A DNA stretch of 64,000 nt, taken from contig JBBDWQ010000026.1 of NCBI GenBank assembly GCA_040902805.1, positions 4,392-68,391 on the forward strand, in the 5' to 3' direction. The DNA is from Acidimicrobiales bacterium. GTDB taxonomy: Bacteria > Actinomycetota > Acidimicrobiia > Acidimicrobiales > VFJN01. A program made the translations under genes and the position numbers. The notes under the pieces are model-generated. The model saw only the letters and a program-made list of their open reading frames with translations. It did not search any database and was not told the DNA's origin. Of the stretch, positions 1-64,000 are shown one piece after another (position 1 is the first letter of the stretch; every line of letters begins with the position of its first letter).

Positions 1-166
1 AGACATCGGCGGCGGCCGCCACCTCGGCGACGGTGGTGCGGCCATAGCCCTGCTCGAGGAAGAGGTCGCGGGCGTGGCGGACGATCGAGGCGCGAGTGGC
101 GTCCGCCTGGGCGCGGCGCCCAGAGGAATCGTAGGAACGTCGGTTGACAGGCTTCCGAGAATTCAT
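1..166 (-). CDS. TetR/AcrR family regulator (N-terminal part, runs off window start)
   Basis: Manual translation from ATG at 166: MNSRKPVNRRSYDSSGRRAQADATRASIVRHARDLFLEQGYGRTTVAEVAAAADV, a TetR HTH start; divergent from the methyltransferase. Confidence 0.85.
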   Translation of the reverse strand, partial: MNSRKPVNRRSYDSSGRRAQADATRASIVRHARDLFLEQGYGRTTVAEVAAAADV

Positions 167-218
167 TACACCTACCCTGTATTCGTTTAAGTTCCACTGT
201 ATCGAATGGAGACGACCC

Positions 219-1052
219 ATGACAGACCTGACCACCCCCGCCGAAGCCTGGACCGCCGTCGCCGACGCCTGGGAGACCCACGTGGACTACGTGGACGAGC
301 ACTCCGAGGTGGCGACCAAGGACCTACTGGCCCGAATCGATCTGCAACCCGGTGATCGCGTGCTGGAGCTGGCCTCCGGACCCGGAACGCTCGGGGCATC
401 GCTGTCCACGCTCGTGGGGCCCGAGGGAACCGTGGTGCTGAGTGACCTGGCACCCGGCATGGTCGCCGCAGCACGACGGCGGACGGCTTCGCTCGCCAAT
501 GTGACCGTGGCAGAGATCGACGCGTCGGCCATCGACCGGCCTGACCACTCCTTCGACGCGGTGGCGTGCCGCATGGGCCTCCAGTTCACCTCCGATCCGT
601 CTGTGGCCTTGGCCGAGATCGTGCGGGTGCTCGCTCCCGGTGGCCGCATCGGGGCGCTCACCTGGGGCGGCCTCGAGCACAACCCGTGGCTCACCTGTGT
701 CGGCATGGCCGGGATGCTCAACGGTCTGGTGACCGGGGGCCCGCCAGTCGGACCGGGCACGGTGTTCGGACTGAGCGACCCTGCGCAGCTGGAGGCCCTC
801 GCCAAGGGGGCGGGCCTCGTCGACGTGCAGGTGAAGGAGATCGACACCCTCTTCCGAGTGTCGGACATCGACACCCACGTCGCCCGTGTCAGCTCGCTGG
901 CCGGCGGTGCCCTCGCCCAGGGGTTCGCCAACGCGACGGCCGAACAGCTCGCGGGCGCGCGGGCCACTGCGGCCCAGCTGGCCGAGCCGCATCAAACCGA
1001 GGTCGGGTACGCGATCCCCGGGAGGTTGCTGCTCCTGTCGGCACACGTGTGA
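219..1052 (+). CDS. Class I SAM-dependent methyltransferase (UbiE-like)
   Basis: VLELASGPG motif I, LSDLAPGM, FDAVAC, LAPGGRI; start at MTDL after GGAG. Confidence 0.9.
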   Translation: MTDLTTPAEAWTAVADAWETHVDYVDEHSEVATKDLLARIDLQPGDRVLELASGPGTLGASLSTLVGPEGTVVLSDLAPGMVAAARRRTASLANVTVAEIDASAIDRPDHSFDAVACRMGLQFTSDPSVALAEIVRVLAPGGRIGALTWGGLEHNPWLTCVGMAGMLNGLVTGGPPVGPGTVFGLSDPAQLEALAKGAGLVDVQVKEIDTLFRVSDIDTHVARVSSLAGGALAQGFANATAEQLAGARATAAQLAEPHQTEVGYAIPGRLLLLSAHV

Positions 1053-1092
1053 GCCGGGTGGCCGTCGCTGACGGTGTCGGGCCCCGGTTCAC

Positions 1093-1114
1093 TGTCACAC
1101 CGCGTTTCTAAGGT
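1093..1114 (+). promoter_or_regulatory. Putative PafBC/RecA-NDp-like DNA-damage promoter (TGTCAC-N10-TAAGGT), leaderless
   Basis: TGTCAC ACCGCGTTTC TAAGGT, then 6 nt to ATG 1121; resembles TGTCRG-N10-TA-N3-T with one mismatch. Confidence 0.55.
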
Positions 1115-1120
1115 GGTGGC

Positions 1121-2368
1121 ATGTCGTTGATCGAGCATCCGCAGGAGCGTGCGTGGGCCGTGGGTGAGTCCGCGACGGTCGCGCTCATGGGGACGATCAA
1201 CGTGGCGGTCGCTCAGCTGGTGGCCACGATCCGGATGCTGATCGACACCGGAGGCTGGGGTGGCCATGGCATCCAGTCGGTCGAGCACTGGGTCACCTGG
1301 AAGGCGGGCGTGTCTCGTCGGCGGGCGGGAGACCTTGCCCGGATCGCCCGGCGGATCGACGAGCTGCCTGCGTGCTGGGCGGTGTTTGAAGCGGGCCGGC
1401 TCACCGAGGACGCGATGGTGCGAATTGTCCGCCGGGTGCCTGTCGAGCGTGACGCCGAGGTGGCTTCCTGGGCGCCGGACATGCTGATCACCCAGCTCCA
1501 GCGCGCGCTCGCGTCGTATCCGGAGCTGCCCGACCCGAAGGACGACGTCGTGCCCCCATCGGATGCTCGGGAGCGGTACCTCCGACTGTCCGAGCATCCC
1601 GATGGGTGGGGACAGGGTGAGTTCTGCCTGCCACCTGACGAGTTCGCTTCCCTAAAGGTCGCGCTCGCTGTGGCCCGCGACGCTGAGTTCCGGGATTGCA
1701 ACGGGCTCGAGCTCGAAGCTGAGGTGATCAGCAGTGGCTCGGTCACCTGGGCGGATGCACTGATGCGTCTCGCCGTTGAGGGCACCGATGCGCTCGACAC
1801 GACCTTGGCTCGCACGGGCCGCCGCGGGGAGCGCACCAAGGTGGTCCTGCACCACGACATCGACCCCACCGGCTCCCTCGGGCCCGGCCAGCTCCACCTG
1901 GGTGCGGTCATCCCCGACCCTGTCGCTCGCTTCCTGTCCTGCGATGCCGAGGTGCTGGTGGCTGCCTATCGAGCGGGTGAGCTGATCGGCATCACGCCGA
2001 CCGACCGCACCGTGAGTCGCAACCTCCGTCGGGTGATCGAGCGGCGCGACCAGGGCTGCGCGCACCCGCTGTGCACGCAGACCCGCTGGCTCCACATCCA
2101 CCACATCGTCCACTGGGCGCAGCGCGGGCTCACGATCCCGCCCAACCTGGTGTGCCTCTGTCCGACGCACCACCGTGAGCTCCACACCGGCGACTTCACG
2201 ATCACCGGCAATCCTGAGACCGGCACGCTCCGCTTCATCGATGCCCGAGGTAGCCCGATCGAACCACCCGATCTCGGCTCGCCACGGCTTCCCCATCCGA
2301 GCGGGCCCAGCCCCTTCTCCCCACCTCTCGGCGAACGCCTCGACCCCCGCTGGTTCGGCTGGAACTAG
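1121..2368 (+). CDS. DUF222 / HNH endonuclease (13E12-repeat-like)
   Basis: N-terminal DUF222-like region (GGWGGHGIQSVEHWVTW); C-terminal RDQGCAHPLC...HIHHIVHWAQRGLTIPPNLVCLCPTHHRELH. Confidence 0.9.
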   Translation: MSLIEHPQERAWAVGESATVALMGTINVAVAQLVATIRMLIDTGGWGGHGIQSVEHWVTWKAGVSRRRAGDLARIARRIDELPACWAVFEAGRLTEDAMVRIVRRVPVERDAEVASWAPDMLITQLQRALASYPELPDPKDDVVPPSDARERYLRLSEHPDGWGQGEFCLPPDEFASLKVALAVARDAEFRDCNGLELEAEVISSGSVTWADALMRLAVEGTDALDTTLARTGRRGERTKVVLHHDIDPTGSLGPGQLHLGAVIPDPVARFLSCDAEVLVAAYRAGELIGITPTDRTVSRNLRRVIERRDQGCAHPLCTQTRWLHIHHIVHWAQRGLTIPPNLVCLCPTHHRELHTGDFTITGNPETGTLRFIDARGSPIEPPDLGSPRLPHPSGPSPFSPPLGERLDPRWFGWN

Positions 2369-2411
2369 CGCGGCACCGGACTGGCGTGGGGGAGTCGACA
2401 AGACTGGCTCG

Positions 2412-2873
2412 GTGAGGGGCGATCTGGGTGCCAGGCGGAATCGATACGACCGTCTTCGGACGTTGCGTCGGCTGGCTCGCCCCATCGAGGCGGCGCAGGT
2501 GCGGGTGCTCGGTGGGAGCGCTCTGTCTGTGTTGCTTCGGACGCCCGTGCTCGTCTTGATCACGACAGGCCGGCGATCGGGTGCGGCCCGGAGCACCACA
2601 CTCGCGTACCACCGCCTCGACGCCGGGAACCTCGTCGTGGTGGCCGGTGCCGGGGGTCAACGCCGGTTACCCGATTGGGTCGCGAACCTGCGAGCGGATG
2701 GTTCAGCCGCAATGGTCGTTCGTCGAACGCGATTCGATGTTCGGGCCGCCGAGCTGCTCGGAGACGACCGTGTTGCGACGTGGAACGAGCTCCGGCGGGT
2801 CTGGCCACAGATCGACACCTACGAGCGGCGCGCGGGGCGCGACGTCCCTGTGTTTCGCCTGCGCAAGGTCTGA
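2412..2873 (+). CDS. Deazaflavin (F420)-dependent nitroreductase family protein
   Basis: VLITTGRRSGAARSTTL, PDWVANLRAD, YERRAGRDVPVFRL; start codon uncertain. Confidence 0.85.
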   Translation: MRGDLGARRNRYDRLRTLRRLARPIEAAQVRVLGGSALSVLLRTPVLVLITTGRRSGAARSTTLAYHRLDAGNLVVVAGAGGQRRLPDWVANLRADGSAAMVVRRTRFDVRAAELLGDDRVATWNELRRVWPQIDTYERRAGRDVPVFRLRKV

Positions 2874-2883
2874 CGATGTCGAC

Positions 2884-3777
2884 TCAGCCCAAGGCGAGCG
2901 CGAGCAAGGGGATCGTCACCAGGGCCAGGATGAGGCCGACGCCGACGACCGTCGTGGCGAGCTCCTCGTCGAGGCCGGCGCGGGCGGCGATCACACCGGC
3001 CGTGACCATGGGGGGCATGCCGGACTCGAGCACCGACGCCCGCCAGGCCGGATCGTGTCGCACGCCGGTTGCCAGTGCGACTGCCAACACTCCCAGCGGG
3101 AGCAGCACCATCTTCGTGCTGAGGCACCAGATGGCGGCTTGGCGGGCATGCGCGGTGGCGACGACGCGGAACCGCAGGCCGAGCGCGAGCATTGCGAGCG
3201 GCGCGACGAGGCGTCCCACCTGGCCGAGCGCCTCGTCGAGGCCGACCGGGAGCTCCACAATGCGCACAGCGAAGCTCACCAGCACGGCGATGAACGGCGG
3301 GAAGCGCAGCAGCCGGGTGATCACCCGTCGGAAGCCGCCCTCGGCGCTGCCCCAGTGGGCGGCGATGACTGAGCCATAGATCGACAGGCCGAGGCCGTTA
3401 CCGATCTGGTCGTAGGCCACGGCTCGCGTCAGCGCCGCCGAGCCGAGCAGTGACGACACCATGGCCAGACCGAGGAAGGTCGTATTGCCCAGTGGCGTGA
3501 CGAGCAGCAGCGCGCCCGTGGTCTCGCGGCTCCAGTCGTAACGCCGACTGGCGGCGTACACGATCAGCGCGGCAACGGTCAGCGTGGTCCACGCGACGAG
3601 CACAGGCACCGCGAGGTCGGCCCCGAAGGCGAGGTCGGGGAGCTTGGCGACGATGAGGGCGGGCACCGTAACCGAGATGACCGCGTGGTCGAGCCACGGC
3701 ACGAGCCGGCGCGTCGGTGGCGTAACACGCTGGAGCACGAGTCCGACCGCGAAGCACGCGAGGACGACAGCGAGCAC
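2884..3777 (-). CDS. AEC (auxin efflux carrier) family transporter
   Basis: Multi-TM; GNTTFLG, FPPFIA, LESGMPP motifs. Confidence 0.88.
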   Translation of the reverse strand: MLAVVLACFAVGLVLQRVTPPTRRLVPWLDHAVISVTVPALIVAKLPDLAFGADLAVPVLVAWTTLTVAALIVYAASRRYDWSRETTGALLLVTPLGNTTFLGLAMVSSLLGSAALTRAVAYDQIGNGLGLSIYGSVIAAHWGSAEGGFRRVITRLLRFPPFIAVLVSFAVRIVELPVGLDEALGQVGRLVAPLAMLALGLRFRVVATAHARQAAIWCLSTKMVLLPLGVLAVALATGVRHDPAWRASVLESGMPPMVTAGVIAARAGLDEELATTVVGVGLILALVTIPLLALALG

Positions 3778-3787
3778 GGGAGACTGA

Positions 3788-4606
3788 CTACCAGCCCTTG
3801 AAATCGGGGGAGCGACGCTCGCCGAAGGCCTTGATGCCCTCGGTCATGTCAGCCGTCGCGGTCACCAGCTCCTGCGCGTAGGCCTCTTCTTCGAAAGCAG
3901 TGTGCCGACCCGATTCGTGGCTGCGGTTCACGAGCCACTTCGTCATGGCGATGGCCTTGGACGGACCGGCCGCGAGGCGGGTCGCGAGCTCGTCGACCGT
4001 GGCCCCGAGCGCCGCGGCGGGCACGACCCGGTTGGCGATGCCCCACCGCTCGCAGTCAGCCGCCGATAGGTCGTCACCGAGGAACATGAGCTCCTTGGCG
4101 CGCTGCGGGCCGACGATGCGGGGGAGGAGGTAGCAGCCACCGGCGTCGGGAATGATGCCCCGCTTCACGAACACCTCGATGAGCCGCGCCGTATCGGCCA
4201 TCACCACGAGGTCGCAGGCGAGCACGAGGTTGGCGCCCCCGCCGGCAGCCGTGCCGTTGACCGCCGCGATCACGGGTTTCTCGCAGTCGAGGATCGACGC
4301 CACGAGTCGCTGCCAGCCCTTGCGGATCAGTCGGGCCACGTCGCCGAGAGCTCGGTCAGGCGCGCCGTCGGGGCGGGAAGGCTCGGGCTTCTGCGCTCCG
4401 CCGAGTCCGGCGCCGGTGCAGAAGTGCCGCTCGCCCGCGCCGGTGAGGACGATGGCGCGCACGCCGAGGGTGGCGGACAGCTCGTCGAACGTGCCGGCGA
4501 GGTGATCGCGCATCGCAGCGGTGAGCGAGTTCCCCGCGTCGGCTTTGTTTATCGTGACCCGGGCGATCCCCTCGGATACCTCGGTTCGGATGAGATCGTC
4601 AGGCAT
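3788..4606 (-). CDS. Enoyl-CoA hydratase/isomerase
   Basis: FCTGAGL, KPVIAAVNGTAAGGG, GIIPDAGG crotonase motifs. Confidence 0.92.
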   Translation of the reverse strand: MPDDLIRTEVSEGIARVTINKADAGNSLTAAMRDHLAGTFDELSATLGVRAIVLTGAGERHFCTGAGLGGAQKPEPSRPDGAPDRALGDVARLIRKGWQRLVASILDCEKPVIAAVNGTAAGGGANLVLACDLVVMADTARLIEVFVKRGIIPDAGGCYLLPRIVGPQRAKELMFLGDDLSAADCERWGIANRVVPAAALGATVDELATRLAAGPSKAIAMTKWLVNRSHESGRHTAFEEEAYAQELVTATADMTEGIKAFGERRSPDFKGW

Positions 4607-4633
4607 GGCGCATCAACCTAGTGGTCGAACCGT

Positions 4634-5956
4634 TCAGACCGGGAAGGGTGACCGACCGCCACGAGCCCGCTCCGCCGCCTCACGTAGCCCGTCCCGGAAG
4701 TCTGGATGGGCGATGGCGGCGAGCGCGTCGCCTCGCTGGTGCACGGTCTTGCCTGCCAGCTCCGCGGCGCCGTACTCGGTGACGATCACGTCAACCTGAT
4801 GGCGAGGGGTGGTGATGACGGCGCCTGCGTCGAACCAGGGCACGATTCGGGATCGAAGTCGGCCGTCGACTGTGATGGTGGAGGGAAGGCACAGCAGAGA
4901 GCGGTCGGTGAGATCGAGCGCGGGTCCAGCGACGAAGTCCTCATGGCCCCCGATGCCCGAGTACTGCACCGAGTTGATGGTGTCGGCGATCACTTGACCG
5001 TGGATGTCGACTGACATGGCGGCGTTTATCGTCACCATTGACCGGTTGCGGGCGATCACGTCGGCCGCGTTCACGACGTCGACGGGCAGGAACGCCACCT
5101 CGTGGTTCTCGTGCAGCCAGTCGTACAGCTCTCGGGATCCGGCCGCGAACGTTGTGACCGACACTCCGTCGTAGATGCCTTTGTGGTTCGTCACCTTGCC
5201 GGCCTGGTGGAGCTTCATGAGCCCGGTGGTGAACATCTCGGAGTGCACGCCGTAATCGCCGCCGCCGCCCTCGGCGAGCAGTGTCGCCACCATTGACGGC
5301 ACGGCACCGATGCCGGTTTGGAGTGTGGCGCCATCGGTCACAAACGATCGAACGACCTCCGCGATGGAGCGGTCGACGTCGGTGGGTGGCGGGTCCGCGG
5401 TGACGATCGGCTCGAGATCGCTCTCGACGAGCACGTCGATCTCGTCGACGTGGAGAGCGTGGCGGTGGTCGCCCAGCCCGTAGGTGCGGGGGAACGATGG
5501 GCTTACCTCGACGATGAGCAGGCGATCGGGGTCGGAACCGGCAGCCTGCATCTGGCGGACCGAGGCGCCCGCGTGCAGCGACAGGCTGCACCAGCCGCCC
5601 GCGTCCGGGGGCGAGGCCGCCGTGATCATCACGCGCGGCGGGTCGGCGTCGAGGATCGGCTCGAAGCGTCGGAAGTCGGCCGGGGCGAAGCTGATGTTGG
5701 CGCCGGCGTCGCGCAGCAGACGGTCGAGCGGTCCGTAGAAGCCGCTCAGGTAGTGCACGTTCGGGTGAGAGAACAGGTCGGTGAAGACGGTGAGCAGCGC
5801 ACCGCCGATGCGTAGGTGCTCCCAGTCGGTTCGGGTGCCGAGAGCCTGCAGCAACGCCGGTGGCTGGCCAGGGCCAAGCGGCATGCCGATCGCATCGATC
5901 GGGCGAACTCGGTGCGCTGCGTCGGTTGCGGTGAGTCGCTCAACCACGGGAGTCAT
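4634..5956 (-). CDS. Acetyl-CoA hydrolase/transferase (4-hydroxybutyrate CoA-transferase-like)
   Basis: TLQTGIGAVP, GVHSEMF, SGIGGHEDF, IVTEYGAAEL; start MTPV overlaps upstream stop. Confidence 0.9.
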   Translation of the reverse strand: MTPVVERLTATDAAHRVRPIDAIGMPLGPGQPPALLQALGTRTDWEHLRIGGALLTVFTDLFSHPNVHYLSGFYGPLDRLLRDAGANISFAPADFRRFEPILDADPPRVMITAASPPDAGGWCSLSLHAGASVRQMQAAGSDPDRLLIVEVSPSFPRTYGLGDHRHALHVDEIDVLVESDLEPIVTADPPPTDVDRSIAEVVRSFVTDGATLQTGIGAVPSMVATLLAEGGGGDYGVHSEMFTTGLMKLHQAGKVTNHKGIYDGVSVTTFAAGSRELYDWLHENHEVAFLPVDVVNAADVIARNRSMVTINAAMSVDIHGQVIADTINSVQYSGIGGHEDFVAGPALDLTDRSLLCLPSTITVDGRLRSRIVPWFDAGAVITTPRHQVDVIVTEYGAAELAGKTVHQRGDALAAIAHPDFRDGLREAAERARGGRSPFPV

Positions 5957-6458
5957 CCAAGCGGCCTGCCAATTGCGCCACGAGCTCGACGACCTCTGCT
6001 GCGCACGCGGCGTAGGTGCCGACGTCACCACCACCGGGATCGATGACTTCCTCCCAGTTCCCCAATTCGACGTTGGCAAGGTCGAGCTGGGCGACGCGCG
6101 CCGCCAGCGACTCAGGACCATCGGGGAGGTCGCGTACGAGACGGCGCAGCGTGGCCGTTCGCGGTCCGGCGACCTGGTGTGTGCGGCGGACCCACAGCAC
6201 GTGCTCCGGGGCGAGGGCGATCACCAGTGCAGCATGGTCCAGGTCTGCCGGGCCTGCTTGTCGGCTGCGGTGATGGGGCGCGGCCAACCCGACACGCTCG
6301 AGTGCGGTCCGAGTGCGCACGCTCATCGGCTGGCCCTCCACGACGAGCGTGCCTGCCGTCGTGACCTGCCACTCCGGCAAGTGGGCCGACAGTGCGGCGC
6401 CGGCCATCACCGAGCGGGCCGCGTTGCCGGTGCACAGGAACACGACAGGGGTTGTCAT
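5940..6458 (-). CDS. Low-molecular-weight protein tyrosine phosphatase / ArsC-like
   Basis: P-loop VFLCTGNAARS, TAGT, distal IDP motif. Confidence 0.85.
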   Translation of the reverse strand: MTTPVVFLCTGNAARSVMAGAALSAHLPEWQVTTAGTLVVEGQPMSVRTRTALERVGLAAPHHRSRQAGPADLDHAALVIALAPEHVLWVRRTHQVAGPRTATLRRLVRDLPDGPESLAARVAQLDLANVELGNWEEVIDPGGGDVGTYAACAAEVVELVAQLAGRLDDSRG

Positions 6459-6471
6459 GCGCTCACTCCTC

Positions 6472-7203
6472 TCACCAGCGCAACCTGGCTCGAATCGGCA
6501 GGTGGTCCGAGCCAAGGTCCGGGCCGACCTCGCCCCAGAGCACCTCGACCGAGGAGGTGATCAGGAGGTGATCGATCTGGTGCCGCGGATGATGTGACGG
6601 CCACGTCTTCCCGCGTACTGCCCTACGCCATCCGTCGGGGACCATGCGATTGATCGCCCAGCCCCACATGTTCATGTCACCTATCAGAGCTCCGGGCACA
6701 TTGGCGGACGGCAGGCTGCGACGAAGACCCATGGTGCTGAGGTGGGCGCCGTACTTGAGGTGCGGGAGGTGCGTGCCCCTCACGTCAAGCGTCGAGCCTT
6801 CAACCTCGATCTCGGTGGCGAGCACTGCCCTGTCAGCATGGTCGGCCCAGAGGCGCGGAAGTCGGTGGATCGCAGGAGGCCGCGTCGGCAGGCGCGAGAG
6901 GATGGCGATGTGCCACCCGCCGTTACCGAACGTCGTGTCCTGGCTCGCCCGCGCCAGAACGCGTGGCAGGGGACCCAGGGTTGAGCGGGCGAGGCACAGG
7001 TCGACGGCAACGTGCAGGCCCAGTGCGTCCGCCACTCGCTGGTGGTCGGCCAGACCATCGTCGGGCGCCCAGGACTCCTGCAGCACAAGCACATCGGGGT
7101 CTAGTCGCCGGCAAGCATCGACGACGTCGAAGGGTCCGCCGCCCAACCGCTTCGGTCGATGCCCCCAGTGGATGTTGTAGGACGCGACCGTCAGCTCAGC
7201 CAT
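6472..7203 (-). CDS. Endonuclease/exonuclease/phosphatase (EEP) family protein
   Basis: SYNIH, LQE, GDMN, IDH, SDHLP motifs. Confidence 0.9.
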   Translation of the reverse strand: MAELTVASYNIHWGHRPKRLGGGPFDVVDACRRLDPDVLVLQESWAPDDGLADHQRVADALGLHVAVDLCLARSTLGPLPRVLARASQDTTFGNGGWHIAILSRLPTRPPAIHRLPRLWADHADRAVLATEIEVEGSTLDVRGTHLPHLKYGAHLSTMGLRRSLPSANVPGALIGDMNMWGWAINRMVPDGWRRAVRGKTWPSHHPRHQIDHLLITSSVEVLWGEVGPDLGSDHLPIRARLRW

Positions 7204-7224
7204 TGGGTCGTGTGCGTTGGAGGA

Positions 7225-8709
7225 TCATCCTGGATGGTCGGCCGTCCAGGTGGCTGCCTGATGGCCGAGCTCCGTGGAGGGTGTGCCGCTGACGAAGGGC
7301 CATAGCTCCTCTGAGATGCGGCGCCAGTTGGCCGTCGCGTGCAGCTGGCCGAAGATCGCATAGAGACCGAGGTTGATGCGCTGGATGATCACGAACGACG
7401 GCGGCACGTTCGCTGACTTCATGATCGGTCCGTACGGTCCGGTGCTGTCGAAGAAGCGACGGACCGTCTCGGACGCGTACTCGGAGGTGATCGTGGCCAC
7501 CTCGTCGCGGAGGACGAAGTCGTAGAAGTGCCCGAAGTAGTCCTCCACCTCGGTGTCGGTGAATGGTGCGCCGGGTTGGAGCATGCCGATCTCTTCGATC
7601 GTCCGTCGGTACTCGGGGATGTCGTGCTCGAGGACCATCGCCGTGACCATGCGCTCCAGCACCTCGATCTCGGGTGCCGTGAAGTGCTTGACGAGCCCGA
7701 AGTCGAGGAAGGTCACCTGCCCGCCGGGACGGAAGAGGTAGTTGCCCGGGTGCGGGTCGCCGTTGAAGGCGTGCAGTCGATACAGGCTTCCGAACACGAA
7801 CCGAAAGATCGACTCGGCCGCGAGGTCGCGCTCGTCCTGGCTCCACTCGAGGACGGTCTCGAACCGGACACCCTCAGCCAGCTCTGTGGTGAGCACCCTC
7901 CGCGTGGATAGGTCACCGACGACCTCGGGCACATGGATGAATGGATGTCCACGGTAGAAGTCGGCGAAGAGGCGCTGGTTGTCGGCCTCGAGCACGTAGT
8001 CGAGCTCCTCGACGAGCCGGGTGCGCAGCTCCGCCACGATGGGCTCGGGCTCGAGGCCCGGAAAGAGCATGCCGACCGCGCCGAACAGCAGCCCCGCGTT
8101 GTCGAGGTCGGCCCGGATTGCCTCGCTCACACCTGGGTACTGCACCTTCACGGCGACGGCCTGACCGTCGTGTGTGATGGCCCGGTGGACCTGACCGATC
8201 GACGCTGACGCAATCGGGGATGGGTCCCACTCGGCGAAGATGCGCTCCGGTTCCTCGCCGAGCTCTTCGCACACGACCTTCGCGGCGAGCTCGCCGCTCA
8301 TCGGCGGTGCATTCGACTGAAGCTCGGCCAGCGCGGCGCGCACGTGCTCGGGCATGCCTTGGTCGAGGTAGCTGGCCATCTGGCCGAGCTTCATCATGGC
8401 GCCCTTCATGTTTCCGAGCGCCTGGGTGATCGACTCCGCCGTCTTCAGCTCGAACTGGTGGTCGAGAAACACTTGGCGCTCAGCGGACGCGAACGCTCGA
8501 CGGGCACGATGCACGGCGTAGGCGCCGCCAGCCTTGGCACCGATGCCAGCCATGGCCGCGGTGCGCTGCGCTCGGCTGGAGGTGTCGACCGGCGAGTTCG
8601 CCGCTGCGTCGGCTCTGCGGCGCGCCTCCTTCACGGCGAGGACGCCTGCGGCCGCTGCGGTGGCCAACCCAACGAGGGTCAGCGCGGTGCGAGCGCGGGA
8701 GCGGGCCAT
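7225..8709 (-). CDS. ABC1/UbiB (AarF) atypical kinase
   Basis: KLGQ, ASASIGQVH, VAVKVQYP, DPHPGN, DFG; leaderless TACGCT-6nt-ATG. Confidence 0.93.
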   Translation of the reverse strand: MARSRARTALTLVGLATAAAAGVLAVKEARRRADAAANSPVDTSSRAQRTAAMAGIGAKAGGAYAVHRARRAFASAERQVFLDHQFELKTAESITQALGNMKGAMMKLGQMASYLDQGMPEHVRAALAELQSNAPPMSGELAAKVVCEELGEEPERIFAEWDPSPIASASIGQVHRAITHDGQAVAVKVQYPGVSEAIRADLDNAGLLFGAVGMLFPGLEPEPIVAELRTRLVEELDYVLEADNQRLFADFYRGHPFIHVPEVVGDLSTRRVLTTELAEGVRFETVLEWSQDERDLAAESIFRFVFGSLYRLHAFNGDPHPGNYLFRPGGQVTFLDFGLVKHFTAPEIEVLERMVTAMVLEHDIPEYRRTIEEIGMLQPGAPFTDTEVEDYFGHFYDFVLRDEVATITSEYASETVRRFFDSTGPYGPIMKSANVPPSFVIIQRINLGLYAIFGQLHATANWRRISEELWPFVSGTPSTELGHQAATWTADHPG

Positions 8710-8772
8710 CGTGCGAGCGTAGGCGGAGGTCGAGGCCAAGGGTGCCGGTCCGTCCCCACTAACGTCGCCGTG

Positions 8773-9288
8773 ATGAGCGACGTCGACTCGATCAACCTGG
8801 CCCTTCTGTTGTTCCGTGGGGCGCTCGGCGCCGTGATGCTGGCGCACGGCATCAACCACATCTTCGGCGGCGGCAAGATCGCGGGTACGGCTCGCTGGTT
8901 CGCCGGCCTTGGCATGAAGCCGGGCATCCTGCACGCGTGGATCGCAAGCCTCGTGGAGGTGGTCGGCGGCGTCCTGCTCGTGCTGGGCCTGCTCACCCCC
9001 TTCGGTGGGGCGGTGATCATCGGCGTGATGCTGGTGGCCTGGATCACAAACCATCGCGGCAACGGATTCTTCATCTTCCGGCCCGGTGAGGGCTGGGAGT
9101 ACGTGATGACGCTGACCTTCGCCGGCCTCGCCATCGCGGTGCTCGGCCCAGGGGAGTGGTCACTCGACAACGCCCTGGGCCTGTGGGATTCGTTCCCCGG
9201 CGCTGCCGGCCTCGCCATCGCGGCAATCGCCGGAGCGGGCGGAGCGGCCGGTCTGCTGGTCGGCTTCTGGCGCCCCGAGAAGAAGTAA
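8773..9288 (+). CDS. DoxX family membrane protein
   Basis: AHG..GG.I.GTARWF, EGWEY, GPGEWSLD. Confidence 0.88.
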   Translation: MSDVDSINLALLLFRGALGAVMLAHGINHIFGGGKIAGTARWFAGLGMKPGILHAWIASLVEVVGGVLLVLGLLTPFGGAVIIGVMLVAWITNHRGNGFFIFRPGEGWEYVMTLTFAGLAIAVLGPGEWSLDNALGLWDSFPGAAGLAIAAIAGAGGAAGLLVGFWRPEKK

Positions 9289-9350
9289 CCAACGTCTGTG
9301 AACGCCCACGTCCGAATGGCGGCCAAAACGCTGCACAGACGTTGATTGGT
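9288..9350. repeat. ~62-bp palindromic intergenic repeat, copy 1 (REP/MITE-like)
   Basis: ACCAACGTCTGTG...CACAGACGTTGATTGGT between convergent genes; near-identical copy at 52916-52976. Confidence 0.8.
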
Positions 9351-9355
9351 GGTGT

Positions 9356-10615
9356 TTACGCGATGACGCCGTCGGCTCTGAGTTGGGCCAGGGCGTCGGC
9401 CGTCAGGCCCAGTTCTGTCGTCAGCACCTCGTCGGTGTGCTCGCCGAGCCAGGGGATCCGCGTCTCTGGGCCCTCGGCGACCTGGGTGAGCTTCACGGGG
9501 TTGCCGGGGATGAGCACCGGCTCCAAGACGCCGTCAGTGCGGGGCATCTCGACGAGCATGTGACGAGCCGCGACATGCGGGTCGCCCACGACCTCGTCGT
9601 CGCGGAAGCACGGACCCGCGGCGATGCCGGCAGCCGACATGGCCTCGCAGGCCTCGATGCGCGTCATCTCCGCGGCCCACCGCTCGACCGCGGGGCGGAT
9701 GAGGTCATCGAGGTGGTCCACCCAGCCCTGCCGTGCCGCGAGGCGTGGGTCGTCTGTCCAACCCGGTTGGCCGACAAGCTCGGCCAGCTTGGCGAACTGC
9801 GGTTCGCGGCCAACTTGGATGATGAACCACCCGTCGTTGGCCCGGAAGCCGTCCATGATGAGGGGGGCGACGTCGCCTCCGCGGAGCCCCAGCGACCAGA
9901 AGTTCGTCACGAGGTCGGTCATCGCGACCATGGCATCGAGCATCGCGATGTCGATGTGCTGGCCGACCCCGGTGGCGTCGCGATGCCGCAGGGCGGCAAG
10001 CACGCCGATCACGGCGTAGAGGCCCGAGCCGATGTCCCCCAGCGCGCCCACGGGGGCGACGAGTGGCGGAGCGTCACCGCGCCGCTTGAACTCGTAGATG
10101 CCCGACATTGCCTCGACGATTGGTGCAAACGCGGGCCAGGCGTCGTAGGGCGACCGCGTCTCACCTGCGGATGCCGCGTTGCCGAAGCCGGACACCGACA
10201 GGTAGATCACCGCTGGGTGGACCCTCGCGACATCCGCGTACCCAAGGCCAAGGCGCGCCATCGCGCCAGCTTTGGAGTTCTCGGCCACGACATCGAACTT
10301 CGGCGCCAGGTCCAGCACGAGCTGGCGGCCTGCGTCGGTCTTGAGGTCGACGCACACGCTGCGCTTGCCCAGGTTGTTGCGCAGGAAGGTGGCGCCGACG
10401 GAGCGTCCCTGGGGATCGGTCATCGCAGGCTGCGAGCCCCGGCCGAGGTCGCCGCCCTTGGGGTGCTCCACCTTCACGACCTCGGCGCCGAGCCGACTGA
10501 GGAGCTGGGTGGCGTAGGGGAGGGCCTGCATCTGCTCGAGAGCCAGGATGCGCACGCCGTCGAGAGGCTTTCCGTTGCCCGCGGCAGCGGCGTTGGCGAT
10601 GTCTCCGAGGCGCAC
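9356..10615 (-). CDS. CaiB/BaiF family III CoA-transferase
   Basis: PLDGVRIL, LGAEVVKVE, NLGKRSV, SGFG, GALGD; GTG start after TACCGT. Confidence 0.92.
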   Translation of the reverse strand: MRLGDIANAAAAGNGKPLDGVRILALEQMQALPYATQLLSRLGAEVVKVEHPKGGDLGRGSQPAMTDPQGRSVGATFLRNNLGKRSVCVDLKTDAGRQLVLDLAPKFDVVAENSKAGAMARLGLGYADVARVHPAVIYLSVSGFGNAASAGETRSPYDAWPAFAPIVEAMSGIYEFKRRGDAPPLVAPVGALGDIGSGLYAVIGVLAALRHRDATGVGQHIDIAMLDAMVAMTDLVTNFWSLGLRGGDVAPLIMDGFRANDGWFIIQVGREPQFAKLAELVGQPGWTDDPRLAARQGWVDHLDDLIRPAVERWAAEMTRIEACEAMSAAGIAAGPCFRDDEVVGDPHVAARHMLVEMPRTDGVLEPVLIPGNPVKLTQVAEGPETRIPWLGEHTDEVLTTELGLTADALAQLRADGVIA

Positions 10616-10633
10616 GTCCGGACGGTACGACAA

Positions 10634-10652
10634 ATGTGACGACCCGTCAGAT
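10634..10652. promoter_or_regulatory. Operator family B (ATCTGAC-N5-GTCAGAT), copy 1
   Basis: ATGTGAC GACCC GTCAGAT in the 56-bp divergent promoter. Confidence 0.75.
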
Positions 10653-10671
10653 TCCCTCGTACGCTCGTCGC

Positions 10672-12042
10672 ATGACTCGTGGGATCCTCGGCGCCGCTGT
10701 CTACGTGCCCCACTGGCGCCTCGATCGCAGCACCATCGCCGCGGTGGCGGGCAACGGGGGGGGCATGGGCACCCGCGCCGTGGCCGGCTACGACGAGGAC
10801 ACCACCACGATGGGGGTCGAGGCGGCACGAGCGGTGCTCCATGGCAGCGCCATCGCACCCCACACGCTGTGGTTCTCCACAGTCGCGCCTGCCTACGCCG
10901 ACAAGACCAACGCCACCACGATTCACGCCGCCCTCCGACTCGGCGCCGACGTGGGCGCCTTCGACGCCAACGGGTCGGTGCGCTCGGCCATGGGCGCCCT
11001 TCACGCCGCCCTCGCTGGGCGCGGCACCCACCTCGTGGTGAGCGCCGACCTGCGGGCCGGCCTCGCCGGTGGTCCCGACGAGTCCACCTTCGGCGACGCC
11101 GCCGCCGCACTGGTGGTGGGGAGCGAAGACGACGGCCCAGTGCTGGCCGAGCTGATCGGCGGCGGATGGGCCACGGAGGAGTTCCTCGACCGTTGGCGCA
11201 CGCCCGGCGAGGCGCGGTCCAGGGTGTGGGAGGAGCGCTTCGGCGAGACCCGTTACGTGCCCCTCGGTCAAGCTGCTTGGGACGACGCGCTGAAGACCGG
11301 TGGGCTCGTGGCCGAGCAGGTCGACCAGGTGGTGGTGGCCGGCACCCACAGCCGCGCCAACGCGGCGCTGGCCAAGAAGCTCGGCGTTGGCGAACGCCTC
11401 GTCCCCGACCATCGCGACACGGTGGGCAACGTCGGTGCCGCCCAGCCCGCCGTTGGACTCACGGCTGGCTTGGAGGCATCCCGGCCGGGCCAGGTGATCG
11501 CCCTGGTGGTGTTGGCCGACGGCGCCCACGTGCAGCTCTTCCGCACCACCGACGCGCTCGCGTCTTGGGCGCCCGCCGCGACCGTCGCCGACCAGGCTGG
11601 CGGGGGTGCCCCGATCCCGTACGGCACGTATCTGCGTTGGCGCGGCGTCCTTCCTGCCGAGCCGCCCCGCCGCCCCGAGCCAGCCCGCACGTCGGCCTCC
11701 GCCTCGGCCCGCTCGACCGAGTGGAAGCTCGGCTTCGTCGGCTCGGCTGACGACGACGGCGAGATCCACCTCCCACCCCAGCCCCTCGACGCCACCGCCG
11801 TGCCCATGGCCGATGCCACGGGCACGATCGTCACCTTCACGGTGGACCGTCTCGCGTACTCGCCGAGCCCGCCCGTGGTGTTTGCCGTGGTGGACTTCGA
11901 CCGTGGAGGCCGTCTGCCGGTGGAGCTCACCGACCTCGACGTCGACCAGGTGCGCATCGGTGCCCGCGTGGCGCTCACGTTCCGCAAGCTGTTCACGAGC
12001 GACGGGATCCACAACTACTTCTGGAAGGCGAGACTGGTCTGA
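10672..12042 (+). CDS. HMG-CoA-synthase-like + DUF35 OB-fold fusion protein
   Basis: YVPHWRL, DEDTTTMGVEAAR, GDAAAA, GNVGAA; C-terminal VTFTVDRLAYSPSPP...VELTD...NYFWK OB-fold. Confidence 0.85.
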   Translation: MTRGILGAAVYVPHWRLDRSTIAAVAGNGGGMGTRAVAGYDEDTTTMGVEAARAVLHGSAIAPHTLWFSTVAPAYADKTNATTIHAALRLGADVGAFDANGSVRSAMGALHAALAGRGTHLVVSADLRAGLAGGPDESTFGDAAAALVVGSEDDGPVLAELIGGGWATEEFLDRWRTPGEARSRVWEERFGETRYVPLGQAAWDDALKTGGLVAEQVDQVVVAGTHSRANAALAKKLGVGERLVPDHRDTVGNVGAAQPAVGLTAGLEASRPGQVIALVVLADGAHVQLFRTTDALASWAPAATVADQAGGGAPIPYGTYLRWRGVLPAEPPRRPEPARTSASASARSTEWKLGFVGSADDDGEIHLPPQPLDATAVPMADATGTIVTFTVDRLAYSPSPPVVFAVVDFDRGGRLPVELTDLDVDQVRIGARVALTFRKLFTSDGIHNYFWKARLV

Positions 12043-13241
12043 TGGGCTCACACGGGATCAAGGACCGGGTGGCGATTGTGGGCATGGGCTGTACACGTTT
12101 CGCCGAGCACTGGGACAAGGGGCTCGATGACCTGCTCCTCGACGCCACTGGCGAGGCGTTCGCCAGCGCGGGGGTGACAAAGGAAGAGGTCGACGCCTAC
12201 TGGCTCGGCACGGCCCAAGGCGGCATGTCGGGGATGCTGCTCGCCAAGCCGCTGCAGCTCGAAGGCAAGCCCGTTACGCGCGTCGAGAACATGTGCGCCA
12301 CCGGATCCGAAGCGCTGCGACAGGCCGCGTACGCGGTCGCATCGGGCGCGTACGACCTTGCGATGGCCGTGGGTGTGGAGAAGGTGAAGGACTCGGGCTA
12401 CCAAGGGCTCAATGCGTTCCCTGTCCCAAGTGACGGCACCCAGCGCACCTTGACCGCGGCCGCGATGTTCTCGATGGTCGCACCCGCCTACGCGGAACGC
12501 TACGGAGTCCCCATGGCGGACCTGAAGGCCACGCTTGCTCGCATCGCATCGAAGAACCACTACAACGGCGCTCGGAACCCGAGGGCACAGTTCCGGCGTG
12601 AGATGTCGGTGGAGCAGATTGTCGCCATGCCCGACGTCGCCGGCTGCTTGTCGGTGTTCGACTGTGCGGGCGTGGCCGACGGGGCCGCGGCGGCCATTGT
12701 GTGCCGAGCCGAGGACGCCCACCGGTACACCGACAACCCGCTGTACGTGAAGGCCCTGAGCTTCGTGGCTGGAAACGGGTCAGGGCTCACCGACCCGTCC
12801 TACGACTACACCACGTTCCCCGAGATTGCCGCCTGCGCGGCTGATGCGTACGCACAGGCTGGGATCACCGACCCCCGCACCGAGCTGGCCATGGCTGAGG
12901 TGCATGACTGCTTCACGCCCACTGAGCTCGTACTCATGGAAGACCTTGGCTTCTGCGAGCGGGGTACCGCCTGGAAGGAGATCAACGCAGGAGCCTTTGA
13001 TCTCACCGGTGACCTGCCGGTGAATCCCGACGGGGGACTCAAGAGCTTTGGCCACCCGGTGGGGGCGTCCGGGCTTCGGATGTTCTTCGAAGCCTGGTTG
13101 CAGCTACGCAACGAGGCGCCCGCCGAGCGTCAGATCGCCACGACCACCGACCGTCATCTCGCTCTCACCCACAACCTGGGCGGCTACCCGGGCGAGATGG
13201 TGAGCTTCGTGGGCATCGTTGGCACGGAGCTGGCCAACTAG
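12042..13241 (+). CDS. SCP2-type thiolase / acetyl-CoA acetyltransferase (PhlC/BbsB-like)
   Basis: ENMCATGS, HDCF, GHPVGASG; TGATG coupling to upstream gene. Confidence 0.9.
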   Translation: MGSHGIKDRVAIVGMGCTRFAEHWDKGLDDLLLDATGEAFASAGVTKEEVDAYWLGTAQGGMSGMLLAKPLQLEGKPVTRVENMCATGSEALRQAAYAVASGAYDLAMAVGVEKVKDSGYQGLNAFPVPSDGTQRTLTAAAMFSMVAPAYAERYGVPMADLKATLARIASKNHYNGARNPRAQFRREMSVEQIVAMPDVAGCLSVFDCAGVADGAAAAIVCRAEDAHRYTDNPLYVKALSFVAGNGSGLTDPSYDYTTFPEIAACAADAYAQAGITDPRTELAMAEVHDCFTPTELVLMEDLGFCERGTAWKEINAGAFDLTGDLPVNPDGGLKSFGHPVGASGLRMFFEAWLQLRNEAPAERQIATTTDRHLALTHNLGGYPGEMVSFVGIVGTELAN

Positions 13242-13258
13242 CCGTACGCTCCCGGCCC

Positions 13259-14971
13259 ATGCAGCTGCGCGTGGACCGAGTCGAGGTGCGCGGCGCTCGT
13301 CCGCACGACCTCGAGGTCGACTGGACGGCATCGGGGGAACTGGTCACGTGGTCGGTCGCGAACCGCGCCGACGATCCTGTCGCAGTCGACGCGGTGGCGT
13401 TGGTCTGCCGACTCGAAGCCGTGGTCGAGCCGTTGCGCGTCCTCCGACACGGCTACCAGTCATGGTCACCGACGGCGGTGGCGACGTTTCGGGTGGACGA
13501 CGACCCGTCACGCGCCCCGGGGGCCCGTTCGCTGGTGCTCGGCATGCACCACGCTGACGCCGGGATAGCGGAGGCCGGAGAGCTGCGCAGCGAGCTGGTG
13601 ACGGCGATGCGGGACGGCGTCGGCTCCGTCGTCGTCATCGGGTTTCTCGGGGGATCGGAGCACGACGGCACGATCCGCGTACGCGCCGCCCGCGACGGCT
13701 CGAACGAGATCGAGGTCTGGATCGAGGCCTACCTCGGCGGCGCAGTGCTCGAGAGCAGCGAGCGACGTGACCTCCACGACGTGTCGCTGTCGCGAGGTGA
13801 AGGAGATGCCTCGCCGCTTCTCGAAGCGTGGGCTGCGGAATTTGGCTCGGCCGCCAGCGCGCGTACCTCAGCCCCGTACCAAGTCGGTTGGTGCTCCTGG
13901 TACCACTACTTCCACTCGGTCTCCGAGGCCGATCTCCGCGGCAACCTGGCCGAGGCGAGCAAGTGGCCCTTCGACGTGTTCCAGCTCGATGACGGCTTCC
14001 AGTCCGCCATCGGCGATTGGCTCACCACCAACGATCGCTTTCCGACACCTATCGATGGGATCGCGGCGGCCATCGCCGCCGAAGGCCGAACTCCCGGGGT
14101 CTGGCTGGCGCCGTTCCTCGCTGGACCCTTCTCACGCGTCTACGCCGAGCACCCGGAGTGGACGGCCACGCACGCCCCCTCCGGCAGACCGCTCGTCGGC
14201 ATGGTCAACGACGGGTGGGGTGGTGCGGTGTACACGCTGGACACGACCAACCCTGAGGTGCTGCAGCGCATCGAAGATGTATCGCGGGCGTTGGTCGATG
14301 CGGGCTTCCCATACCTCAAGCTCGACTTCACCTACGCCCCGTCGCTCCCGGGTCACTATCTAGATCCCAGCCGAACCCCAGCGCAGCGTGTACGAGCAGG
14401 GTTCGAAGCTGTTCGACGCGGCGCAGGTGAGGCTGCGTTCCTGCTGGGATGTGGCGCCCCGTTGGGCTCGACGGCGGGTGTGGTCGACGGCATGCGCATC
14501 GGAGCCGACGTCGGGCCGTGGTGGCACGTACCGGAGGGCGCCTATCGACCCCCGGGCCACGCGGGTGGTGAGCCGGCGACAGTCAACGCGTGGCGCAACA
14601 CGCTGAGCAGGTCGTTCCTGCATCGACGGCTTTGGCTCAACGACCCGGATTGCCTGATGCTGCGCACCGACAAGACGCAGCTCGATGCGGAACAGGTCCG
14701 GGCGTGGGCCCTCGCGGTAGGCGTGAGCGGTGGGATGGCCCTGGTGTCTGACGACCTCTCGATGTTGGGTGCTGACGCTCGCGCCCTGCTCGACGAGGTC
14801 GTTGCGTTGGGGCGGGAGGCTGATGCCGAGTCGATTCTGGCGAGTGGACATCCCCCCCGCTGTCGCGACCTGCTCGACAGCGATCCTCCGGCCCGACTGG
14901 CGACGTCAACAGTTGAACTCGTTGGGGATCCCGACGCGGGCTCGGCGCACGTGCAGGGGCTCCTTGCCTAG
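13259..14971 (+). CDS. Glycoside hydrolase family 36 (alpha-galactosidase-like)
   Basis: GWCSWY, QLDDGFQ, GVWLAPF, YLKLDF, MRIGAD, NDPDC. Confidence 0.88.
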   Translation: MQLRVDRVEVRGARPHDLEVDWTASGELVTWSVANRADDPVAVDAVALVCRLEAVVEPLRVLRHGYQSWSPTAVATFRVDDDPSRAPGARSLVLGMHHADAGIAEAGELRSELVTAMRDGVGSVVVIGFLGGSEHDGTIRVRAARDGSNEIEVWIEAYLGGAVLESSERRDLHDVSLSRGEGDASPLLEAWAAEFGSAASARTSAPYQVGWCSWYHYFHSVSEADLRGNLAEASKWPFDVFQLDDGFQSAIGDWLTTNDRFPTPIDGIAAAIAAEGRTPGVWLAPFLAGPFSRVYAEHPEWTATHAPSGRPLVGMVNDGWGGAVYTLDTTNPEVLQRIEDVSRALVDAGFPYLKLDFTYAPSLPGHYLDPSRTPAQRVRAGFEAVRRGAGEAAFLLGCGAPLGSTAGVVDGMRIGADVGPWWHVPEGAYRPPGHAGGEPATVNAWRNTLSRSFLHRRLWLNDPDCLMLRTDKTQLDAEQVRAWALAVGVSGGMALVSDDLSMLGADARALLDEVVALGREADAESILASGHPPRCRDLLDSDPPARLATSTVELVGDPDAGSAHVQGLLA

Positions 14972-14989
14972 TCGGCACCCATTTGGTCG

Positions 14990-16480
14990 CTACCGAAGGA
15001 TCGGCAGCGTGGATCGGAAGGCGTCTGCAAACGGGAAGTCAGTGCGGAACCCATAGGTCTCCATCCACCCGTTGTCGAGGAGCTGGAACAGATCCGACAC
15101 GGGCGTGTCGTGTCCGGCGCACGGGACGTTGGCTGTACCCGGCGCCTCGTAGTGCGGTGTGTTGAGGAAGCGATCACGCGACGCACCGTTGTACCTGAAC
15201 CGACCGAAGGCGTTGCCGATGTTCCGCCCTTCTGGATCCCGCGTCCCCGGGTCCCACTGCGACATCTTCTTCAGCCGCCAGTTGGTCTGGATGAACTTGA
15301 GGATCGAGGTGTGATCGTAGACACGGTGGTCGACGCGACCGCCAGACGCGAACGGGCTGATGAGCTGTGTCGGCACGCGGAAGCCGAGCTTGCCAAACTC
15401 GCCAGCCGGGTCGGCGCTGCGCGGGTCGGCCACCTCTGGCGGCGTGACGTGGTCCCAGAACCCACCCCACTCGTCATAGGTGACGAACAGGGCGCCGTCG
15501 TGCCAGTGCTTCGACTCCATGAACGAGCGCGTCACGTCGGACAGGAGCATCTGACCCAGTCGGATGTCGGCCCAAGGGTGATCGTCGTTGGCGAGGCCAT
15601 CTGGTGCGACGAAGAACGGGTCGATGAACGCCACCTGCGGGAGGGTCCCGGCGGCGCAGTCGGCGTAGTACTCGGAGATGTGCCGGGCTCCCTTGGCGTG
15701 TCGGGCGCCCCAGAGGGCGATCACGGGGAGGTTGGAGTAGTAGTACTTCCAGGTCACGCCCCGGGCGTCGAGTGCGGTCCAGATGGTTGGCCAATCGAAG
15801 CCTGCTGCCCACTCAGGGTTCTCGGTCGCGCGCTGTGGGGGGAAGTCGTTGTTGGTGATGCCACCGGTCTGAGCCGAGTGCATGTACTCGCGGTTCGGGT
15901 AGGTCGACCCGAGCCATGAGCAGAAGTAGCGGTCGAACGTCGTGAACTGCTCCGTGAGGGCTGCGGTCACCGGAATGTCGTCGGGCTGGTAGTACGACAC
16001 CGCGAACTCGTCATTCCCGGAGTTGGTGTTCAGGAAGCCGTCGGGCGCGGTGCCACCGACCATGTAGCTCGTCTCTGCCTTGCCGTTCCCGATCTGAGCG
16101 ACGCCGGCGGAGTGTCCGTGACCCGGGTCCTCGAACCCGCAGCCGGAGAAGTCACTCCGGGCGCTGCCGGTGCCCCAGTGCTCAGTCGGCACGGATCCGC
16201 CAGTGGCATCGGAGTGGTACGAGCCGGTCTGCGTCGCGTCGAACTTGTCGCCAGCGAAGTCGTCGCTTCCGTACCAGCCGAGGTAGTGGTCGACGGAGCG
16301 GTTCTCCATCATCACCACCACGACGTGATCGATCGGGGTGGTCGGACTCACGTGGTGAAGGCCGAGGCTGGGGAGGGCCAGGTTCACCGGTCCGGCGTGG
16401 GCGGCGGGCTTCCCGGCGGCGAGCAGGCCAGCCCCGGCGGCGGCGGACTTGATGAACGAGCGGCGATCCAAAGGTGACAT
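14990..16480 (-). CDS. Tat-secreted phosphoesterase (phospholipase C/acid phosphatase family)
   Basis: DRRSFIK Tat signal; VMMENRSVDH, TYPNR, DDHP, YDEWGGFWDH, GFRVP, YDHTS. Confidence 0.9.
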   Translation of the reverse strand: MSPLDRRSFIKSAAAGAGLLAAGKPAAHAGPVNLALPSLGLHHVSPTTPIDHVVVVMMENRSVDHYLGWYGSDDFAGDKFDATQTGSYHSDATGGSVPTEHWGTGSARSDFSGCGFEDPGHGHSAGVAQIGNGKAETSYMVGGTAPDGFLNTNSGNDEFAVSYYQPDDIPVTAALTEQFTTFDRYFCSWLGSTYPNREYMHSAQTGGITNNDFPPQRATENPEWAAGFDWPTIWTALDARGVTWKYYYSNLPVIALWGARHAKGARHISEYYADCAAGTLPQVAFIDPFFVAPDGLANDDHPWADIRLGQMLLSDVTRSFMESKHWHDGALFVTYDEWGGFWDHVTPPEVADPRSADPAGEFGKLGFRVPTQLISPFASGGRVDHRVYDHTSILKFIQTNWRLKKMSQWDPGTRDPEGRNIGNAFGRFRYNGASRDRFLNTPHYEAPGTANVPCAGHDTPVSDLFQLLDNGWMETYGFRTDFPFADAFRSTLPILR

Positions 16481-16485
16481 AAGGG

Positions 16486-17943
16486 TCAAGTTCGACGCTC
16501 AGCGGCCGCTTCCTGCGCCTCCAAAGCGGCGAGCGCTCGGCGGTCGACCTTTTGCATTGCCGTGAGCGGGACCTCCTCGACGATCCGAATCGCCTCCGGG
16601 AGCTTGTACCGGGCCAGGCGCGGCTCGAGAAAGGCCCGAACCTCGGACAGGCTCGGGGGCCGCTTCGGATCGCGGGGCACGAGGATGGCCACGCCGATCT
16701 CGCCCATCACCTCATCGGGTCGCGGGACCACGACTGCATCCACGACGTCAGGATGGTCGGTGAGTCCGGCTTCCACCTCGGCTGGGTACACGTTGTAGCC
16801 CCCGCGGATGAACATCTCCTTGAGCCGACCCGCCAGACGAAGGTTGCCGCGTTCGTCGATCCTTCCGAGGTCCCCCGTGCGTAGCCAGCCGCCGACGAGC
16901 GCAGACGCAGTGGCCTCCGGGTCGTGCCAGTACTCCGAGAGCGCGGTGGGGGTGCGCAGCCAGACCTCGCCCACCTCGCCGCCACCTGCCGGAGCGCCAG
17001 CATCATCGTGGATGGCGACCTCGATCCCACCACGCGGCTTGCCCACCGTGTGCAGCGCCTCGTCGTCGTCGGCGTCGAACGCGGTTCCCGTGCCACAGCC
17101 ACCGGACTCGGTGGACGAGTAGCGGATCGAGTACCCGGGCGCCAGACGCGCTCGCGCCTCGCGGACCAGCGCTGGCGGCGACGCCGCGGCGCCGACGATG
17201 AGCGCCTTGAGTGCCGTGAGGTCGTACGAGTCGAGGTCCTCGCGAAGCAGGAGTGCCACCTGCGGGGCGACGGCGCCCAGTGTGGTGATCCCGTGCTCAG
17301 CGATGCAGGCGAGTGTGTCGGCGGCACGCCAGCGCCCCAGCACGTGGGTGGTGCTTCCCGTGCGCAGGTACCACGGGAGCTTGGTCATGAACCCGATGTG
17401 CGCGAACTGCGTGCTGGCCAGCATCGGGCTGGGCGGCGTGTCGGGGTCGCCCCAAGCGTCCGCCACGTCGATGCGGGTGATGGCGGCCAGCTGGCGTTCG
17501 CGGAAGAGCGCGCCTTTGGGTTGGCCAGTTGTCCCTGAGGTGAACACGAGGGCAATGGCGCGGTCGAGGTCGTCGGCGAGTACGCCGACATGTCCCGGAC
17601 GGCGCAGACCATCTACGTCACCGGTGCTGTTTAGGGTGAGCGCAGGCTCGGCGATGGCAGCGATCGCCTCCTGCTCAGGCGGTGCGAGGCGCGGGTTCAC
17701 ACCAGCGGCGATGGCACCCACCTTGGCCGCGGCTGCGTACGCGATCACGTAGGCGCTGTCTGACGGCAGCCGCAGGAGCACAACGTCTCCGGCCCCGACG
17801 CCCGTGGCGAGCATCCCTGCCGCAACCTCGTCCGACCGTTGGTGGAGGTCGGCGTAGGACAGGCGTGAGAGGTCGGGGTCGACGAACGCCGTGCGGGGAC
17901 CGAACCGCTCCGCCGCGAGGCGCACGGTGGTCGCGAGCGTCAT
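16486..17943 (-). CDS. Acyl-CoA synthetase (AMP-binding)
   Basis: FTSGTTGQPKG, YSSTE, RTGDLG, GGYNVYPAEVE. Confidence 0.92.
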   Translation of the reverse strand: MTLATTVRLAAERFGPRTAFVDPDLSRLSYADLHQRSDEVAAGMLATGVGAGDVVLLRLPSDSAYVIAYAAAAKVGAIAAGVNPRLAPPEQEAIAAIAEPALTLNSTGDVDGLRRPGHVGVLADDLDRAIALVFTSGTTGQPKGALFRERQLAAITRIDVADAWGDPDTPPSPMLASTQFAHIGFMTKLPWYLRTGSTTHVLGRWRAADTLACIAEHGITTLGAVAPQVALLLREDLDSYDLTALKALIVGAAASPPALVREARARLAPGYSIRYSSTESGGCGTGTAFDADDDEALHTVGKPRGGIEVAIHDDAGAPAGGGEVGEVWLRTPTALSEYWHDPEATASALVGGWLRTGDLGRIDERGNLRLAGRLKEMFIRGGYNVYPAEVEAGLTDHPDVVDAVVVPRPDEVMGEIGVAILVPRDPKRPPSLSEVRAFLEPRLARYKLPEAIRIVEEVPLTAMQKVDRRALAALEAQEAAAERRT

Positions 17944-18746
17944 CTGATGGTGGGGTCGATGCGTTGACCGGAGGAGAAGGTGGTCTGGCCCTCGGCCAAG
18001 GCTTCCTTGCTCATGGCCAGGTTCAAGAAGGTGTTGCCGACATCCAGCATCTGCGATCGGGTGAGCTCACGGGCGGTCCAGAGCGAGCGAAGGCTGGCCT
18101 GCACTGCCGTTGGCGGCTGTGAGGCGATGGCCGCGGCGATTCGATGAGCGGCGACGAGGAGGTCAGCGGCGGGCACGACCTCGGTGACCAAGCCGATCTC
18201 GAGTGCTCGCGCTGCGCTGATGCGTTCGTGGTTCCCGAGGAGCGTCATGCGCATCACCTCGCCGAAGGGCATCTTCTGCAGCATCAGGGCCGGCTCGAAC
18301 ACAGCGGGCATGCCGTAGGTGACATGCGGGTCGAAGAAGGTGGCGTGATCGGCGGCCACCAGGATGTCGGCCTCACCGAGGAGGTAGAAGGCGCCACCGC
18401 AGGCCATCCCGTTGATCGCCGCGACGACTGGCTTCCAGCACTCGTTGCTGCGCGGGCCGAGTCGCTGGCCGGGGTCCTCATAGGTGAGGGGATCGAAGGT
18501 GTACTCGACACCGCCGTCGGAAGGGACCTCGGAGCGGTCGATGCCCGTGCAGAATGCCTTGTCGCCCGCCGCGGTGACCACGACCGCCCGGACGTCGTCG
18601 GCTTCCCTCACGTGGGACCATGTGGCTGCCATCTCGTCGCACATGGTCGTGGTGAAGGCGTTGTAGCTGTCCTCGCGATCGAGCGTGATCATTGCGACGC
18701 CGTCGGCGGATTCGAAGCGGATCGTGGTGAGCGCGGCGGGGTCCAT
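17940..18746 (-). CDS. Enoyl-CoA hydratase/isomerase
   Basis: AFCTGID, KPVVAAINGMACGG, FFDPHV. Confidence 0.9.
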   Translation of the reverse strand: MDPAALTTIRFESADGVAMITLDREDSYNAFTTTMCDEMAATWSHVREADDVRAVVVTAAGDKAFCTGIDRSEVPSDGGVEYTFDPLTYEDPGQRLGPRSNECWKPVVAAINGMACGGAFYLLGEADILVAADHATFFDPHVTYGMPAVFEPALMLQKMPFGEVMRMTLLGNHERISAARALEIGLVTEVVPAADLLVAAHRIAAAIASQPPTAVQASLRSLWTARELTRSQMLDVGNTFLNLAMSKEALAEGQTTFSSGQRIDPTIR

Positions 18747-18801
18747 CGGCCTTGACGCTATTCGCGTGAGTCCACGCCCGGGGAACTGGCAGGCTCAGCC
18801 C

Positions 18802-19779
18802 ATGACCGAGCTCCGGTGGGCGCCGCCCTCTCGTGACGACGATGTGCAGTGGCTGGGGCTCCTCGCTGCCATCGAGGCCGTTGATCGACGCGGCGAGACC
18901 CTTGAGCTCGACGATCTCGATGATGAGTGGACATCGGTGTGGTCGCACCCGGAGACCGACGCATTGTTCGGCTGGAACGGTCCGGAGCTGGTGGCGTTCG
19001 CCTGGCTCAAGGCCATGCCAGGGGAGCGTGCAGCACACAAGGTGATGTGCTGGGGCGGTGTTCGCCCGAGTCATCGTCGGAGAGGGATCGGCACCCAGGT
19101 GCTCGAGTGGTCGCTGCAGCAGGCCACCGAGATCAGCCGGGGGTTCGAAGGCTCACTGCCGGTGTCTGTGCAAGTCGACGCCACGGAACGGCAGCCCGAT
19201 GTGGTCGCCCTGGCGACGGCTCATGGCTTCGAGCCGGTGCGCCACTTCATCGAGACTGCTCGGGCTACGGCCGACGCCGTCCCTGACCTGCCGGCGCCGC
19301 GCGGACTCCACCTCCTGCCGTGGAGCGACACCCTCGACGAGGAGACGAGGCTCGCCCACATGGAGGCCTTCGCCGACCACTGGGGGAGCGAGCCCCGCAC
19401 CCCCGAGGCGTGGAAGCAGTGGTACACGGGCCACCGCGGGTTTCGCGTCGACCTCTCGCGACTCGCGGTCGATCGATCGTCCGAGCAGGTCGCGTCGCTT
19501 GTGCTCTGCGGTGCGTACCCCCAGGACTGGGCATCGGGCCCGGTGGAGGTGTGGGTGACCACCGTTGGCACACGCCCCGCGTGGCGCGGGCAAGGAGTGG
19601 GTCGCTGGGTGCTGGGCGACGTCCTGCGCCGGATCGCCGACGCTGATGACGGATTCGAGCGCGCCATCCTTGGCGTCGACGAAGAGAACCCGACGGGTGC
19701 GCTGCGCCTCTATCGGGCGCTCGGCTTCACCACTGACGTACGCCGCATGACATTGCTGGAGCGTTGTCCGCTCAGCTGA
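18802..19779 (+). CDS. Tandem GNAT acetyltransferase
   Basis: Two acetyl-CoA loops (VRPSHRRRGIG, TRPAWRGQGVG), ALRLYRALGF. Confidence 0.88.
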   Translation: MTELRWAPPSRDDDVQWLGLLAAIEAVDRRGETLELDDLDDEWTSVWSHPETDALFGWNGPELVAFAWLKAMPGERAAHKVMCWGGVRPSHRRRGIGTQVLEWSLQQATEISRGFEGSLPVSVQVDATERQPDVVALATAHGFEPVRHFIETARATADAVPDLPAPRGLHLLPWSDTLDEETRLAHMEAFADHWGSEPRTPEAWKQWYTGHRGFRVDLSRLAVDRSSEQVASLVLCGAYPQDWASGPVEVWVTTVGTRPAWRGQGVGRWVLGDVLRRIADADDGFERAILGVDEENPTGALRLYRALGFTTDVRRMTLLERCPLS

Positions 19780-19853
19780 CCGCGCCGCCCCCGCTTCGCC
19801 ATGGTTACCTTCCTCTGCAGCGCAGTCGTGGATCGCATCGACGCACTCAGGGC

Positions 19854-21119
19854 TTAGGTCAGCCCCAGCATGCGGCGGGCGTTGCCGCGCATGATCTTCT
19901 CGACCGCATCCGTTGGCACGGTGCGCATCAGCTCGATGGCGACTGCTTTGGTGTTCGGCCACGTCGAGTCGGTGTGGGGGTAGTCGGTCTCGAAGGTGAT
20001 GTTGTCGACACCCACCTTGTCGATGGCGTCGATCCCGTGCTGGTCGCGGAAGAAGCAGCCGTAGATCTGGCGGTAGTAGTAGGTCGACGGCGGCTCGGGC
20101 ACCAGGTCGGCTACCTCACCCCAGGCACGATGCTCGCTCCACACCGTGTCGGCGCGCTCGAGGATGTAGGGGATCCATCCGATCTGGCCCTCGCTGTAGG
20201 CCAGCTTCACCTCCGGGAACTGCACGAGCTTGCCCGAGAAGAGCCAGTCGCTCATCGACGCCATCGCGTTGTTGAAGCTGAGCGTGGCGGCGACAGCGAT
20301 GGGGGCGTCGCCGGAGGTGGCGGGCATGCGTGATGACGAGCCGATGTGCATGCAGATCACCGTTTGCGTGTCCTCACATGCGGCGATGAACGGGTCCCAT
20401 TCGCCGGAGTGGATCGACGGTAGGCCGAGGTGGGGCGGGATCTCGCTGAAGCACACCGCACGGGCGCCGCGCTCAGCGTTGCGCACGACCTCCTTGGCGG
20501 CCAGTGTCGCGTCCCACAGCGGGATGATCGGAAGTGGCAGGAGCTGGCCATCGGAGTCACCACACCACTCCTCGACCATCCAGTCGTTGTAGGCGTAGAC
20601 GCACGCTTCGCCGAGCTCGCGGTCCTTGGCTTCGGTGAAGGTCTGACCACAGAAGCGTGGAAACGACGGGAAGCACAGGGATGCCTCGACATGGTTCATC
20701 ATCATGTCCTCGACACGGGCCTTGGGGTCGTAGCAACCCGGGCGCATCTCGTCGTAGGTGATGGGAGAGGCGGTCATGTCGTCGCGGTCGAAGCCCACTG
20801 CCGCGACGTGGCGCTTGTTGATGTAGACGAGGTCCTCGAACACCCAGCAGTCGGCCTGGGGGCCATCAGGATCGAAGGTCTGCTCGTACTGGCCGCCGCC
20901 CGTGTGGCGCATGTGGCCGATGCCGCGCCGCTCCACCTTCGGACCGCGATCACGGAGGCGCTCGGGCAGCCACGTGTCCCAGACGTGCGGCGGCTCGACG
21001 ACGTGGTCATCGACGCTCACGATCGTCGGCAGCTCCCAGCCGTCGGGGCGCTCGGCGGCGGTGCCGGTGGCGGCGGGTGTCGGGGCTGAGGGCGCCGAGT
21101 CGGTGACGGTCATGGGCAC
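19854..21119 (-). CDS. Amidohydrolase_2 family protein (paralog A)
   Basis: SVDDH, MHIGSSS, SEGQIGW, FETDYPH. Confidence 0.92.
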   Translation of the reverse strand: MPMTVTDSAPSAPTPAATGTAAERPDGWELPTIVSVDDHVVEPPHVWDTWLPERLRDRGPKVERRGIGHMRHTGGGQYEQTFDPDGPQADCWVFEDLVYINKRHVAAVGFDRDDMTASPITYDEMRPGCYDPKARVEDMMMNHVEASLCFPSFPRFCGQTFTEAKDRELGEACVYAYNDWMVEEWCGDSDGQLLPLPIIPLWDATLAAKEVVRNAERGARAVCFSEIPPHLGLPSIHSGEWDPFIAACEDTQTVICMHIGSSSRMPATSGDAPIAVAATLSFNNAMASMSDWLFSGKLVQFPEVKLAYSEGQIGWIPYILERADTVWSEHRAWGEVADLVPEPPSTYYYRQIYGCFFRDQHGIDAIDKVGVDNITFETDYPHTDSTWPNTKAVAIELMRTVPTDAVEKIMRGNARRMLGLT

Positions 21120-21134
21120 GGTCTCCAGATCGGG

Positions 21135-21153
21135 ATCTGACGGTGTGTCAGAT
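21135..21153. promoter_or_regulatory. Operator family B, copy 2 (perfect)
   Basis: ATCTGAC GGTGT GTCAGAT between divergent amidohydrolase and cysteine hydrolase-fadD-tetR operon. Confidence 0.85.
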
Positions 21154-21181
21154 TCTAGGCCAGGCCGGTAGTGTCAGCGCC

Positions 21182-21802
21182 ATGCCGCTGGATCTCACCG
21201 CGCTGCTGGACCCTGCCCACACAGCGGTCGTCACCTCCGAGGTGCAGAACGGCGTGGTGGGCGTGCCGTCGGCGCTTCCGGAGCTGGCCGCCGAAGCGGG
21301 GCGCGAGATGCTCCCGAACCTGGGTCGGCTCCTGCCGGTCGCCCGCGCCGCGGGGGTGCAGGTGGTCCACTGCACCGCCTACCGCCGCGCCGATGGCAAA
21401 GGCGCCAACGCGAACGCCCGCCTGTTCCGCGGTGTCCAGAAGTCGCCGGTGCCGTTGCTGCCGGGCACGGCCGCCGTCGAGGTGGCCGCCGAGCTCGGGC
21501 CGGAGCCGGACGACCTGGTACTTGCGCGCACGCACGGCCTCGACCCGATGACCGGCACCGACCTCGACCCCGTGCTTCGCAACCTTGGCGTGAGCACGAT
21601 CGTGGTCACCGGCGTCTCGGTGAACGTTGCCATCACCAATCTCGTGATGGATGCCGTGAACCGCGGCTACTCCGTGGTGCTGCCGCGTGATGCGGTCTGT
21701 GGCTTGCCGCGCGAGTACGCGGATGCCGTCATCGACAACACACTCGCGCTGCTCGCGGCGATCGTCACGACCGACGAGCTCATCGACATCTGGAAGGGCT
21801 GA
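21182..21802 (+). CDS. Isochorismatase/cysteine hydrolase family protein (degenerate triad)
   Basis: PAHTAVVTSEVQN, TDLDPVLRNLGVSTIVVTGVS, DAVNRGY. Confidence 0.85.
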   Translation: MPLDLTALLDPAHTAVVTSEVQNGVVGVPSALPELAAEAGREMLPNLGRLLPVARAAGVQVVHCTAYRRADGKGANANARLFRGVQKSPVPLLPGTAAVEVAAELGPEPDDLVLARTHGLDPMTGTDLDPVLRNLGVSTIVVTGVSVNVAITNLVMDAVNRGYSVVLPRDAVCGLPREYADAVIDNTLALLAAIVTTDELIDIWKG

Positions 21803-21807
21803 TCGCC

Positions 21808-23421
21808 ATGGGGGCGATGGAGACCGGCATCCGCGGGGATCTCGAGTGGGGCACCACTCCCGCGCTCCTGCGTTCGGCTGCCGATCGCTTTGGCGACGCC
21901 GAAGCCGTGGTGGACGGTGACGTGCGGCTGACCTTCAGCGCCCTTGCCGTTGAAGTCGACGCGGCCGGCCGAGCCTTCGTGGCTGCGGGCGTGGAGGCTG
22001 GGGACCGGGTGGCGATCTGGTCGCCGAACGTGTGGGAGTGGATCGTGGCACTGCTTGGCCTGCAGTCGGCCGGCGCGGTGGTGGTGCCGATCAACACTCG
22101 GTACAAGGGCGAGGAAGCGGCGTACATCCTGCGCAAGAGCCGGGCCCGCATCCTGGTGACCGTCGATGGGTTCCTTGGCAACGACTACGTCGCCATGCTC
22201 GACCGCCACGACCTGCCTGACCTCGAGCTCACGGTTGTGCTTCGCGGCGATGCACCCGCAGGGATCCGTACCTGGGCCGACTTCCTGGCCGATGGCGCCT
22301 CCGTGGATCAGGCCGAGATCGATGCCCGGGTGGCTTCCCTCGGTCCGGACGACGTCTCGGACATCCTGTTCACCTCGGGCACGACCGGGAACCCGAAAGG
22401 TGTGGTGGCGACCCACGGCCAGACCGTGCGGGGCTTCGCCGACTGGGCCGCCATCGTCGGCTTGCGGGCCGACGATCGCTATCTCGTCGTGAACCCGTTC
22501 TTCCACTCGTTCGGCTACAAGGCCGGGATCATCGCATCACTCACCGTTGGGGCGACGATCGTGCCGCAGGCCGTGTTCGACATCCCTATGGCGATGGCCA
22601 ACGTCGCCGAGCATCACATCACCGCACTGCCCGGGCCGCCGGCGATCTATCAGACGTTCCTCAACCATCCCGACCTCGACCGCGCCGCGATGCAGTCGCT
22701 CCGCCTCGCCGTCACTGGTGCTGCCCCCGTGCCGGTCGAGCTGATCAAGCGGATGGAGGACGAGCTCGGGTTCGAGACGGTCGTCACGGCCTACGGCCTC
22801 ACGGAGACCTGCGGCATCGTGAGCGTGTGCTGGCCCGACGACCCCCCCGAGCTGATCTCGGGCAGCTCAGGGCGGGCGATCCCAGGAGTTGAGGTGCGCG
22901 TTGTCGACGACGACGGCAACGACGTGTCCACCGGCGAAGCGGGCGAGATCATGGTGCGCGGCTACAACGTCATGCGCGAGTACTTCGAGGACCCGGAGCA
23001 AACGGCCGCCACCATCGACGTGGACGGCTGGCTGCACACCGGCGACGTCGGGACGATGGACGCGGACGGCTACCTGACCATCACCGACCGCAAGAAGGAC
23101 ATGTTCATCACTGGCGGGTTCAACGTCTATCCGGCCGAGGTGGAGCGCTTGCTCCTCACGCATCCAGCGATCGCGCAGGCGGCGTTGATCGGTGTCGACG
23201 ACGAGCGCATGGGTGAGGTGGGCTTGGCCTTTGTGGTGGCTGCTGTCGGGACGTCACTCGTTGCCGAGGATGTCATCGCCTGGGCGCGGGAGCACATGGC
23301 CAACTTCAAGATCCCGCGGCAGGTGCACTTGGTCGACGCGCTCCCGATGAATGCCAGCAACAAGGTGCTCAAGATCGAGCTGCGCGAGCTGGCTGCTCAG
23401 TACGATCGAACCCATGGCTGA
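21808..23421 (+). CDS. FadD3-like acyl-CoA synthetase
   Basis: FTSGTTGNPKG, NPFFHSFGYKAG, AYGLTE, HTGDVG. Confidence 0.9.
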   Translation: MGAMETGIRGDLEWGTTPALLRSAADRFGDAEAVVDGDVRLTFSALAVEVDAAGRAFVAAGVEAGDRVAIWSPNVWEWIVALLGLQSAGAVVVPINTRYKGEEAAYILRKSRARILVTVDGFLGNDYVAMLDRHDLPDLELTVVLRGDAPAGIRTWADFLADGASVDQAEIDARVASLGPDDVSDILFTSGTTGNPKGVVATHGQTVRGFADWAAIVGLRADDRYLVVNPFFHSFGYKAGIIASLTVGATIVPQAVFDIPMAMANVAEHHITALPGPPAIYQTFLNHPDLDRAAMQSLRLAVTGAAPVPVELIKRMEDELGFETVVTAYGLTETCGIVSVCWPDDPPELISGSSGRAIPGVEVRVVDDDGNDVSTGEAGEIMVRGYNVMREYFEDPEQTAATIDVDGWLHTGDVGTMDADGYLTITDRKKDMFITGGFNVYPAEVERLLLTHPAIAQAALIGVDDERMGEVGLAFVVAAVGTSLVAEDVIAWAREHMANFKIPRQVHLVDALPMNASNKVLKIELRELAAQYDRTHG

Positions 23422-24109
23422 CGTCACCCCTCTCCGCCGCGTCACCGGCGAGCCGGTCGCTGAGGAGGACGACCTGCGGGCCGCCGACGGCCGAGTTCCG
23501 GGTCGCCGCGGACGAGCCACGCGTCAGCGACTGCTCGAGTGCACCGGCGAGATGCTCGCCGTCACGTCCTACCGCGACGTGAAGGTCATCGACATCGCCC
23601 GCGAGGCGGGCACGTCCCCGGCGACGTTCTACCAGTACTTCGCGGACGTCGAAGCGGCCATCTTGGTACTGGCCGAGGAGATGGCACAGCAAGGGGCCCA
23701 TCTCACCGAGATCATCGCGGCGGGCTCGTGGGACGGCGATGATGCGGCCGCCACCGCACTTTCGCTCGTCGACGCGTTCCTGCGCTTCTGGGACGAGCAC
23801 CGCGCGGTGCTGCGGGTGATGGACCTCGCCACCGACGAAGGAGACGGTCGCTTTCAGAAGATCCGTGTCGGTCTGCTCAACGGCATCACGCGTGCCCTCG
23901 CTGAGGTGACGCGGTCCTCCCAGGTCGCCGGTCGGCTTCCGAAGGGCATCGACTCAATGGCGACGGCCGGGATCCTGGTGTCGATGCTGGCCCACGTCGC
24001 AGCCCACCAGTACGGATTCGAGTTCTGGGGCATCCGTACCGCAGACCTGCGGGCATCCATGGCCCGACAGGTGTCCTGGGGGGTCACCGGGGTCGTGCCT
24101 CGCGACTGA
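23414..24109 (+). CDS. TetR family transcriptional regulator
   Basis: ATRQRLL...VIDIAREAGTSPATFYQYF HTH; overlaps the upstream stop. Confidence 0.92.
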   Translation: MADVTPLRRVTGEPVAEEDDLRAADGRVPGRRGRATRQRLLECTGEMLAVTSYRDVKVIDIAREAGTSPATFYQYFADVEAAILVLAEEMAQQGAHLTEIIAAGSWDGDDAAATALSLVDAFLRFWDEHRAVLRVMDLATDEGDGRFQKIRVGLLNGITRALAEVTRSSQVAGRLPKGIDSMATAGILVSMLAHVAAHQYGFEFWGIRTADLRASMARQVSWGVTGVVPRD

Positions 24110-24137
24110 CCGGCGCCGAGTCCACCACAATGGTGGG

Positions 24138-24629
24138 ATGACGGATGTCAACGAGACCAATCTGCCCGGCGTCGGACTGCGGCACGAGTTCGTGTGCGCC
24201 AGCGGTGATCGCATCGGTCTGATCACCCGACACTCAGGTCGTCGTGAGCTGCTGGTGCTGGACAAGGACGACCCTGACTACGTGAGCGAGTCGGTCGCCA
24301 TGACGCCGGTCGAGGCGCGGGTGCTGGCCGATCTACTGGGAGGCTCGACGTTGGCCGAGCGCTTCGACGACCTTCGCCAGCACATCGCTGGGTTGTCGAT
24401 CGACTGGTTGCCGGTGTCGCCTCGAAGTCGGTTCGTGGGGTCGGCGTTGGGAGCGACCGAGATGCGCACCAGGACCGGTGTGTCGGTGATCGCCATCTTG
24501 CGCGCTGGGTCGCCGATCCCGGCTCCGGGACCCGATGACGTTCTGCGCGCCGACGACACCGTGGTGGTGGTGGGCTTGGCCGAGGGCATTGACGCCGCTG
24601 CCCGCCTTCTGGCTGAGCCTGACGCGTGA
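24138..24629 (+). CDS. khtT: K+/H+ antiporter regulatory subunit (KhtT-like, RCK_C)
   Basis: ETNLPGVG, C-terminal TrkA-C (RTRTGVSVIAILR...PGPD). Confidence 0.85.
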   Translation: MTDVNETNLPGVGLRHEFVCASGDRIGLITRHSGRRELLVLDKDDPDYVSESVAMTPVEARVLADLLGGSTLAERFDDLRQHIAGLSIDWLPVSPRSRFVGSALGATEMRTRTGVSVIAILRAGSPIPAPGPDDVLRADDTVVVVGLAEGIDAAARLLAEPDA

Positions 24630-25804
24630 TCCTGGCGTCCACGCCGGGAACAGCCGCCCTGCTCATCGAGCTGGGTGGGATCCTGATCGGGTTGGCCGTG
24701 GTCGGCCGCCTCGCTGCTCGCGTCGGTCTGCCCGCCATTCCGCTGTACCTCATCGCGGGCCTCGCGGTTGGCGACGGCGGGGTGGTCGAGCTGCTGACGG
24801 CGCGCGGCTTCATCGAGGCCGGGGCGCAGATCGGGACGATACTTCTGCTGCTGCTCCTCGGTCTGGAGTACTCAGGTGCGGAGCTCGTCGGCGCGTTGCG
24901 ACAGAACAGTCGAGCCGGACTACTGGACCTCGTCCTGAATCTCAGCCCTGGGCTCGCAGCAGGCCTGCTGCTCGGGTGGGGGTTCACCGGCGCCCTGCTG
25001 CTCGGCGGGATCACCTACATCTCGTCGTCAGGGATCATCGCCCGCGTCCTCGATGACCTTGGGAACACCGGTAACCGCGAGACGCCAGTGGTGCTGTCGA
25101 TCCTCGTGACCGAGGACTTGGTGATGGCGTTCTACCTGCCTCTGATCGCCGGTCTGCTCATCGGTGGTGATCCGTTCGACATCGGCCTCGAGATCACCGC
25201 CGCTGTGCTTGCGGTGTTGGTCGCCCTTGCCGTCGCGGTGCGGTTCGGACCTCGTTTGAGCGAGATGATCTTCACTCGCTCGGAGGAGTTCCTCCTGCTC
25301 AGCCTCATGGGAGCGGCGCTGCTCGTGGCAGGAGTGGCAGAACAGCTCCGTGCCTCCGCTGCCGTGGGAGCGTTCCTGGTTGGCATCGCGCTCAGCGGCC
25401 CGGCGGAGAAGCAGGCCCGACAGCTCCTTGCGCCGCTGCGCGATCTGTTCGCGGCGATGTTCTTCGTCTTCTTTGGGCTGCAGATCGATCCGTCGAAGCT
25501 TCCGGCGGCGTTGGCGACGGCTGGAGCGCTGGCGTTGGTGACGGCAGCCACGAAGGTTGCTACTGGGTGGTGGAGCGCGCGGGCCGCTGGTGTCGGTAGG
25601 CCCGGCCGACTTCGCGCGGGCGCTCTGCTCGTTGCGCGCGGCGAGTTCTCGATCGTGATCGCAGGCATCGCCGTGGCTGAGGGCGCGGACTCGCGGATCG
25701 GCCCGGTCGCTGCTGCCTACGTGCTGATCCTCGCCGTGGCCGGCCCACTCTTCGCCAAGGTCGTTGATCCGATGGCGCGCCGACTCGGTCCCGCAGTCAG
25801 ATAG
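24626..25804 (+). CDS. khtU: CPA2 cation:proton antiporter (KhtU-like)
   Basis: LGLEYS, ISSSGI, LVTED, RDLFAA, RGEFS. Confidence 0.88.
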   Translation: MILASTPGTAALLIELGGILIGLAVVGRLAARVGLPAIPLYLIAGLAVGDGGVVELLTARGFIEAGAQIGTILLLLLLGLEYSGAELVGALRQNSRAGLLDLVLNLSPGLAAGLLLGWGFTGALLLGGITYISSSGIIARVLDDLGNTGNRETPVVLSILVTEDLVMAFYLPLIAGLLIGGDPFDIGLEITAAVLAVLVALAVAVRFGPRLSEMIFTRSEEFLLLSLMGAALLVAGVAEQLRASAAVGAFLVGIALSGPAEKQARQLLAPLRDLFAAMFFVFFGLQIDPSKLPAALATAGALALVTAATKVATGWWSARAAGVGRPGRLRAGALLVARGEFSIVIAGIAVAEGADSRIGPVAAAYVLILAVAGPLFAKVVDPMARRLGPAVR

Positions 25805-26630
25805 CGAGAAGGATCGCGGCGGGGATCGCGATGAGGATCCCGATCTGCTGGAGCCGGGCGTAGCGCTCTCGGAGGATGAGGTGCGCGAGGACCACCGTGC
25901 TCACGGGGTACAGCGCGGCCAGCACCGACACCACGCTCAACAGCCCCTCGCGAATGGCGAGGAGGTAGAGCACGTTGGCGGCTACGTCGAGCGCACCTGC
26001 ACCCGCGGTAAGCCGACGAGCGGGACCCCTCGGTACCGCGCCCTCGACTCGACCGAGCACCACGAGGAGCCCGACCAAGGAGACTGATGACAGGCGGGCC
26101 CCCACCAACGGCCACATGCCCGAGTCGTGATCCGTGTAGGAGAGCGCGACGAAGAACAGTCCGAACCCGAGGCCTGCTCCGAGTGCCAGCACGACTCCCC
26201 GGGGATCGGCGGGCCGGTAGCTCCCGCCCCCTTCGGCCGACACGAGCAGGATGGCGACGACAGCTGCTGCCATACCGACCAGCACGAGTGCGCCGGGCCG
26301 CTCACCCTTGGCGAACCCGGCTGTTACCGGCACCGCCGCCGCGAGCAGCGCCGTCACGGGCGCCACAGCGCTCATCGGTCCGATCGCCAGCGCCCGGTAG
26401 AGCAGACCCACGCCGGCGGCTCCCGCCAGCCCGCCAGCTGCGCCCAACCACAGCGCTCGCCCCGTCAGGTCTCCGGAGATGATGAAGGTGAGCGTGACCA
26501 GAAGCACCACGCCTACGACGTGCGACCACCAGAGCACAGCGGTGGCTGGTGCCCGCTTGGCGGCCAGCCCGCCGAAGAAGTCCCCCACGCCGTAGGTGGC
26601 CGCGGAGCAGAGCGCCAAGAGCACCGCCAT
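25797..26630 (-). CDS. EamA/DMT family transporter
   Basis: YGVGDFFGG, GPMSAVAP, ALYPVSTV; about 10 TM. Confidence 0.88.
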   Translation of the reverse strand: MAVLLALCSAATYGVGDFFGGLAAKRAPATAVLWWSHVVGVVLLVTLTFIISGDLTGRALWLGAAGGLAGAAGVGLLYRALAIGPMSAVAPVTALLAAAVPVTAGFAKGERPGALVLVGMAAAVVAILLVSAEGGGSYRPADPRGVVLALGAGLGFGLFFVALSYTDHDSGMWPLVGARLSSVSLVGLLVVLGRVEGAVPRGPARRLTAGAGALDVAANVLYLLAIREGLLSVVSVLAALYPVSTVVLAHLILRERYARLQQIGILIAIPAAILLAI

Positions 26631-26646
26631 GAGGGACGCAGACTAC

Positions 26647-26664
26647 GCTAGAACGCGTTCTAGT
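26647..26664. promoter_or_regulatory. KstR-type operator, copy 1
   Basis: GCTAGAACGCGTTCTAGT fits TnnAACnnGTTnnA; lies between divergent eamA and LLM genes. Confidence 0.85.
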
Positions 26665-26683
26665 TTTCGCGGAGGAGGGGAAC

Positions 26684-27610
26684 GTGGACCAACCGGTGGT
26701 GTTCGGAATGCAGCTGCCGGTGCAGTCGCAGAGCACCATGTACGCGCGCCCCTGGGAGGCCAGCGCCGGGGTCGACGAGCTCATCGCTGTCGCGCAGGCC
26801 TGCGACGCAGCCGGCTTCGATTACATCGCGGTGTGCGATCACGTCGCGATCCCGCGCTCCAACGCGGAGGCGATGAGCACAGCGTGGTGGGACACAATCG
26901 CCACCCTGTCGTACCTCGCCGCTGTCACAGAGCGCGTGCGACTGCTCAGCCACGTCTACGTGCTGCCGTATCGGCATCCGCTCGTGGTGGCAAAGGCGTG
27001 GGCCACGTTGGACGCGCTGTCGCATGGCCGGGCGATCCTCGGCGTGGGAGCGGGTCATGTCGCCGACGAGTTCGCGGCCCTCGACGTGGTCTTCGAGAAG
27101 CGGGGGCGACTGCTCGACGAGGGGATCGACGCGGTTCGTGCCGCCCTCACCGACGAGTTCGCGTCTCACAAGGGAGAGCACTGGAGCTTCGACGACCTCG
27201 GCCAGCGGCCCCGACCGTCGCAGGCGCGGCTGCCGATCTGGGTAGGTGGCTCGTCGAAACCAGCGATGCGACGAGCCGCCGAGCGGGGAGACGGGTGGCT
27301 GCCCCAGGGGCCGCCCGAGGGTGGGATGGAAGCGGGCATCGCCTTCGTTCGTGCCCATCGGGCTGCAACCCGAGGTGACGAGCCCATCACTCTGGGCTCG
27401 CTGTCCGGCCAGCTCTTCATCGGCGAGCCCGGCTGGGATGTCGGTCGCTGCGTGCAGGGTACGGCGGAGAAGATCGCCGCTTACCTGCGCACTCACCGTG
27501 ATCTCGGCATCGACCAGATCCAGATCGGCTTCGCCAGCCGCTCCGCCCAGGAGATGTGCGATCAGATCGCTCGCTTCGCCGCCGAGGTCGCACCCCTTGT
27601 CAATCAGTAG
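26684..27610 (+). CDS. LLM-class F420-dependent oxidoreductase
   Basis: GFDYIAVCDH, TLDALSHGRAILGVGAG, PIWVGG, GDGW. Confidence 0.9.
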   Translation: MDQPVVFGMQLPVQSQSTMYARPWEASAGVDELIAVAQACDAAGFDYIAVCDHVAIPRSNAEAMSTAWWDTIATLSYLAAVTERVRLLSHVYVLPYRHPLVVAKAWATLDALSHGRAILGVGAGHVADEFAALDVVFEKRGRLLDEGIDAVRAALTDEFASHKGEHWSFDDLGQRPRPSQARLPIWVGGSSKPAMRRAAERGDGWLPQGPPEGGMEAGIAFVRAHRAATRGDEPITLGSLSGQLFIGEPGWDVGRCVQGTAEKIAAYLRTHRDLGIDQIQIGFASRSAQEMCDQIARFAAEVAPLVNQ

Positions 27611-27637
27611 ACATCGAACAACCCGGAGGACCCTCTG

Positions 27638-28417
27638 ATGCTGCTCGACGGGAAGGTGGCCATCGTCTCGGGCATCGGGCCGGGCATGGGCCGTGACATC
27701 TCGCTCCTGTTTGCCGAGCACGGCGCCGACCTCGTCCTTGGGGCGCGGACCGTCGCCAACTGTGAAGCAGTTGCCCACGAGGTGCGTGCCGTGGGCCGCA
27801 AGGCTGAGGTAGTGCGCCTCGACATCACTGACGCCGACTCGTGTCGCGCCGCAGTCGCAGCCGGGGTCGCTGCGTTCGGGGGCATCGACATCCTCGTGAA
27901 CAACGCCTTCGCCGACGGTAACCACAAGACATTTGAGCGCTCGTCCCTCGATGAGTGGAAGGCGACGATGGACGTAAACCTCTGGGGGACCCTCCAGATG
28001 ACCGAAGCCGTGGTGCCCGCCATGACCGAGCGCGGCGGTGGCCACGTCGTGATGATCAACTCCATGTCGACGCACCGCATCGAGGCGACCTTCGGCGCCT
28101 ACGCCACCTCCAAGGGCGCACTCGAGACGGCTACCAAGGTGCTCGCCACGGAGCTCGGCGTGCACGGCATTCGAGTCAACAGCGTGTTCCCTGGGTACAT
28201 CTGGGGCGACAAGGTCGAGTGGTACTTCGAGCATCTCGCGGGCAAGGAGGGGATCACGCCCGAGGAGCACTACCGCCGCGTCGCCGACGAGACGGCGTTG
28301 AAGTACCTGCCGCACTCCAGCGAGATTGCGGGGACGGTTCTGTTCTTCGCGAGCGATCTCTCCAAGCCGGTCACCGGACAGGGCCTCGGCGTCAACGCGG
28401 GGCACTGGATCCCGTGA
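27638..28417 (+). CDS. SDR oxidoreductase
   Basis: SGIGPGMG, NNAF, YATSK. Confidence 0.92.
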   Translation: MLLDGKVAIVSGIGPGMGRDISLLFAEHGADLVLGARTVANCEAVAHEVRAVGRKAEVVRLDITDADSCRAAVAAGVAAFGGIDILVNNAFADGNHKTFERSSLDEWKATMDVNLWGTLQMTEAVVPAMTERGGGHVVMINSMSTHRIEATFGAYATSKGALETATKVLATELGVHGIRVNSVFPGYIWGDKVEWYFEHLAGKEGITPEEHYRRVADETALKYLPHSSEIAGTVLFFASDLSKPVTGQGLGVNAGHWIP

Positions 28418-28752
28418 TCAAGCTCACCGTTCTCGTGAAGCGGAATGCCGCTCTGTCCGTGGAGGACTTCCACGCCGAGTGGCGAGACCACGGCCGCATG
28501 ATCGCGGCCGAGCCCGTCTTCGGTCGGTACATCAAGCGCTATGAGCAGCATCACCGGGTGGCCGCCGACTACCGCAACGGTCAGGATTACGACGGGATGG
28601 CAGTCCAGTGGTTCGACTCGTACCGTGAATTCATCGATCTGATCTCCACGCCCGAGTATCGGGCGAAGATGCAGCCTGACGAGGAGCGAATCCTCGACCC
28701 GGACGGCCTCGTGGTCCTCTTCACCGAGGAAGCAGAGGTCTACATCCAATGA
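28414..28752 (+). CDS. EthD family dimeric alpha/beta barrel protein
   Basis: IKLTVLVKR...EDFHAEWRDH, YDGMA, PDEERI. Confidence 0.8.
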   Translation: MIKLTVLVKRNAALSVEDFHAEWRDHGRMIAAEPVFGRYIKRYEQHHRVAADYRNGQDYDGMAVQWFDSYREFIDLISTPEYRAKMQPDEERILDPDGLVVLFTEEAEVYIQ

Positions 28753-28768
28753 GCGAGGTCGACATCTC

Positions 28769-29500
28769 GTGAGCGAGGATCTCGCGGGCAAGGACCTCGA
28801 CGGCAAGGTGGCTCTCGTCACTGGTGGCGCTTCGGGCATCGGAGCGGCCACCGTTGCCCTGCTGCGCCACCGAGGGGCCACCGTGATCGCCGCCGACCTC
28901 CGCGCTTCGGACGACGTCGAGCCGCTCGATGTCGCTGACGAGGATGCGGTCGCCGACATCGTGGCCTCGATCGGATCGCGCTACGGACGTCTCGATCTCG
29001 CTGCCAACGTGGCCGGCACCCCCGGGGTCTACGCCAACATCGTTGACTCATCGACCGATGTGTGGCGGTCGACGATGGCGGTCAACCTCGACGGCGTGTA
29101 CTTCTGTCTGAGGGCTGAGCTGCGGGCCATGCGAGCGCAGGGATCGGGGTCGATTGTGAACGTTGCGTCGTCCGCCGGACGGATGGGCGTGCCAGGACTC
29201 GCCGCGTACTCCGCGTCGAAGCACGGGGTGATCGGGCTGACCAAGTCGGCGGCGCTCGAGGTGGCGCGTGACGGCATCCGCGTGAACGCTGTGCTGCCCG
29301 GGAGCGTGCGCACGCCGATGCTCCGTGGGTTCGTGGGAGGGGATGAGGAGTTGCTCGAGAAGATGGGTCATCGTGCTCCGATGGGCCGGCTTGGCGAGCC
29401 CGACGAGATCGCCGAGGCCATCGTGTGGCTGCTCTCCGACGCCGCCCGCTTTGTCACCGGCAATGCCCTGGCGCCCGACGGCGGCGTCGCCGCGATCTGA
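28769..29500 (+). CDS. SDR oxidoreductase
   Basis: TGGASGIG, YSASKHG, IRVNAVLPG. Confidence 0.92.
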   Translation: MSEDLAGKDLDGKVALVTGGASGIGAATVALLRHRGATVIAADLRASDDVEPLDVADEDAVADIVASIGSRYGRLDLAANVAGTPGVYANIVDSSTDVWRSTMAVNLDGVYFCLRAELRAMRAQGSGSIVNVASSAGRMGVPGLAAYSASKHGVIGLTKSAALEVARDGIRVNAVLPGSVRTPMLRGFVGGDEELLEKMGHRAPMGRLGEPDEIAEAIVWLLSDAARFVTGNALAPDGGVAAI

Positions 29501-30090
29501 TGGCCTCCCCCAAGGCGATCGTGACCGGTTCCGATGGCGTGGCTCGGTGCTGGTGGCCCGGCGACGACCCGGACTACCTCGCCTACCACGACCAGGAGTG
29601 GGGTCGTCCGATCCACGACGAGCGCGTGCTCTTCGAGCTGCTGTGCCTCGAGGGGTTCCAGGCCGGCCTGGCCTGGATCACCATCTTGCGCAAGCGGCCT
29701 GCCTTTCGTGTGGCGTTTGCGGGCTTCGACATCGACGAGGTGGCCGGCTTCGGGGCGCGTGATGTGAAGCGCCTGCTCGGCGATGCGGGCATCGTGCGCC
29801 ACCGCGGGAAGATCGAGGCAACCATCGCCAATGCGCGGGCGGTGCTTGCCATGCACAGGGACGGCTCGTCGCTCACGGAGGTGGTTTGGTCGTTCGCGCC
29901 GGCGCCACGTCCGAGGCGGCTGCGTACGATTGGGGAGGTTCCACCGCAGACCGCGGAGTCGAAGGCGCTGGCCAAGGAGCTGCGCCAACGGGGAATGAAG
30001 TTCGTCGGGCCGACGACGGTCTACGCGTTCATGCAGTCAGCGGGACTCGTCGACGACCACTTGACGGGTTGTCACTGCAACTCTGGTTGA
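29500..30090 (+). CDS. tag: DNA-3-methyladenine glycosylase I
   Basis: YHDQEWG, LEGFQAGLAWITILRKR, FVGPTTVYAFMQ, DDHLTGC. Confidence 0.95.
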   Translation: MASPKAIVTGSDGVARCWWPGDDPDYLAYHDQEWGRPIHDERVLFELLCLEGFQAGLAWITILRKRPAFRVAFAGFDIDEVAGFGARDVKRLLGDAGIVRHRGKIEATIANARAVLAMHRDGSSLTEVVWSFAPAPRPRRLRTIGEVPPQTAESKALAKELRQRGMKFVGPTTVYAFMQSAGLVDDHLTGCHCNSG

Positions 30091-30100
30091 CGTCTCCTGG

Positions 30101-31282
30101 TCAGGAGCTTGGAGCCAGGTACAGCAGTCGGTTCGCTGTTGCCGGTCGGCAGAGCAGGACGAGCAGCTGGCAGCTCCGCTCCGTCTTGGTGATTCTGTTC
30201 TTGGCAGAAGCGTTGATCAGCGCCGTCGCCACGCCGCTCGGCGGGGTGCCGGGATGGGCGGCAAGATAGCGGGCCGCTGCGCCCGTAACGTGGGGGGCCG
30301 ACATCGACGTGCCGCTGATGGTGTTGGTGCCGGTGTTGGAGTCATTCCACGCCGACGTGATGCCAGCACCAGGAGCCAGCAGGTCGACGCAGGTGCCGCC
30401 GTTGGAGAAGGATGTCATAGCATCGCTTGCGTCGGTGGCCGCGACTGTGATCGCCTCTGCGACGCGTGCCGGCGAGGACTTGCATGCGTCTGTTGACTCG
30501 TTGCCCGCCGCGAGCGCCACCGTGATGCCGTCCTTGATGAGGTTGCGCACTGCGGTATCGACGGCGCTGCTCGCCGAGCCCCCGAAACTGATGTTCGCGA
30601 CGGCGCTCTTTCCGTTCTGGTGGTGCTCGATCACCCAGTTGATGCCTTTGATGACCTGTGCGTCGGTGCCGGACCCGTCGCAATCCAGCACGCGCACCGC
30701 GATCAGGCGCACCTTCTTCGCTACTCCATAGGTAGCGCCGCCCGTTGTGCCGGCGACATGGGTGCCGTGACCGTTGCAGTCGTCGGCGTTGTTGTCGTTG
30801 TCGATCGCATCCATCCCAGAGGTGGCCCGTGCCCCAAAATCGCTGTGGCTGACTCGGATGCCGGTATCGATGATGTACGCATCGACCCCGTCACCGGTCC
30901 TGGTGTAGGCATACGCCGTGTTCAGCGGCAGGTTCGCCTGATCGATTCGATCGAGCCCCCACGGTGGGTTGCTCTGGGTTTCGGAGATGCTCTTGGTGCC
31001 GTTGGGCTCGACCGACGTGATGCCGGGAACGGCGGCCAAGATCCCTGCCGCCACAACCGGAAGCGTCACCACTGCGCCGTTGATGGCATCGCTGAAGGTC
31101 TGATCGACCGTTCCCCCGAGGGGCGCCAGGGCGGCCTGGACCACCTGGCTGACAGCGCCCGCTGCAGGGTCGACCTGGACGATGTAGCTCGCGGTCGTCC
31201 CCCCCGAGGCGGATGATGCGAAGGGCCCCAACATGAGGACCGCGAGTGCTGTCAGAGCGCTCAATCTGAGGGTGCGATGCAT
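30101..31282 (-). CDS. Secreted S8 subtilisin-like serine protease (aqualysin-like)
   Basis: Signal peptide, I9 propeptide, IIDTGI, GHGTHVAG, SGTSMS. Confidence 0.95.
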   Translation of the reverse strand: MHRTLRLSALTALAVLMLGPFASSASGGTTASYIVQVDPAAGAVSQVVQAALAPLGGTVDQTFSDAINGAVVTLPVVAAGILAAVPGITSVEPNGTKSISETQSNPPWGLDRIDQANLPLNTAYAYTRTGDGVDAYIIDTGIRVSHSDFGARATSGMDAIDNDNNADDCNGHGTHVAGTTGGATYGVAKKVRLIAVRVLDCDGSGTDAQVIKGINWVIEHHQNGKSAVANISFGGSASSAVDTAVRNLIKDGITVALAAGNESTDACKSSPARVAEAITVAATDASDAMTSFSNGGTCVDLLAPGAGITSAWNDSNTGTNTISGTSMSAPHVTGAAARYLAAHPGTPPSGVATALINASAKNRITKTERSCQLLVLLCRPATANRLLYLAPSS

Positions 31283-31413
31283 CGTGGTTCCTCCCGCGCG
31301 GCGTTTCTCTCTGACCCGCCGCCCCGGGAGAGGGTACTTCAGGAGGGGTTACTTCGTCCCGCCTGGGTGTGTATGTCCCGTCTCTGTCGAAATCGTCTCC
31401 CGATATCGAGATC

Positions 31414-33357
31414 TCAGATCTCAGCCGCAACGCGCGCCGCCGCGGCCAGCGCCAACGCCAGGCCACTCGTGCCGGCCGCGTCGCCGATGACGTGGACGGC
31501 GGGCGATCCGTGCTGGACCAGAGGTGGCTGTCGGCCCGTGCATCCGATGCGGATCTCCGAGCCCGTGGATGGACTCGGGTTCGCAACCGGCTCGTCGGGG
31601 CGCATCGTCAGGTGGACTCCGGCTCGCTCTAGGTCGGCGACGAGTCGGAAGCGACCGGGCAGGCCGAGCTCGGGAGCGATGACCGGATCGTCGGTCGCGA
31701 GGGTCACCTGCATGCCATGACGTGCCGCTGACTCTGCGAGAGATGCGGCGGCCTTGCTGCTGCCGTGGATGGTTACGGACACAGCGAGGTCCGACCTGTC
31801 GCCGAGCCACGGCGCGATGTCGTCGATAGCCGGGTCCCCGCCCGACGCGGACCAATCACCACCGACCGCCCAGACCAGCGCATCGCAGGAGGAGGTCGCG
31901 ACGGTGCGGTCGGTCGCCGGGGTCTCCAGCCTGACCTCGACTCCCGCATCAGTCGCCGCGCCGACCAGCCAGTCGCGCAGCCCGAGGAGGTCGGGATCCG
32001 CCTGCTCTGCGAGGCAGAGCAGGCCGCCAAGGCGATCGGTCGCCTCCCACAGCTCGACGTGATGGCCGCGTTCGGCCAACCGGCGCGCACACTCGAGTCC
32101 GGCCGGCCCACCACCTGCAACGACAACGTGCTTTGGTGGCGTCGACGAGGCTGGCGCGGGCTCGGCCTCGTGCCCCGCATCGGGGTTCACGCTGCACATG
32201 ACGGGGTCATTGGTGAAGATGGCCCCGATGCAGCGGTATTGGTAGGCGCATGGACGTACCTTGTCCCTGCTGCCCCCCGCGAGCTTCCGCGGAAGCTCGG
32301 GATCCGCGATGAGCGGGCGGCCCATGGCGATGATGTCGGCGGCCTCGTTGACGAGAGCCTGCTCGGCCGACTCAGGGGTGAGGCGACCCATGGCGATCAC
32401 TGTCGTGGAGAGGTCGCGCTTCACACGCGCGGCGTGCTCCAAGAGGGCGCCAGCGAGATGCGGCGTGTGGCCGTCAACGATGCCGGTGGCCACCATTGGA
32501 TCGCCGTAGGCGGTGACGTGAATGGCATCGAGACCGGCGTCGAGGCCGAGGCCCATGGCCGTGATTGCATCGTCGATTCGCTGGCCAGGATCGCGGTGAG
32601 CTTCAAAGGCACCCACACGCGCCCACAGAGGATAGGTCGGCCCCACCGCGGAACGGACCGCCCGCACCACCGCGACGAACAGCTCGGCCCGCGCTTCGGG
32701 CGAGCCGCCCCACCGATCGGTGCGCTGGTTGGTGGCGGGGGAGAGGAAGGCGTGGAGCAAGTAGCCGTGGCCGGCGTGGAGCTCGATGCCATCGAACCCA
32801 GCTCGCTGGCAGCGCAGCGCACTGTCGACGAACCGATCGATGGCCCACATGAGGTCATCGTCGGTAGCGACCTGGATCTCGTACGAGGCCTTTGGCGACG
32901 CGAACGGCGCCATCATCGCGGTGGCCTCGTCAGTCGTGATCATGCGGGACAGCTCGTCTTGCGCTCCCATGCCCTTCTTCGACGGCACCAGCATCGGTCG
33001 ACCCTCGGCGATGTCCAGGAGGCTGTTGGTGCCGTTGTGCACGAGCTGGGCGGCGATGGTGGCGCCGTGGGAATGCGCCTCGCTGGTCAGTCGGGTCAGG
33101 CCGGGGAGGTGTGCGTCCTCCGATGCGGCGACCTGGCGTCGGTCGGTCGAGGCATGCGGGTACGCCACTGATGCCGAGCCGACGATGACGAGTCCTGCCC
33201 CACCGCGGGCACGCGCCTCGAACCATGCCGCCAGCCGATCGCCCACGGTGCCGTCATCCTCACCGAGGTTCACGCCCATCGGCGCCATGGCGATTCGGTT
33301 TCGCATCCGCAAGGACCCGATTGCCCCGGGCGACAGGAGCAGTGGGAAGTCGCTCAC
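31414..33357 (-). CDS. NADH:flavin oxidoreductase (OYE / 2,4-dienoyl-CoA reductase-like)
   Basis: NRIAMAPM, ELHAGHGYLL, NQRTDRWGG, GGGPAG; GTG start overlaps upstream stop. Confidence 0.9.
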   Translation of the reverse strand: MSDFPLLLSPGAIGSLRMRNRIAMAPMGVNLGEDDGTVGDRLAAWFEARARGGAGLVIVGSASVAYPHASTDRRQVAASEDAHLPGLTRLTSEAHSHGATIAAQLVHNGTNSLLDIAEGRPMLVPSKKGMGAQDELSRMITTDEATAMMAPFASPKASYEIQVATDDDLMWAIDRFVDSALRCQRAGFDGIELHAGHGYLLHAFLSPATNQRTDRWGGSPEARAELFVAVVRAVRSAVGPTYPLWARVGAFEAHRDPGQRIDDAITAMGLGLDAGLDAIHVTAYGDPMVATGIVDGHTPHLAGALLEHAARVKRDLSTTVIAMGRLTPESAEQALVNEAADIIAMGRPLIADPELPRKLAGGSRDKVRPCAYQYRCIGAIFTNDPVMCSVNPDAGHEAEPAPASSTPPKHVVVAGGGPAGLECARRLAERGHHVELWEATDRLGGLLCLAEQADPDLLGLRDWLVGAATDAGVEVRLETPATDRTVATSSCDALVWAVGGDWSASGGDPAIDDIAPWLGDRSDLAVSVTIHGSSKAAASLAESAARHGMQVTLATDDPVIAPELGLPGRFRLVADLERAGVHLTMRPDEPVANPSPSTGSEIRIGCTGRQPPLVQHGSPAVHVIGDAAGTSGLALALAAAARVAAEI

Positions 33358-34130
33358 CAGAGCTGGTCGGTGTACGTGTCGGTGCCCGGGATGGTGGGGA
33401 TGAACGGGGCCGACCACAGAACCTCGCCGATGCGGTCGTCCGACAGGCGTTTCGCGAGGTCCCGGTGTGCGGCCCACTGCTCGGTGGGTGTCGTCTCGGA
33501 GAACGTCAGCGTCATCACACAGCCGTCGAGGCGATCGTGGCCCTTCTGGGTGACAGGGGCACTGGCGGGGAGTGGGATCGGTGAGAAGCCGAGGGCGAGC
33601 TCAGCGGTGGTGGTTGCTGCGCGCACCTCGTCGTGCGACACGCCCGCCGCGGGTCGCAGCAGCGTGGCGGTCAGGCCACCGAAGGGGTGGTCGAGCGCAA
33701 GCTCGGCTGGAACACCGTCGTCGTCTGGGCGGGCCATCCACTCGAAGTTGTAGAGCAGCGTGTGGATGTGATCACGCTCGGGAAACATTCGGCCGTTCTC
33801 GTGGAGCCACATCACCTGGCGGGTGGCCCACTCGAAATGGTCCTGGTGGCGGCCCTCGAGCACCCAGTAGATCGCCACGTAGGAGCCGAGCGGAGCGCCG
33901 CCGAAGATGTCTGCCTCGCTGCCAAAGCGCAGCTCCTTCAGCTGCTTGGTGGCGACGAACCGGCGACCCGCGAAGAGCCAAGGACCGACCATGCATCCGG
34001 CATAGAAGTGGTCACGCTCGTACCACCGGTTGTACGGAACCTCGTGGCCTCGGTGCGGTTCCACGAGGGTGAACAGCATCGAGCCGAGTCGTACTTCGCC
34101 GCCAAGATCGGTCGAGCTCGCGTCGGTCAT
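33354..34130 (-). CDS. Hypothetical protein (possible tandem EthD-like barrel)
   Basis: In operon; YNRWYERDH...GRRFVAT pattern. Confidence 0.75.
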   Translation of the reverse strand: MTDASSTDLGGEVRLGSMLFTLVEPHRGHEVPYNRWYERDHFYAGCMVGPWLFAGRRFVATKQLKELRFGSEADIFGGAPLGSYVAIYWVLEGRHQDHFEWATRQVMWLHENGRMFPERDHIHTLLYNFEWMARPDDDGVPAELALDHPFGGLTATLLRPAAGVSHDEVRAATTTAELALGFSPIPLPASAPVTQKGHDRLDGCVMTLTFSETTPTEQWAAHRDLAKRLSDDRIGEVLWSAPFIPTIPGTDTYTDQLW

Positions 34131-34132
34131 GA

Positions 34133-35362
34133 CTACTTGGTGATGCCGAGGCGGTCGAGGCCGAAGGCGCGGATGGCATTGCCGCGCATGAACTTCCACG
34201 TCTCCTCGGTGGAGAGCCCCGCTTTTGTGCAGATGCTGGTGGCTACTTCCTTGGAGTGCGGGAAGGTGCTGTCCGCGTGGGGGTAGTCGGTCTCGAAGCA
34301 GATCTGGTCCATGCCGATGAGATCGCGGTTCTGCAGGCCGATCTCGTCGTCGAACACGCAGCCGTAGATGCGGTGGTGGATGTAGCTCGACGGGGGGTTG
34401 GGCAGGCTCGTGCCGAAGGCGTTGTCACTGCGCTCGGCCCAGAGCTTGTCGGCCCGTTCGATCACGTAGGGCATCCAGCCGACCTGGCCTTCGCTGTAGG
34501 CGATCACGAGGTTGGGGAAGCGCTCCATCGTGCCGGAGAAGATGTAGTCGAGCATCGATCCCATGGCGTTGGAGAACGTCAGCGTCGAGCTCACGATGAA
34601 GGGTGCGTCGGGTGACGTGGCGGGCATCTTGGAGGATGACCCGATGTGCATGCACACGACCGTGCCGGTGTCCTCGCAGGCATGGAAGAACGGATCCCAG
34701 TAGCGGCTCTTGTCGTGGATCGATGGCATGCCCAGAGGATGCGGGTTCTCGGAGAAGGTGACGGCGAAGCAGCCACGAGCGGCGTTGCGGCGCACTTCCT
34801 CGGCCGCGAGCTGCGGATCCCAGAGCGGCACCATGCCGAGCGGGATGAGGCGACCCTTGCCATCGCCAGCGCACCACTCATCGATCATCCAGTCGTTGTA
34901 GGCCTGGACGCACAGCAGCGCGAGGTCCTTGTCCTCGCGCTCGTAGAACGCCTGCCCGCAGAAGCGGGGAAGCGTGTTGGGGAAGCAGATCGATGCCTCG
35001 ACATGGTTGGCCGTCATGTCCTCGAGGCGGTCCTTCTGGATCCAGCAGCCGGGCCGGATCTCGTCAAACGTGACGGGGGTGACGTCGAGGTCGTCGAAGC
35101 CGAGTGCGGCGGAGAGCTTGGGGAATGGGTAGACGAGGTCGTCGTAGAGCCACCAATCGCACATCTCGCCATCGGGCGTGCCCTTCTCGTAGGAGAAGAT
35201 GCCGCCCTCGAAGCTGAACGTGGCGGTGTCGCGGACCACCCGAGGGCCTCGGTCGAGGTACTTCTTCGGGAGCCGATCGCTCCACAGCGTTGGGGGTTCC
35301 ACCACGTGATCGTCGACCGAGATGATGAGCGGGATCTCCGGCGCGGGGGCGGTGTCGGGCAT
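34133..35362 (-). CDS. Amidohydrolase_2 family protein (paralog B)
   Basis: SVDDH, MHIGSSS, FETDYPH; leaderless TAGTAT-7nt-ATG. Confidence 0.92.
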   Translation of the reverse strand: MPDTAPAPEIPLIISVDDHVVEPPTLWSDRLPKKYLDRGPRVVRDTATFSFEGGIFSYEKGTPDGEMCDWWLYDDLVYPFPKLSAALGFDDLDVTPVTFDEIRPGCWIQKDRLEDMTANHVEASICFPNTLPRFCGQAFYEREDKDLALLCVQAYNDWMIDEWCAGDGKGRLIPLGMVPLWDPQLAAEEVRRNAARGCFAVTFSENPHPLGMPSIHDKSRYWDPFFHACEDTGTVVCMHIGSSSKMPATSPDAPFIVSSTLTFSNAMGSMLDYIFSGTMERFPNLVIAYSEGQVGWMPYVIERADKLWAERSDNAFGTSLPNPPSSYIHHRIYGCVFDDEIGLQNRDLIGMDQICFETDYPHADSTFPHSKEVATSICTKAGLSTEETWKFMRGNAIRAFGLDRLGITK

Positions 35363-35371
35363 GCGGCCGAT

Positions 35372-35389
35372 ACTAGAACGTGTTCTAGT
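35372..35389. promoter_or_regulatory. KstR-type operator, copy 2
   Basis: ACTAGAACGTGTTCTAGT overlapping the -10 of amidohydrolase B. Confidence 0.88.
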
Positions 35390-35570
35390 TCGTGTCATGG
35401 TCGATGGAGTGACCTCGAGCAAGCAGGTCGCGAAGGTCGCTCGGGTGGCACATGACCAGACCTCCGGGCTCGGGTCGGGCGCGGGCGTTCCATCCGGCGA
35501 GGGCGAACGGCACCCCTGCGGCGGCCGCAGCGGCGCGGTCGCGCTCGAAGTCGAACGATGCCGTGCGCAT
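35385..35570 (-). pseudogene. Possible C-terminal remnant of a HAD-family hydrolase
   Basis: DFERDRAAAAAAGVPFALAGW...HPSDL resembles HAD motif IV (GDxxxDxxAAxAAG) and tail; N-terminal DxDG motif absent. Confidence 0.45.
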
Positions 35571-35593
35571 TTGGGCACGGTACCGTCGCCCTA

Positions 35594-36379
35594 GTGGGGA
35601 TCCTGGCTCGCCTCGATCATGATGCATCGGCTGACGACGTGGTGGGCGCGCTCGAACGCGACGGATGCGTGGTGGTGGAGCGCTTCATCGACGATGTGAC
35701 GGTGTCGGCGCTAAAGGCGGAGCTGGCACCCTTCCGCGAGACCACACCCGAAGGGCGCAACCCGTTCGAGGGTTTCGCGACGCGTCGGATCTACGCGCTG
35801 TTCGCCAAGGTGCGTGGCTTCGATGAGCTTGCCGTCCACCCGTTGCTGCTCGACGTGCTCGACCGGGTGCTTGGTGACTCGCAGCTGAGCGGCCCGGTGG
35901 GCATCGACATCGGACCAGGGGAGTCGCCGCAGGGGCTGCACCGCGATGATCAGGTCTACCCGTTGCGGTGGCCGCATCAGCAGGTGGTGCTCAACACGAT
36001 GTGGGCACTCGATGACTTCACGGTGGACAACGGCGCGACGCTCATCGTGCCCGGGAGCCACCACACCAGTCCGGAGGAACGCCCCGACGACGGCGATGCG
36101 ATCGCCGCGACGATGCCCGCCGGGTCCGTGATGTTCTACTCCGGCACCGTCTGGCACGGCGGCGGCGCCAACCGCACCAGCGAGCGTCGGCTGGGCGTGA
36201 TCCTCGAGTACGTCGGCTCGTGGCTGCGGGCCCAGGAGAACCACCTCGTCGCGGTGCCGCCGGAGGTGATGCGCACGCTTCCCCCGCGTCTGCAGGAGCT
36301 GCTCGGCTACAACATCTACCCGCCGTTTCTCGGCTATGTCGACGGCCGCCACCCCCGTCGGGCCCTCGGCGTCGACTGA
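35594..36379 (+). CDS. PhyH-family Fe(II)/2-oxoglutarate dioxygenase
   Basis: QGLHRDD, NGATLIVPGSH, WHGGGAN, RAQEN. Confidence 0.92.
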   Translation: MGILARLDHDASADDVVGALERDGCVVVERFIDDVTVSALKAELAPFRETTPEGRNPFEGFATRRIYALFAKVRGFDELAVHPLLLDVLDRVLGDSQLSGPVGIDIGPGESPQGLHRDDQVYPLRWPHQQVVLNTMWALDDFTVDNGATLIVPGSHHTSPEERPDDGDAIAATMPAGSVMFYSGTVWHGGGANRTSERRLGVILEYVGSWLRAQENHLVAVPPEVMRTLPPRLQELLGYNIYPPFLGYVDGRHPRRALGVD

Positions 36380-36393
36380 CGCCCCGGGGGGAG

Positions 36394-37461
36394 TTAGAGC
36401 AGCGACAGGGTGTCGTGGTGCAGGGCCATGCGGCAGGAGCGCTCGGCCATGGCAAGGAACATGAGGTCACCCCGGTCGGTGGGAGCGACGAGCATCGAGG
36501 CACCCACGGCCATGAGGTAACCCGCGAAAGCGAAGCGACGATAGTCATGCCAACAGCGATCCCAGTCGTAGCCGGTGACGCCCCGTGCGACGAGTGCGTC
36601 GTGGTACTCGCGCACGACAGCTCCCTCGTGGACCTCGCGCACGTCGGGAGTCGGCGACGTGCCAAGGAAGTACGACACGTCGGTGAGGGCCGGGCCCCGG
36701 GTGACGGTCTGCCAGTCCACTGCTACGACGCGTGACGCGCCGTCGAAGAGGAGGTTGTCGAGGCGGTAGTCACCGTGCACGACGGTGAGCGGATCAGGCC
36801 GATAGGAGATGTAGTCGGACAATCGCGCTACTACGGCGTCGCCCGCCGCTCGCAGCTCAGGGGCGAGTCGGGTGCCGTAGCGCTCGTTGAACCCGCCATG
36901 GAGCATCGGCAGCAGCTGCAGGTAGAAGGTCTCGTTGTCCGGCGTCCAACGATCGAGCCAGACCATCTCGCCCAGTGCCGAGTCCCCCCACAGCGGCGCG
37001 TGGAGCTTGGCCAGCTCGAGCACGCTCACGCGCGCCGCTTCGAGACCGCACCCCTCGATCTGATCGCCCGGTTGCGCAGGCGCGAGGTCCTCCATGATGA
37101 GCACGAACTCGTTGGCCTCGACATCGAGCAGCGAGAGGTGGGTGGCCGGAGTGGTGATGTCCACCCGGGCCTGGAGGTCCTGATAGAAGCGTGACTCCAC
37201 CTCATAGGTGCGGGTGAGGGTGGTGGCATTGCGGGAGACCTCGTCCGCCGTGGGGAACTTCCCGACGATCGTCGCCGGACCGGTGCCACCCTCGTAGGTG
37301 AGATGGAAGCGAGCGTTGTCACCCACCATGCCGGCGCCGAAGAGCTCGTGGTCGACGGTCACGACCCGACCAGTCGAGAGCGCCCCACTCGCGCGCAGCA
37401 CGTCGGTGAGCCACTCGGCGGTGACCGCGGCAGGGTCGGTCAGAAGAGGGATGGCGGACAT
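36394..37461 (-). CDS. APH/EcKinase-like phosphotransferase (paralog 1)
   Basis: ESRFY, IMEDL, HGDYRLDN, VDWQ. Confidence 0.88.
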   Translation of the reverse strand: MSAIPLLTDPAAVTAEWLTDVLRASGALSTGRVVTVDHELFGAGMVGDNARFHLTYEGGTGPATIVGKFPTADEVSRNATTLTRTYEVESRFYQDLQARVDITTPATHLSLLDVEANEFVLIMEDLAPAQPGDQIEGCGLEAARVSVLELAKLHAPLWGDSALGEMVWLDRWTPDNETFYLQLLPMLHGGFNERYGTRLAPELRAAGDAVVARLSDYISYRPDPLTVVHGDYRLDNLLFDGASRVVAVDWQTVTRGPALTDVSYFLGTSPTPDVREVHEGAVVREYHDALVARGVTGYDWDRCWHDYRRFAFAGYLMAVGASMLVAPTDRGDLMFLAMAERSCRMALHHDTLSLL

Positions 37462-37537
37462 CAGGCACTCCGGGTCGAGGCGGGTTGTTCAGCATGCACC
37501 ACGGCGGGGGTGGAGGTGAGGGCTGGGGCGACAGGGA

Positions 37538-37555
37538 ACTAGAACGCGTTCTAGT
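37538..37555. promoter_or_regulatory. KstR-type operator, copy 3 (perfect 18-bp palindrome)
   Basis: ACTAGAACGCGTTCTAGT overlapping TAGTCT -10 of leaderless ALDH. Confidence 0.88.
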
Positions 37556-37563
37556 CTGAGGTC

Positions 37564-39024
37564 ATGGCAGCGAAGGAGTTCCGGATGCTCATCGGCGGCG
37601 ACCTCGTGGCAGGGGAGGGCGGGTCCTACGACATCGTCAACCCGGCCACGGAGGCCGTGGTGGGACAAGCCCCCGAGGCATCGACCGCGCAGGTCGAGGC
37701 TGCGGCTGCCGCGGCTGCCGAGGCGTTCGGCCCGTGGACCCGCACCAAGCCCGAGGAGCGCGCGGCGCTGCTCGACAAGGCGGCGGACCTCATGCGCGAC
37801 CGAGTCGCGGAGCTCATCCCGCTGGTGCAGGCCGAGACCGGAGCCACCCTGCGGGTCACGGAGACCATGCAGGTCCCGACGTGCGTCGACCGACTCCGTC
37901 GTTATGCCCGCGGTGCAATGGAGGCCAACGTCATACCCCTGCCTCCGGGCGAGACCGCAACGACCGCTCTGGCTGCAGGCGGGCTGATGAGTGCGGTGGC
38001 GGTGCGGCAGCCCGTGGGAGCGGTGGCCTGCATCACGCCGTACAACTTCCCGATCGTGAACATGGCGGGCAAGATCGGCCCGGCGCTGGCCATGGGCAAC
38101 ACGGTGGTTGTGAAGCCGGCTCCCCAGGATCCGTTGGCCATCACGGTGTTCGGAGAGATCTTGCGCGACGCGGGGTTCCCTCCGGGCGTGGTGAACGTCG
38201 TGACGGGCTCAGGCGCCGAAGCGGGCCAGGCGCTCGTCGCCTCCAACCACATCGACATGGTGAGCTTCACGGGTTCCACGCCAGTCGGTCGGGCCATCGG
38301 CGAGGTGGCTGGTCGCGACATGAAGCGACTGCTGCTCGAGCTCGGTGGCAAGGGCGCCGGGATCGTGTTCGACGATGCCGACCTCAAGACCGCCATCTCC
38401 ACGATCGTCTCCGCATGGGCGTTCCACAGCGGTCAGATCTGCACGGCGCCGACACGGGTCATAGCGCAGCGAGGCGTCTACGACGAGGTCGTTGGCGGAC
38501 TCCAGCTGGCGGCGGGCTACCTGAAGGTCGGCGACCCGCTCGAGGCGGACACGATCGTCGGACCGCTCGTCTCAGCGCTCCAGCGAGATCGCGTCGAGGC
38601 GCTCATCCAGGCGGGCGTCAGCCAGGGAGGCGAGCTCGTCGCTGGCGGCCGGCGCCCGGAGATGGACAACGGCTTCTATGTGGCGCCGACGCTCATCGCA
38701 GGCTGCAAGCCTGACAACGCCGCGGTCCAGCAGGAGTTCTTCGGCCCAGTCGTGGTGGTTGTGCCCTTCGACGAGGACGACGAGGCCGTCAGCATCGCGA
38801 ACAGCACCGAGTTCGGTCTCTACGACTACGTCTTCACTGCTGATACTGCACGAGCGATGCGCGTCGCCAAGCAGCTGCGCACTGGCAACGTCGGCATCAA
38901 CACGGCGCAGCGCAACCAAGAGGCGCCCTTCGGCGGATTCAAGATGAGTGGCGTCGGGCGCGACGGTGGTTCCTTCGGGCTCCATGCGTACTCGGAGCTG
39001 CAGAGCATCGTCTGGCCCGGCTGA
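37564..39024 (+). CDS. Aldehyde dehydrogenase
   Basis: PYNFP, FTGS, LELGGK, SGQIC, EFFGP, PFGGFK. Confidence 0.95.
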   Translation: MAAKEFRMLIGGDLVAGEGGSYDIVNPATEAVVGQAPEASTAQVEAAAAAAAEAFGPWTRTKPEERAALLDKAADLMRDRVAELIPLVQAETGATLRVTETMQVPTCVDRLRRYARGAMEANVIPLPPGETATTALAAGGLMSAVAVRQPVGAVACITPYNFPIVNMAGKIGPALAMGNTVVVKPAPQDPLAITVFGEILRDAGFPPGVVNVVTGSGAEAGQALVASNHIDMVSFTGSTPVGRAIGEVAGRDMKRLLLELGGKGAGIVFDDADLKTAISTIVSAWAFHSGQICTAPTRVIAQRGVYDEVVGGLQLAAGYLKVGDPLEADTIVGPLVSALQRDRVEALIQAGVSQGGELVAGGRRPEMDNGFYVAPTLIAGCKPDNAAVQQEFFGPVVVVVPFDEDDEAVSIANSTEFGLYDYVFTADTARAMRVAKQLRTGNVGINTAQRNQEAPFGGFKMSGVGRDGGSFGLHAYSELQSIVWPG

Positions 39025-39031
39025 GGGATCT

Positions 39032-39823
39032 TCAGGCGACGATGTCGATCGGCGTGCCCAGGGGGATCACGTCGAGCCTCAGAAGATCCTCGATGTGCAT
39101 GCGGATGCACCCGTTGGAGATCTTGGTCCCGGTGGTTCCGATGCGGGCATCCGAGCTGGCCGAGATAGGACCGTGGATCGCGGTTACGGCGTCGCCGCTT
39201 CCTTGCCAGCTCCAGATGTCCTCGGAGTGGCCGCTGGTGTCGAGCACGATCGGTCCGTAGCCGTGCGGGCCGGGCTTCGAGAGCACAGCGATGAAAAAGC
39301 TTCCTGTCGGGGTACGCGTGCTGTCCTTGCCGATGCCCACGGGAGCGCTGAAGAGCTCGTAGCCGTCCTTGTAGACGTAGAGCCTGGTCTCGCCGAGGCG
39401 GAGCACGATGCGGTATGCGGTGCTCGTGATCGCCACCTCCGAGCGGCGGACCCAACCGATCGACCCGTTGGGGCGCTCCGGTCGCATCACCAGCAACCAC
39501 TCGCCGCTCTCCTGGAGGATGGGCATGGTCACCGGACGCTCATACCACCTACCTACCGTGCCGATGTCCTGTCCACCCGGTGTTGCATAGGCCCGGATCA
39601 GGCCGTCAGGGGTGGCGAGCTTCGTCGTGACTGGCACCTCAGGTGGCTGGGTCGTGGTGGTCGTCGGCGGGGGGACGGTCACGACTGGGATCGCGGCGGC
39701 TGGTTCGCCGCTGTCCTTGACGAAGAGCACGATCGAGCCGGCGACGAGGAGGACGGCCGAGGCCATGCTGAGGACCCACAGCATCTGCGGTGGTGTCGTG
39801 ATCGCCTCTCGCCCGTGGTCCAC
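39032..39823 (-). CDS. L,D-transpeptidase (YkuD domain), membrane-anchored
   Basis: TM + Pro/Thr linker; TPTGSF, AIHG...SNGCIRM; start uncertain (39823 or 39784). Confidence 0.88.
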   Translation of the reverse strand: MDHGREAITTPPQMLWVLSMASAVLLVAGSIVLFVKDSGEPAAAIPVVTVPPPTTTTTQPPEVPVTTKLATPDGLIRAYATPGGQDIGTVGRWYERPVTMPILQESGEWLLVMRPERPNGSIGWVRRSEVAITSTAYRIVLRLGETRLYVYKDGYELFSAPVGIGKDSTRTPTGSFFIAVLSKPGPHGYGPIVLDTSGHSEDIWSWQGSGDAVTAIHGPISASSDARIGTTGTKISNGCIRMHIEDLLRLDVIPLGTPIDIVA

Positions 39824-39885
39824 CCCTTGATGGAACCACATCCGGATGCGTCAAGTGAGTGCGCCACACCCGTTTGGGTAGCCAG

Positions 39886-39903
39886 TAACGTAATAGTACG
39901 TTA
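39886..39903. promoter_or_regulatory. Perfect AT-rich palindrome TAACGTA-ATAG-TACGTTA over the cyclase start (probable PadR operator)
   Basis: 7-4-7 inverted repeat ending on the A of ATG 39903. Confidence 0.7.
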
Positions 39904-40622
39904 TGGTGCTCGGCGTGGGGACGAAGCTCGGAACTGAGGTGCTGCTCGCGCTGCTCGATGTCGGCGGCGGCGGTCTCGGTGGCACCGAGGTGCAGGATCG
40001 CCTGGCCGAGGTGGGCAAGAAGCCAGGCGCCGACGAGTTGCTCGTGGCCCTCTTGCGTCTTGAGGGCGCGGGCCAGGTGACGGTGCAGCGTGGCGATCGG
40101 ATGACCTTTGCCCTCACCGCGGCCGGTCGAGACCGTGCCTACGAGCTCGGGGGTGGCCAGCCGGTGCACCTCCAGCTGCTCATGGCGGACCTCGTCGGCT
40201 ACGTGTCGTTCACCTCCACCCATGGCGATGTCGCTGGGCGCGACGCCGCTGGTGCTTTGTACGAGTCGGCCTCCGATGCGGTGCGTCGCGGCGGCGGCGA
40301 GGTCGTGAAGGTCATGGGCGACGGATTTCTGGCCTGGCTGCCACCAGCCACCGACCCCGTACCTGTGGTGGCCGAGGTGGCCGCCGGCTGTGCGCATCCG
40401 TCGGGCGAGCCATGGCGACTGCGGGCGGGAAGCCACATCGGCTACCCGATCCGGCATCGCAACGACCTGTTCGGTAACGATGTGAACCTCGTGTCGCGCC
40501 TGTGCGCGGCGGCTGCGCCGGGGCAGCTCGTGCGATCATCCGGCGGTGATGGCGATCCCGAGCACCTTGACGTGCGCGGCCTCGACGCACCGGTACCAGT
40601 CTGGCGGGTGACAGTCCGGTGA
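39903..40622 (+). CDS. PadR-like winged helix + class III adenylyl cyclase fusion
   Basis: N-term LLRLEGAGQV...FALTAAGR wHTH; C-term MADLVG, VKVMGDG, NDLFGNDVNLVSRL. Confidence 0.85.
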   Translation: MVLGVGTKLGTEVLLALLDVGGGGLGGTEVQDRLAEVGKKPGADELLVALLRLEGAGQVTVQRGDRMTFALTAAGRDRAYELGGGQPVHLQLLMADLVGYVSFTSTHGDVAGRDAAGALYESASDAVRRGGGEVVKVMGDGFLAWLPPATDPVPVVAEVAAGCAHPSGEPWRLRAGSHIGYPIRHRNDLFGNDVNLVSRLCAAAAPGQLVRSSGGDGDPEHLDVRGLDAPVPVWRVTVR

Positions 40623-41077
40623 CCCGTCTCTTTGGACGTGGCGAGCTGAAGCAGGCGTTGCTGCATGTGGTCGTCGAGGAGGGTCCGACCAACGGCTACT
40701 CGATCATGCAGGCCCTCGCTGACCGCATCGGTGGCTCGTGGAAGCCCAGTCCCGGCGCGATCTATCCCGCTTTGCTCGCGCTGGAGGACGACGGCTTCGT
40801 CAAGGGCCAAGACCACGACGGGGCTCGTCGCTACGAAGCGACCGCGAAGGGTCGGACGGCGGTGGCACGTGAGCCGGATGTCCTCGCCGTGGTCGCCGGT
40901 CGCGCTGCCACCGCCCCCGCGCCCGCGATCACCGTGGCGTCCGTCCTCGATCGACTGGCGACCAGCGCCCCGCACCGCGACCTGCAGATCGACACCAACA
41001 AGACCAATCGACTCGAGCGGGCGTTCCGGCCCGTGCTCGACGAGATCAATCGACTGACTGCCGAGGAGGCACCCTGA
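40619..41077 (+). CDS. PadR family transcriptional regulator
   Basis: NGYSIM, WKPSPGAIYPAL..LE.DG, YEATAKG. Confidence 0.92.
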   Translation: MTRLFGRGELKQALLHVVVEEGPTNGYSIMQALADRIGGSWKPSPGAIYPALLALEDDGFVKGQDHDGARRYEATAKGRTAVAREPDVLAVVAGRAATAPAPAITVASVLDRLATSAPHRDLQIDTNKTNRLERAFRPVLDEINRLTAEEAP

Positions 41078-41364
41078 TGGACGACTTCGCGCTCGCCGCG
41101 TTCCGCGAACGAGAGGCCCGCCAGATCCTGAAACGCCGGGCGTTCTACGTGCACGCCGCGGTGTACGTGGCTGTGCAGATCGCTCTCGTGGTGATCTGGG
41201 CGCTCGCGGGTGGTGGCCATCCATGGTTCCTGTACGCACTCATCGGTTGGGGCATCGGTCTCGTCGCCCACGGCGCCACCGCGTTCTTGATGTCACACCC
41301 CGACGACATTGTCCTGCAGCGCGAGCAACGCCGCGCCGCACGATCGGGAAACCCGCCCACCTAG
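41077..41364 (+). CDS. 2TM domain protein
   Basis: FYVHAAVY...PWF...GWGIGLVAH pattern typical of the 2TM family. Confidence 0.85.
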   Translation: MDDFALAAFREREARQILKRRAFYVHAAVYVAVQIALVVIWALAGGGHPWFLYALIGWGIGLVAHGATAFLMSHPDDIVLQREQRRAARSGNPPT

Positions 41365-41855
41365 AACGTCCAGCGGGTAGGACTGCCTGTGAAGTCGTCC
41401 TCTGTCAGACCGAACACCACCTCCGGCGTGATCCGGATGGTGGCATTGACCTCGGGGTCGAGGAAGTTGGGCTCGTAGCTGGTGCCGTACTTTCCGTTCA
41501 TCGCCTCCAGGAAGGTCGTGATCAGGTCGGGTTCCCGGATGATCTCGGCCTCGCCTTCCACCACCACCGGTTCGAGCGCGTCATCGGTTGTGATCGAGCA
41601 ACGCCCGTCCTTCGCGATGTTGCGGGCCTTGCGCGAGCTCAGTGCACTGCTCGACCAGAGCGCGCCGTCCCGCCACACGGCCCACACGGGCATGATGTGG
41701 GGGCGTCCATCGCTGCAGGTCGTCGCCAGCCAGTAGTCGTGGCTGTGTTCGAGGCGCTCATTGGCCCAGGTCCAGGGCAGGAGGCCAGTGCCCTCGTCGA
41801 AGGGCAGGATCCCGTACCCAGGCATGTGCGGCCGGGAGGCCGTCGGTTGCCTCAC
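41361..41855 (-). CDS. Pyridoxamine 5'-phosphate oxidase-like split barrel protein
   Basis: YWLATT..DGRPH..PVW, SRKARNI, PTRW. Confidence 0.85.
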   Translation of the reverse strand: MRQPTASRPHMPGYGILPFDEGTGLLPWTWANERLEHSHDYWLATTCSDGRPHIMPVWAVWRDGALWSSSALSSRKARNIAKDGRCSITTDDALEPVVVEGEAEIIREPDLITTFLEAMNGKYGTSYEPNFLDPEVNATIRITPEVVFGLTEDDFTGSPTRWTF

Positions 41856-41925
41856 CTCTCCATCCTGCACCCTCTCGCGTGCAGTGGCGAGGGTCGTGCT
41901 GCGATGGTGCGCTTGGTTGTCCAGA

Positions 41926-41943
41926 ACTAGAACGTGTTCTAGT
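41926..41943. promoter_or_regulatory. KstR-type operator, copy 4
   Basis: ACTAGAACGTGTTCTAGT overlapping TAGTCT -10 of leaderless deacylase gene. Confidence 0.88.
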
Positions 41944-41951
41944 CTCGGGCG

Positions 41952-43700
41952 ATGGCCACCTTCGATCTCGTGATCATCAACGGCATCGTCGTCGACGGCA
42001 CGGGCCTGCCCCGTCGGCGCGCCGACATCGGTGTCCGGGATGGCCGGATCGCGGCAATCGGATTCATCGACGCCAGCGACGGCACGCGAGTGATCGATGC
42101 GAAGGGGATGGTGGTGGCCCCTGGCATCGTCGATCCGCACACCCACTACGACCCCCAGCTCACCTTCGAGCCGTACGGCACGTCGAGCTGCTACCACGGC
42201 GTCACCACGGTGGTCACCGGCAACTGCGGGTTCTCGGTGGCGCCCCTCAAGCCCGGTGACGCGCCGTGGCTGATCCAGCTCTTTGCCCGTGTGGAGGGCA
42301 TGGACGCTTCCGCGCTCGAGGGCATCCCCGTTGACGGGTTCGAGACCTTTCCTGAGTTCCTCGCGTCGATGCGTGGCCAGATCGGCATCAACGCCGCCTT
42401 CTATGTGGGCCACTGCGCGCTGCGGCGATACGTCATGGGCGATGCGGCCCAGGAGCGTGAGGCGACGTCCGACGAGGTCGACCAGATGGTCGACCTCGTT
42501 CGTGATGCCATGGAGGCAGGCGCCGCTGGGTTCTCGTCGACGCACTCACCAACACACTTCGACTCTGCCGATCGTCCGGTGCCGTCGCGGCTCTCCAGCC
42601 TGGACGAGCTCAAGGCGCTCGCAGCGGCGGCGGGTCATGCCGGTGGTGGTTCGCTGGCCTACCTGCCCGGATCGGCGGTCGGGGGTATCACTCCCGACGA
42701 CGAGGCGCTGCTCATCGAGATGTCCCTCCTGTCGCGCATGCCAGTGATCATCCAAGGTCTCGGCGCTCGCTCCAAGGTCGATGCCCCCACCGCGGGGTGG
42801 GACAACGCCAAACGCTTCGTCGACGAAGCCACCGAGCAAGGTGCAGCCGTGTACTCGATGGCGATGTCGAAGCCGTTCAACCGCACCTTCGATCTGGCGG
42901 CCGGTACGAAGCTGTATGAGGGAGCGCTGGCGCTGAACCGCCTCTTCACCGAGGCGGGCACCGTCGCGGAGCGGATGGCGCTCGTCGCTGACCCTGCCTT
43001 CCGTGACGCGGCGCGAGACTCGGTCGAGAACCCCAACCGCGATCCCTCCGCCGGTCCGACGTTGCCGCCCCCAGCCTGGACTGATCTGCAGGTCAACAAG
43101 GTGAGCAAGCCGGAGAACGAGAAGCTCATCGGCCGCTCGCTCGTAGACATCGCCGCCGAGCGCGGCGTGCATCCCACCGACGCGTTCCTCGACATCGCGG
43201 CGTCAGAGGATCTCACCGTCGAGTTCGTATGGCGCACCGAGAACCCTGAGTGGATCGACGGCACGCGCATCGCACAGGAGGACCCGCACATGATCGTGGG
43301 CACCTCTGACGGCGGCGCCCATCTGGACCGCGATGACGGCGCCGAAGCGCACTCCTGGTTCCTGCAGCACTGGGTGCGGGAGTGGAAGGGCTTCACGCTC
43401 GAAGAGGGCGTCCGCCAGATAACGGCGATTCCCGCCGCCCTCTGTGGCTTCACCGACCGAGGCGTGCTTCTCGTCGGCAACGCCGCCGACATCATGATCT
43501 TCGATCCCGACACCATCGGCCCCGACCAGAAGGTCCTGGCCCATGACTTCCCCAACGGCGCGCCGCGCTGGACGTCCAAACCCCGTGGCATGCGCGCCAC
43601 CATCGTCAACGGAGTGCCGATCGTGATCGACGGAGAGCTGCAAGCCGACGCCGGCCTACCTGGTCAGGTGCTCAGCCCCCAGAGGGTGGTGTCCGCATGA
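41952..43700 (+). CDS. N-acyl-D-amino acid deacylase family amidohydrolase
   Basis: [34 protein letters not shown]. Confidence 0.9.
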
Positions 43701-44773
43701 GGGGTCTCGTCTTCACCGGTGAGCTCGAGGTACGTGATGACGTGGAGGTCCGCGGCCCGCAGCCCCACGAGGTGGTGGTGCGCATCGCCAACGCGGGTCT
43801 CTGCCACTCCGATGTGTCGGTGCTCGACGGCACCATCCCGTTTCCGCCGCCGGTCGTGCTCGGCCACGAGGGTGCCGGTGTTGTCGAGGAGGTCGGCTCG
43901 GCCGTGCGCAAGGTGCAGGTGGGCGACCACGTCGTACTCACCACGCTCGGCAACTGCGGCATGTGCGACGCCTGCGATCGCGGCGAGCCCACCCACTGCC
44001 GCGACACCATGGGCAAGCTCAACCAGCCCTTCACCGTGGGCGGCAAGCCCGCCTACCAATTCGCGAACGCTGGCGTGTTCACCGAGCGCACGGTCGTGTC
44101 TGAGACGCAAGCCATCGTGATTCCCAAGGAGGTGCCGCTCGCCACCGCCTGCCTCATTGGGTGTGCGGTCGTCACCGGCGTGGGCGCCGTGCTGAACCGG
44201 GCCAAGGTGAAGCCGGGGGAGACGGTGGTTGTGATCGGTGCCGGTGGCATCGGTCAGTCGGTCATCCAGGGGGCTCGCATCGCCGCCGCCGGTCGGATCG
44301 TGGTCGTCGACGCCAACCCCGGCAAGGAGGCTGTGGCTCGCCAGTTCGGCGCGACGGACTTCCTCGACGGCTCCGCCCTGAGTGGCGAGGGTGAGCTCGT
44401 CGCCGCAGTGAAGGCACTCGGTCTTCCCAACGGCGTCGACCATGTCTTCGAGTGCGTGGGCCATCCTGCCCTCATCCGCAACGCCATCGACCTGCTCGAC
44501 TGGGGCGGACAGTGCATCTTGCTCGGCGTGCCCAAGTTCGGCACCGACGCCAGCTTCATGGTGGCCAGCATGTACAACGACAAGTCGATCCTCGGCTGCC
44601 GGTACGGCACCACCCGCGCCCATCACGACATCCCGCTCTACATCAACTTCTACCTCGACGGCCGACTGATGCTCGACGAGATGGTCAGCCAGGTCTACGA
44701 CCTCGGTGACGTGCAGCAAGCCCTCGACGACCTGCACCACGGCAAGCTCAACCGCGGGGTCCTGGCGCTCTAG
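43697..44773 (+). CDS. Zn-dependent alcohol dehydrogenase
   Basis: CHSD, GHEG, CGMCDAC...C, GAGGIG. Confidence 0.93.
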
Positions 44774-45654
44774 CTGCGGACTAGGTCTCGAAGCGCGTCC
44801 TGGTCGACGGTGAAGGGGTGGCCGGGCGTGAGCGCTTGAACGCACACGTGGTCGGCGCCAGCGTCGTGGTGCTCGCGAATTCGATCGGTGATCGAGTCGA
44901 CGGATCCCCAGGCCACGACCGCGTCGAGGAAGCGCCGGTCGTGGCCGCTGATCTCCTCCTCGGTGAACCCGAGGCGCAACCAGTTGTTCCGATAGTTCGG
45001 CAGGTCGATGTACACGGAGAGTGCCCTGATGGCGGTGGCGTGAGCCACCTCGGCATCACTCGTCAGCACCACCTTCTGCTCCACGCAGAGGAGCTTGTCG
45101 GGGCCGAGGATCTTGCGAGCAACGGCGGTGTGGTCCGGCGTGGTCCAGTACGGGTGTGCGCCGTCGGCGTTGCTGGCCGCGAGCTCGAGCATCTTCGGAC
45201 CTAGAGCTGCGAGCAGGCGTGGTGGCGGCGTGTCCGGTGCCGGGGCCAGGTAGGGCGAGGCATCCATCTTCTCGAGGTACGTGCGCATCGTGCTCACGGG
45301 CTTGTCGTACGGGAGACCCCGCATGCCGCTGACCATGGGCTGGTGGCTCACACCCAGGCCAAGTACGAACCGCCCGCTCGTCTGCTCGGACAGCGCGTTG
45401 GTGGCCTGCAGCATCGCGCCGGGATGGCGGTGATGGATGCTGGCGATGCCAGTGGCCAGTGTGAGGGCATGGGTGTTCGCGCCGAGGTGGGCGAGGTGTA
45501 CGAAGGGGTCACGGCCCATCGTCTCGGGGACCCAGAGCGTGCCGTAGCCCAATTCCTCCAGGAGCTGCGCGAACGCGACCGCGTCGGGCACCGACATCAT
45601 GTCCGTCGGGGCCCATACGCCGAGCCGTCCGATCTGCTCTCGCCACTGCGTCAT
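44770..45654 (-). CDS. LLM-class F420-dependent oxidoreductase
   Basis: LGYGTLW, ATGIA, GRFVLGLGVSH, AALGPKML, AGADHV. Confidence 0.9.
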   Translation of the reverse strand: MTQWREQIGRLGVWAPTDMMSVPDAVAFAQLLEELGYGTLWVPETMGRDPFVHLAHLGANTHALTLATGIASIHHRHPGAMLQATNALSEQTSGRFVLGLGVSHQPMVSGMRGLPYDKPVSTMRTYLEKMDASPYLAPAPDTPPPRLLAALGPKMLELAASNADGAHPYWTTPDHTAVARKILGPDKLLCVEQKVVLTSDAEVAHATAIRALSVYIDLPNYRNNWLRLGFTEEEISGHDRRFLDAVVAWGSVDSITDRIREHHDAGADHVCVQALTPGHPFTVDQDALRDLVRS

Positions 45655-45693
45655 CTGCTCGCTCCTGGTCGCTGAGGAGGGTACCTTCGGCCG

Positions 45694-46626
45694 GTGTCGT
45701 TCCCCGATCACCTGCGAGCCCTCGGCGCGGAGGTCTCCAACTGGGGTCGCTGGGGCGACGCTGACGAGCTCGGCACCCTCAACCTGATCGACGATGCCGC
45801 GGTGCAGCGTGGGATCGCCGCCGCCCGCACCGGCGCCCGCATCCCACTGGCGATACGACTCGACGCCAACGGCCCGCAGATGGGCACCATCCCTGGTCGC
45901 ATCAACCCGTTGCACACCATGGTCGGCATCAACACCGCCTACACCGGCGACCCCGGCGACGTGTGCTTCAGTGACGACACGATCACGATGGGCCTCCAGG
46001 CCTGCACCCACTGGGATGCCCTCGCACACGTGAGCTACGACGGCCTGCTCTACAACGGCCATCGCGCGTCGTCGGTCACCGCCGAGCGCGGCGCGACGCG
46101 CTGCGGCATCCACAAGGTGACGAGCCTGGTGAGCCGGGCCGTCCTGCTCGATGTGGCGAGGGCGCTTGGGGTCGATCGACTCGCACCGGCGCACCCGATC
46201 TCCGCGGCGGACCTTGATGCGGCCCTCGAGCTCACCGGGCTGCGCCTCGACCCGGGCGATGTAGTGCTCGTCCGCACCGGACACATGTCGTTGTTCAAGG
46301 CCAACGACCGCGCTGGCTACGCCATCGGCGATCAGCCCGGGCTCACCGTTGGGACGGTGCCGTGGATGCGTCGGCACGATGTCGCCGCCGTCGCCACCGA
46401 CACGTTGGCCATGGAGGTGTTCCCCTGCGAGGACCCCGCCGTACTGTTCCCAGTTCATCTCCTCCAGCTGCGCGACATGGGGCTCACGCAGGGTCAGAAC
46501 TTCGACCTCGAGGCCCTCGCTGCCCACTGCGCGGCCGATGGCATCTACGAGATGCTTCTCGTCGCCAACCCCGAACCCGTCACCGGTGGTGTCGGCGCGC
46601 CGACGAACCCCGTCGCCATCAAGTAG
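45694..46626 (+). CDS. Cyclase family (kynurenine formamidase-like) metal hydrolase
   Basis: NWGRWG..DELGTLN, THWDALAH, GDVVLVRTG, PTNPVAI. Confidence 0.9.
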   Translation: MSFPDHLRALGAEVSNWGRWGDADELGTLNLIDDAAVQRGIAAARTGARIPLAIRLDANGPQMGTIPGRINPLHTMVGINTAYTGDPGDVCFSDDTITMGLQACTHWDALAHVSYDGLLYNGHRASSVTAERGATRCGIHKVTSLVSRAVLLDVARALGVDRLAPAHPISAADLDAALELTGLRLDPGDVVLVRTGHMSLFKANDRAGYAIGDQPGLTVGTVPWMRRHDVAAVATDTLAMEVFPCEDPAVLFPVHLLQLRDMGLTQGQNFDLEALAAHCAADGIYEMLLVANPEPVTGGVGAPTNPVAIK

Positions 46627-46637
46627 AGAGATCTTCC

Positions 46638-48245
46638 ATGTCCGCTGCTGCCGCGCCCGCGTCCTTCAACTTCGCCGACATCTGGGAGATGGTCGTCGAC
46701 TCGGTCGGTGATCGCGAGGCGCTTGTGTGCGGTGACCAGCGGCGCAGCTACGCGCAGCTCGAGGACAACTCGAACCGTCTCGCCAACCACCTCCTTGCCC
46801 GCGGAGTCAGCCCTGGCGACCACGTCGGGCTCTACCTGGAGAACTGCCCCGAGTACCTCGAAGCGATGCTCGCCTGCTTCAAGATTCGCGCCGTTCCCGT
46901 GAACGTGAACTACCGCTACGTCGCCGGTGAGCTGCGCTACCTGCTCGACAACAGCGACTCGGTCGGCGTCCTGCACGGACCCAAGCACGCCGAGATCGTG
47001 GGTAACGTCATCGGCGATCTGCCCAAGCAGCCCTGGACGCTCGCCACAGGCGCCGACTACGACACGGCGCTCGCCGCCGCGTCCCCCGCGCGCCCACCAC
47101 GAGGTGATCGCGGTGACGACGATCACTACGTGATCTACACCGGTGGCACGACTGGCATGCCCAAGGGGGTCGTGTGGCGCCAGGTCGATGCCTTCTACGC
47201 GTGTCTCGGCGGCGGCGACCCGATGCGTCTCTTCGGCGAGGTCGCAACGCCCGACGAGCTCGTCGAGCGAATCGGGGCTGGTGACCCGATCTACTTCACG
47301 ATGGCCCCTCTCATGCACGTCGCTGCGCAGTGGACCGCGTTCATGTGGTTCTTCATCGGCGGAAAGGTCGTGCTGACGGAGGGTTCGCTTGACCCTGAGC
47401 GCGTGTGGGCGATGGCCGAAGCCGAGAAGGTGCAGCTGATCACTGTGATCGGCGATGCGGTGGCCAAGCCGCTGCTGGACGCGTGGGACGCGGCTGGGCC
47501 AGGACGGTGGGACGTGTCGTCTGTGTTTGCCATCTCCAACGGGGGCGCTCCGTTGTCGGCAGGATGCAAGGCCCGCATTCTCGATCGTTTCCCGAACGTG
47601 CTCGTGAACGACGGGTTTGGCTCGTCCGAGGCAGGGATCCAGGGCTCCTCGCGCCTTTCCGCAGCGGACGTGCCGTCCGCGGGTGGCACGGTGCCGTTCG
47701 ACAAGGGCGCCAAGCCGCTCATGGTGATCGACGACGATGGCCTGCCGGTTGTGCCTGGTTCGGAGGTGACGGGCCGCATCGTCACTGGTGGTCGGCTCCC
47801 GCTTGGGTACTACAACGATCCCGAGAAGACGGCCGCTACGTTCCTCGAGATCGACGGCCAGCGCTGGCTGATCACCGGTGATCTCGCCACCGTCAGAGCG
47901 GATGGGATGCTTGATCTGCTTGGCCGCGGCTCCACGTCGATCAACACCGGCGGCGAGAAGGTCCACCCTGAGGAAGTCGAGGGCGTGCTCCACGCCCATC
48001 CGGGTGTCGCCGACGTGCTCGTCGTGGGGGTGCCCGATGAGCGGTGGGGCAGCGCTGTCACCGCGGTCGTCGAGCCCGCGTCGGACGCGACGCTCACGCT
48101 CGAGGACGTCGTCGCCCACTGCAAGTCCCACCTCGCCGGTTACAAGGTCCCCAAGCGACTTGTCCTGGTCGACAAGGTCGTGCGCAGCCCGGCCGGCAAG
48201 GCCGACTACCGCTGGGCGCTCGGCGCCGCGAACGCCAGCACCTGA
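46638..48245 (+). CDS. FadD19-like acyl-CoA synthetase
   Basis: NYRY, YTGGTTGMPKGVVWR, GSSE, INTGGEKV. Confidence 0.9.
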   Translation: MSAAAAPASFNFADIWEMVVDSVGDREALVCGDQRRSYAQLEDNSNRLANHLLARGVSPGDHVGLYLENCPEYLEAMLACFKIRAVPVNVNYRYVAGELRYLLDNSDSVGVLHGPKHAEIVGNVIGDLPKQPWTLATGADYDTALAAASPARPPRGDRGDDDHYVIYTGGTTGMPKGVVWRQVDAFYACLGGGDPMRLFGEVATPDELVERIGAGDPIYFTMAPLMHVAAQWTAFMWFFIGGKVVLTEGSLDPERVWAMAEAEKVQLITVIGDAVAKPLLDAWDAAGPGRWDVSSVFAISNGGAPLSAGCKARILDRFPNVLVNDGFGSSEAGIQGSSRLSAADVPSAGGTVPFDKGAKPLMVIDDDGLPVVPGSEVTGRIVTGGRLPLGYYNDPEKTAATFLEIDGQRWLITGDLATVRADGMLDLLGRGSTSINTGGEKVHPEEVEGVLHAHPGVADVLVVGVPDERWGSAVTAVVEPASDATLTLEDVVAHCKSHLAGYKVPKRLVLVDKVVRSPAGKADYRWALGAANAST

Positions 48246-48257
48246 TCTTCCCACTCG

Positions 48258-48686
48258 TCAGCGCGTGTGCACCACGGCCTGCCAGGGGCGGTCGATTGGC
48301 AACGGGCATGCAACGACGGCCGCCCGAACGAGCCAGGCGAGCGTCTCTGCGGGCGGGGCGTCGTAGGTCCGCAGTACCAGGCCGCGGCGGGGGTGGTCGC
48401 TCACGACGTACCACTCCTCTGGCACGGGCACGCCCTTGTCGGCCAAGAAGCGCACGAATCGCTGGCCGGCCATGTGCTGGATGCCGATCTCACCGGGCGT
48501 CCATGTCGACAGCGGAACGACGGGACCGCGGTTGCCCAGAAGGTTTCCCAGCGGGCTCTGCGACGGCGCGCGTGGCGCGTCATCCGGATCCACCCCCGGA
48601 TGCAGGTTCACGAACGTGGCATCAGCCAGGTGGGCAAGCAGCGGTGTGATGTCTCCATCGGGGAGCTCAACGATGTGTTCAGCCAC
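48258..48686 (-). CDS. Hypothetical protein
   Basis: ORF fills gap; leaderless TAGCGT-6nt-GTG. Confidence 0.7.
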   Translation of the reverse strand: MAEHIVELPDGDITPLLAHLADATFVNLHPGVDPDDAPRAPSQSPLGNLLGNRGPVVPLSTWTPGEIGIQHMAGQRFVRFLADKGVPVPEEWYVVSDHPRRGLVLRTYDAPPAETLAWLVRAAVVACPLPIDRPWQAVVHTR

Positions 48687-48726
48687 GCCGGGACGCTATC
48701 GGGGGGCGCTCTCGTAGGCTGCGTCG

Positions 48727-49206
48727 ATGGACCTTCCCGTCATGCTCCGAGAAGCGCTTGAGCTGCAGATCCTCGAGGAGTCACCCGAGGACGCGGCGTC
48801 GATGATCGGGACTGGCGTGGGAGAGCACGGGGCCACAGTGGTCGCTCAGGTGCTGTTGGAGGCGACGGCGGTGGCGCTGCGACGCATGGTGTCGATCACT
48901 GACGAAGCCTTTGATCTCGCCGATCTCCTCACTCAGCTGGCGCTCGACGGAGCCGTGCCCGAGCACCGACTCGAGCTGCTCACCGACATCCTGACGGCGG
49001 CCGCTGCCACCGCTGGTGGCATCCGGCCGTCGGTCGATGCCCTGCAGTCGCGCCTCGGTGATCAGGACCTGCTGTTCGGGGCGTGGCTGGGCACCCTCAC
49101 CGGCCTGCGGGTCGTCTCGCTCGCCATCGAGGTCACCGAACCCGAGCTGCTCGAAGACGTGCTGCTCGCCTTCGAGCTGTTCAGCGAGGAGCAGACCGAG
49201 ATCTGA
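48727..49206 (+). CDS. Hypothetical acidic, Leu-rich helical protein
   Basis: ORF with leaderless TAGGCT-6nt-ATG. Confidence 0.75.
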   Translation: MDLPVMLREALELQILEESPEDAASMIGTGVGEHGATVVAQVLLEATAVALRRMVSITDEAFDLADLLTQLALDGAVPEHRLELLTDILTAAAATAGGIRPSVDALQSRLGDQDLLFGAWLGTLTGLRVVSLAIEVTEPELLEDVLLAFELFSEEQTEI

Positions 49207-49276
49207 CCTCGCTCCCGAGACATCTTGGGCGACTGCCACCTAATGTGTCGGAATCAGACAGCGGGTAGGGGGAATC

Positions 49277-50332
49277 ATGACGACCGTCCCGTTCGCTCCC
49301 GAGGCGATCACTGCGGCGTGGCTCAGCGAGTCCGTCGACGCCAAGGTCCGCAGCTTCGAGATGGAGCAGATCGGCATCGGCGTCGGGCTTCTCGGTCGGC
49401 TGTACCGGATCGTGCTCGATGCCGATGGCGGTCCCGAATCCGTCGTCGCCAAGTTTCCGACGCTGGACGCTGGGGCTAGGAGCAATGTCGTCGAACCCCT
49501 GAACTTCTACGAGAAGGAGGTGGCGTTCTATCGGGAGGCGAGCTCCAAGACGCCGATCCGCACGCCGGGTATGTACGCCGCCGAGTTCGACGAGGAGACC
49601 GGCGACTTCGTCCTGCTCATCGAGGACCTCAACGGCATGCGCGTCGAGGACCAGACCGCCGGTGCCAGTGTGGCCGCCGCCGAGTCCGTGGTGGACATGA
49701 TCGCGGGTCATCATCTCGCCTTCTGGGGCGTCGACACGCTCGATCAGTTCCCGTGGCTCCCCGACGTCACCGAGCCGCCGTTTCCGCAGATCATCGCCGG
49801 GATGGTTGCTCAGTCGCTTCCGAGGTTCGCGGCAGCGTTCGACAGCACGCTCGACACCGACATCCGCGAGTTCATCCACGCGCTGCCGGACACGCTGCTC
49901 GCGTACTTCGAGCTCCCGGTCGAGAGCGAGCTGACCTACGCCCACGGCGACGTTCGGCTCGACAACGTGTTCTTCCCCGAGGTCGGCGAGCCCTACCTGA
50001 TCGACTGGCAGATCGGTACCCGCACCACCGGCGCGTACGACTTGGCGTACTTCGTGAGCCAATCGCTCAGCACGGAGACCCGGCGGGCGAACGAGCAGCG
50101 GCTGCGCGACCGCTATCTCGCCAAGCTCGCGTCGGGAGGTGTCACGTATGACCAAGACGTGTTCGACCTTGCCTATCGCCAGACCGTCGCCTTCTGCATT
50201 GTGTACCCCGTGAGCTCGGCTGGTCAGATCGAGCTGGAGAACGACCGAGCCCGCGAGCTCGTCGCCGGCATGCTCGGCCGGTGCGTCGCCGCGATCCGCG
50301 ACAACGACGCGCTCGCCGTCTGGCCGTCATAG
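49277..50332 (+). CDS. APH/EcKinase-like phosphotransferase (paralog 2)
   Basis: EVAFY, LIEDL, HGDVRLDN, IDWQ. Confidence 0.88.
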   Translation: MTTVPFAPEAITAAWLSESVDAKVRSFEMEQIGIGVGLLGRLYRIVLDADGGPESVVAKFPTLDAGARSNVVEPLNFYEKEVAFYREASSKTPIRTPGMYAAEFDEETGDFVLLIEDLNGMRVEDQTAGASVAAAESVVDMIAGHHLAFWGVDTLDQFPWLPDVTEPPFPQIIAGMVAQSLPRFAAAFDSTLDTDIREFIHALPDTLLAYFELPVESELTYAHGDVRLDNVFFPEVGEPYLIDWQIGTRTTGAYDLAYFVSQSLSTETRRANEQRLRDRYLAKLASGGVTYDQDVFDLAYRQTVAFCIVYPVSSAGQIELENDRARELVAGMLGRCVAAIRDNDALAVWPS

Positions 50333-50356
50333 TCGTCTGGCCGTCATAGTCGTCTG
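50317..50356. repeat. 17-bp tandem duplication spanning the stop codon
   Basis: CGTCTGGCCGTCATAGT x2 + CGTCTG. Confidence 0.85.
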
Positions 50357-50366
50357 CCTCGCTACT

Positions 50367-50385
50367 ATCTGACGGGTCGTCAGGT
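50367..50385. promoter_or_regulatory. Operator family B, copy 3
   Basis: ATCTGAC GGGTC GTCAGGT upstream of the acyl-CoA ligase. Confidence 0.8.
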
Positions 50386-50405
50386 CTGGAGAGGGAGTCG
50401 ATCGC

Positions 50406-51956
50406 ATGCCGAACGTGGATGGTGGGAGCCTCTGGGAGCTCGTCGAGCGCCGCGCGGCGGCGACGCCCGATGCACTGGCCGCCGTCGATGAGGACGGACG
50501 CACGCTGACCTGGGCGGAGGCCAAGACGCAAGCAGAGCAAGCCGCCGCGGGACTGACTCGCCTCGGCATCGGTCCGGGCGACGTCGTGTCGTGGCAGCTG
50601 CCCACATGGCTCGAGTCGAAGCTGCTCGTGCTGGCGCTGGCCCGACTCGGCGCGATCCAGAACCCGATGCTTCACATCTACCGCGAGCGCGAGGTCGGCT
50701 TCGTCGTGCGGCAAGCCAAGAGCAAGCTCCTCGTGGTGCCGTCCACGTGGGGCGGGTTCGACTTCGAGGCCATGGCGCGGGGCATCGCGACCCAGGTCGA
50801 GGCCGAAGGCGGCAAGCTGCAGGTGCTCGTCGCAGACAAGACGCTGCCGCAGGGCGACCCCTCGACGCTGCCCCCGCCGCCGGATCCCAGTGAGGACATG
50901 ATTCGCTGGTACTTCTACACGTCCGGCACGACTGCGGATCCCAAGGGTGCGCAGCACACCGACCGCACGATCCTGGCCAGCGCCCTCGGCATGAACGAGT
51001 GCCTCGCGGTCACTTCCGAAGACAAGAACGCTGTGGTGTTCCCCTTCACCCACATCGGCGGCATCGGTTGGCTGTTCTCCGCCCTCGCCGTCGGGTTCGC
51101 CACCGTGTACATCGAGCGCTTCGACCCGGCCCGCACCACTGCGCTCATCAAGGAGCACGACGTGACGATGGCGGGCGCGGGCACGCCGTTCCACATGGCA
51201 TACCTCGCCGCGCAGCGCGCCCTTCCCGCTGGGGAGGTGCTGTTCCCGAACGTGCGGGTGTACTGCGGTGGTGGCGCACCGAAGCCGCCACAGCTCCACT
51301 ACGACATCAAGGCCGAGATGGGCGGGGTCGGCGTGGTGTCGGGCTACGGCCTCACCGAGGCGCCGATCATCGCGATGGGCACGGTCCACGACACCGACGA
51401 ACAGCTCGCCAACACCGAAGGCAAGGCCACCAGCGGCGTGCAGCTGCGGGCCGTCACGCTCGAGGGCAAGGAAGCTGGCATCGGCGAGGAAGGCGAGATC
51501 CGAGCCAAGGCCCCCCAGCTCATGAAGGGCTACCTCGACTCCTCGCTAGACGGCGAGGCCTTCGACGACGACGGCTGGTTCGGTACTGGCGACCTCGGTC
51601 GCATCGATGCCGAGGGCATGGTCACCATCACCGGTCGGGTGAAGGACATCATCATCCGCAACATGGAGAACGTCTCGGCCAAGGAGGTCGAGGACGTCCT
51701 CTTCCGCAGCCCCGACGTGGCCGACGCCGCGGTGATCGGTGTCCCCGATCCGAAGACCGGTGAGCGCGTGTGCGCGGTCGTCGTTCCCGCTGATTCGGCC
51801 AACCCGATCACGTTCGAGGCCATGGTCGCCTGGTGCAAGGCCGAAGGCTTGATGACCCAGAAGCTCCCCGAGCGCCTGGAGATCGTCGATGCGCTTCCCC
51901 GTAATCCCACCGGCAAGGTCCTCAAGTTCGAGCTGCGAGACCGCTTCGGCGGTTGA
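50406..51956 (+). CDS. Acyl-CoA ligase (cyclohexanecarboxylate-CoA ligase-like)
   Basis: YTSGTTADPKG, GYGLTE, TGDLG, NPTGKV. Confidence 0.9.
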   Translation: MPNVDGGSLWELVERRAAATPDALAAVDEDGRTLTWAEAKTQAEQAAAGLTRLGIGPGDVVSWQLPTWLESKLLVLALARLGAIQNPMLHIYREREVGFVVRQAKSKLLVVPSTWGGFDFEAMARGIATQVEAEGGKLQVLVADKTLPQGDPSTLPPPPDPSEDMIRWYFYTSGTTADPKGAQHTDRTILASALGMNECLAVTSEDKNAVVFPFTHIGGIGWLFSALAVGFATVYIERFDPARTTALIKEHDVTMAGAGTPFHMAYLAAQRALPAGEVLFPNVRVYCGGGAPKPPQLHYDIKAEMGGVGVVSGYGLTEAPIIAMGTVHDTDEQLANTEGKATSGVQLRAVTLEGKEAGIGEEGEIRAKAPQLMKGYLDSSLDGEAFDDDGWFGTGDLGRIDAEGMVTITGRVKDIIIRNMENVSAKEVEDVLFRSPDVADAAVIGVPDPKTGERVCAVVVPADSANPITFEAMVAWCKAEGLMTQKLPERLEIVDALPRNPTGKVLKFELRDRFGG

Positions 51957-51987
51957 CCCCTCCCCTCAACGAGAAAGACACTTCGAC

Positions 51988-52902
51988 ATGGCACTCCTCA
52001 CTGACAAGGTCGCGATCGTCACGGGCGCTGGGCACGGCATCGGCCGCGCCCACGCCCTCGAGCTCGCCAAGCACGGCGCCAGCGTGGTGGTCAACGACCT
52101 CGGCACCTCGGTCACTGGCGACGGGTCCGACCAGAAGGCCGCTGATCTGACCGTCGCGCTGATCACCGAGCGCGGCGGCGCGGCCGTCGCCAACTACGAC
52201 GATGTGTCCGACTACGAAGGCGCCGGTCGCATGGTCGCACTGGCGGTCGACACCTACGGCAAGCTCGATGTGCTCGTGAACAACGCTGGCATCGTGCGCG
52301 ACACGGCCATCTGGAACATGTCGGAGGCCGACTTCGATTCGGTCATCAAGGTGCACCTGAAGGGTTCATGGGCGCCCGCCCACCACGCGGCGCGCCACTG
52401 GCGCGACCGAGCCAAGACGGGTGAGGTCTTCACTGGCCGCGTGATCAACACCACCTCGGGTGCAGGACTCGTCGGCAACTTCGGGCAGACCAACTACGCC
52501 ACCGCCAAGGCCGGCATCGCCGGGTTCACCCAGACGCTGTCGCTCGAGCTGCACAAGCTGGGCGTCACCGTCAATGCCGTCGGTCCCGCGGCGGCCACCC
52601 GCATCACCGGCACCATGCCCGGCGCCCCCGCCGTCATCGAGGCCGACGAGGTGCCGGACGACGAGTGGAACCGGATGGATCCGGCGGTGTCGTCGCCGCT
52701 CGTGGCCTGGCTCGCCAGCGACGAGAGCCAGCACATCACCGGTCAGGTGATTCGCGCCGTCGCGGAGGACATCGTCTGGATGCAGGGTTGGAGCGAGGGA
52801 GCCAAGATCTCCAACGGCGCCAAGCGCTGGGATGCCACCAAGCTCGGTCAGCAGCTCGCCACCGACGTCTTCAAGACCCGCGCCCCCGGCCTCCGGTACT
52901 AG
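51988..52902 (+). CDS. SDR (17beta-HSD4 / 3-hydroxyacyl-CoA dehydrogenase-like)
   Basis: TGAGHGIG, VVVNDLG, NNAGI, GNFGQTNYATAK. Confidence 0.92.
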   Translation: MALLTDKVAIVTGAGHGIGRAHALELAKHGASVVVNDLGTSVTGDGSDQKAADLTVALITERGGAAVANYDDVSDYEGAGRMVALAVDTYGKLDVLVNNAGIVRDTAIWNMSEADFDSVIKVHLKGSWAPAHHAARHWRDRAKTGEVFTGRVINTTSGAGLVGNFGQTNYATAKAGIAGFTQTLSLELHKLGVTVNAVGPAAATRITGTMPGAPAVIEADEVPDDEWNRMDPAVSSPLVAWLASDESQHITGQVIRAVAEDIVWMQGWSEGAKISNGAKRWDATKLGQQLATDVFKTRAPGLRY

Positions 52903-52915
52903 GGATACCCCCAGC

Positions 52916-52976
52916 AACCAACGTCTGTGAACACCCACGTCCGCATACCGGTGAAAACGCTTCACAGACGTTGGTT
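52916..52976. repeat. ~62-bp palindromic intergenic repeat, copy 2
   Basis: AACCAACGTCTGTGAA...TTCACAGACGTTGGTT, 16-bp perfect inverted repeat. Confidence 0.85.
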
Positions 52977-52979
52977 GGT

Positions 52980-53726
52980 ATGGCTGGGTTAGGGGTCCTT
53001 GTGGGGCCTGGGGTGGTTCGTGACGGCTGCGTTGACGGGGTGCGGGCCTTTGCGGCGCGGGTCGGCTGCGGGGTGGTCAACACGTGGGGGGCCAAGGGGG
53101 TGTTCCGTTGGGATGACCCGTTGCACTTCGGCACTGCAGGTCTGCAGGCGCTCGACTTCGAGCTGGCCGGGTTGGGTGACGTCGACGTGCTGGTGACGAG
53201 TGGACTCGATCCGAACGAGGTGACGTCGCAGCCGTGGCTCGGCCGCGCCGCCGTGATCGACGTGGCGCCGGCCGACCTGGCCACGGTCGAGCTGGACCTG
53301 CCGCCCGGCACCATTGAGCGACCACGGCTCTACACCGATCTGGCCGCGGTGGTGGGCCCGATGTACGAGCAGGCGGGCTCGGCGGCGGGGCGGGCGGCAG
53401 CGCTGGCCGCGGCGCTCCCGAAGGACGGGGTGGTCGTGGCCGAACCTGGGTTGGTGGGCTTCTGGATCGCTCGGACCTTCCCGACGGCGGTTCCGGGCAG
53501 CGTGGTCGTGCCGGCCAGCGGTGGCGCTCCGGCGGCCCACCACGCGGCCAAGGAGCTGGCGGCGACGGGCCATGAGGTGGTGCTGGTCGCCGCGGCGCCG
53601 CCACCGATCGACTTGCACGGCGACCTGCACGGGATCCGCGTCGAGGTCTGGCGAGCGGACGCGGTCGACCTCGACCCGAGCCCGCTGGTGGCGATCGCCG
53701 GGGCGATCGTGGCGTGGGCCAGCTAG
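52980..53726 (+). CDS. TPP-enzyme central-domain-like protein lacking the N-terminal domain
   Basis: LVGPGV...VVNTWGAKGVF.WDDPLHFG...DVLVTSGLDP.E resembles the acetolactate synthase middle domain. Confidence 0.6.
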   Translation: MAGLGVLVGPGVVRDGCVDGVRAFAARVGCGVVNTWGAKGVFRWDDPLHFGTAGLQALDFELAGLGDVDVLVTSGLDPNEVTSQPWLGRAAVIDVAPADLATVELDLPPGTIERPRLYTDLAAVVGPMYEQAGSAAGRAAALAAALPKDGVVVAEPGLVGFWIARTFPTAVPGSVVVPASGGAPAAHHAAKELAATGHEVVLVAAAPPPIDLHGDLHGIRVEVWRADAVDLDPSPLVAIAGAIVAWAS

Positions 53727-53757
53727 CGCCAGCCGAAGCAGCTAGCGCCAGCCGAAG
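53720..53757. repeat. 19-bp tandem duplication between convergent stops
   Basis: CAGCTAGCGCCAGCCGAAG x2. Confidence 0.85.
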
Positions 53758-54362
53758 GAGCGGGTGCAGGCGGGCCAGTGACGCCAGCCGCCCTGGGCGT
53801 GGAGGCGCTTGCCCATCTCGATCTGCGTCTCGCGGCTCGCCTCGTGCGGGTAGCCGGTGCCACCCACTCCCCGCCAGGAGCTCAGCGAGAACTGGATGCC
53901 GCCGTAGTAGCCGTTGCCGGTGTTGATGGCCCAGTTGCCGCCTGACTCGCACTGGGCGAGCCGGTCCCAGCTGGCTGGGTCGTTGGGGTCACCGGCACGG
54001 GCCTGGGCGGGGGCAGGGGCAGGGGTTGGCGGAGCCGGGGCGACGGGGGTGGGGGTAGCGGGAGCGACCGTTGTGGCGGGTGGGGGCACGGTGGTCGTGG
54101 TGGGAGCGACGGTCGTGGTGGCGTCGATGTCGGCGGGGGTCGCAACGGAGTCGGAGGCGGCGACGATTCGGTCGGAGCTGCGCTCGGCGCTGGCCTGTTG
54201 CGCAGGGGCCTCGTCGGCGGTGGCGTTGTTGGCGAACGCTGCGATGGCGACCACGAGGACGACGGGTAGGGCCACGGCCAGGACGGCTGCGGCGCTCGTC
54301 GTGACGGCCCGTCGTGCGATGCACGGCGAGCCGTTCGTACTCGGGGGGTTGCTCCCAGACAT
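53742..54362 (-). CDS. rpf: Resuscitation-promoting factor (Rpf transglycosylase)
   Basis: WDRLAQCESGGNWAINTGNGYYGGIQF...WPAC; TM + Pro/Thr/Ala linker; AAGGAG RBS. Confidence 0.93.
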   Translation of the reverse strand: MSGSNPPSTNGSPCIARRAVTTSAAAVLAVALPVVLVVAIAAFANNATADEAPAQQASAERSSDRIVAASDSVATPADIDATTTVAPTTTTVPPPATTVAPATPTPVAPAPPTPAPAPAQARAGDPNDPASWDRLAQCESGGNWAINTGNGYYGGIQFSLSSWRGVGGTGYPHEASRETQIEMGKRLHAQGGWRHWPACTRSFGWR

Positions 54363-54519
54363 GTGGGGGGTGCTCCTTGGGGGGAGGGGCCGGGGCGCGC
54401 GTCGATTGGGAAGGGAAGATCGACGGATCACTGCGCCCCAGCGGCGGGCCGCGCATCGGGCGGCTGGTGAGTTACGAAATGGTAACCTGAACTCGACACG
54501 AGAATGCAACATTCAGTCG

Positions 54520-54535
54520 TGTGATTTACGCCACA
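54520..54535. promoter_or_regulatory. Putative CRP/GlxR site upstream of rpf
   Basis: TGTGA-TTTACG-CCACA vs TGTGA-N6-TCACA (1 mismatch). Confidence 0.55.
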
Positions 54536-54647
54536 GCCCCTGTTTCTGACTCAGCGTCAGCTATCGGGTGTCAAATTGGCGGCCGCAAATCCCCAAGATC
54601 TGGGGTCTCAGCCCCGTTGGGCCGCCCCCGACCACTCTTCGTGGTGT

Positions 54648-56867
54648 TCAGCGACTTCGGGGCAGACCCAGACCGCGGCCGGCAATGATCTCCCGTTGGA
54701 CCTCACTCGACCCGCCGTAGATGGTTGTGACGACAGCGTGTCGGAAGGCGTGCTCCACCAGTCCGCCGAGCGGTTCGCCGGTCGTGCCCCCGCCGAGAAG
54801 GCCCGCGGTGCCGAGGAGATCGACGAGGTCGCTGGAGGCCTTCACGAAGGCCTCGGTGATGTGGAGCTTGGCCATCGACCCCTCCACCTGGGGCATCTGG
54901 CCCTGCGCGGACAGCCACGCGGAGCGGAGCAGCAGGAGACGACCAACTTCGAGCTCGGTGCTCCAACGGGCCAGCGTGGCCCGGACGATCGGGTCGTCGA
55001 ACGGCCGGGCCCCATGGGCATCCGGCTGCACCGCCCACGCCGCCATCGCCTCCACCAGCGCGTCGGGCTCCCCCCAGTTGGCGGAGTTGCGCTCGTAGAC
55101 CAGCGCCGCATGCATGACCGACCATCCGGCGTCGACCTCGCCGACGCGGCAGGAATCGTGCACCCGCACGTCGCCGTAGAAGGTGATGTTGGTGCGCTCG
55201 CCACCCATCGTGGCGACGGGGTTGACCTCGATGCCCGGTGTGTCCATCGGCACGAGGAACATGGTCAGGCCCTTGTGCTTGGGGGCATCGAGGTTGGTGC
55301 GGCACAGGAGGAAGACGTAGTGCGCCTCGTGCGCCATCGTCGTGAACATCTTCTGCCCGTTGATCACCCAGTCCTCGCCATCTCGCACGGCGCGGGTGGC
55401 CACGGCGGCGACATCTGACCCAGCATCGGGTTCGCTGTAGCCAAGGCAGCACATGACCTCGCCAGCGAGGATGCGTGGGAGCACATCCGCCTTCTGCGCG
55501 TCGGTCCCACACACCAGGAGGGTGGAGCCGACCATCGAGACGATGTTCAGACCGTCGATCGGCGCTCCCGACGCGTAGAGCTCCTGCATGAGCAGCGTCT
55601 GGTCGATGGCGTCACGCCCGAGGCCGCCGAACTCCCGGGGCCAGCCCGAGGCCAGGTAGCCGCGCTCGCAGAGCGCCCGGTGGAAGCCCCAATCGTGCAT
55701 GGTGCCCGTCACATGCGCCCGCTCGACGATCTCGGGAGTGAGGTGCTCAACGATGAAGGCCCGCACCTCGGCGCGGAAGGCCTCCGTCTCGGCGTCGAAC
55801 CGGAAGTCCATGCCCGGTCGGGTCGGGCGCGCCGTTCGCGCCGCCACGACCACCAACGGATCGGGGGCGGCGTCACCCCAGCGGCGGTCGGCGACGACAT
55901 CGAGCTCACGACGGGGATCGCCGAGCAGCAGACGGGTGGCTTTCGCCCGACGGACGTGGAGCTGCACGTCGTACTCGACCATGAAGCCGTACCCGCCGTG
56001 CACGTGCAGGCTGAACGCGGCCGCTTCGTCGGCCACCATCCCGCAGTACCACGACGCTTGCGCGGCAAGCATCGGTGCGGTGGGCTCGCCCTCGTCGAGG
56101 GCCCAGATCGCCTCGTAGGCGAGGAGTCGGGCTCCCTCGACGCGTTCGTGCAGGTCGGCGAAGCGGTGCTGGATCGTCTGGAAGCTGGCGATCGGCACGC
56201 CGAACTGGTGGCGGTCGAGCGCGTACTGCACGCCGAGATCCAGGGTGGCTCGCGCCAGCCCCGCCTGGGCTACCGCCGTGAGGGCGCGCCACTCGTCGAG
56301 GGCGCGATCGAATCGGCTTATGGCCTCAGCTCCGATGGCGAGGGTGTCGCCGCCGTCGCGGCCAACTGGGGCGATGGCCAGTCCGGCCAGGGTCGATCGC
56401 AGCGGTCCCCGACGTTCGGTCATGCAGACGAGGTGATCGCCGTCCAGGGCAAGGATCCTGGTGGCAACGGCGGCGAACGCGGTGGGCGTGGTGGTGTCCC
56501 CGGTGGCGAGACGCAGGGTGGTCGGCTGTCCCGTGACGATGGAGGCAAGGGCCGACTCGGCCGGGACGCCGGGAAGGCGCGCGACGAGTCGGGCCGCCAC
56601 CGCCGTCTCCACCAGGGGGACCAGCCCGCAGTGGGCACCGTGCACTTCGACCGCGACGGCGAGGTCGGTGAGCGAGGCGCCAGCGCCGCCGATGGCCTCG
56701 GGAAGCGCCATCGCCGGAAGGCCCATCTCCACCACTGCGACCCACAGCGCCGGATCGAAGCCTGCTGACTCGAGCTCCCGCACCCGTTCGCCATGGGATT
56801 CCTTGGCGTAGAGCCGGAGCGCCGCGTCTCGCAGCGCCTCTTGATCAGGGGTGAAGGAGAGGTCCAT
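54648..56867 (-). CDS. Fused double-domain acyl-CoA dehydrogenase (FadE34-like architecture)
   Basis: Two ACAD units (MDLSFT..RHQFG..HGGYG; MDFRF..YSEPDAGSD..NGQKMFT..TIYGGSSEVQR). Confidence 0.92.
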   Translation of the reverse strand: MDLSFTPDQEALRDAALRLYAKESHGERVRELESAGFDPALWVAVVEMGLPAMALPEAIGGAGASLTDLAVAVEVHGAHCGLVPLVETAVAARLVARLPGVPAESALASIVTGQPTTLRLATGDTTTPTAFAAVATRILALDGDHLVCMTERRGPLRSTLAGLAIAPVGRDGGDTLAIGAEAISRFDRALDEWRALTAVAQAGLARATLDLGVQYALDRHQFGVPIASFQTIQHRFADLHERVEGARLLAYEAIWALDEGEPTAPMLAAQASWYCGMVADEAAAFSLHVHGGYGFMVEYDVQLHVRRAKATRLLLGDPRRELDVVADRRWGDAAPDPLVVVAARTARPTRPGMDFRFDAETEAFRAEVRAFIVEHLTPEIVERAHVTGTMHDWGFHRALCERGYLASGWPREFGGLGRDAIDQTLLMQELYASGAPIDGLNIVSMVGSTLLVCGTDAQKADVLPRILAGEVMCCLGYSEPDAGSDVAAVATRAVRDGEDWVINGQKMFTTMAHEAHYVFLLCRTNLDAPKHKGLTMFLVPMDTPGIEVNPVATMGGERTNITFYGDVRVHDSCRVGEVDAGWSVMHAALVYERNSANWGEPDALVEAMAAWAVQPDAHGARPFDDPIVRATLARWSTELEVGRLLLLRSAWLSAQGQMPQVEGSMAKLHITEAFVKASSDLVDLLGTAGLLGGGTTGEPLGGLVEHAFRHAVVTTIYGGSSEVQREIIAGRGLGLPRSR

Positions 56868-56885
56868 GCGGTCCTGTCGCGCTCA

Positions 56886-56906
56886 TATCTGACGGGTCGT
56901 CAGATA
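56886..56906. promoter_or_regulatory. Operator family B, copy 4 (perfect)
   Basis: TATCTGAC GGGTC GTCAGATA in divergent promoter. Confidence 0.85.
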
Positions 56907-56928
56907 GTGTGCCATCATCCCTCGCGCC

Positions 56929-57606
56929 ATGGCAGATCAGCTCTTCCTGCATGAAGTCATCGACATCGTGGGTCGAGGTGGTCGGGCCTACATGGAGCAC
57001 ACCGTGGCGTTCGACGCGGGCGCAGCGGCGGGTCGCGGCCTCGTGCTGGTGGGAACCTGGGAGGTCGTTGGCACGACCGGGCGCTGGCCACAGGTGGTCA
57101 ACGTGTGGGAGATCGACGGCTGGGATGGTTGGGCGCGCCTCGGCCAGCGCACCAACGTCGACAAGGCCGCCAACACCGAGCTGGCAGAGTGGTGGGACGA
57201 GGCCTACAAGCGGCGCACCGGTGGGTTCGATCGGCTCCTGCGGGGGGCACCGGGATGTCCCAGCCTCGCCTCGCTGAGCGCCGACGCCGTTCGCGGATCG
57301 TGGTTCGTCCACGAGCTGTCCGAGGTACGGCCCGGCGCCGGACCCGACTACCTGGCCGCCACGTTGGCAGAGCGCGTCCCGGCGATGGCTGAACGCGGCA
57401 TCGCGCTCGTGGGCCTCTACGACAGCGTCTTGAACGACAGCGAGGTCTGCACGATCTGGTCCACCGACCTTGACGCCCACACGCAGCTCATGCGTGACGG
57501 CGACCCCTGGCCGGCGACCGCACGGCAGTGGTGCACCCGGTGGCGCGAAGAGCTCATGACCCCCGGACCTCGTTCCCCCCTGGCTCCTCTGGAGGACCCA
57601 CAGTGA
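56929..57606 (+). CDS. NIPSNAP-like tandem barrel protein
   Basis: Two repeats of HE....GA..Y...G..LVG...V..W. Confidence 0.7.
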   Translation: MADQLFLHEVIDIVGRGGRAYMEHTVAFDAGAAAGRGLVLVGTWEVVGTTGRWPQVVNVWEIDGWDGWARLGQRTNVDKAANTELAEWWDEAYKRRTGGFDRLLRGAPGCPSLASLSADAVRGSWFVHELSEVRPGAGPDYLAATLAERVPAMAERGIALVGLYDSVLNDSEVCTIWSTDLDAHTQLMRDGDPWPATARQWCTRWREELMTPGPRSPLAPLEDPQ

Positions 57607-58826
57607 CCACCCCCCTCGGCAGCGTCCGCATCATCGAGTGCTCGATGCTCGGCCCCGGCGCCATCACGACCACGCTCGCCGACCTCGGCGCGGACGTCAT
57701 CAAGGTCGAGCCCCCGTCCGGCGACTACATCCGCGAGATGACCTGGCCGATCGTGGAAGGCACGTCGCTCATGCACCTCCACATCAGTCGTGGGAAGCGC
57801 TCGATCACGATCGACCTCCGCACCGAGGAGGGACGCGAGGTGTTCCTCGAGCTCGTCAAGGGCGCTGACGCTGTCATCGAGGCGATGCGGCCGGGCGGAC
57901 TCGATCGGCGTGGCGTCGGCTACGAGGCCTGCAAGGCGGTCAACCCGAGCATCGTGTTCTGCACGATCTCGGGGTATGGCATGACCGGCCCGTACAAGGA
58001 CATGCCCAGCCACGGCATTGCCTACGACGTGTGGGCCGGGCTGGTGCAGCCGGTCACCACCGACGAGGGCTTCTGCGCCATCCCGGAGCACCCATCGGTA
58101 GGCATCCATGCCGGGCCGCTCTTCGGAGCTCTCGGTGTGCTGGCCGGGATCACGCGGGCCAGAGCCACCGGTGAGCCGAGCCAGATGGAGATCGCTCAGT
58201 CCGATGCCGCGGCGGCCATGGACTGGCTTCGCAGCGAGACCTACAAGGCCTACGAACGACCCGAGTCGGAGGTCACAGGCAACAAGGCTGACGGCTACGA
58301 GCGTCGGGCTCCCGGTACGGCGGGCATGCGAGACGGGGTCCGCTACCAGTTCTATGAGACGTCCGACGGCCACATCCTCTTCATGTCCTCCGAGCGGGAG
58401 TTCTGGGAGAACTTCTGCAAGGGAATCGGTCGCGCTGACCTCTTCGAGCGCCACCCGGGCTCGAAGTATGCCGACCACGCTCGTGGCAACGAAGAGCTGC
58501 GCCGAGAGCTGGCTGAGATCTTCAAGGGCCGAACCACTGCCGAGTGGGTGATCTTCGGGGGCGAGGCCAACACCCCAATCGCTCCCGTCAACACGCCAAA
58601 GACCTTGGCCGATGACCCGCAGTTCCAGGACCGCCTGCCGTGGATTCCGCGCGAGGTGGTCGGGCACGACCAGGTGCCGTCACCGATCAAGGTCATCGGT
58701 GAGCCGTTGCCCTATCCGACGAAGGCACCCACCGCCGGTGAACACACGGACGTCGTGTTGCGAGAGGTGCTGGGCTACGACGACGCCCGCATCACCGCGC
58801 TGCGGGCCGGCGGCGCGCTCGGCTGA
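57603..58826 (+). CDS. CaiB/BaiF family III CoA-transferase
   Basis: LADLGADVIKVE, RGKRSI, ISGYGMTGPY, GEHTD. Confidence 0.92.
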   Translation: MTTPLGSVRIIECSMLGPGAITTTLADLGADVIKVEPPSGDYIREMTWPIVEGTSLMHLHISRGKRSITIDLRTEEGREVFLELVKGADAVIEAMRPGGLDRRGVGYEACKAVNPSIVFCTISGYGMTGPYKDMPSHGIAYDVWAGLVQPVTTDEGFCAIPEHPSVGIHAGPLFGALGVLAGITRARATGEPSQMEIAQSDAAAAMDWLRSETYKAYERPESEVTGNKADGYERRAPGTAGMRDGVRYQFYETSDGHILFMSSEREFWENFCKGIGRADLFERHPGSKYADHARGNEELRRELAEIFKGRTTAEWVIFGGEANTPIAPVNTPKTLADDPQFQDRLPWIPREVVGHDQVPSPIKVIGEPLPYPTKAPTAGEHTDVVLREVLGYDDARITALRAGGALG

Positions 58827-60226
58827 CCGTCAGCGGAGGACGCCCGCTGCTGACGCGCGTACGCGTCCGCGTGGGCTTGGCGGCGAGGTTGTCGGCTGGA
58901 GGTGTCCGCCGGTTCTACCCATGCCTCGGCCCCGAGGTCCCAAGCGTCGGCGACGTCGTCAGGTGGCCCACCGGTGAGCACCGCGGCTGCCTGGATGCAT
59001 GCACCTGCGGCGGCGAGCGAGGACTCCGCGGTCGGTCGCACGGCGCGGCTGGACAGATCCGCGAGCACTTGCGCCATGAGCTCGATGTGGGCCCGGGGTG
59101 CGCCGAGCCTCAAGGGCTCGTCGTCGGCCCAGGTTCCCCCAGCTCGCAGAGCGAGGTCTAGGCGATCGAGGGCTGCGCAGGCGATGCCATCGACGGTTGC
59201 CCGCACGACGTCGCGACGTGTCGTGCCCGCGGTCAGCCCGGCCACGACGGTGCCCGCAGCGCCCGTGGCCTCGGGCACTACGGCCAGGCCGGTCGCTGTG
59301 ACGCTCCTGCCCGTGCCCGTGGCCGTGGCAGTGTCCGTGGACAGGGCGTGAAGCTCTCGAGCGTCGATGTCGAACAGCGCCTGGATGGTGTCGAGCAGGT
59401 CGATGCCGTCGCCAGCTGATGCCACCGCGAGGTGGCGGCCCGCCGCATCCGCGTGGCAGCGCACCACGTCACCGCGATCGCTGATCGGCTGAGCAAGTCC
59501 GACGAGTGCCGTCGTCGTGGAGTCCAGCGAGACTGCGACCCTGCCGGCCCGCAGTCCAAGCGCCAGCGCGATGGCCGTGGTCGCCGTGGTGCCCGGACCG
59601 ACGATCGGCCGGCCCCGCAGCCCGAGCAGGTCGTACATCGGGGCGTCGAGCCAGTCGGCCCGCTCGGATGGTCCCAGAACAGTGGGCAGACGATCCCTCC
59701 ACCAGTCGCGTGCTCCACGGGGGGCGAGGTCCCGCAGCACGTCGCGCCGCCAGTCCTCGGTGGTAGCTGCCCAGGCGCCGGTGAGCGAAGCGCTGGCGCG
59801 GTCGGTGACGGGTCGCCCCGTCAGCCGGTGCGTGAGCCAGTCGTGGGGGAGCAGCGCCATCCCGAGCCGGTCGAGGGTGGCCGGGTCGGATCGCTTCAGC
59901 CACGCGAGTCGGTGCACCGCTGCGTCCGGTGCGCCCCGTCCTGCGAGATCGGGCCACGGCTGTGTGGGTTGGAGCACCGCCCCGGCCCCGTCGAGCACCA
60001 CCAAGCTCGGGTGGCTGCCGGTGACCGAGATCGCCGCGATCTCCCGTTCGCTGGTCTGGCCCACGGCGCTCACGAGGGAGCGCCACCACCGTGCGGGGTC
60101 GTCGTTGGGACCCCCCCGCTCGCTGTGGCGCGCGGCGCCGGTGGCGCGCAGCAGACCCGTTTCGGCGTCGCGCACCTCGACGTGGGTGACGTACGGCCCC
60201 AGCGCCGCGCCGAGCACGAGCGCCAT
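58775..60226 (-). CDS. FGGY/xylulokinase-like protein, probably catalytically degenerate
   Basis: DPARWW, LLPHDWLTHRLTG, TDRASASLTG, AAAGACIQAA; lacks GxDxGT and GDN motifs. Confidence 0.75.
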   Translation of the reverse strand: MALVLGAALGPYVTHVEVRDAETGLLRATGAARHSERGGPNDDPARWWRSLVSAVGQTSEREIAAISVTGSHPSLVVLDGAGAVLQPTQPWPDLAGRGAPDAAVHRLAWLKRSDPATLDRLGMALLPHDWLTHRLTGRPVTDRASASLTGAWAATTEDWRRDVLRDLAPRGARDWWRDRLPTVLGPSERADWLDAPMYDLLGLRGRPIVGPGTTATTAIALALGLRAGRVAVSLDSTTTALVGLAQPISDRGDVVRCHADAAGRHLAVASAGDGIDLLDTIQALFDIDARELHALSTDTATATGTGRSVTATGLAVVPEATGAAGTVVAGLTAGTTRRDVVRATVDGIACAALDRLDLALRAGGTWADDEPLRLGAPRAHIELMAQVLADLSSRAVRPTAESSLAAAGACIQAAAVLTGGPPDDVADAWDLGAEAWVEPADTSSRQPRRQAHADAYARQQRASSADGQPSAPPARSAVMRASS

Positions 60227-60324
60227 GGTCAGCGGCCGAAGCTCTTGGGGAGGGGCACGGTTGCGAGCACGGCGGGAGCATACGAGGCGGTCGACCGCCA
60301 TGGGCCGCCGAGGCGCGACGCGTG

Positions 60325-61161
60325 TCAGGCGGCGAGGCCCTCGAGCGCTTGCAGGAGGCGCTCGCTGACGCCATCGTCGAGCAGGCCCGCCAGGTCGCGG
60401 GCAAGCGTTGGGGCAGGTGGGAACGCACTGAGGGCCCACCGGGCGTAGAAGCCGTCGTCCATCCAGCTGGTGATCGAGGGGGGCAGTACCCCATCCGGGA
60501 GTGGGATCACCTCCGGTTCGGCGCGCAGACGAGCCCAGGGCCACGCGTCGGCGTGGGCTCGTCCGAGCACGGTCAGCTGGTCTGGGTGGTCGAGAGCTCG
60601 TCGGCGGTCCTGGCTGACCGCTGTGGCAGCGGGATGCAGCGCGGCGACATTCGCCCACGAGGTCGTCAGCGCCCGGCGTTGCGAAGGATCCCCCCAGCCA
60701 TCCACGATCCGGTCGAGCCAGACAACGGTCCACAGCGCCGCTGTGGACGGCGGTGCAGGATCGGTGGGGAGGCCGAGCACGCGACGACAGAGGTCGGGCA
60801 AGGTGCCTGCGGCGCGGCCGGGAAGATGGGTGACCACGCCGGCGCAGCGGAGCAGGGAGCACTCGTCGCCAGTGCGGTTCATCACATAGGTGGTGACGCT
60901 GCGTTGTGACCCGCGCTCGTCGTCGAGGTGGTGGGCAGTGCCGGTCACCCGCATGCCGAGCATGACCCAGTCAGTCGGTGCTGTGAAACCAGCCAGCTCG
61001 TCGAACGGGTGCGATCCTAGGGGAAGGGGGCGCACGCCAAGGACGAGGTCGCCAGGTTCTTCGACGACATGGAAGAGGAGGTGTCCCGATTCGTGGCGGG
61101 TGCTGTCATCGATGACGCTGGCCAGTGCATGGAGCGCGGAAGGGGGTGGGCAGGATCGCAT
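60325..61161 (-). CDS. Hypothetical protein
   Basis: ORF with GAGG RBS; Trp-rich C-terminus (WARLR, WMDDGFYARW). Confidence 0.7.
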   Translation of the reverse strand: MRSCPPPSALHALASVIDDSTRHESGHLLFHVVEEPGDLVLGVRPLPLGSHPFDELAGFTAPTDWVMLGMRVTGTAHHLDDERGSQRSVTTYVMNRTGDECSLLRCAGVVTHLPGRAAGTLPDLCRRVLGLPTDPAPPSTAALWTVVWLDRIVDGWGDPSQRRALTTSWANVAALHPAATAVSQDRRRALDHPDQLTVLGRAHADAWPWARLRAEPEVIPLPDGVLPPSITSWMDDGFYARWALSAFPPAPTLARDLAGLLDDGVSERLLQALEGLAA

Positions 61162-61246
61162 GGATACCTCGCGGACGACGAAGGGGCAGGCGGCGATCCG
61201 TTGATCGCGAGGGGCATCCAGGATGTGGACGCGCACGTGCACAGAG

Positions 61247-61269
61247 GTTGTCACCCGGGGCGTGACAAC
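61247..61269. promoter_or_regulatory. 8-7-8 palindrome GTTGTCAC-CCGGGGC-GTGACAAC (operator or hairpin)
   Basis: Perfect inverted repeat in the intergenic region after the exonuclease. Confidence 0.55.
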
Positions 61270-61301
61270 GAAAGGGTCAACCCCCTGGGCGGACGCCGTC
61301 G

Positions 61302-61916
61302 CTACGCGGAGAGGGCTGGGTGGTGGTGCATCGTCGGACCGACGTCCGGAGGATCGACCTGGTCGATGCCCCGTGATGCCGTCGGCCAGCGTCGTTCCGC
61401 GAGGATGCGCGCGAGTCGGGCATCGCTGGCTGCGTAGGCGTGCAGCGCCTCGTTGGACAGGTCATGGATCCTCGTGCGATCCACCTCGATGGGAGACAGC
61501 CCGACGAAGCGAGCGATCGACTTGAGCGAGCACGAGATGCGCAGGGCCGGGCCCACGTCGCCCCGGTAGATGCGGTAGGCGTCTAGGTGGGCATGGTCGT
61601 ACCAGCTAGCCCGGTAGGCGCCGCGATGGTTGAGCTCGAGGTGCAGCCCGATCGGAAGGTCGTAGCGGGCGGCGCGGTCGGCGATGAAGGGAAGGTCGAA
61701 GGCGCCCCCGTTCCAGGTCGCGATCACCCCCGGCTCGAGCTCGTCGAGACGCTCGTCGAGCTCCGCGAGGAGCTGATCTTCGGGACCGGTGAAGACCTCT
61801 TCGAAGCCGGCGCCGGCCAGGGCCACGGTGACGACCGATGCGACAGCCGGATCGAGCCCGTTGACCGTCGTATCCGTTTCGATGTCGAGGCCGTAGACGG
61901 CCGGTCGTTGTCGCAT
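61302..61916 (-). CDS. Stand-alone DEDDy 3'-5' exonuclease (PolB proofreading-like RNase H fold)
   Basis: ExoI LDIET, ExoII WNGGAFDLP, HLDAY, SLKSIA, ExoIII YAASD. Confidence 0.88.
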   Translation of the reverse strand: MRQRPAVYGLDIETDTTVNGLDPAVASVVTVALAGAGFEEVFTGPEDQLLAELDERLDELEPGVIATWNGGAFDLPFIADRAARYDLPIGLHLELNHRGAYRASWYDHAHLDAYRIYRGDVGPALRISCSLKSIARFVGLSPIEVDRTRIHDLSNEALHAYAASDARLARILAERRWPTASRGIDQVDPPDVGPTMHHHPALSA

Positions 61917-62008
61917 CTCGCGGCCCCCGCGCACCTGTCGTAGGCCTGCAGCGTATGAACGAGGCGTGACGCGGTGGTGGATGCCGGCTTGAGTGAGGGT
62001 TGGCGCGA

Positions 62009-62824
62009 TCAGCGCAGCCCTGGTATCGGGAGCCGAGTGAACGAGCGGAGCCGTCGCGCTATGTCCGGTGTGAGCGCTTCGTCCAGGTGCTCCAGCGCGA
62101 AGGTCACCGCCAGCTCGCCGTCGCCGGGCTGGACATCGGTGATGCGCGCCCCCTTGGGGAGCGGCGGCAGGGGCAGGTAGCCCTTGAAGAACCGCACGAG
62201 GGTCGTGGGAAGCCCCACGATCGTCATGCGCTTGGGCGCGAGACGCAGGAAGCGGCCGGAGACCTCGAGATCGGCGAGGGTCTCGCTCATCCGAATGCCG
62301 CGCAGACCGGTGGTGAGCATCACCCCGTCCGCGGTTAGCGAGAGGCGGATCGGGAGGCGCGCAGACCTGGTCCAACGATCCACATTGGCCTGGCTCACGT
62401 ACGCCCGCATGGTGACCGGCCCGGCCTTCAACCTCGGGGGGATTCCCGGAGCGAGGCGCACGTGCTCGGCCCGCACGACCAGACGGTCGAGCACCAATCC
62501 CGCGGCCAACACTGCTGGAACATCCACCTTCACGACGTCGAGCTCGCCCTTGAGCATCCCGGCGGGCGTCATCTTCACTCGTGGCCGGACGGGGTGGTCG
62601 AGGATCCTCGACGCGGCGTCGTCGACCAGTGCGAACAGTGACGCGACGAGGGCCGGCTCCGCCCGGGCTTCATCAGTCGCTGTCGCGGCCGCGGCGACCA
62701 CCTCAGGGTCGTCGATCAGCCCCCACGCCGCGCCCTCTGAGGCAGACGGGTCGAGCCCATCGTCCGGGGCTTCGCCGTCCGGGGCGTCGTCGTCGAGCGG
62801 TGAGTCGTCGGTGGGGGTAGCGAT
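62009..62824 (-). CDS. DUF2993/LmeA-like lipid-binding protein with acidic N-terminal extension
   Basis: Called ORF 62009-62701; frame stays open to 62833 with a D/E-rich segment; beta-rich body ending LPPLPKGARITDV; start uncertain. Confidence 0.6.
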   Translation of the reverse strand: MATPTDDSPLDDDAPDGEAPDDGLDPSASEGAAWGLIDDPEVVAAAATATDEARAEPALVASLFALVDDAASRILDHPVRPRVKMTPAGMLKGELDVVKVDVPAVLAAGLVLDRLVVRAEHVRLAPGIPPRLKAGPVTMRAYVSQANVDRWTRSARLPIRLSLTADGVMLTTGLRGIRMSETLADLEVSGRFLRLAPKRMTIVGLPTTLVRFFKGYLPLPPLPKGARITDVQPGDGELAVTFALEHLDEALTPDIARRLRSFTRLPIPGLR

Positions 62825-62883
62825 GCGCTCAGGCTATGGCGGTGGCCGGGAAAGCACCGGCATGGACCGCCATCGGGCATCCA

Positions 62884-64000
62884 CTAGAGGCGCTGTGCCG
62901 CGAGCGATGCCACTTCGGAGCGCTCGCAGTGGGACAGCCGAACGTGGCCAAAGCAGCTCTCGCCGTCGAAGGCATCGATGAGCACCGACACGGCGTTGTT
63001 GTACTCGGAGAGATAGGGGGCATCGATCTGGCTCGTGTCCCCGGTGAAGACGACCTTGGTGCCTTCGCCGACGCGAGTCAGGATGGTCTTGAGCGTGGTC
63101 GGTTCGAGGTTCTGGGCCTCGTCAACGAGCACGAACGTCCCGTGCAACGTTCTGCCCCGCAGGTAGGTGACCGCCTCGAGCGACAGCTTGTCGCGCTCGG
63201 TGAGCTCCTCCAACACGGCGCGGGCATCGGCGTGACTGCGCCGCTCCGTGAGCGCGACGAGGGCATCGTGCACCGCCGTCATCCAAGGATTCAGCTTCTC
63301 GTCGAGCGTTCCCGGGAGGAATCCGAGCTCGGCCTTGCCCACCGGGACAACAGGTCGGTAGATCGACAGGCGGTCGTAGAGATTCGACTCGATCACCTGG
63401 TCGAGTCCCGCCGCGAGCGCGAGCAGGGTCTTGCCCGTGCCTGCCATGCCATCGAGGGCGACGATGCGGATCTCCGGATCGAGGAGCAGGTCGAGCGCGA
63501 ACTGCTGCTCCTTCGAGCGCGGTCGCAGACCCCACGGCTCGGGCACCCGAAGCATTGCTTCGAGGTCGCCGTCGTCGTGGCGCACCAGCACCGACTGGCT
63601 GCCGGCTCGGAGCACGCCGTAGCGCTCGGTGAGCTCCTCGCGCACCCTGACCACATCCCCCCCATCGAGCTCGTGGATGCCGATGCCGGCGGGGCTGGCG
63701 TAGACGAGATCCACGGATCGCGAGCTCACCTCGATCGTGCGCCAACCCACAGGGCGCTCGAACAGGCTCCGGCCTCGCAGGCGATGGTGCTCGATCGCCT
63801 CCAGGCCGAGCTGGGCCGCCTTGATGCGGAGCGCCGCGTCGTTTGACACCACGATCGTGCGTCCGTGAACCGCCTGGCCGAGGGACGCAGCAAGGATTCG
63901 GTTGTCGTTCTTGGCGGGATCGAGGCCGTGCTCGCGGATCTCGTTGAGATGCAGCCCGTTCGTCTCGATCCGCAAGGTGCCACCGTTTGGGAGCGCGACG
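62884..64000 (-). CDS. phoH: PhoH family ATPase (PIN-PhoH type), 5' end outside window
   Basis: NDNRIL, SND..LRIKA (PIN end); GMAGTGKT, LGFLPG, YLRGRT, VDEAQN, GDTSQID, ERS. Confidence 0.93.
   Translation of the reverse strand, partial: VALPNGGTLRIETNGLHLNEIREHGLDPAKNDNRILAASLGQAVHGRTIVVSNDAALRIKAAQLGLEAIEHHRLRGRSLFERPVGWRTIEVSSRSVDLVYASPAGIGIHELDGGDVVRVREELTERYGVLRAGSQSVLVRHDDGDLEAMLRVPEPWGLRPRSKEQQFALDLLLDPEIRIVALDGMAGTGKTLLALAAGLDQVIESNLYDRLSIYRPVVPVGKAELGFLPGTLDEKLNPWMTAVHDALVALTERRSHADARAVLEELTERDKLSLEAVTYLRGRTLHGTFVLVDEAQNLEPTTLKTILTRVGEGTKVVFTGDTSQIDAPYLSEYNNAVSVLIDAFDGESCFGHVRLSHCERSEVASLAAQRL

Follow-up and report, generated by a model that had tools for sequence, protein, structure and literature searches.

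A 19-bp palindromic box, and the TetR-family regulator likely to bind it, at steroid C/D-ring genes of an Acidimicrobiales bacterium

KstR (Rv3574) is described as a TetR repressor of steroid catabolism (PMC1995591), while KstR2 (Rv3557c) controls the genes for the steroid C/D rings, i.e., the HIP genes, in Mycobacterium and Rhodococcus (PMC3068626, PMC5380842). The operator of EthR (Rv3855) is described as large and non-classical (PMC4482099). From Streptomyces there is also SCO4421/SAV3818. The accessible portions of PMC3878966, PMC5640586 and PMC3742746 report no phenotype upon deletion of SCO4421, present SAV3818 as a positive regulator which stimulates avermectin output, and give no operator or regulon for either one. 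As the published role of SAV3818 is a positive one, repression is not shown thereby.

Considered here is a different box, the 19-bp palindrome ATCTGACG-N3-CGTCAGAT, which is present in five copies in the 64,000-nucleotide stretch of DNA that was analysed (the window). From the sequence, this box is probably the operator of a TetR-family regulator encoded from position 23414 (TetR 23414), which, instead of KstR2, would repress HIP genes along with accessory CoA-ester genes. The features are as follows.

9356..10615, minus strand: class III CoA-transferase, CaiB family
10634..10652: box copy, 27.9 bits, one mismatch, in the divergent gap between that CoA-transferase and the HMG-CoA-synthase-like–OB-fold fusion plus thiolase
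10672..12042, plus strand: HMG-CoA-synthase-like domain fused to a ChsH2-type OB-fold
12042..13241, plus strand: thiolase, PRK06157 family over cut-off
19854..21113, minus strand: 'amidohydrolase A', with a DitZ/PtmU3-like signature of amidohydrolase-related dinuclear oxygenases
21135..21153: box copy, 32.8 bits, no mismatches, in the gap from which the cysteine hydrolase–FadD3-family ligase–TetR operon and the dinuclear-oxygenase-like gene diverge
21182..21802, plus strand: isochorismatase-family cysteine hydrolase
21808..23421, plus strand: FadD3-family acyl-CoA ligase, NF005801 over cut-off
23414..24109, plus strand: TetR-family regulator, TetR_N + TetR_C_38, likely cognate repressor
26649..26662: KstR box, the first operator family and a separate regulon, with further copies at 35374, 37540 and 41928
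50367..50385: box copy, 26.0 bits, one mismatch, its centre 30 bp upstream of the acyl-CoA ligase–SDR operon
50406..51956, plus strand: acyl-CoA ligase, nearest model cyclohexanecarboxylate-CoA ligase, below cut-off
51988..52902, plus strand: SDR, nearest model PRK07791, below cut-off
54544..54562: weak, doubtful box copy, 20.2 bits, two mismatches, past the 3' end of the fused acyl-CoA dehydrogenase (ACAD)
54648..56867, minus strand: fused two-module ACAD
56887..56905: box copy, 32.4 bits, no mismatches, in the gap from which the fused ACAD and, the other way, the conserved gene 56929 plus class III CoA-transferase are read
56929..57606, plus strand: conserved gene, no family assigned
57603..58826, plus strand: second class III CoA-transferase

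With up to three mismatches allowed, the window holds nine matches to the palindrome, versus a mean of 2.1 and a maximum of 6 over 100 shuffles. All five boxes are intergenic by the gene calls made in this analysis, and three of them occupy short divergent gaps, i.e., of 56 bp (10615/10672), 68 bp (21113/21182) and 61 bp (56867/56929). Over the genome as a whole, 13 of 13 sites scoring at least 16 bits are intergenic, intergenic DNA making up 7.8% of the total, and the reversed matrix yields none; box centres lie about 30 bp upstream of start codons. The earlier note had proposed a distinct operator family with intergenic copies, three in short divergent promoters, and this is borne out, including as to occurrence in promoters rather than inside genes. 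Four of its copy positions stand as given, the weaker copy beginning instead at 54544 rather than 54545. Searches of the openly readable literature with motif strings gave no description of the box among the matches listed, and further searches there brought up, among their listed papers, nothing about this regulator or about how Acidimicrobiia regulate steroid genes.

The four strong boxes are kept at the same genes in all four same-genus genomes which cover them (G029, G019, G027, G006), a further one (G007) covering sites 10634 and 21135 only. Site by site, the 10634 box is kept in 5/5 of the same-genus genomes read, and those at 50367 and 56887 in 4/4. The box at 54544, whose centre lies 278 bp upstream of a gene for an Rpf-like transglycosylase, is doubtful because it recurs in only one of four.

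What these boxes head can be described, as claimed earlier, as a CoA-ester catabolic regulon, both inside and outside of the window. Judged by sequence matches, its core lies outside and is the known steroid C/D-ring pathway. That is, boxes head the echA20-ipdAB, ipdC-fadE-fadE-fadA6, Rv3548c/Rv3549c-like and FadD3-like operons; IpdA and IpdB match solved IpdAB at E 1e-105 and 1e-74; and for 10 of 13 KstR2-cluster enzymes the best local match is inside a box-bearing operon. At 35 of 39 loci echA20 is preceded by the box, and fadE30-ipdF carries it in three relatives (G053, G045, G043); a FadD3 paralogue on C39 (51%) is without it. The uncharacterised pathway of the earlier note is accordingly lost as to this core, and what stays uncharacterised is confined to the window's accessory genes.

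Within the window, the ligase at 21808..23421 is the best local match (52%) of FadD3 from a KstR2 cluster, making it a candidate HIP-CoA synthetase. The labels given earlier to the box-neighbouring genes agree with Pfam and NCBIfam with two exceptions. For the gene at 56929..57606, profile comparison gave no support to NIPSNAP. 'Amidohydrolase A', on its sequence, fits instead the amidohydrolase-related dinuclear oxygenases, having both their D-x-H motif (N-terminal, at 35) and their D-x-P-H-x-D/E motif (C-terminal, as D-Y-P-H-T-D at 377). A sigma-70 scan of 21000-24300, which carries no weight at this GC content, returned 0 promoters and 0 terminators.

The likeness to KstR2 as described (PMC3068626, PMC5380842) consists of a TetR regulator with a palindromic box in the same divergent Rv3549c/echA20 gap, of target enzymes in common (EchA20, IpdA, IpdB, IpdC, FadA6, FadD3, FadE31/32 and Rv3548c/49c), and of self-regulation through the regulator's own operon, which is putative for TetR 23414. 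The KstR2 box is nevertheless one of 14 bp, AnCAAGnnCTTGnT. TetR 23414 also is no KstR2 orthologue, with 25% identity to a verified KstR2, a TetR_C_38 domain and an EthR-like fold, and, unlike those of the KstR2 regulon, the targets here are scattered and extend to CoA-transferases, further ligases and a dinuclear oxygenase.

A search through 61 related genomes brought up no KstR2 orthologue, with no match exceeding 38% identity or being better than E 5e-38 (true KstR2 orthologues, for scale, show 46-92% identity and E 2e-56 or better). The KstR2 motif, with which comparison had been proposed, has 0 exact copies in this genome and six relaxed ones, none intergenic, and it is at 0 of 39 echA20 promoters. 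Where KstR2 is present, 12 of 12 genomes have the KstR2 box at the echA20 promoter, versus the new box in 14 of 17 other genomes; three genomes (G136, G318, G252) have neither. The two boxes, that is, exclude each other at echA20. Nor does the new box fit the KstR box, TnnAACnnGTTnnA, and KstR is encoded by a different gene (C12:21329-21916, TetR_C_20). As no KstR2 orthologue came up in the 61 genomes, identity is 25% and the boxes differ, neither KstR2 nor KstR is retained as binder of the new box.

As to what does bind, box 21135 heads the operon encoding TetR 23414, which is the cognate regulator that had been claimed and which likely is so, given co-occurrence and copies upstream of its orthologues. 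Thus, among the 61 related genomes, at least three box copies are seen in 39 of the 44 with a TetR 23414 orthologue versus 0 of the 17 without, and in a phylum sample, i.e., in other actinobacteria as well, in 25 of 29 versus 1 of 272, these genomes being kin in which TetR, box and echA20 are inherited together. TetR 23414 is itself without a directly upstream site, the operon-head box lying 2.3 kb away. At its orthologues a box is found within 300 bp upstream in 21 of 59 loci and within 1.6 kb in 26 of 59 (controls, 0), and in a second set of loci in 37/40 from Streptomyces and 32/40 from elsewhere (reversed control, 0/80).

The protein pairs an N-terminal HTH with a helical ligand-binding domain (PF00440 + PF19352). 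Its predicted model (pLDDT 90.5, nine helices) is closest to TetR folds, and comparison with solved structures found no close one: the nearest, EthR, is a distant homologue (TM 0.72, 20% identity; best profile hit E 2e-10). The recognition-helix segment, SPATFYQYF, is nearly invariant. A plasmid search gave nothing but TetR paralogues, at 35-49%.

The Streptomyces orthologue of TetR 23414 is SCO4421/SAV3818 by gene order, beside kbpA-afsK, rather than by sequence comparison with these proteins, the tags being assigned from afsK = SCO4423 / SAV3816. The Streptomyces gene two places from afsK has 52-56% identity to TetR 23414 and an identical recognition helix; each of nine sampled Streptomyces-like genomes has a single match, at 52-54%, and seven have the same box in 8-16 copies. 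The orthologue is divergent from kbpA, with afsK adjoining in 39/40 named Streptomyces loci, and in G344 the AfsK, KbpA and AfsR models are all over cut-off there. AtrA, considered as the Streptomyces match, was set aside because it faces an NADH dehydrogenase gene and not kbpA. In Streptomyces the orthologue coexists with KstR2, and echA20-ipdAB is under a KstR2-type box with the new box elsewhere, so HIP ring opening is not a universal target of this regulator. The self-site in Streptomyces is weak, at 8 bits, and shares bases with the start codon.

Very probably, then, a TetR dimer would bind the two ATCTGACG half-sites over the promoter, and with only somewhat less confidence TetR 23414 would repress its targets and its own operon. 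Sensing of a CoA thioester is plausible by analogy with KstR2. Release by a pathway intermediate, likeliest HIP-CoA or a related C/D-ring CoA ester supplied by the ligase encoded just upstream, falls somewhat short of an even bet. As in mycobacteria, the side chain and the A/B rings would fall to KstR, some promoters being under both regulators.

A serious though less favoured reading keeps the same TetR and box but makes of them a broader lipid/CoA-ester regulator, sensing a non-HIP ligand (a side-chain CoA ester, free acid or terpenoid), with HIP control a later capture in Acidimicrobiales. In its favour, the Streptomyces box heads genes for Ltp-type thiolase/OB-fold, EchA19-like, PRK07798 ligase, oxygenase, LLM and ADP-forming ligase proteins, not ipdAB, the closest fold is EthR's rather than that of KstR2, and the oxygenase neighbour resembles diterpenoid hydroxylases. 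Yet echA20 is present in every Streptomyces-like genome that has 8-16 boxes and absent from the two with 0-1 boxes, and the only over-cut-off FadD3-family ligase of G344 carries the box. It is quite improbable, by comparison, that TetR 23414 is a mere regulon member and that the box is bound by some other co-inherited regulator, whether a non-TetR or a TetR missing from the assembly, which is 82% complete. Two genomes do have boxes with no clear TetR orthologue (G043 and G282, best E 4e-15 and 5.5e-22), and the screen for a cognate regulator took TetRs only (30 of the 32 in this genome, against three genomes). In favour of TetR 23414, only one of those 30 has a match of at least 50% in all three of these distant, site-rich genomes; copies lie just ahead of the TetR gene in gene surroundings unrelated to one another; the self-site persists in two Streptomyces-like genomes from which the adjoining catabolic genes are gone; and co-occurrence of TetR and box spans classes.

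Slightly less probable again is that the palindrome is two back-to-back -35 hexamers (CTGACG, like TTGACA), or else an activator site, rather than a repressor operator. The half-site does resemble a -35 element, start codons are concentrated some 30 bp from the box centre, and TANNNT stands 17-18 bp beyond the box at 10634 and C12:26021; TANNNT at that spacing, however, is seen on only about 10 of 90 oriented sides, full palindromes are found also at one-way promoters (50367, C12:26021), and a general element should not be missing from 271 of 272 genomes that lack one TetR. Overlap with a -35 element moreover fits repression. Counting against the preferred reading, one genome (G034) has TetR and echA20-ipdAB with no box there and one strict copy genome-wide.

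With TetR 23414 preferred as repressor through this box, the system as proposed is a one-component TetR switch, for which the SCO4421/SAV3818 group would supply a Streptomyces regulator of published phenotype, and with no target found in the portions of the literature examined, with a predicted operator and regulon. The sequences suggest as well that steroid breakdown in actinobacteria does not everywhere follow the KstR/KstR2 scheme, and they point to a regulator swap on the same promoter. The box can serve also as a marker for steroid-ring catabolism in uncultured Acidimicrobiia, and it points to the dinuclear oxygenase, CoA-transferases and HMG-CoA-synthase-like fusion as co-regulated accessory enzymes. 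More speculatively, and rather doubtfully, the SCO4421/SAV3818 group may be a third steroid-catabolism repressor of Actinomycetota, one which in Acidimicrobiia would have displaced KstR2 from the entire C/D-ring regulon, whose pocket, unrelated and EthR-like, would sense a HIP-type CoA ester, and which in Streptomyces would gate the FadD3 entry step beside kbpA-afsK-afsR. Such gating would account for the effect of extra SAV3818 on antibiotic yield.

The KstR box has 12 intergenic copies in this genome and in two places lies no more than 20 bp from the new box. At non-Streptomyces loci the commonest neighbour of the TetR gene is the cysteine hydrolase, in 31 of 40.

The palindromic box ATCTGAC-N5-GTCAGAT and the TetR encoded at 23414 would seem, as judged by sequence comparison, to be a real operator-regulator pair, one that is apparently undescribed and that swaps in for KstR2, i.e., the TetR repressor of mycobacterial steroid C/D-ring (HIP) genes. 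Window features are as follows:

10634: new box copy, 1 mismatch to ATCTGAC-N5-GTCAGAT
21135: new box copy, 0 mismatches
50367: new box copy, 1 mismatch
54544: new box copy, 2 mismatches
56887: new box copy, 0 mismatches
23414-24109: TetR with TetR_C_38 domain (domain match)
26649, 35374, 37540, 41928: exact KstR boxes (motif scan)

With up to 3 mismatches allowed, the window holds 9 box matches versus 2.1 expected (maximum 6 in 100 shuffles), and this bacterium's whole genome (G000; 2.56 Mb in 61 contigs, 82% complete, 67.5% GC) holds 15 copies with no more than 2 mismatches. A matrix trained on 45 sites of other genomes, with own-genome and TetR-negative loci excluded, lengthens the consensus to ATCTGACG-N3-CGTCAGAT. 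Scanning G000 with that matrix bears out the earlier note's suggestion of a distinct, promoter-borne operator family: all 13 sites of at least 16 bits are intergenic versus an intergenic DNA content, by our own gene calls, of 7.8%, and the reversed matrix, as control for those sites, returns 0. The distance from start codon to box centre is 27-38 bp for most sites. The four strong window sites are kept at the same genes in all four same-genus genomes covering them; the 54544 site is found again in one of four. Directly upstream of the 50367 box a 17-bp stretch is present as a tandem duplicate (50324-50355).

The earlier note had distinguished two operator families. The second stands as distinct, and the first can now be identified, by motif comparison, as the box of KstR, a separate steroid regulator (motif: PMC1995591). 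Exact KstR boxes number 21 in G000, 12 of them intergenic, and a KstR-family gene is found at C12:21329-21916. KstR box and new box lie side by side at C12:18296/18310 and C12:39996/40016, and also in the Streptomyces-like genome G344 (C1:2330552/2330626), with such pairing on one promoter suggesting two-input control.

Outside of the window, the site at C51:68224 is flanked by genes for a PRK07856 SDR and a PRK07938 hydratase, the latter followed by a CoA-transferase pair matching solved IpdA (E 1.5e-105) and IpdB (E 1e-74). The C51:61196 site is followed by genes for a FabK-like reductase, a pair of acyl-CoA dehydrogenases and a PRK07801 thiolase, that at C51:40863 by a PRK07791 SDR gene. 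Named by cluster order and family models, these genes appear to correspond to Rv3549c, echA20, ipdA, ipdB, ipdC, fadE31, fadE32, fadA6 and Rv3548c of the KstR2 regulon (membership, including Table 1: PMC5380842). The ‘uncharacterised pathway’ that had been proposed for the regulon gives way for its core, on family models and the solved IpdAB matches, to known KstR2-regulon genes. The enzymes, that is, correspond, but here the box is different and the TetR is only 25% identical to the KstR2 of G344.

G196 served as reference, its KstR2 cluster carrying three exact KstR2 boxes; for 10 of the 13 enzymes encoded there, the best G000 match falls inside an operon bearing the new box. The window ligase is the best G000 match of the G196 FadD3 (52%), with a C39 paralogue, lacking a box, at 51%. 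No clear match to fadE30, ipdF or fadE33 of that cluster is seen in G000, an incomplete assembly; fadE30-ipdF bears the new box in G053, G045 and G043. Also without a box is a fusion of approximately 1,020 aa (C39:76504-79560), i.e., a FadD3-family ligase joined to a second ligase-like module.

Of 61 related genomes, 42 carry echA20. Counting 39 distinct loci, after removal of a duplicate row and of a locus devoid of echA20, and with G015 outside the count, 35 have the new box no more than 200 bp upstream of the gene, as do G033 and G053. Loci missing the box are those of G014 (10.9 bits), G044, G034 and G058. G034 (L192, L213) has TetR and echA20-ipdAB, yet neither box at echA20, where there is instead an AT-rich stretch, possibly reflecting a further regulator swap.

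G000 has no exact KstR2 box (motif, and KstR2 site between Rv3549c and Rv3550: PMC3068626), nor do any of the 61 relatives display a KstR2 orthologue with the G344 protein as query, itself verified against solved KstR2 (E 4e-59); matches are of 26-38% identity, best E 5e-38. Within a phylum sample, 34 of 301 genomes carry echA20, with promoters compared at 29 loci, 12 with KstR2 and 17 without. An exact AnCAAnnnnTTGnT box, a pattern relaxed after the Streptomyces form had been seen, is found at echA20 in 12/12 KstR2 genomes, the new box in 0/12. Without KstR2 the AnCAAnnnnTTGnT box is found in 0/17, and the new box is within 200 bp in 10, approximately 800-830 bp upstream in 4, with neither in 3.

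That the 23414 TetR is the cognate regulator, as earlier proposed, is backed both by co-occurrence and by boxes upstream of its orthologues. Of the 44 relatives with a TetR orthologue, 39 (38/43 upon leaving out the unpublished G004) contain at least three copies under the strict criterion of no more than one mismatch, versus 0 of 17 without the orthologue; the reversed pattern gives 0 throughout the 61. For the phylum sample, where the protein search scored just 9 candidates per genome, the counts are 25/29 versus 1/272. As genomes are kin, no weight is placed on any P value. Of 59 orthologue loci, 21 have a site of at least 8 bits in the 300 bp preceding the gene, and 26 have one when the interval is widened to 1.6 kb, with reversed, gene-body and downstream controls all 0. 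In a second set of 80 loci, which may overlap the first, an 8-bit site covers the TetR start codon in 37 of 40 Streptomyces loci; of 40 others, 32 have an upstream site (within 300 bp, or 12-bit within 3.5 kb) versus 6 with a downstream one. In a screen confined to the TetR family, the window TetR alone, among 30 of G000's 32 TetR genes, has a match of at least 50% in all three distant site-rich genomes.

Exceptions are G043 and G282 (boxes, no clear TetR orthologue), G034 (TetR, almost no boxes) and G036 (TetR, neither boxes nor echA20). The strict count of G035 (L204) is zero because its boxes read GTCTGAC..GTCAGAC. At L353 and L375 a KstR-like gene and the TetR gene are oriented divergently on either side of a new box, and G092, G164, G252 and G318 each possess two paralogues of this TetR (39-50% identity).

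Nine large Streptomyces-like genomes have one orthologue each (52-54%, identical recognition helix). In G344 its gene is opposite kbpA, with afsK alongside and afsR in the vicinity; of 40 named Streptomyces loci, 39 have afsK as the orthologue's neighbour. As afsK is SCO4423/SAV3816 (PMC3878966, PMC5640586), the orthologue would, by gene order, be SCO4421/SAV3818. As reported in those papers, SCO4421 shows sporulation-linked expression and a deletion without phenotype, and SAV3818 stimulates avermectin by a mechanism there described as unknown; PMC3742746 terms SAV3818 a positive regulator. Seven of the nine genomes, exactly those with echA20, have 8-16 boxes. In the two with 0-1 boxes, echA20 and KstR2 are missing, as are the catabolic genes of the afsR-afsK interval; TetR and start-codon site are nonetheless present, along with, in G322, a few weaker sites in the neighbourhood.

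The echA20-ipdAB genes of G344 are, by position, still governed by a KstR2-type box, and KstR-like genes and KstR boxes are present as well; the TetR in Streptomyces therefore would be a third regulator rather than a KstR2 replacement. There the new box heads the only FadD3-family ligase over cut-off, and also an Ltp-type thiolase with OB-fold partner, EchA19-like, PRK07798 and oxygenase-like genes, and others. One G344 box (L115:13649-13667) occupies the divergent gap between an oxygenase-like gene and afsR, through which antibiotic output might be affected.

The proposed mechanism has as its established part the box, its position, conservation and targets, TetR co-occurrence, and KstR2 absence. 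The TetR, modelled with pLDDT 90.5 (nearest fold EthR, TM 0.72), would bind as a dimer to both half-sites across the promoter. A half-site resembles, and may overlap, the -35 hexamer, and bound dimer would shut off transcription of as many as two divergent operons at each site, plus the TetR's own operon. By analogy with FadD3, which makes HIP-CoA for KstR2 (PMC5380842), the ligase encoded upstream of TetR would make the inducer, though a side-chain ester or a free acid would be an equally plausible ligand. Arginines 134 and 151 of the TetR are invariant and 146 nearly so; that these bind CoA phosphates is a guess.

No description of box or regulon was found in open-access text, including the available portions of PMC3511530, PMC9782250, PMC4482099 and PMC3775442; RegPrecise, figures, supplements or subscription papers could hold one, and PMC7807495 gives further, unnamed motifs in its supplements. 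What is new is apparently the operator-regulator pair, the steroid C/D-ring genes of the KstR2 regulon being already known.

The window itself, by family models, contributes the accessory part of the regulon: two class III CoA-transferases, an HMG-CoA-synthase-like/OB-fold fusion plus thiolase, a cysteine hydrolase, a second ligase plus SDR, and a fused ACAD. A conserved 225-aa gene at 56929-57606, with no Pfam or PDB match, is present in three of four relatives and absent at that place in G029. ‘Amidohydrolase A’ (19854-21113) is probably mislabelled: its best matches are DitZ (E 6e-55) and PtmU3, and it bears both motifs defining amidohydrolase-related dinuclear oxygenases (PMC13154177), and therefore is more likely a hydroxylase than a hydrolase. 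The full signature is seen also in ‘amidohydrolases’ at 34133-35362 and L115:12371-13630. Of the two in the window, one is governed, by position, by the new box and the other by a KstR box.

Follow-up and report, generated by a model that had tools for sequence, protein, structure and literature searches.

Why should a class III adenylyl cyclase carry a PadR-like winged helix at its N-terminus, and why should it be encoded directly ahead of an intact PadR-family repressor and a small two-helix membrane protein? The question is raised by a locus of an Acidimicrobiales bacterium (VFJN01; assembly GCA_040902805.1), located in a window of 64,000 nt, the whole stretch of DNA that was analysed (contig JBBDWQ010000026.1, positions 4,392-68,391, forward strand). 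An initial annotation had read the locus as an autoregulated module in which cyclase dimerisation is tied to PadR-type dimerisation or to DNA binding. Its three open reading frames are co-directional and overlap as then described, by GTGA at 40619-40622 and by TGATG at 41075-41079; in window coordinates, with gene 1 residues counted from the GTG at 39915, the genes and their predicted domains are:

39915-40622, + strand: gene 1, 235 amino acids, degenerate PadR-type winged helix plus compact class III adenylyl cyclase domain
39915-40151, + strand: degenerate winged helix of gene 1, residues 1-79
40170-40619, + strand: cyclase domain of gene 1, with D92 (40188), K132 (40308), D136 (40320), D184 (40464), N191 (40485), R195 (40497) and R221 (40575)
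40619-41077, + strand: gene 2, intact PadR-family repressor, 152 amino acids, with SPGAIYP and a C-terminal helical extension
41077-41364, + strand: gene 3, 2TM protein, 95 amino acids, with a conserved N-terminal helix

By predicted fold and by residues, gene 1 is a class III adenylyl cyclase. Its best match was Ma1120 both in sequence-profile comparison (E 3e-16) and in a Foldseek search with the predicted structure (E 1e-10; mean pLDDT 90 and pTM 0.70, from a 26-sequence alignment), and the model aligned with CyaC over 157 residues (VIA Z 18.5, rmsd 2.4). The metal-binding Asp, ATP-specifying Lys/Asp and transition-state Asn/Arg residues noted at the outset are all present: D92, K132, D136, D184, N191 and R195 align with the Ma1120 sequence and are invariant in 96/96 aligned homologues, down to 30% identity. 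Of the three Pfam models first suggested for this operon, those of genes 2 and 3 scored above cut-off, whereas the cyclase model PF00211 fell below it on gene 1 (17.5 bits against 21.9, E 0.003); two relatives pass narrowly. Judged from its intact residues, the gene 1 cyclase is likely active and would produce cAMP as a homodimer. In genome G000, nine ORFs match the cyclase profile, and the genome also has one Crp and four cNMP-binding proteins; one of these cyclases (C47) adjoins a cNMP-binding ORF.

The N-terminus of gene 1 is a PadR-type winged helix by modelled fold and by ancestry, in agreement with the original reading. Residues 3-79 of the model show the winged-helix element order H-H-H-E-E-H, and residues 1-69 match Zalpha and other small domains (VIA Z 10.8), which we take to be winged helices. 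The gene 1 family aligns with its cognate PadR family in hhalign (95.9% probability, E 6e-9, 59 columns), and the relative P0137 matches PF03551 (E 5e-4). The copy is degenerate in a specific way: LLxLE, the wing Arg59 and LTxxG are kept, whereas three features that hardly vary in any PadR group have disappeared, namely SPGxxYP, the Tyr of alpha2 and the second Arg of the wing, and the tip of the recognition helix is free to vary. By this loss of the DNA-reading motif, the fused winged helix is likely to be DNA-blind.

The two remaining genes are what they had been taken for. Gene 2 is an intact PadR (PF03551, 59.5 bits against a cut-off of 27, E 3e-16) that carries SPGxxYP, a motif invariant in 46 rows of the alignment, and gene 3 is a 2TM protein (PF13239, E 4e-17) in whose N-terminal helix F4, R10, E11 and A14 are invariant among 47 PadR-linked copies. 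A natural PadR-2TM fusion is represented by one cluster of two sequences (P0124/P0276) and may be a deletion product; longer 2TM fusions accounted for two matches among 296 candidates, none of them joining a cyclase to 2TM.

Since a simple sigma-70 consensus scan returned neither promoter nor terminator (a TAGCCA -35 is absent from its list), the promoter was inferred by comparison of relatives, with the following elements upstream of gene 1:

39855-39867, + strand: remnant of a Crp-type box, GTG-N5-GCCAC, one base short of the GTG-N6-GNCAC that is intact in relatives
39879-39884, + strand: likely -35 hexamer TAGCCA, 17 nt from the -10 hexamer, by comparison with distant relatives
39886-39903, no strand: operator palindrome TAACGTA-ATAG-TACGTTA, which occupies the promoter spacer and shares its last two bases with the -10 hexamer
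39902-39907, + strand: likely -10 hexamer, TATGGT; promoter probably leaderless, by comparison of 33 promoters

A TAnnnT motif beginning at the last two bases of the operator is found in 25/33 related promoters, and the start codon lies 6-7 nt past the -10 hexamer in 27/33. The ATG at 39903 sits inside the hexamer and is present in just 11/33 promoters, so that gene 1 likely starts at GTG 39915, from a probably leaderless promoter. The palindrome is as perfect as first described (TAACGTA-N4-TACGTTA); its overlap, however, is with the likely -10 box and not with the likely start codon. In distant relatives the -35 hexamer, 17 nt upstream, reads TTGACG, TTGACT, TTGTCA or TTGCCA, often accompanied by a second operator.

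No second copy of the palindrome occurs in the window, even with three mismatches allowed (7 of 100 shuffles reach one). In genome G000 the operator core occurs once exactly, not at all with one mismatch and five times with two, where composition predicts 17, and a wider regulon was rejected on this count; with a single copy of the operator per genome, PadR would probably control its own operon only. The exact core is found in 16/16 related loci that carry the gene 1 N-terminus. As a marker of the module, the exact core was rejected: it matches in 9/401 genomes, five times at this operon and four times without a module match nearby. The same promoter and operator directly precede PadR in cyclase-less operons (L130, L135), and the operator, unchanged where gene 1 is lacking, co-occurs with PadR and disappears with PadR; this points, at the level of sequence comparison, to PadR as the likely operator binder. 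The autoregulated character of the module is supported, whereas a cyclase coupled to DNA, as entertained initially, is not favoured, given the lost DNA-reading motif and the promoter that drives PadR directly in the absence of a cyclase gene. The operator differs from the canonical PadR site ATGT-N8-ACAT as given in the accessible text of the Listeria study (PMC4517056). In several cyclase-less loci (L134, L135, L156, L161, L164) about 40-60 nt separate the operator from the PadR gene downstream, and a possible short leader ORF takes the place of gene 1.

Upstream of the -35 hexamer, the box GTG-N6-GNCAC occurs in 12/33 cyclase promoters (shuffles: mean 0.26, maximum 3), a count that kinship inflates. 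It is centred mostly at -54.5 (three families), else at -53.5, -55.5 or -43.5, positions that are not classical for Crp; the copies at -43.5, those of L005 and L122, run into the stop codon of the upstream gene. The remaining 21/33 promoters, including that of the window, do not carry it, nor does any of 14 cyclase-less promoters under a looser pattern. Relatedness among the loci may account for this split between promoters with and without a cyclase gene. The box is the footprinted Streptomyces Crp consensus, as given in the accessible part of that report (PMC3520106), and the M. tuberculosis Crp consensus appears similar in the portion available (PMC2844151). The genome encodes a Crp. From these sequence matches, Crp-cAMP may feed back on the promoter in relatives, as a lineage-limited trait, and probably not in this genome; a regulator other than Crp is possible. 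Beside the broken box lies a divergent L,D-transpeptidase gene (YkuD, PF03734; window 39032-39841, - strand). In L021, L022 and L024 the gene lies on the other side of the operon and converges on it from downstream, which indicates relocation, and the remaining related loci that were inspected showed no copy; on these grounds it was rejected as a member of the module.

Homologues of gene 1 of similar length (158 proteins among 7828 candidates, with 20 representatives scoring below 1e-30) come from Acidimicrobiales, Microthrixaceae, Acidimicrobiaceae and Iamia, and their occurrence is patchy: within the family 15/80 genomes carry the gene, all of them from a single genus, and within the order 12/401. 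Among 31 related loci, 19 were examined, 16 with the gene 1 N-terminus and three with the cyclase only. The conserved neighbourhood expected of a module was found: 15 of the 16 loci with the N-terminus show the order cyclase-PadR-2TM (one contig ends in gene 1, and one locus is frameshifted), and the three cyclase-only loci lack PadR, 2TM and operator. Beyond the module, no neighbour family recurred across lineages in the loci examined. In L012 and L035, which belong to one genome, gene 1 and PadR are apparently frameshifted, as is gene 1 in L015; assembly error and decay are both possible.

The core unit is PadR+2TM, which had gone unrecognised in the initial annotation, as had the fusion of the degenerate winged helix to a second partner, the Sensor membrane domain. 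Among 68 distinct PadR+2TM pairs, 31 have a winged helix-cyclase gene upstream (28 in clade 1, three in clade 2), 12 are followed by a gene for a PF13796 Sensor protein, 14 lack both kinds of partner and 11 are cut by contig ends; none has both, which may reflect kinship. The pairs came from searches seeded with the genes of the window. The Sensor proteins have four helices and end in a degenerate winged helix. All ten Sensor tails examined score best against the clade-1 PadR profile (over clade 2 and generic PadR), all three heads of the clade-2 (type D) cyclases against the clade-2 profile, and 16/22 window-type heads, by small margins, against clade 1. The degenerate copies all lack SPGxxYP, and the C-terminal half of helix 3 follows the form of their own PadR clade. 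A helix-3 Leu, its exposure deduced from periodicity and not from coordinates, is kept in 85% of clade-1 PadRs, 97% of window-type winged helices and 60% of the Sensor type, where 84% of generic PadRs have Gln.

The type D cyclases lack the transition-state Asn, and a search for their range returned just two matches. Joining the two cyclase fusions into one clade was rejected (AU p=3.2e-5) in a 40-row cyclase tree of nine window-type, three type D and 28 background rows, the last drawn from a larger tree of 96 rows; each type formed a starred group. As the two fusions use different cyclase lineages, the fusion appears to have been re-invented; a copy of the PadR winged helix likely arose and lost its DNA recognition on two or more occasions, and probably on three.

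Several minor features accompany these variants. Sensor-type promoters (L055, L057, L093-L095 and others) have an operator with a 3-nt centre, CGTA-N3-TACG, in two copies, the second of which touches the ATG of PadR; the PadR recognition helix in these operons is the same as in those with a 4-nt centre. In L168 (about 850-1100, - strand), a second, truncated Sensor-winged-helix tail lies near an intact Sensor-type operon and a transposase-like sequence. A standalone cNMP-binding protein (PF00027, E 9e-14; L106:1877-2272, + strand) is encoded just after a cyclase-less clade-2 PadR+2TM pair, and a similar ORF occurs in L109.

The loss of PadR from related loci bears on the question of which protein partners the cyclase. 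Within one family, G431 and G583 carry the full operon and G615 carries it apparently split over contigs, while in G474 and G512 the cyclase is followed by 2TM (47 and 105 bases between them) with neither a PadR remnant nor an operator at the locus. Both genomes are drafts, with completeness of 94% and 93%; no clade-1 PadR was found in G512, which has one 2TM, whereas G474 encodes another 2TM together with a PadR at a different site, from where they could act in trans. The PadR-less cyclases keep all six catalytic and specificity residues and are 60% identical, which makes a single loss of PadR probable; their 2TM proteins share 75% identity, and in each of them Leu replaces Arg10, a residue invariant elsewhere. 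Since cyclase and 2TM stay adjacent in G474 and G512 without PadR or operator, the comparison favours 2TM rather than PadR as the cyclase partner; no other observation bears on the point as directly. Convergent on one PadR-less pair is a metallophosphoesterase gene (L231:2540-3580, - strand), whose product weakly matches models of cAMP phosphodiesterases (E 1e-5, well short of the cut-off).

The reading that we prefer, and to which we give an even chance, is that 2TM docks PadR-type winged helices at the membrane, and so would both release repression and tether the cyclase through its motif-lacking PadR copy. PadR likely represses its own promoter through the operator. The conserved N-terminal helix of 2TM would bind the winged helix of PadR and, with docking at the membrane, would pull PadR off the DNA; the degenerate copy would be a docking tag for the same site, docking would concentrate the cyclase domains and thereby set dimer formation and cAMP output, and tagged proteins would compete with PadR for 2TM. 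We hold these steps with moderate confidence. The likeliest stimulus is a membrane-level cue, since 2TM has almost no outside loop. Docking draws support from the PadR-2TM fusion and from the Sensor domain, which elsewhere is mostly fused to HAAS, a predicted partner of PadR (78% of a 390-member cluster); both point to 2TM as the partner. A more comprehensive version, in which PadR+2TM is a membrane anti-repressor dyad whose DNA-blind tags were recruited three times (by cyclases twice, by Sensor once), with Crp-cAMP feedback, is put forward tentatively, as somewhat short of an even chance.

Among the alternatives, the one that survives best, although unlikely, is that the fused winged helix acts inside the cyclase, in homodimerisation or autoinhibition and perhaps by sensing a small ligand in the manner of PadRs, and that PadR and 2TM are only co-regulated. 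Helix 1 of the window-type winged helix is more hydrophobic than that of PadR, with Leu in place of the PadR Lys in both cyclase fusions, and Arg59 is invariant, features that also fit such an internal role; the linker to the cyclase is short, and the winged helix is conserved nearly as strongly as the cyclase (mean column identity 0.68 vs 0.74). An internal role would leave unexplained, however, the degenerate copies on the C-terminus of Sensor proteins and the retention of 2TM beside the cyclase after the loss of PadR.

Pairing of the fused winged helix with PadR, as a heterodimer or dominant-negative form that would tie cyclase dimerisation to the repressor, was part of the original proposal and now appears improbable. 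The domain does derive from the cognate PadR, the two genes overlap by GTGA, and gene 1 precedes PadR in 15/15 complete loci. In PadR-type dimers, on the other hand, the dimer surface lies in the C-terminal helices; these are absent from the gene 1 copy, Sensor-type copies mostly stop at the wing, and cyclase plus 2TM persist at two loci without PadR.

There is a small chance that 2TM is merely a repressed output, like LftS under LftR, with a small-molecule inducer that binds PadR and with co-regulated passengers as the accessory genes: 14/68 pairs are without a third gene, and the LftS phenotypes, in the accessible text, are read as derepression effects independent of LftR (PMC4517056). Such a scheme offers no reason why PadR copies were repeatedly fused to two cyclase lineages and a Sensor domain, and only inside such operons. 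Residual DNA binding by the fused winged helix, which would make the gene 1 product a cyclase and transcription factor in one, like the mycobacterial CHD+LuxR proteins, is very improbable: the fold is intact, a wing Arg is invariant and 'PG' is kept in helix 3 of two relatives, yet SPGxxYP is gone together with the alpha2 Tyr and the other wing Arg, the tip varies, and the operator tracks PadR, unchanged without gene 1.

With 2TM docking as the preferred reading, the closest parallel is the dyad of HAAS and a PadR-like winged helix, which has been proposed as an alternative to two-component signalling and is itself a prediction (Ravi et al., bioRxiv 10.1101/2020.09.24.301986, as far as its accessible text goes). 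In both cases a standalone PadR lies beside a membrane-linked partner, and the Sensor PF13796 domain occurs with HAAS and in the type B (Sensor) operons described here. The partner in the present module, in contrast, is PF13239 2TM: a Pfam scan of gene 3 to E 0.1 returned just 2TM and a weak DUF2530 match and no HAAS (DUF1700, DUF1048 or PF22564), and the 2TM alignment contains no GxP motif of the three-helix kind. The accessible part of the dyad's description mentions no cyclase or Sensor domain joined to a degenerate copy of PadR. By its sequence features the module would work like the predicted dyad but is not a member, as it lacks the domain that defines it.

Other comparisons cover parts of the module. 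Ma1120 and related actinobacterial class III adenylyl cyclases (PDB 4wp8/4wp9; PMC4215837, available in part) share the ATP-specifying Lys/Asp pair with gene 1, whereas the gene 1 family keeps the Asn missing in Ma1120, is more compact and begins with a PadR-type winged helix. In Listeria monocytogenes, LftR-LftS combines a PadR and a small partner gene, functionally linked, in one operon; according to the accessible text, LftS is a DUF1048 protein, no cyclase is present and LftR controls a separate transporter (PMC4517056), in contrast to the one operator per genome found here. The mycobacterial proteins Rv0386, Rv1358 and Rv2488c fuse a cyclase domain (CHD) to a helix-turn-helix domain, which in the portion of the report available is of LuxR type (PMC3466318); the present module has instead a PadR winged helix without the DNA-reading motif, a separate PadR and 2TM. 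The Pycsar system (PycC + PycTM) likewise places a cyclase of class III fold beside a two-helix membrane protein, and gene 1 gave a weak PADLOC match to PycC (E 9e-5). An assignment to Pycsar was rejected: the Lys/Asp pair is of the ATP type, and genes 2 and 3 carry no cNMP-binding domain or PADLOC effector match. The present module also differs in its repressor and operator, and no defence-island context was seen in the loci examined.

The searched open-access literature contained nothing relevant on the combination of PadR, class III adenylyl cyclase and 2TM, nor on PF13239 or a transmembrane anti-repressor of PadR, consistent with the earlier statement that no characterised equivalent was known; the module is real, conserved and built from known parts, and apparently undescribed. 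If the docking reading is true, it would supply a first testable function for the common, uncharacterised 2TM domain (PF13239), a new mode of class III cyclase regulation through a repressor-mimic tag, and a case of transcription-factor domains recycled more than once as protein-docking modules. Its reach is limited by its patchy distribution (the 12/401 order-level genomes above) in uncultured taxa. The unit is small (three genes and one operator in 1.5 kb) and could be rebuilt in a laboratory strain, where it would also probe the predicted idea that dyads of PadR and membrane proteins replace two-component systems.

Two features of the window lie just beyond the operon. A gene for a PNPOx_N protein (41361-41834, - strand) is convergent on 2TM, and a 31% identical homologue follows 2TM co-directionally in the type D locus L162. 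Further downstream, just before an amidohydrolase gene at 41952, an AT-rich inverted repeat with the core CTAGAAC-GT-GTTCTAG (41921-41944) was seen by eye; it is likely the operator of another regulator.
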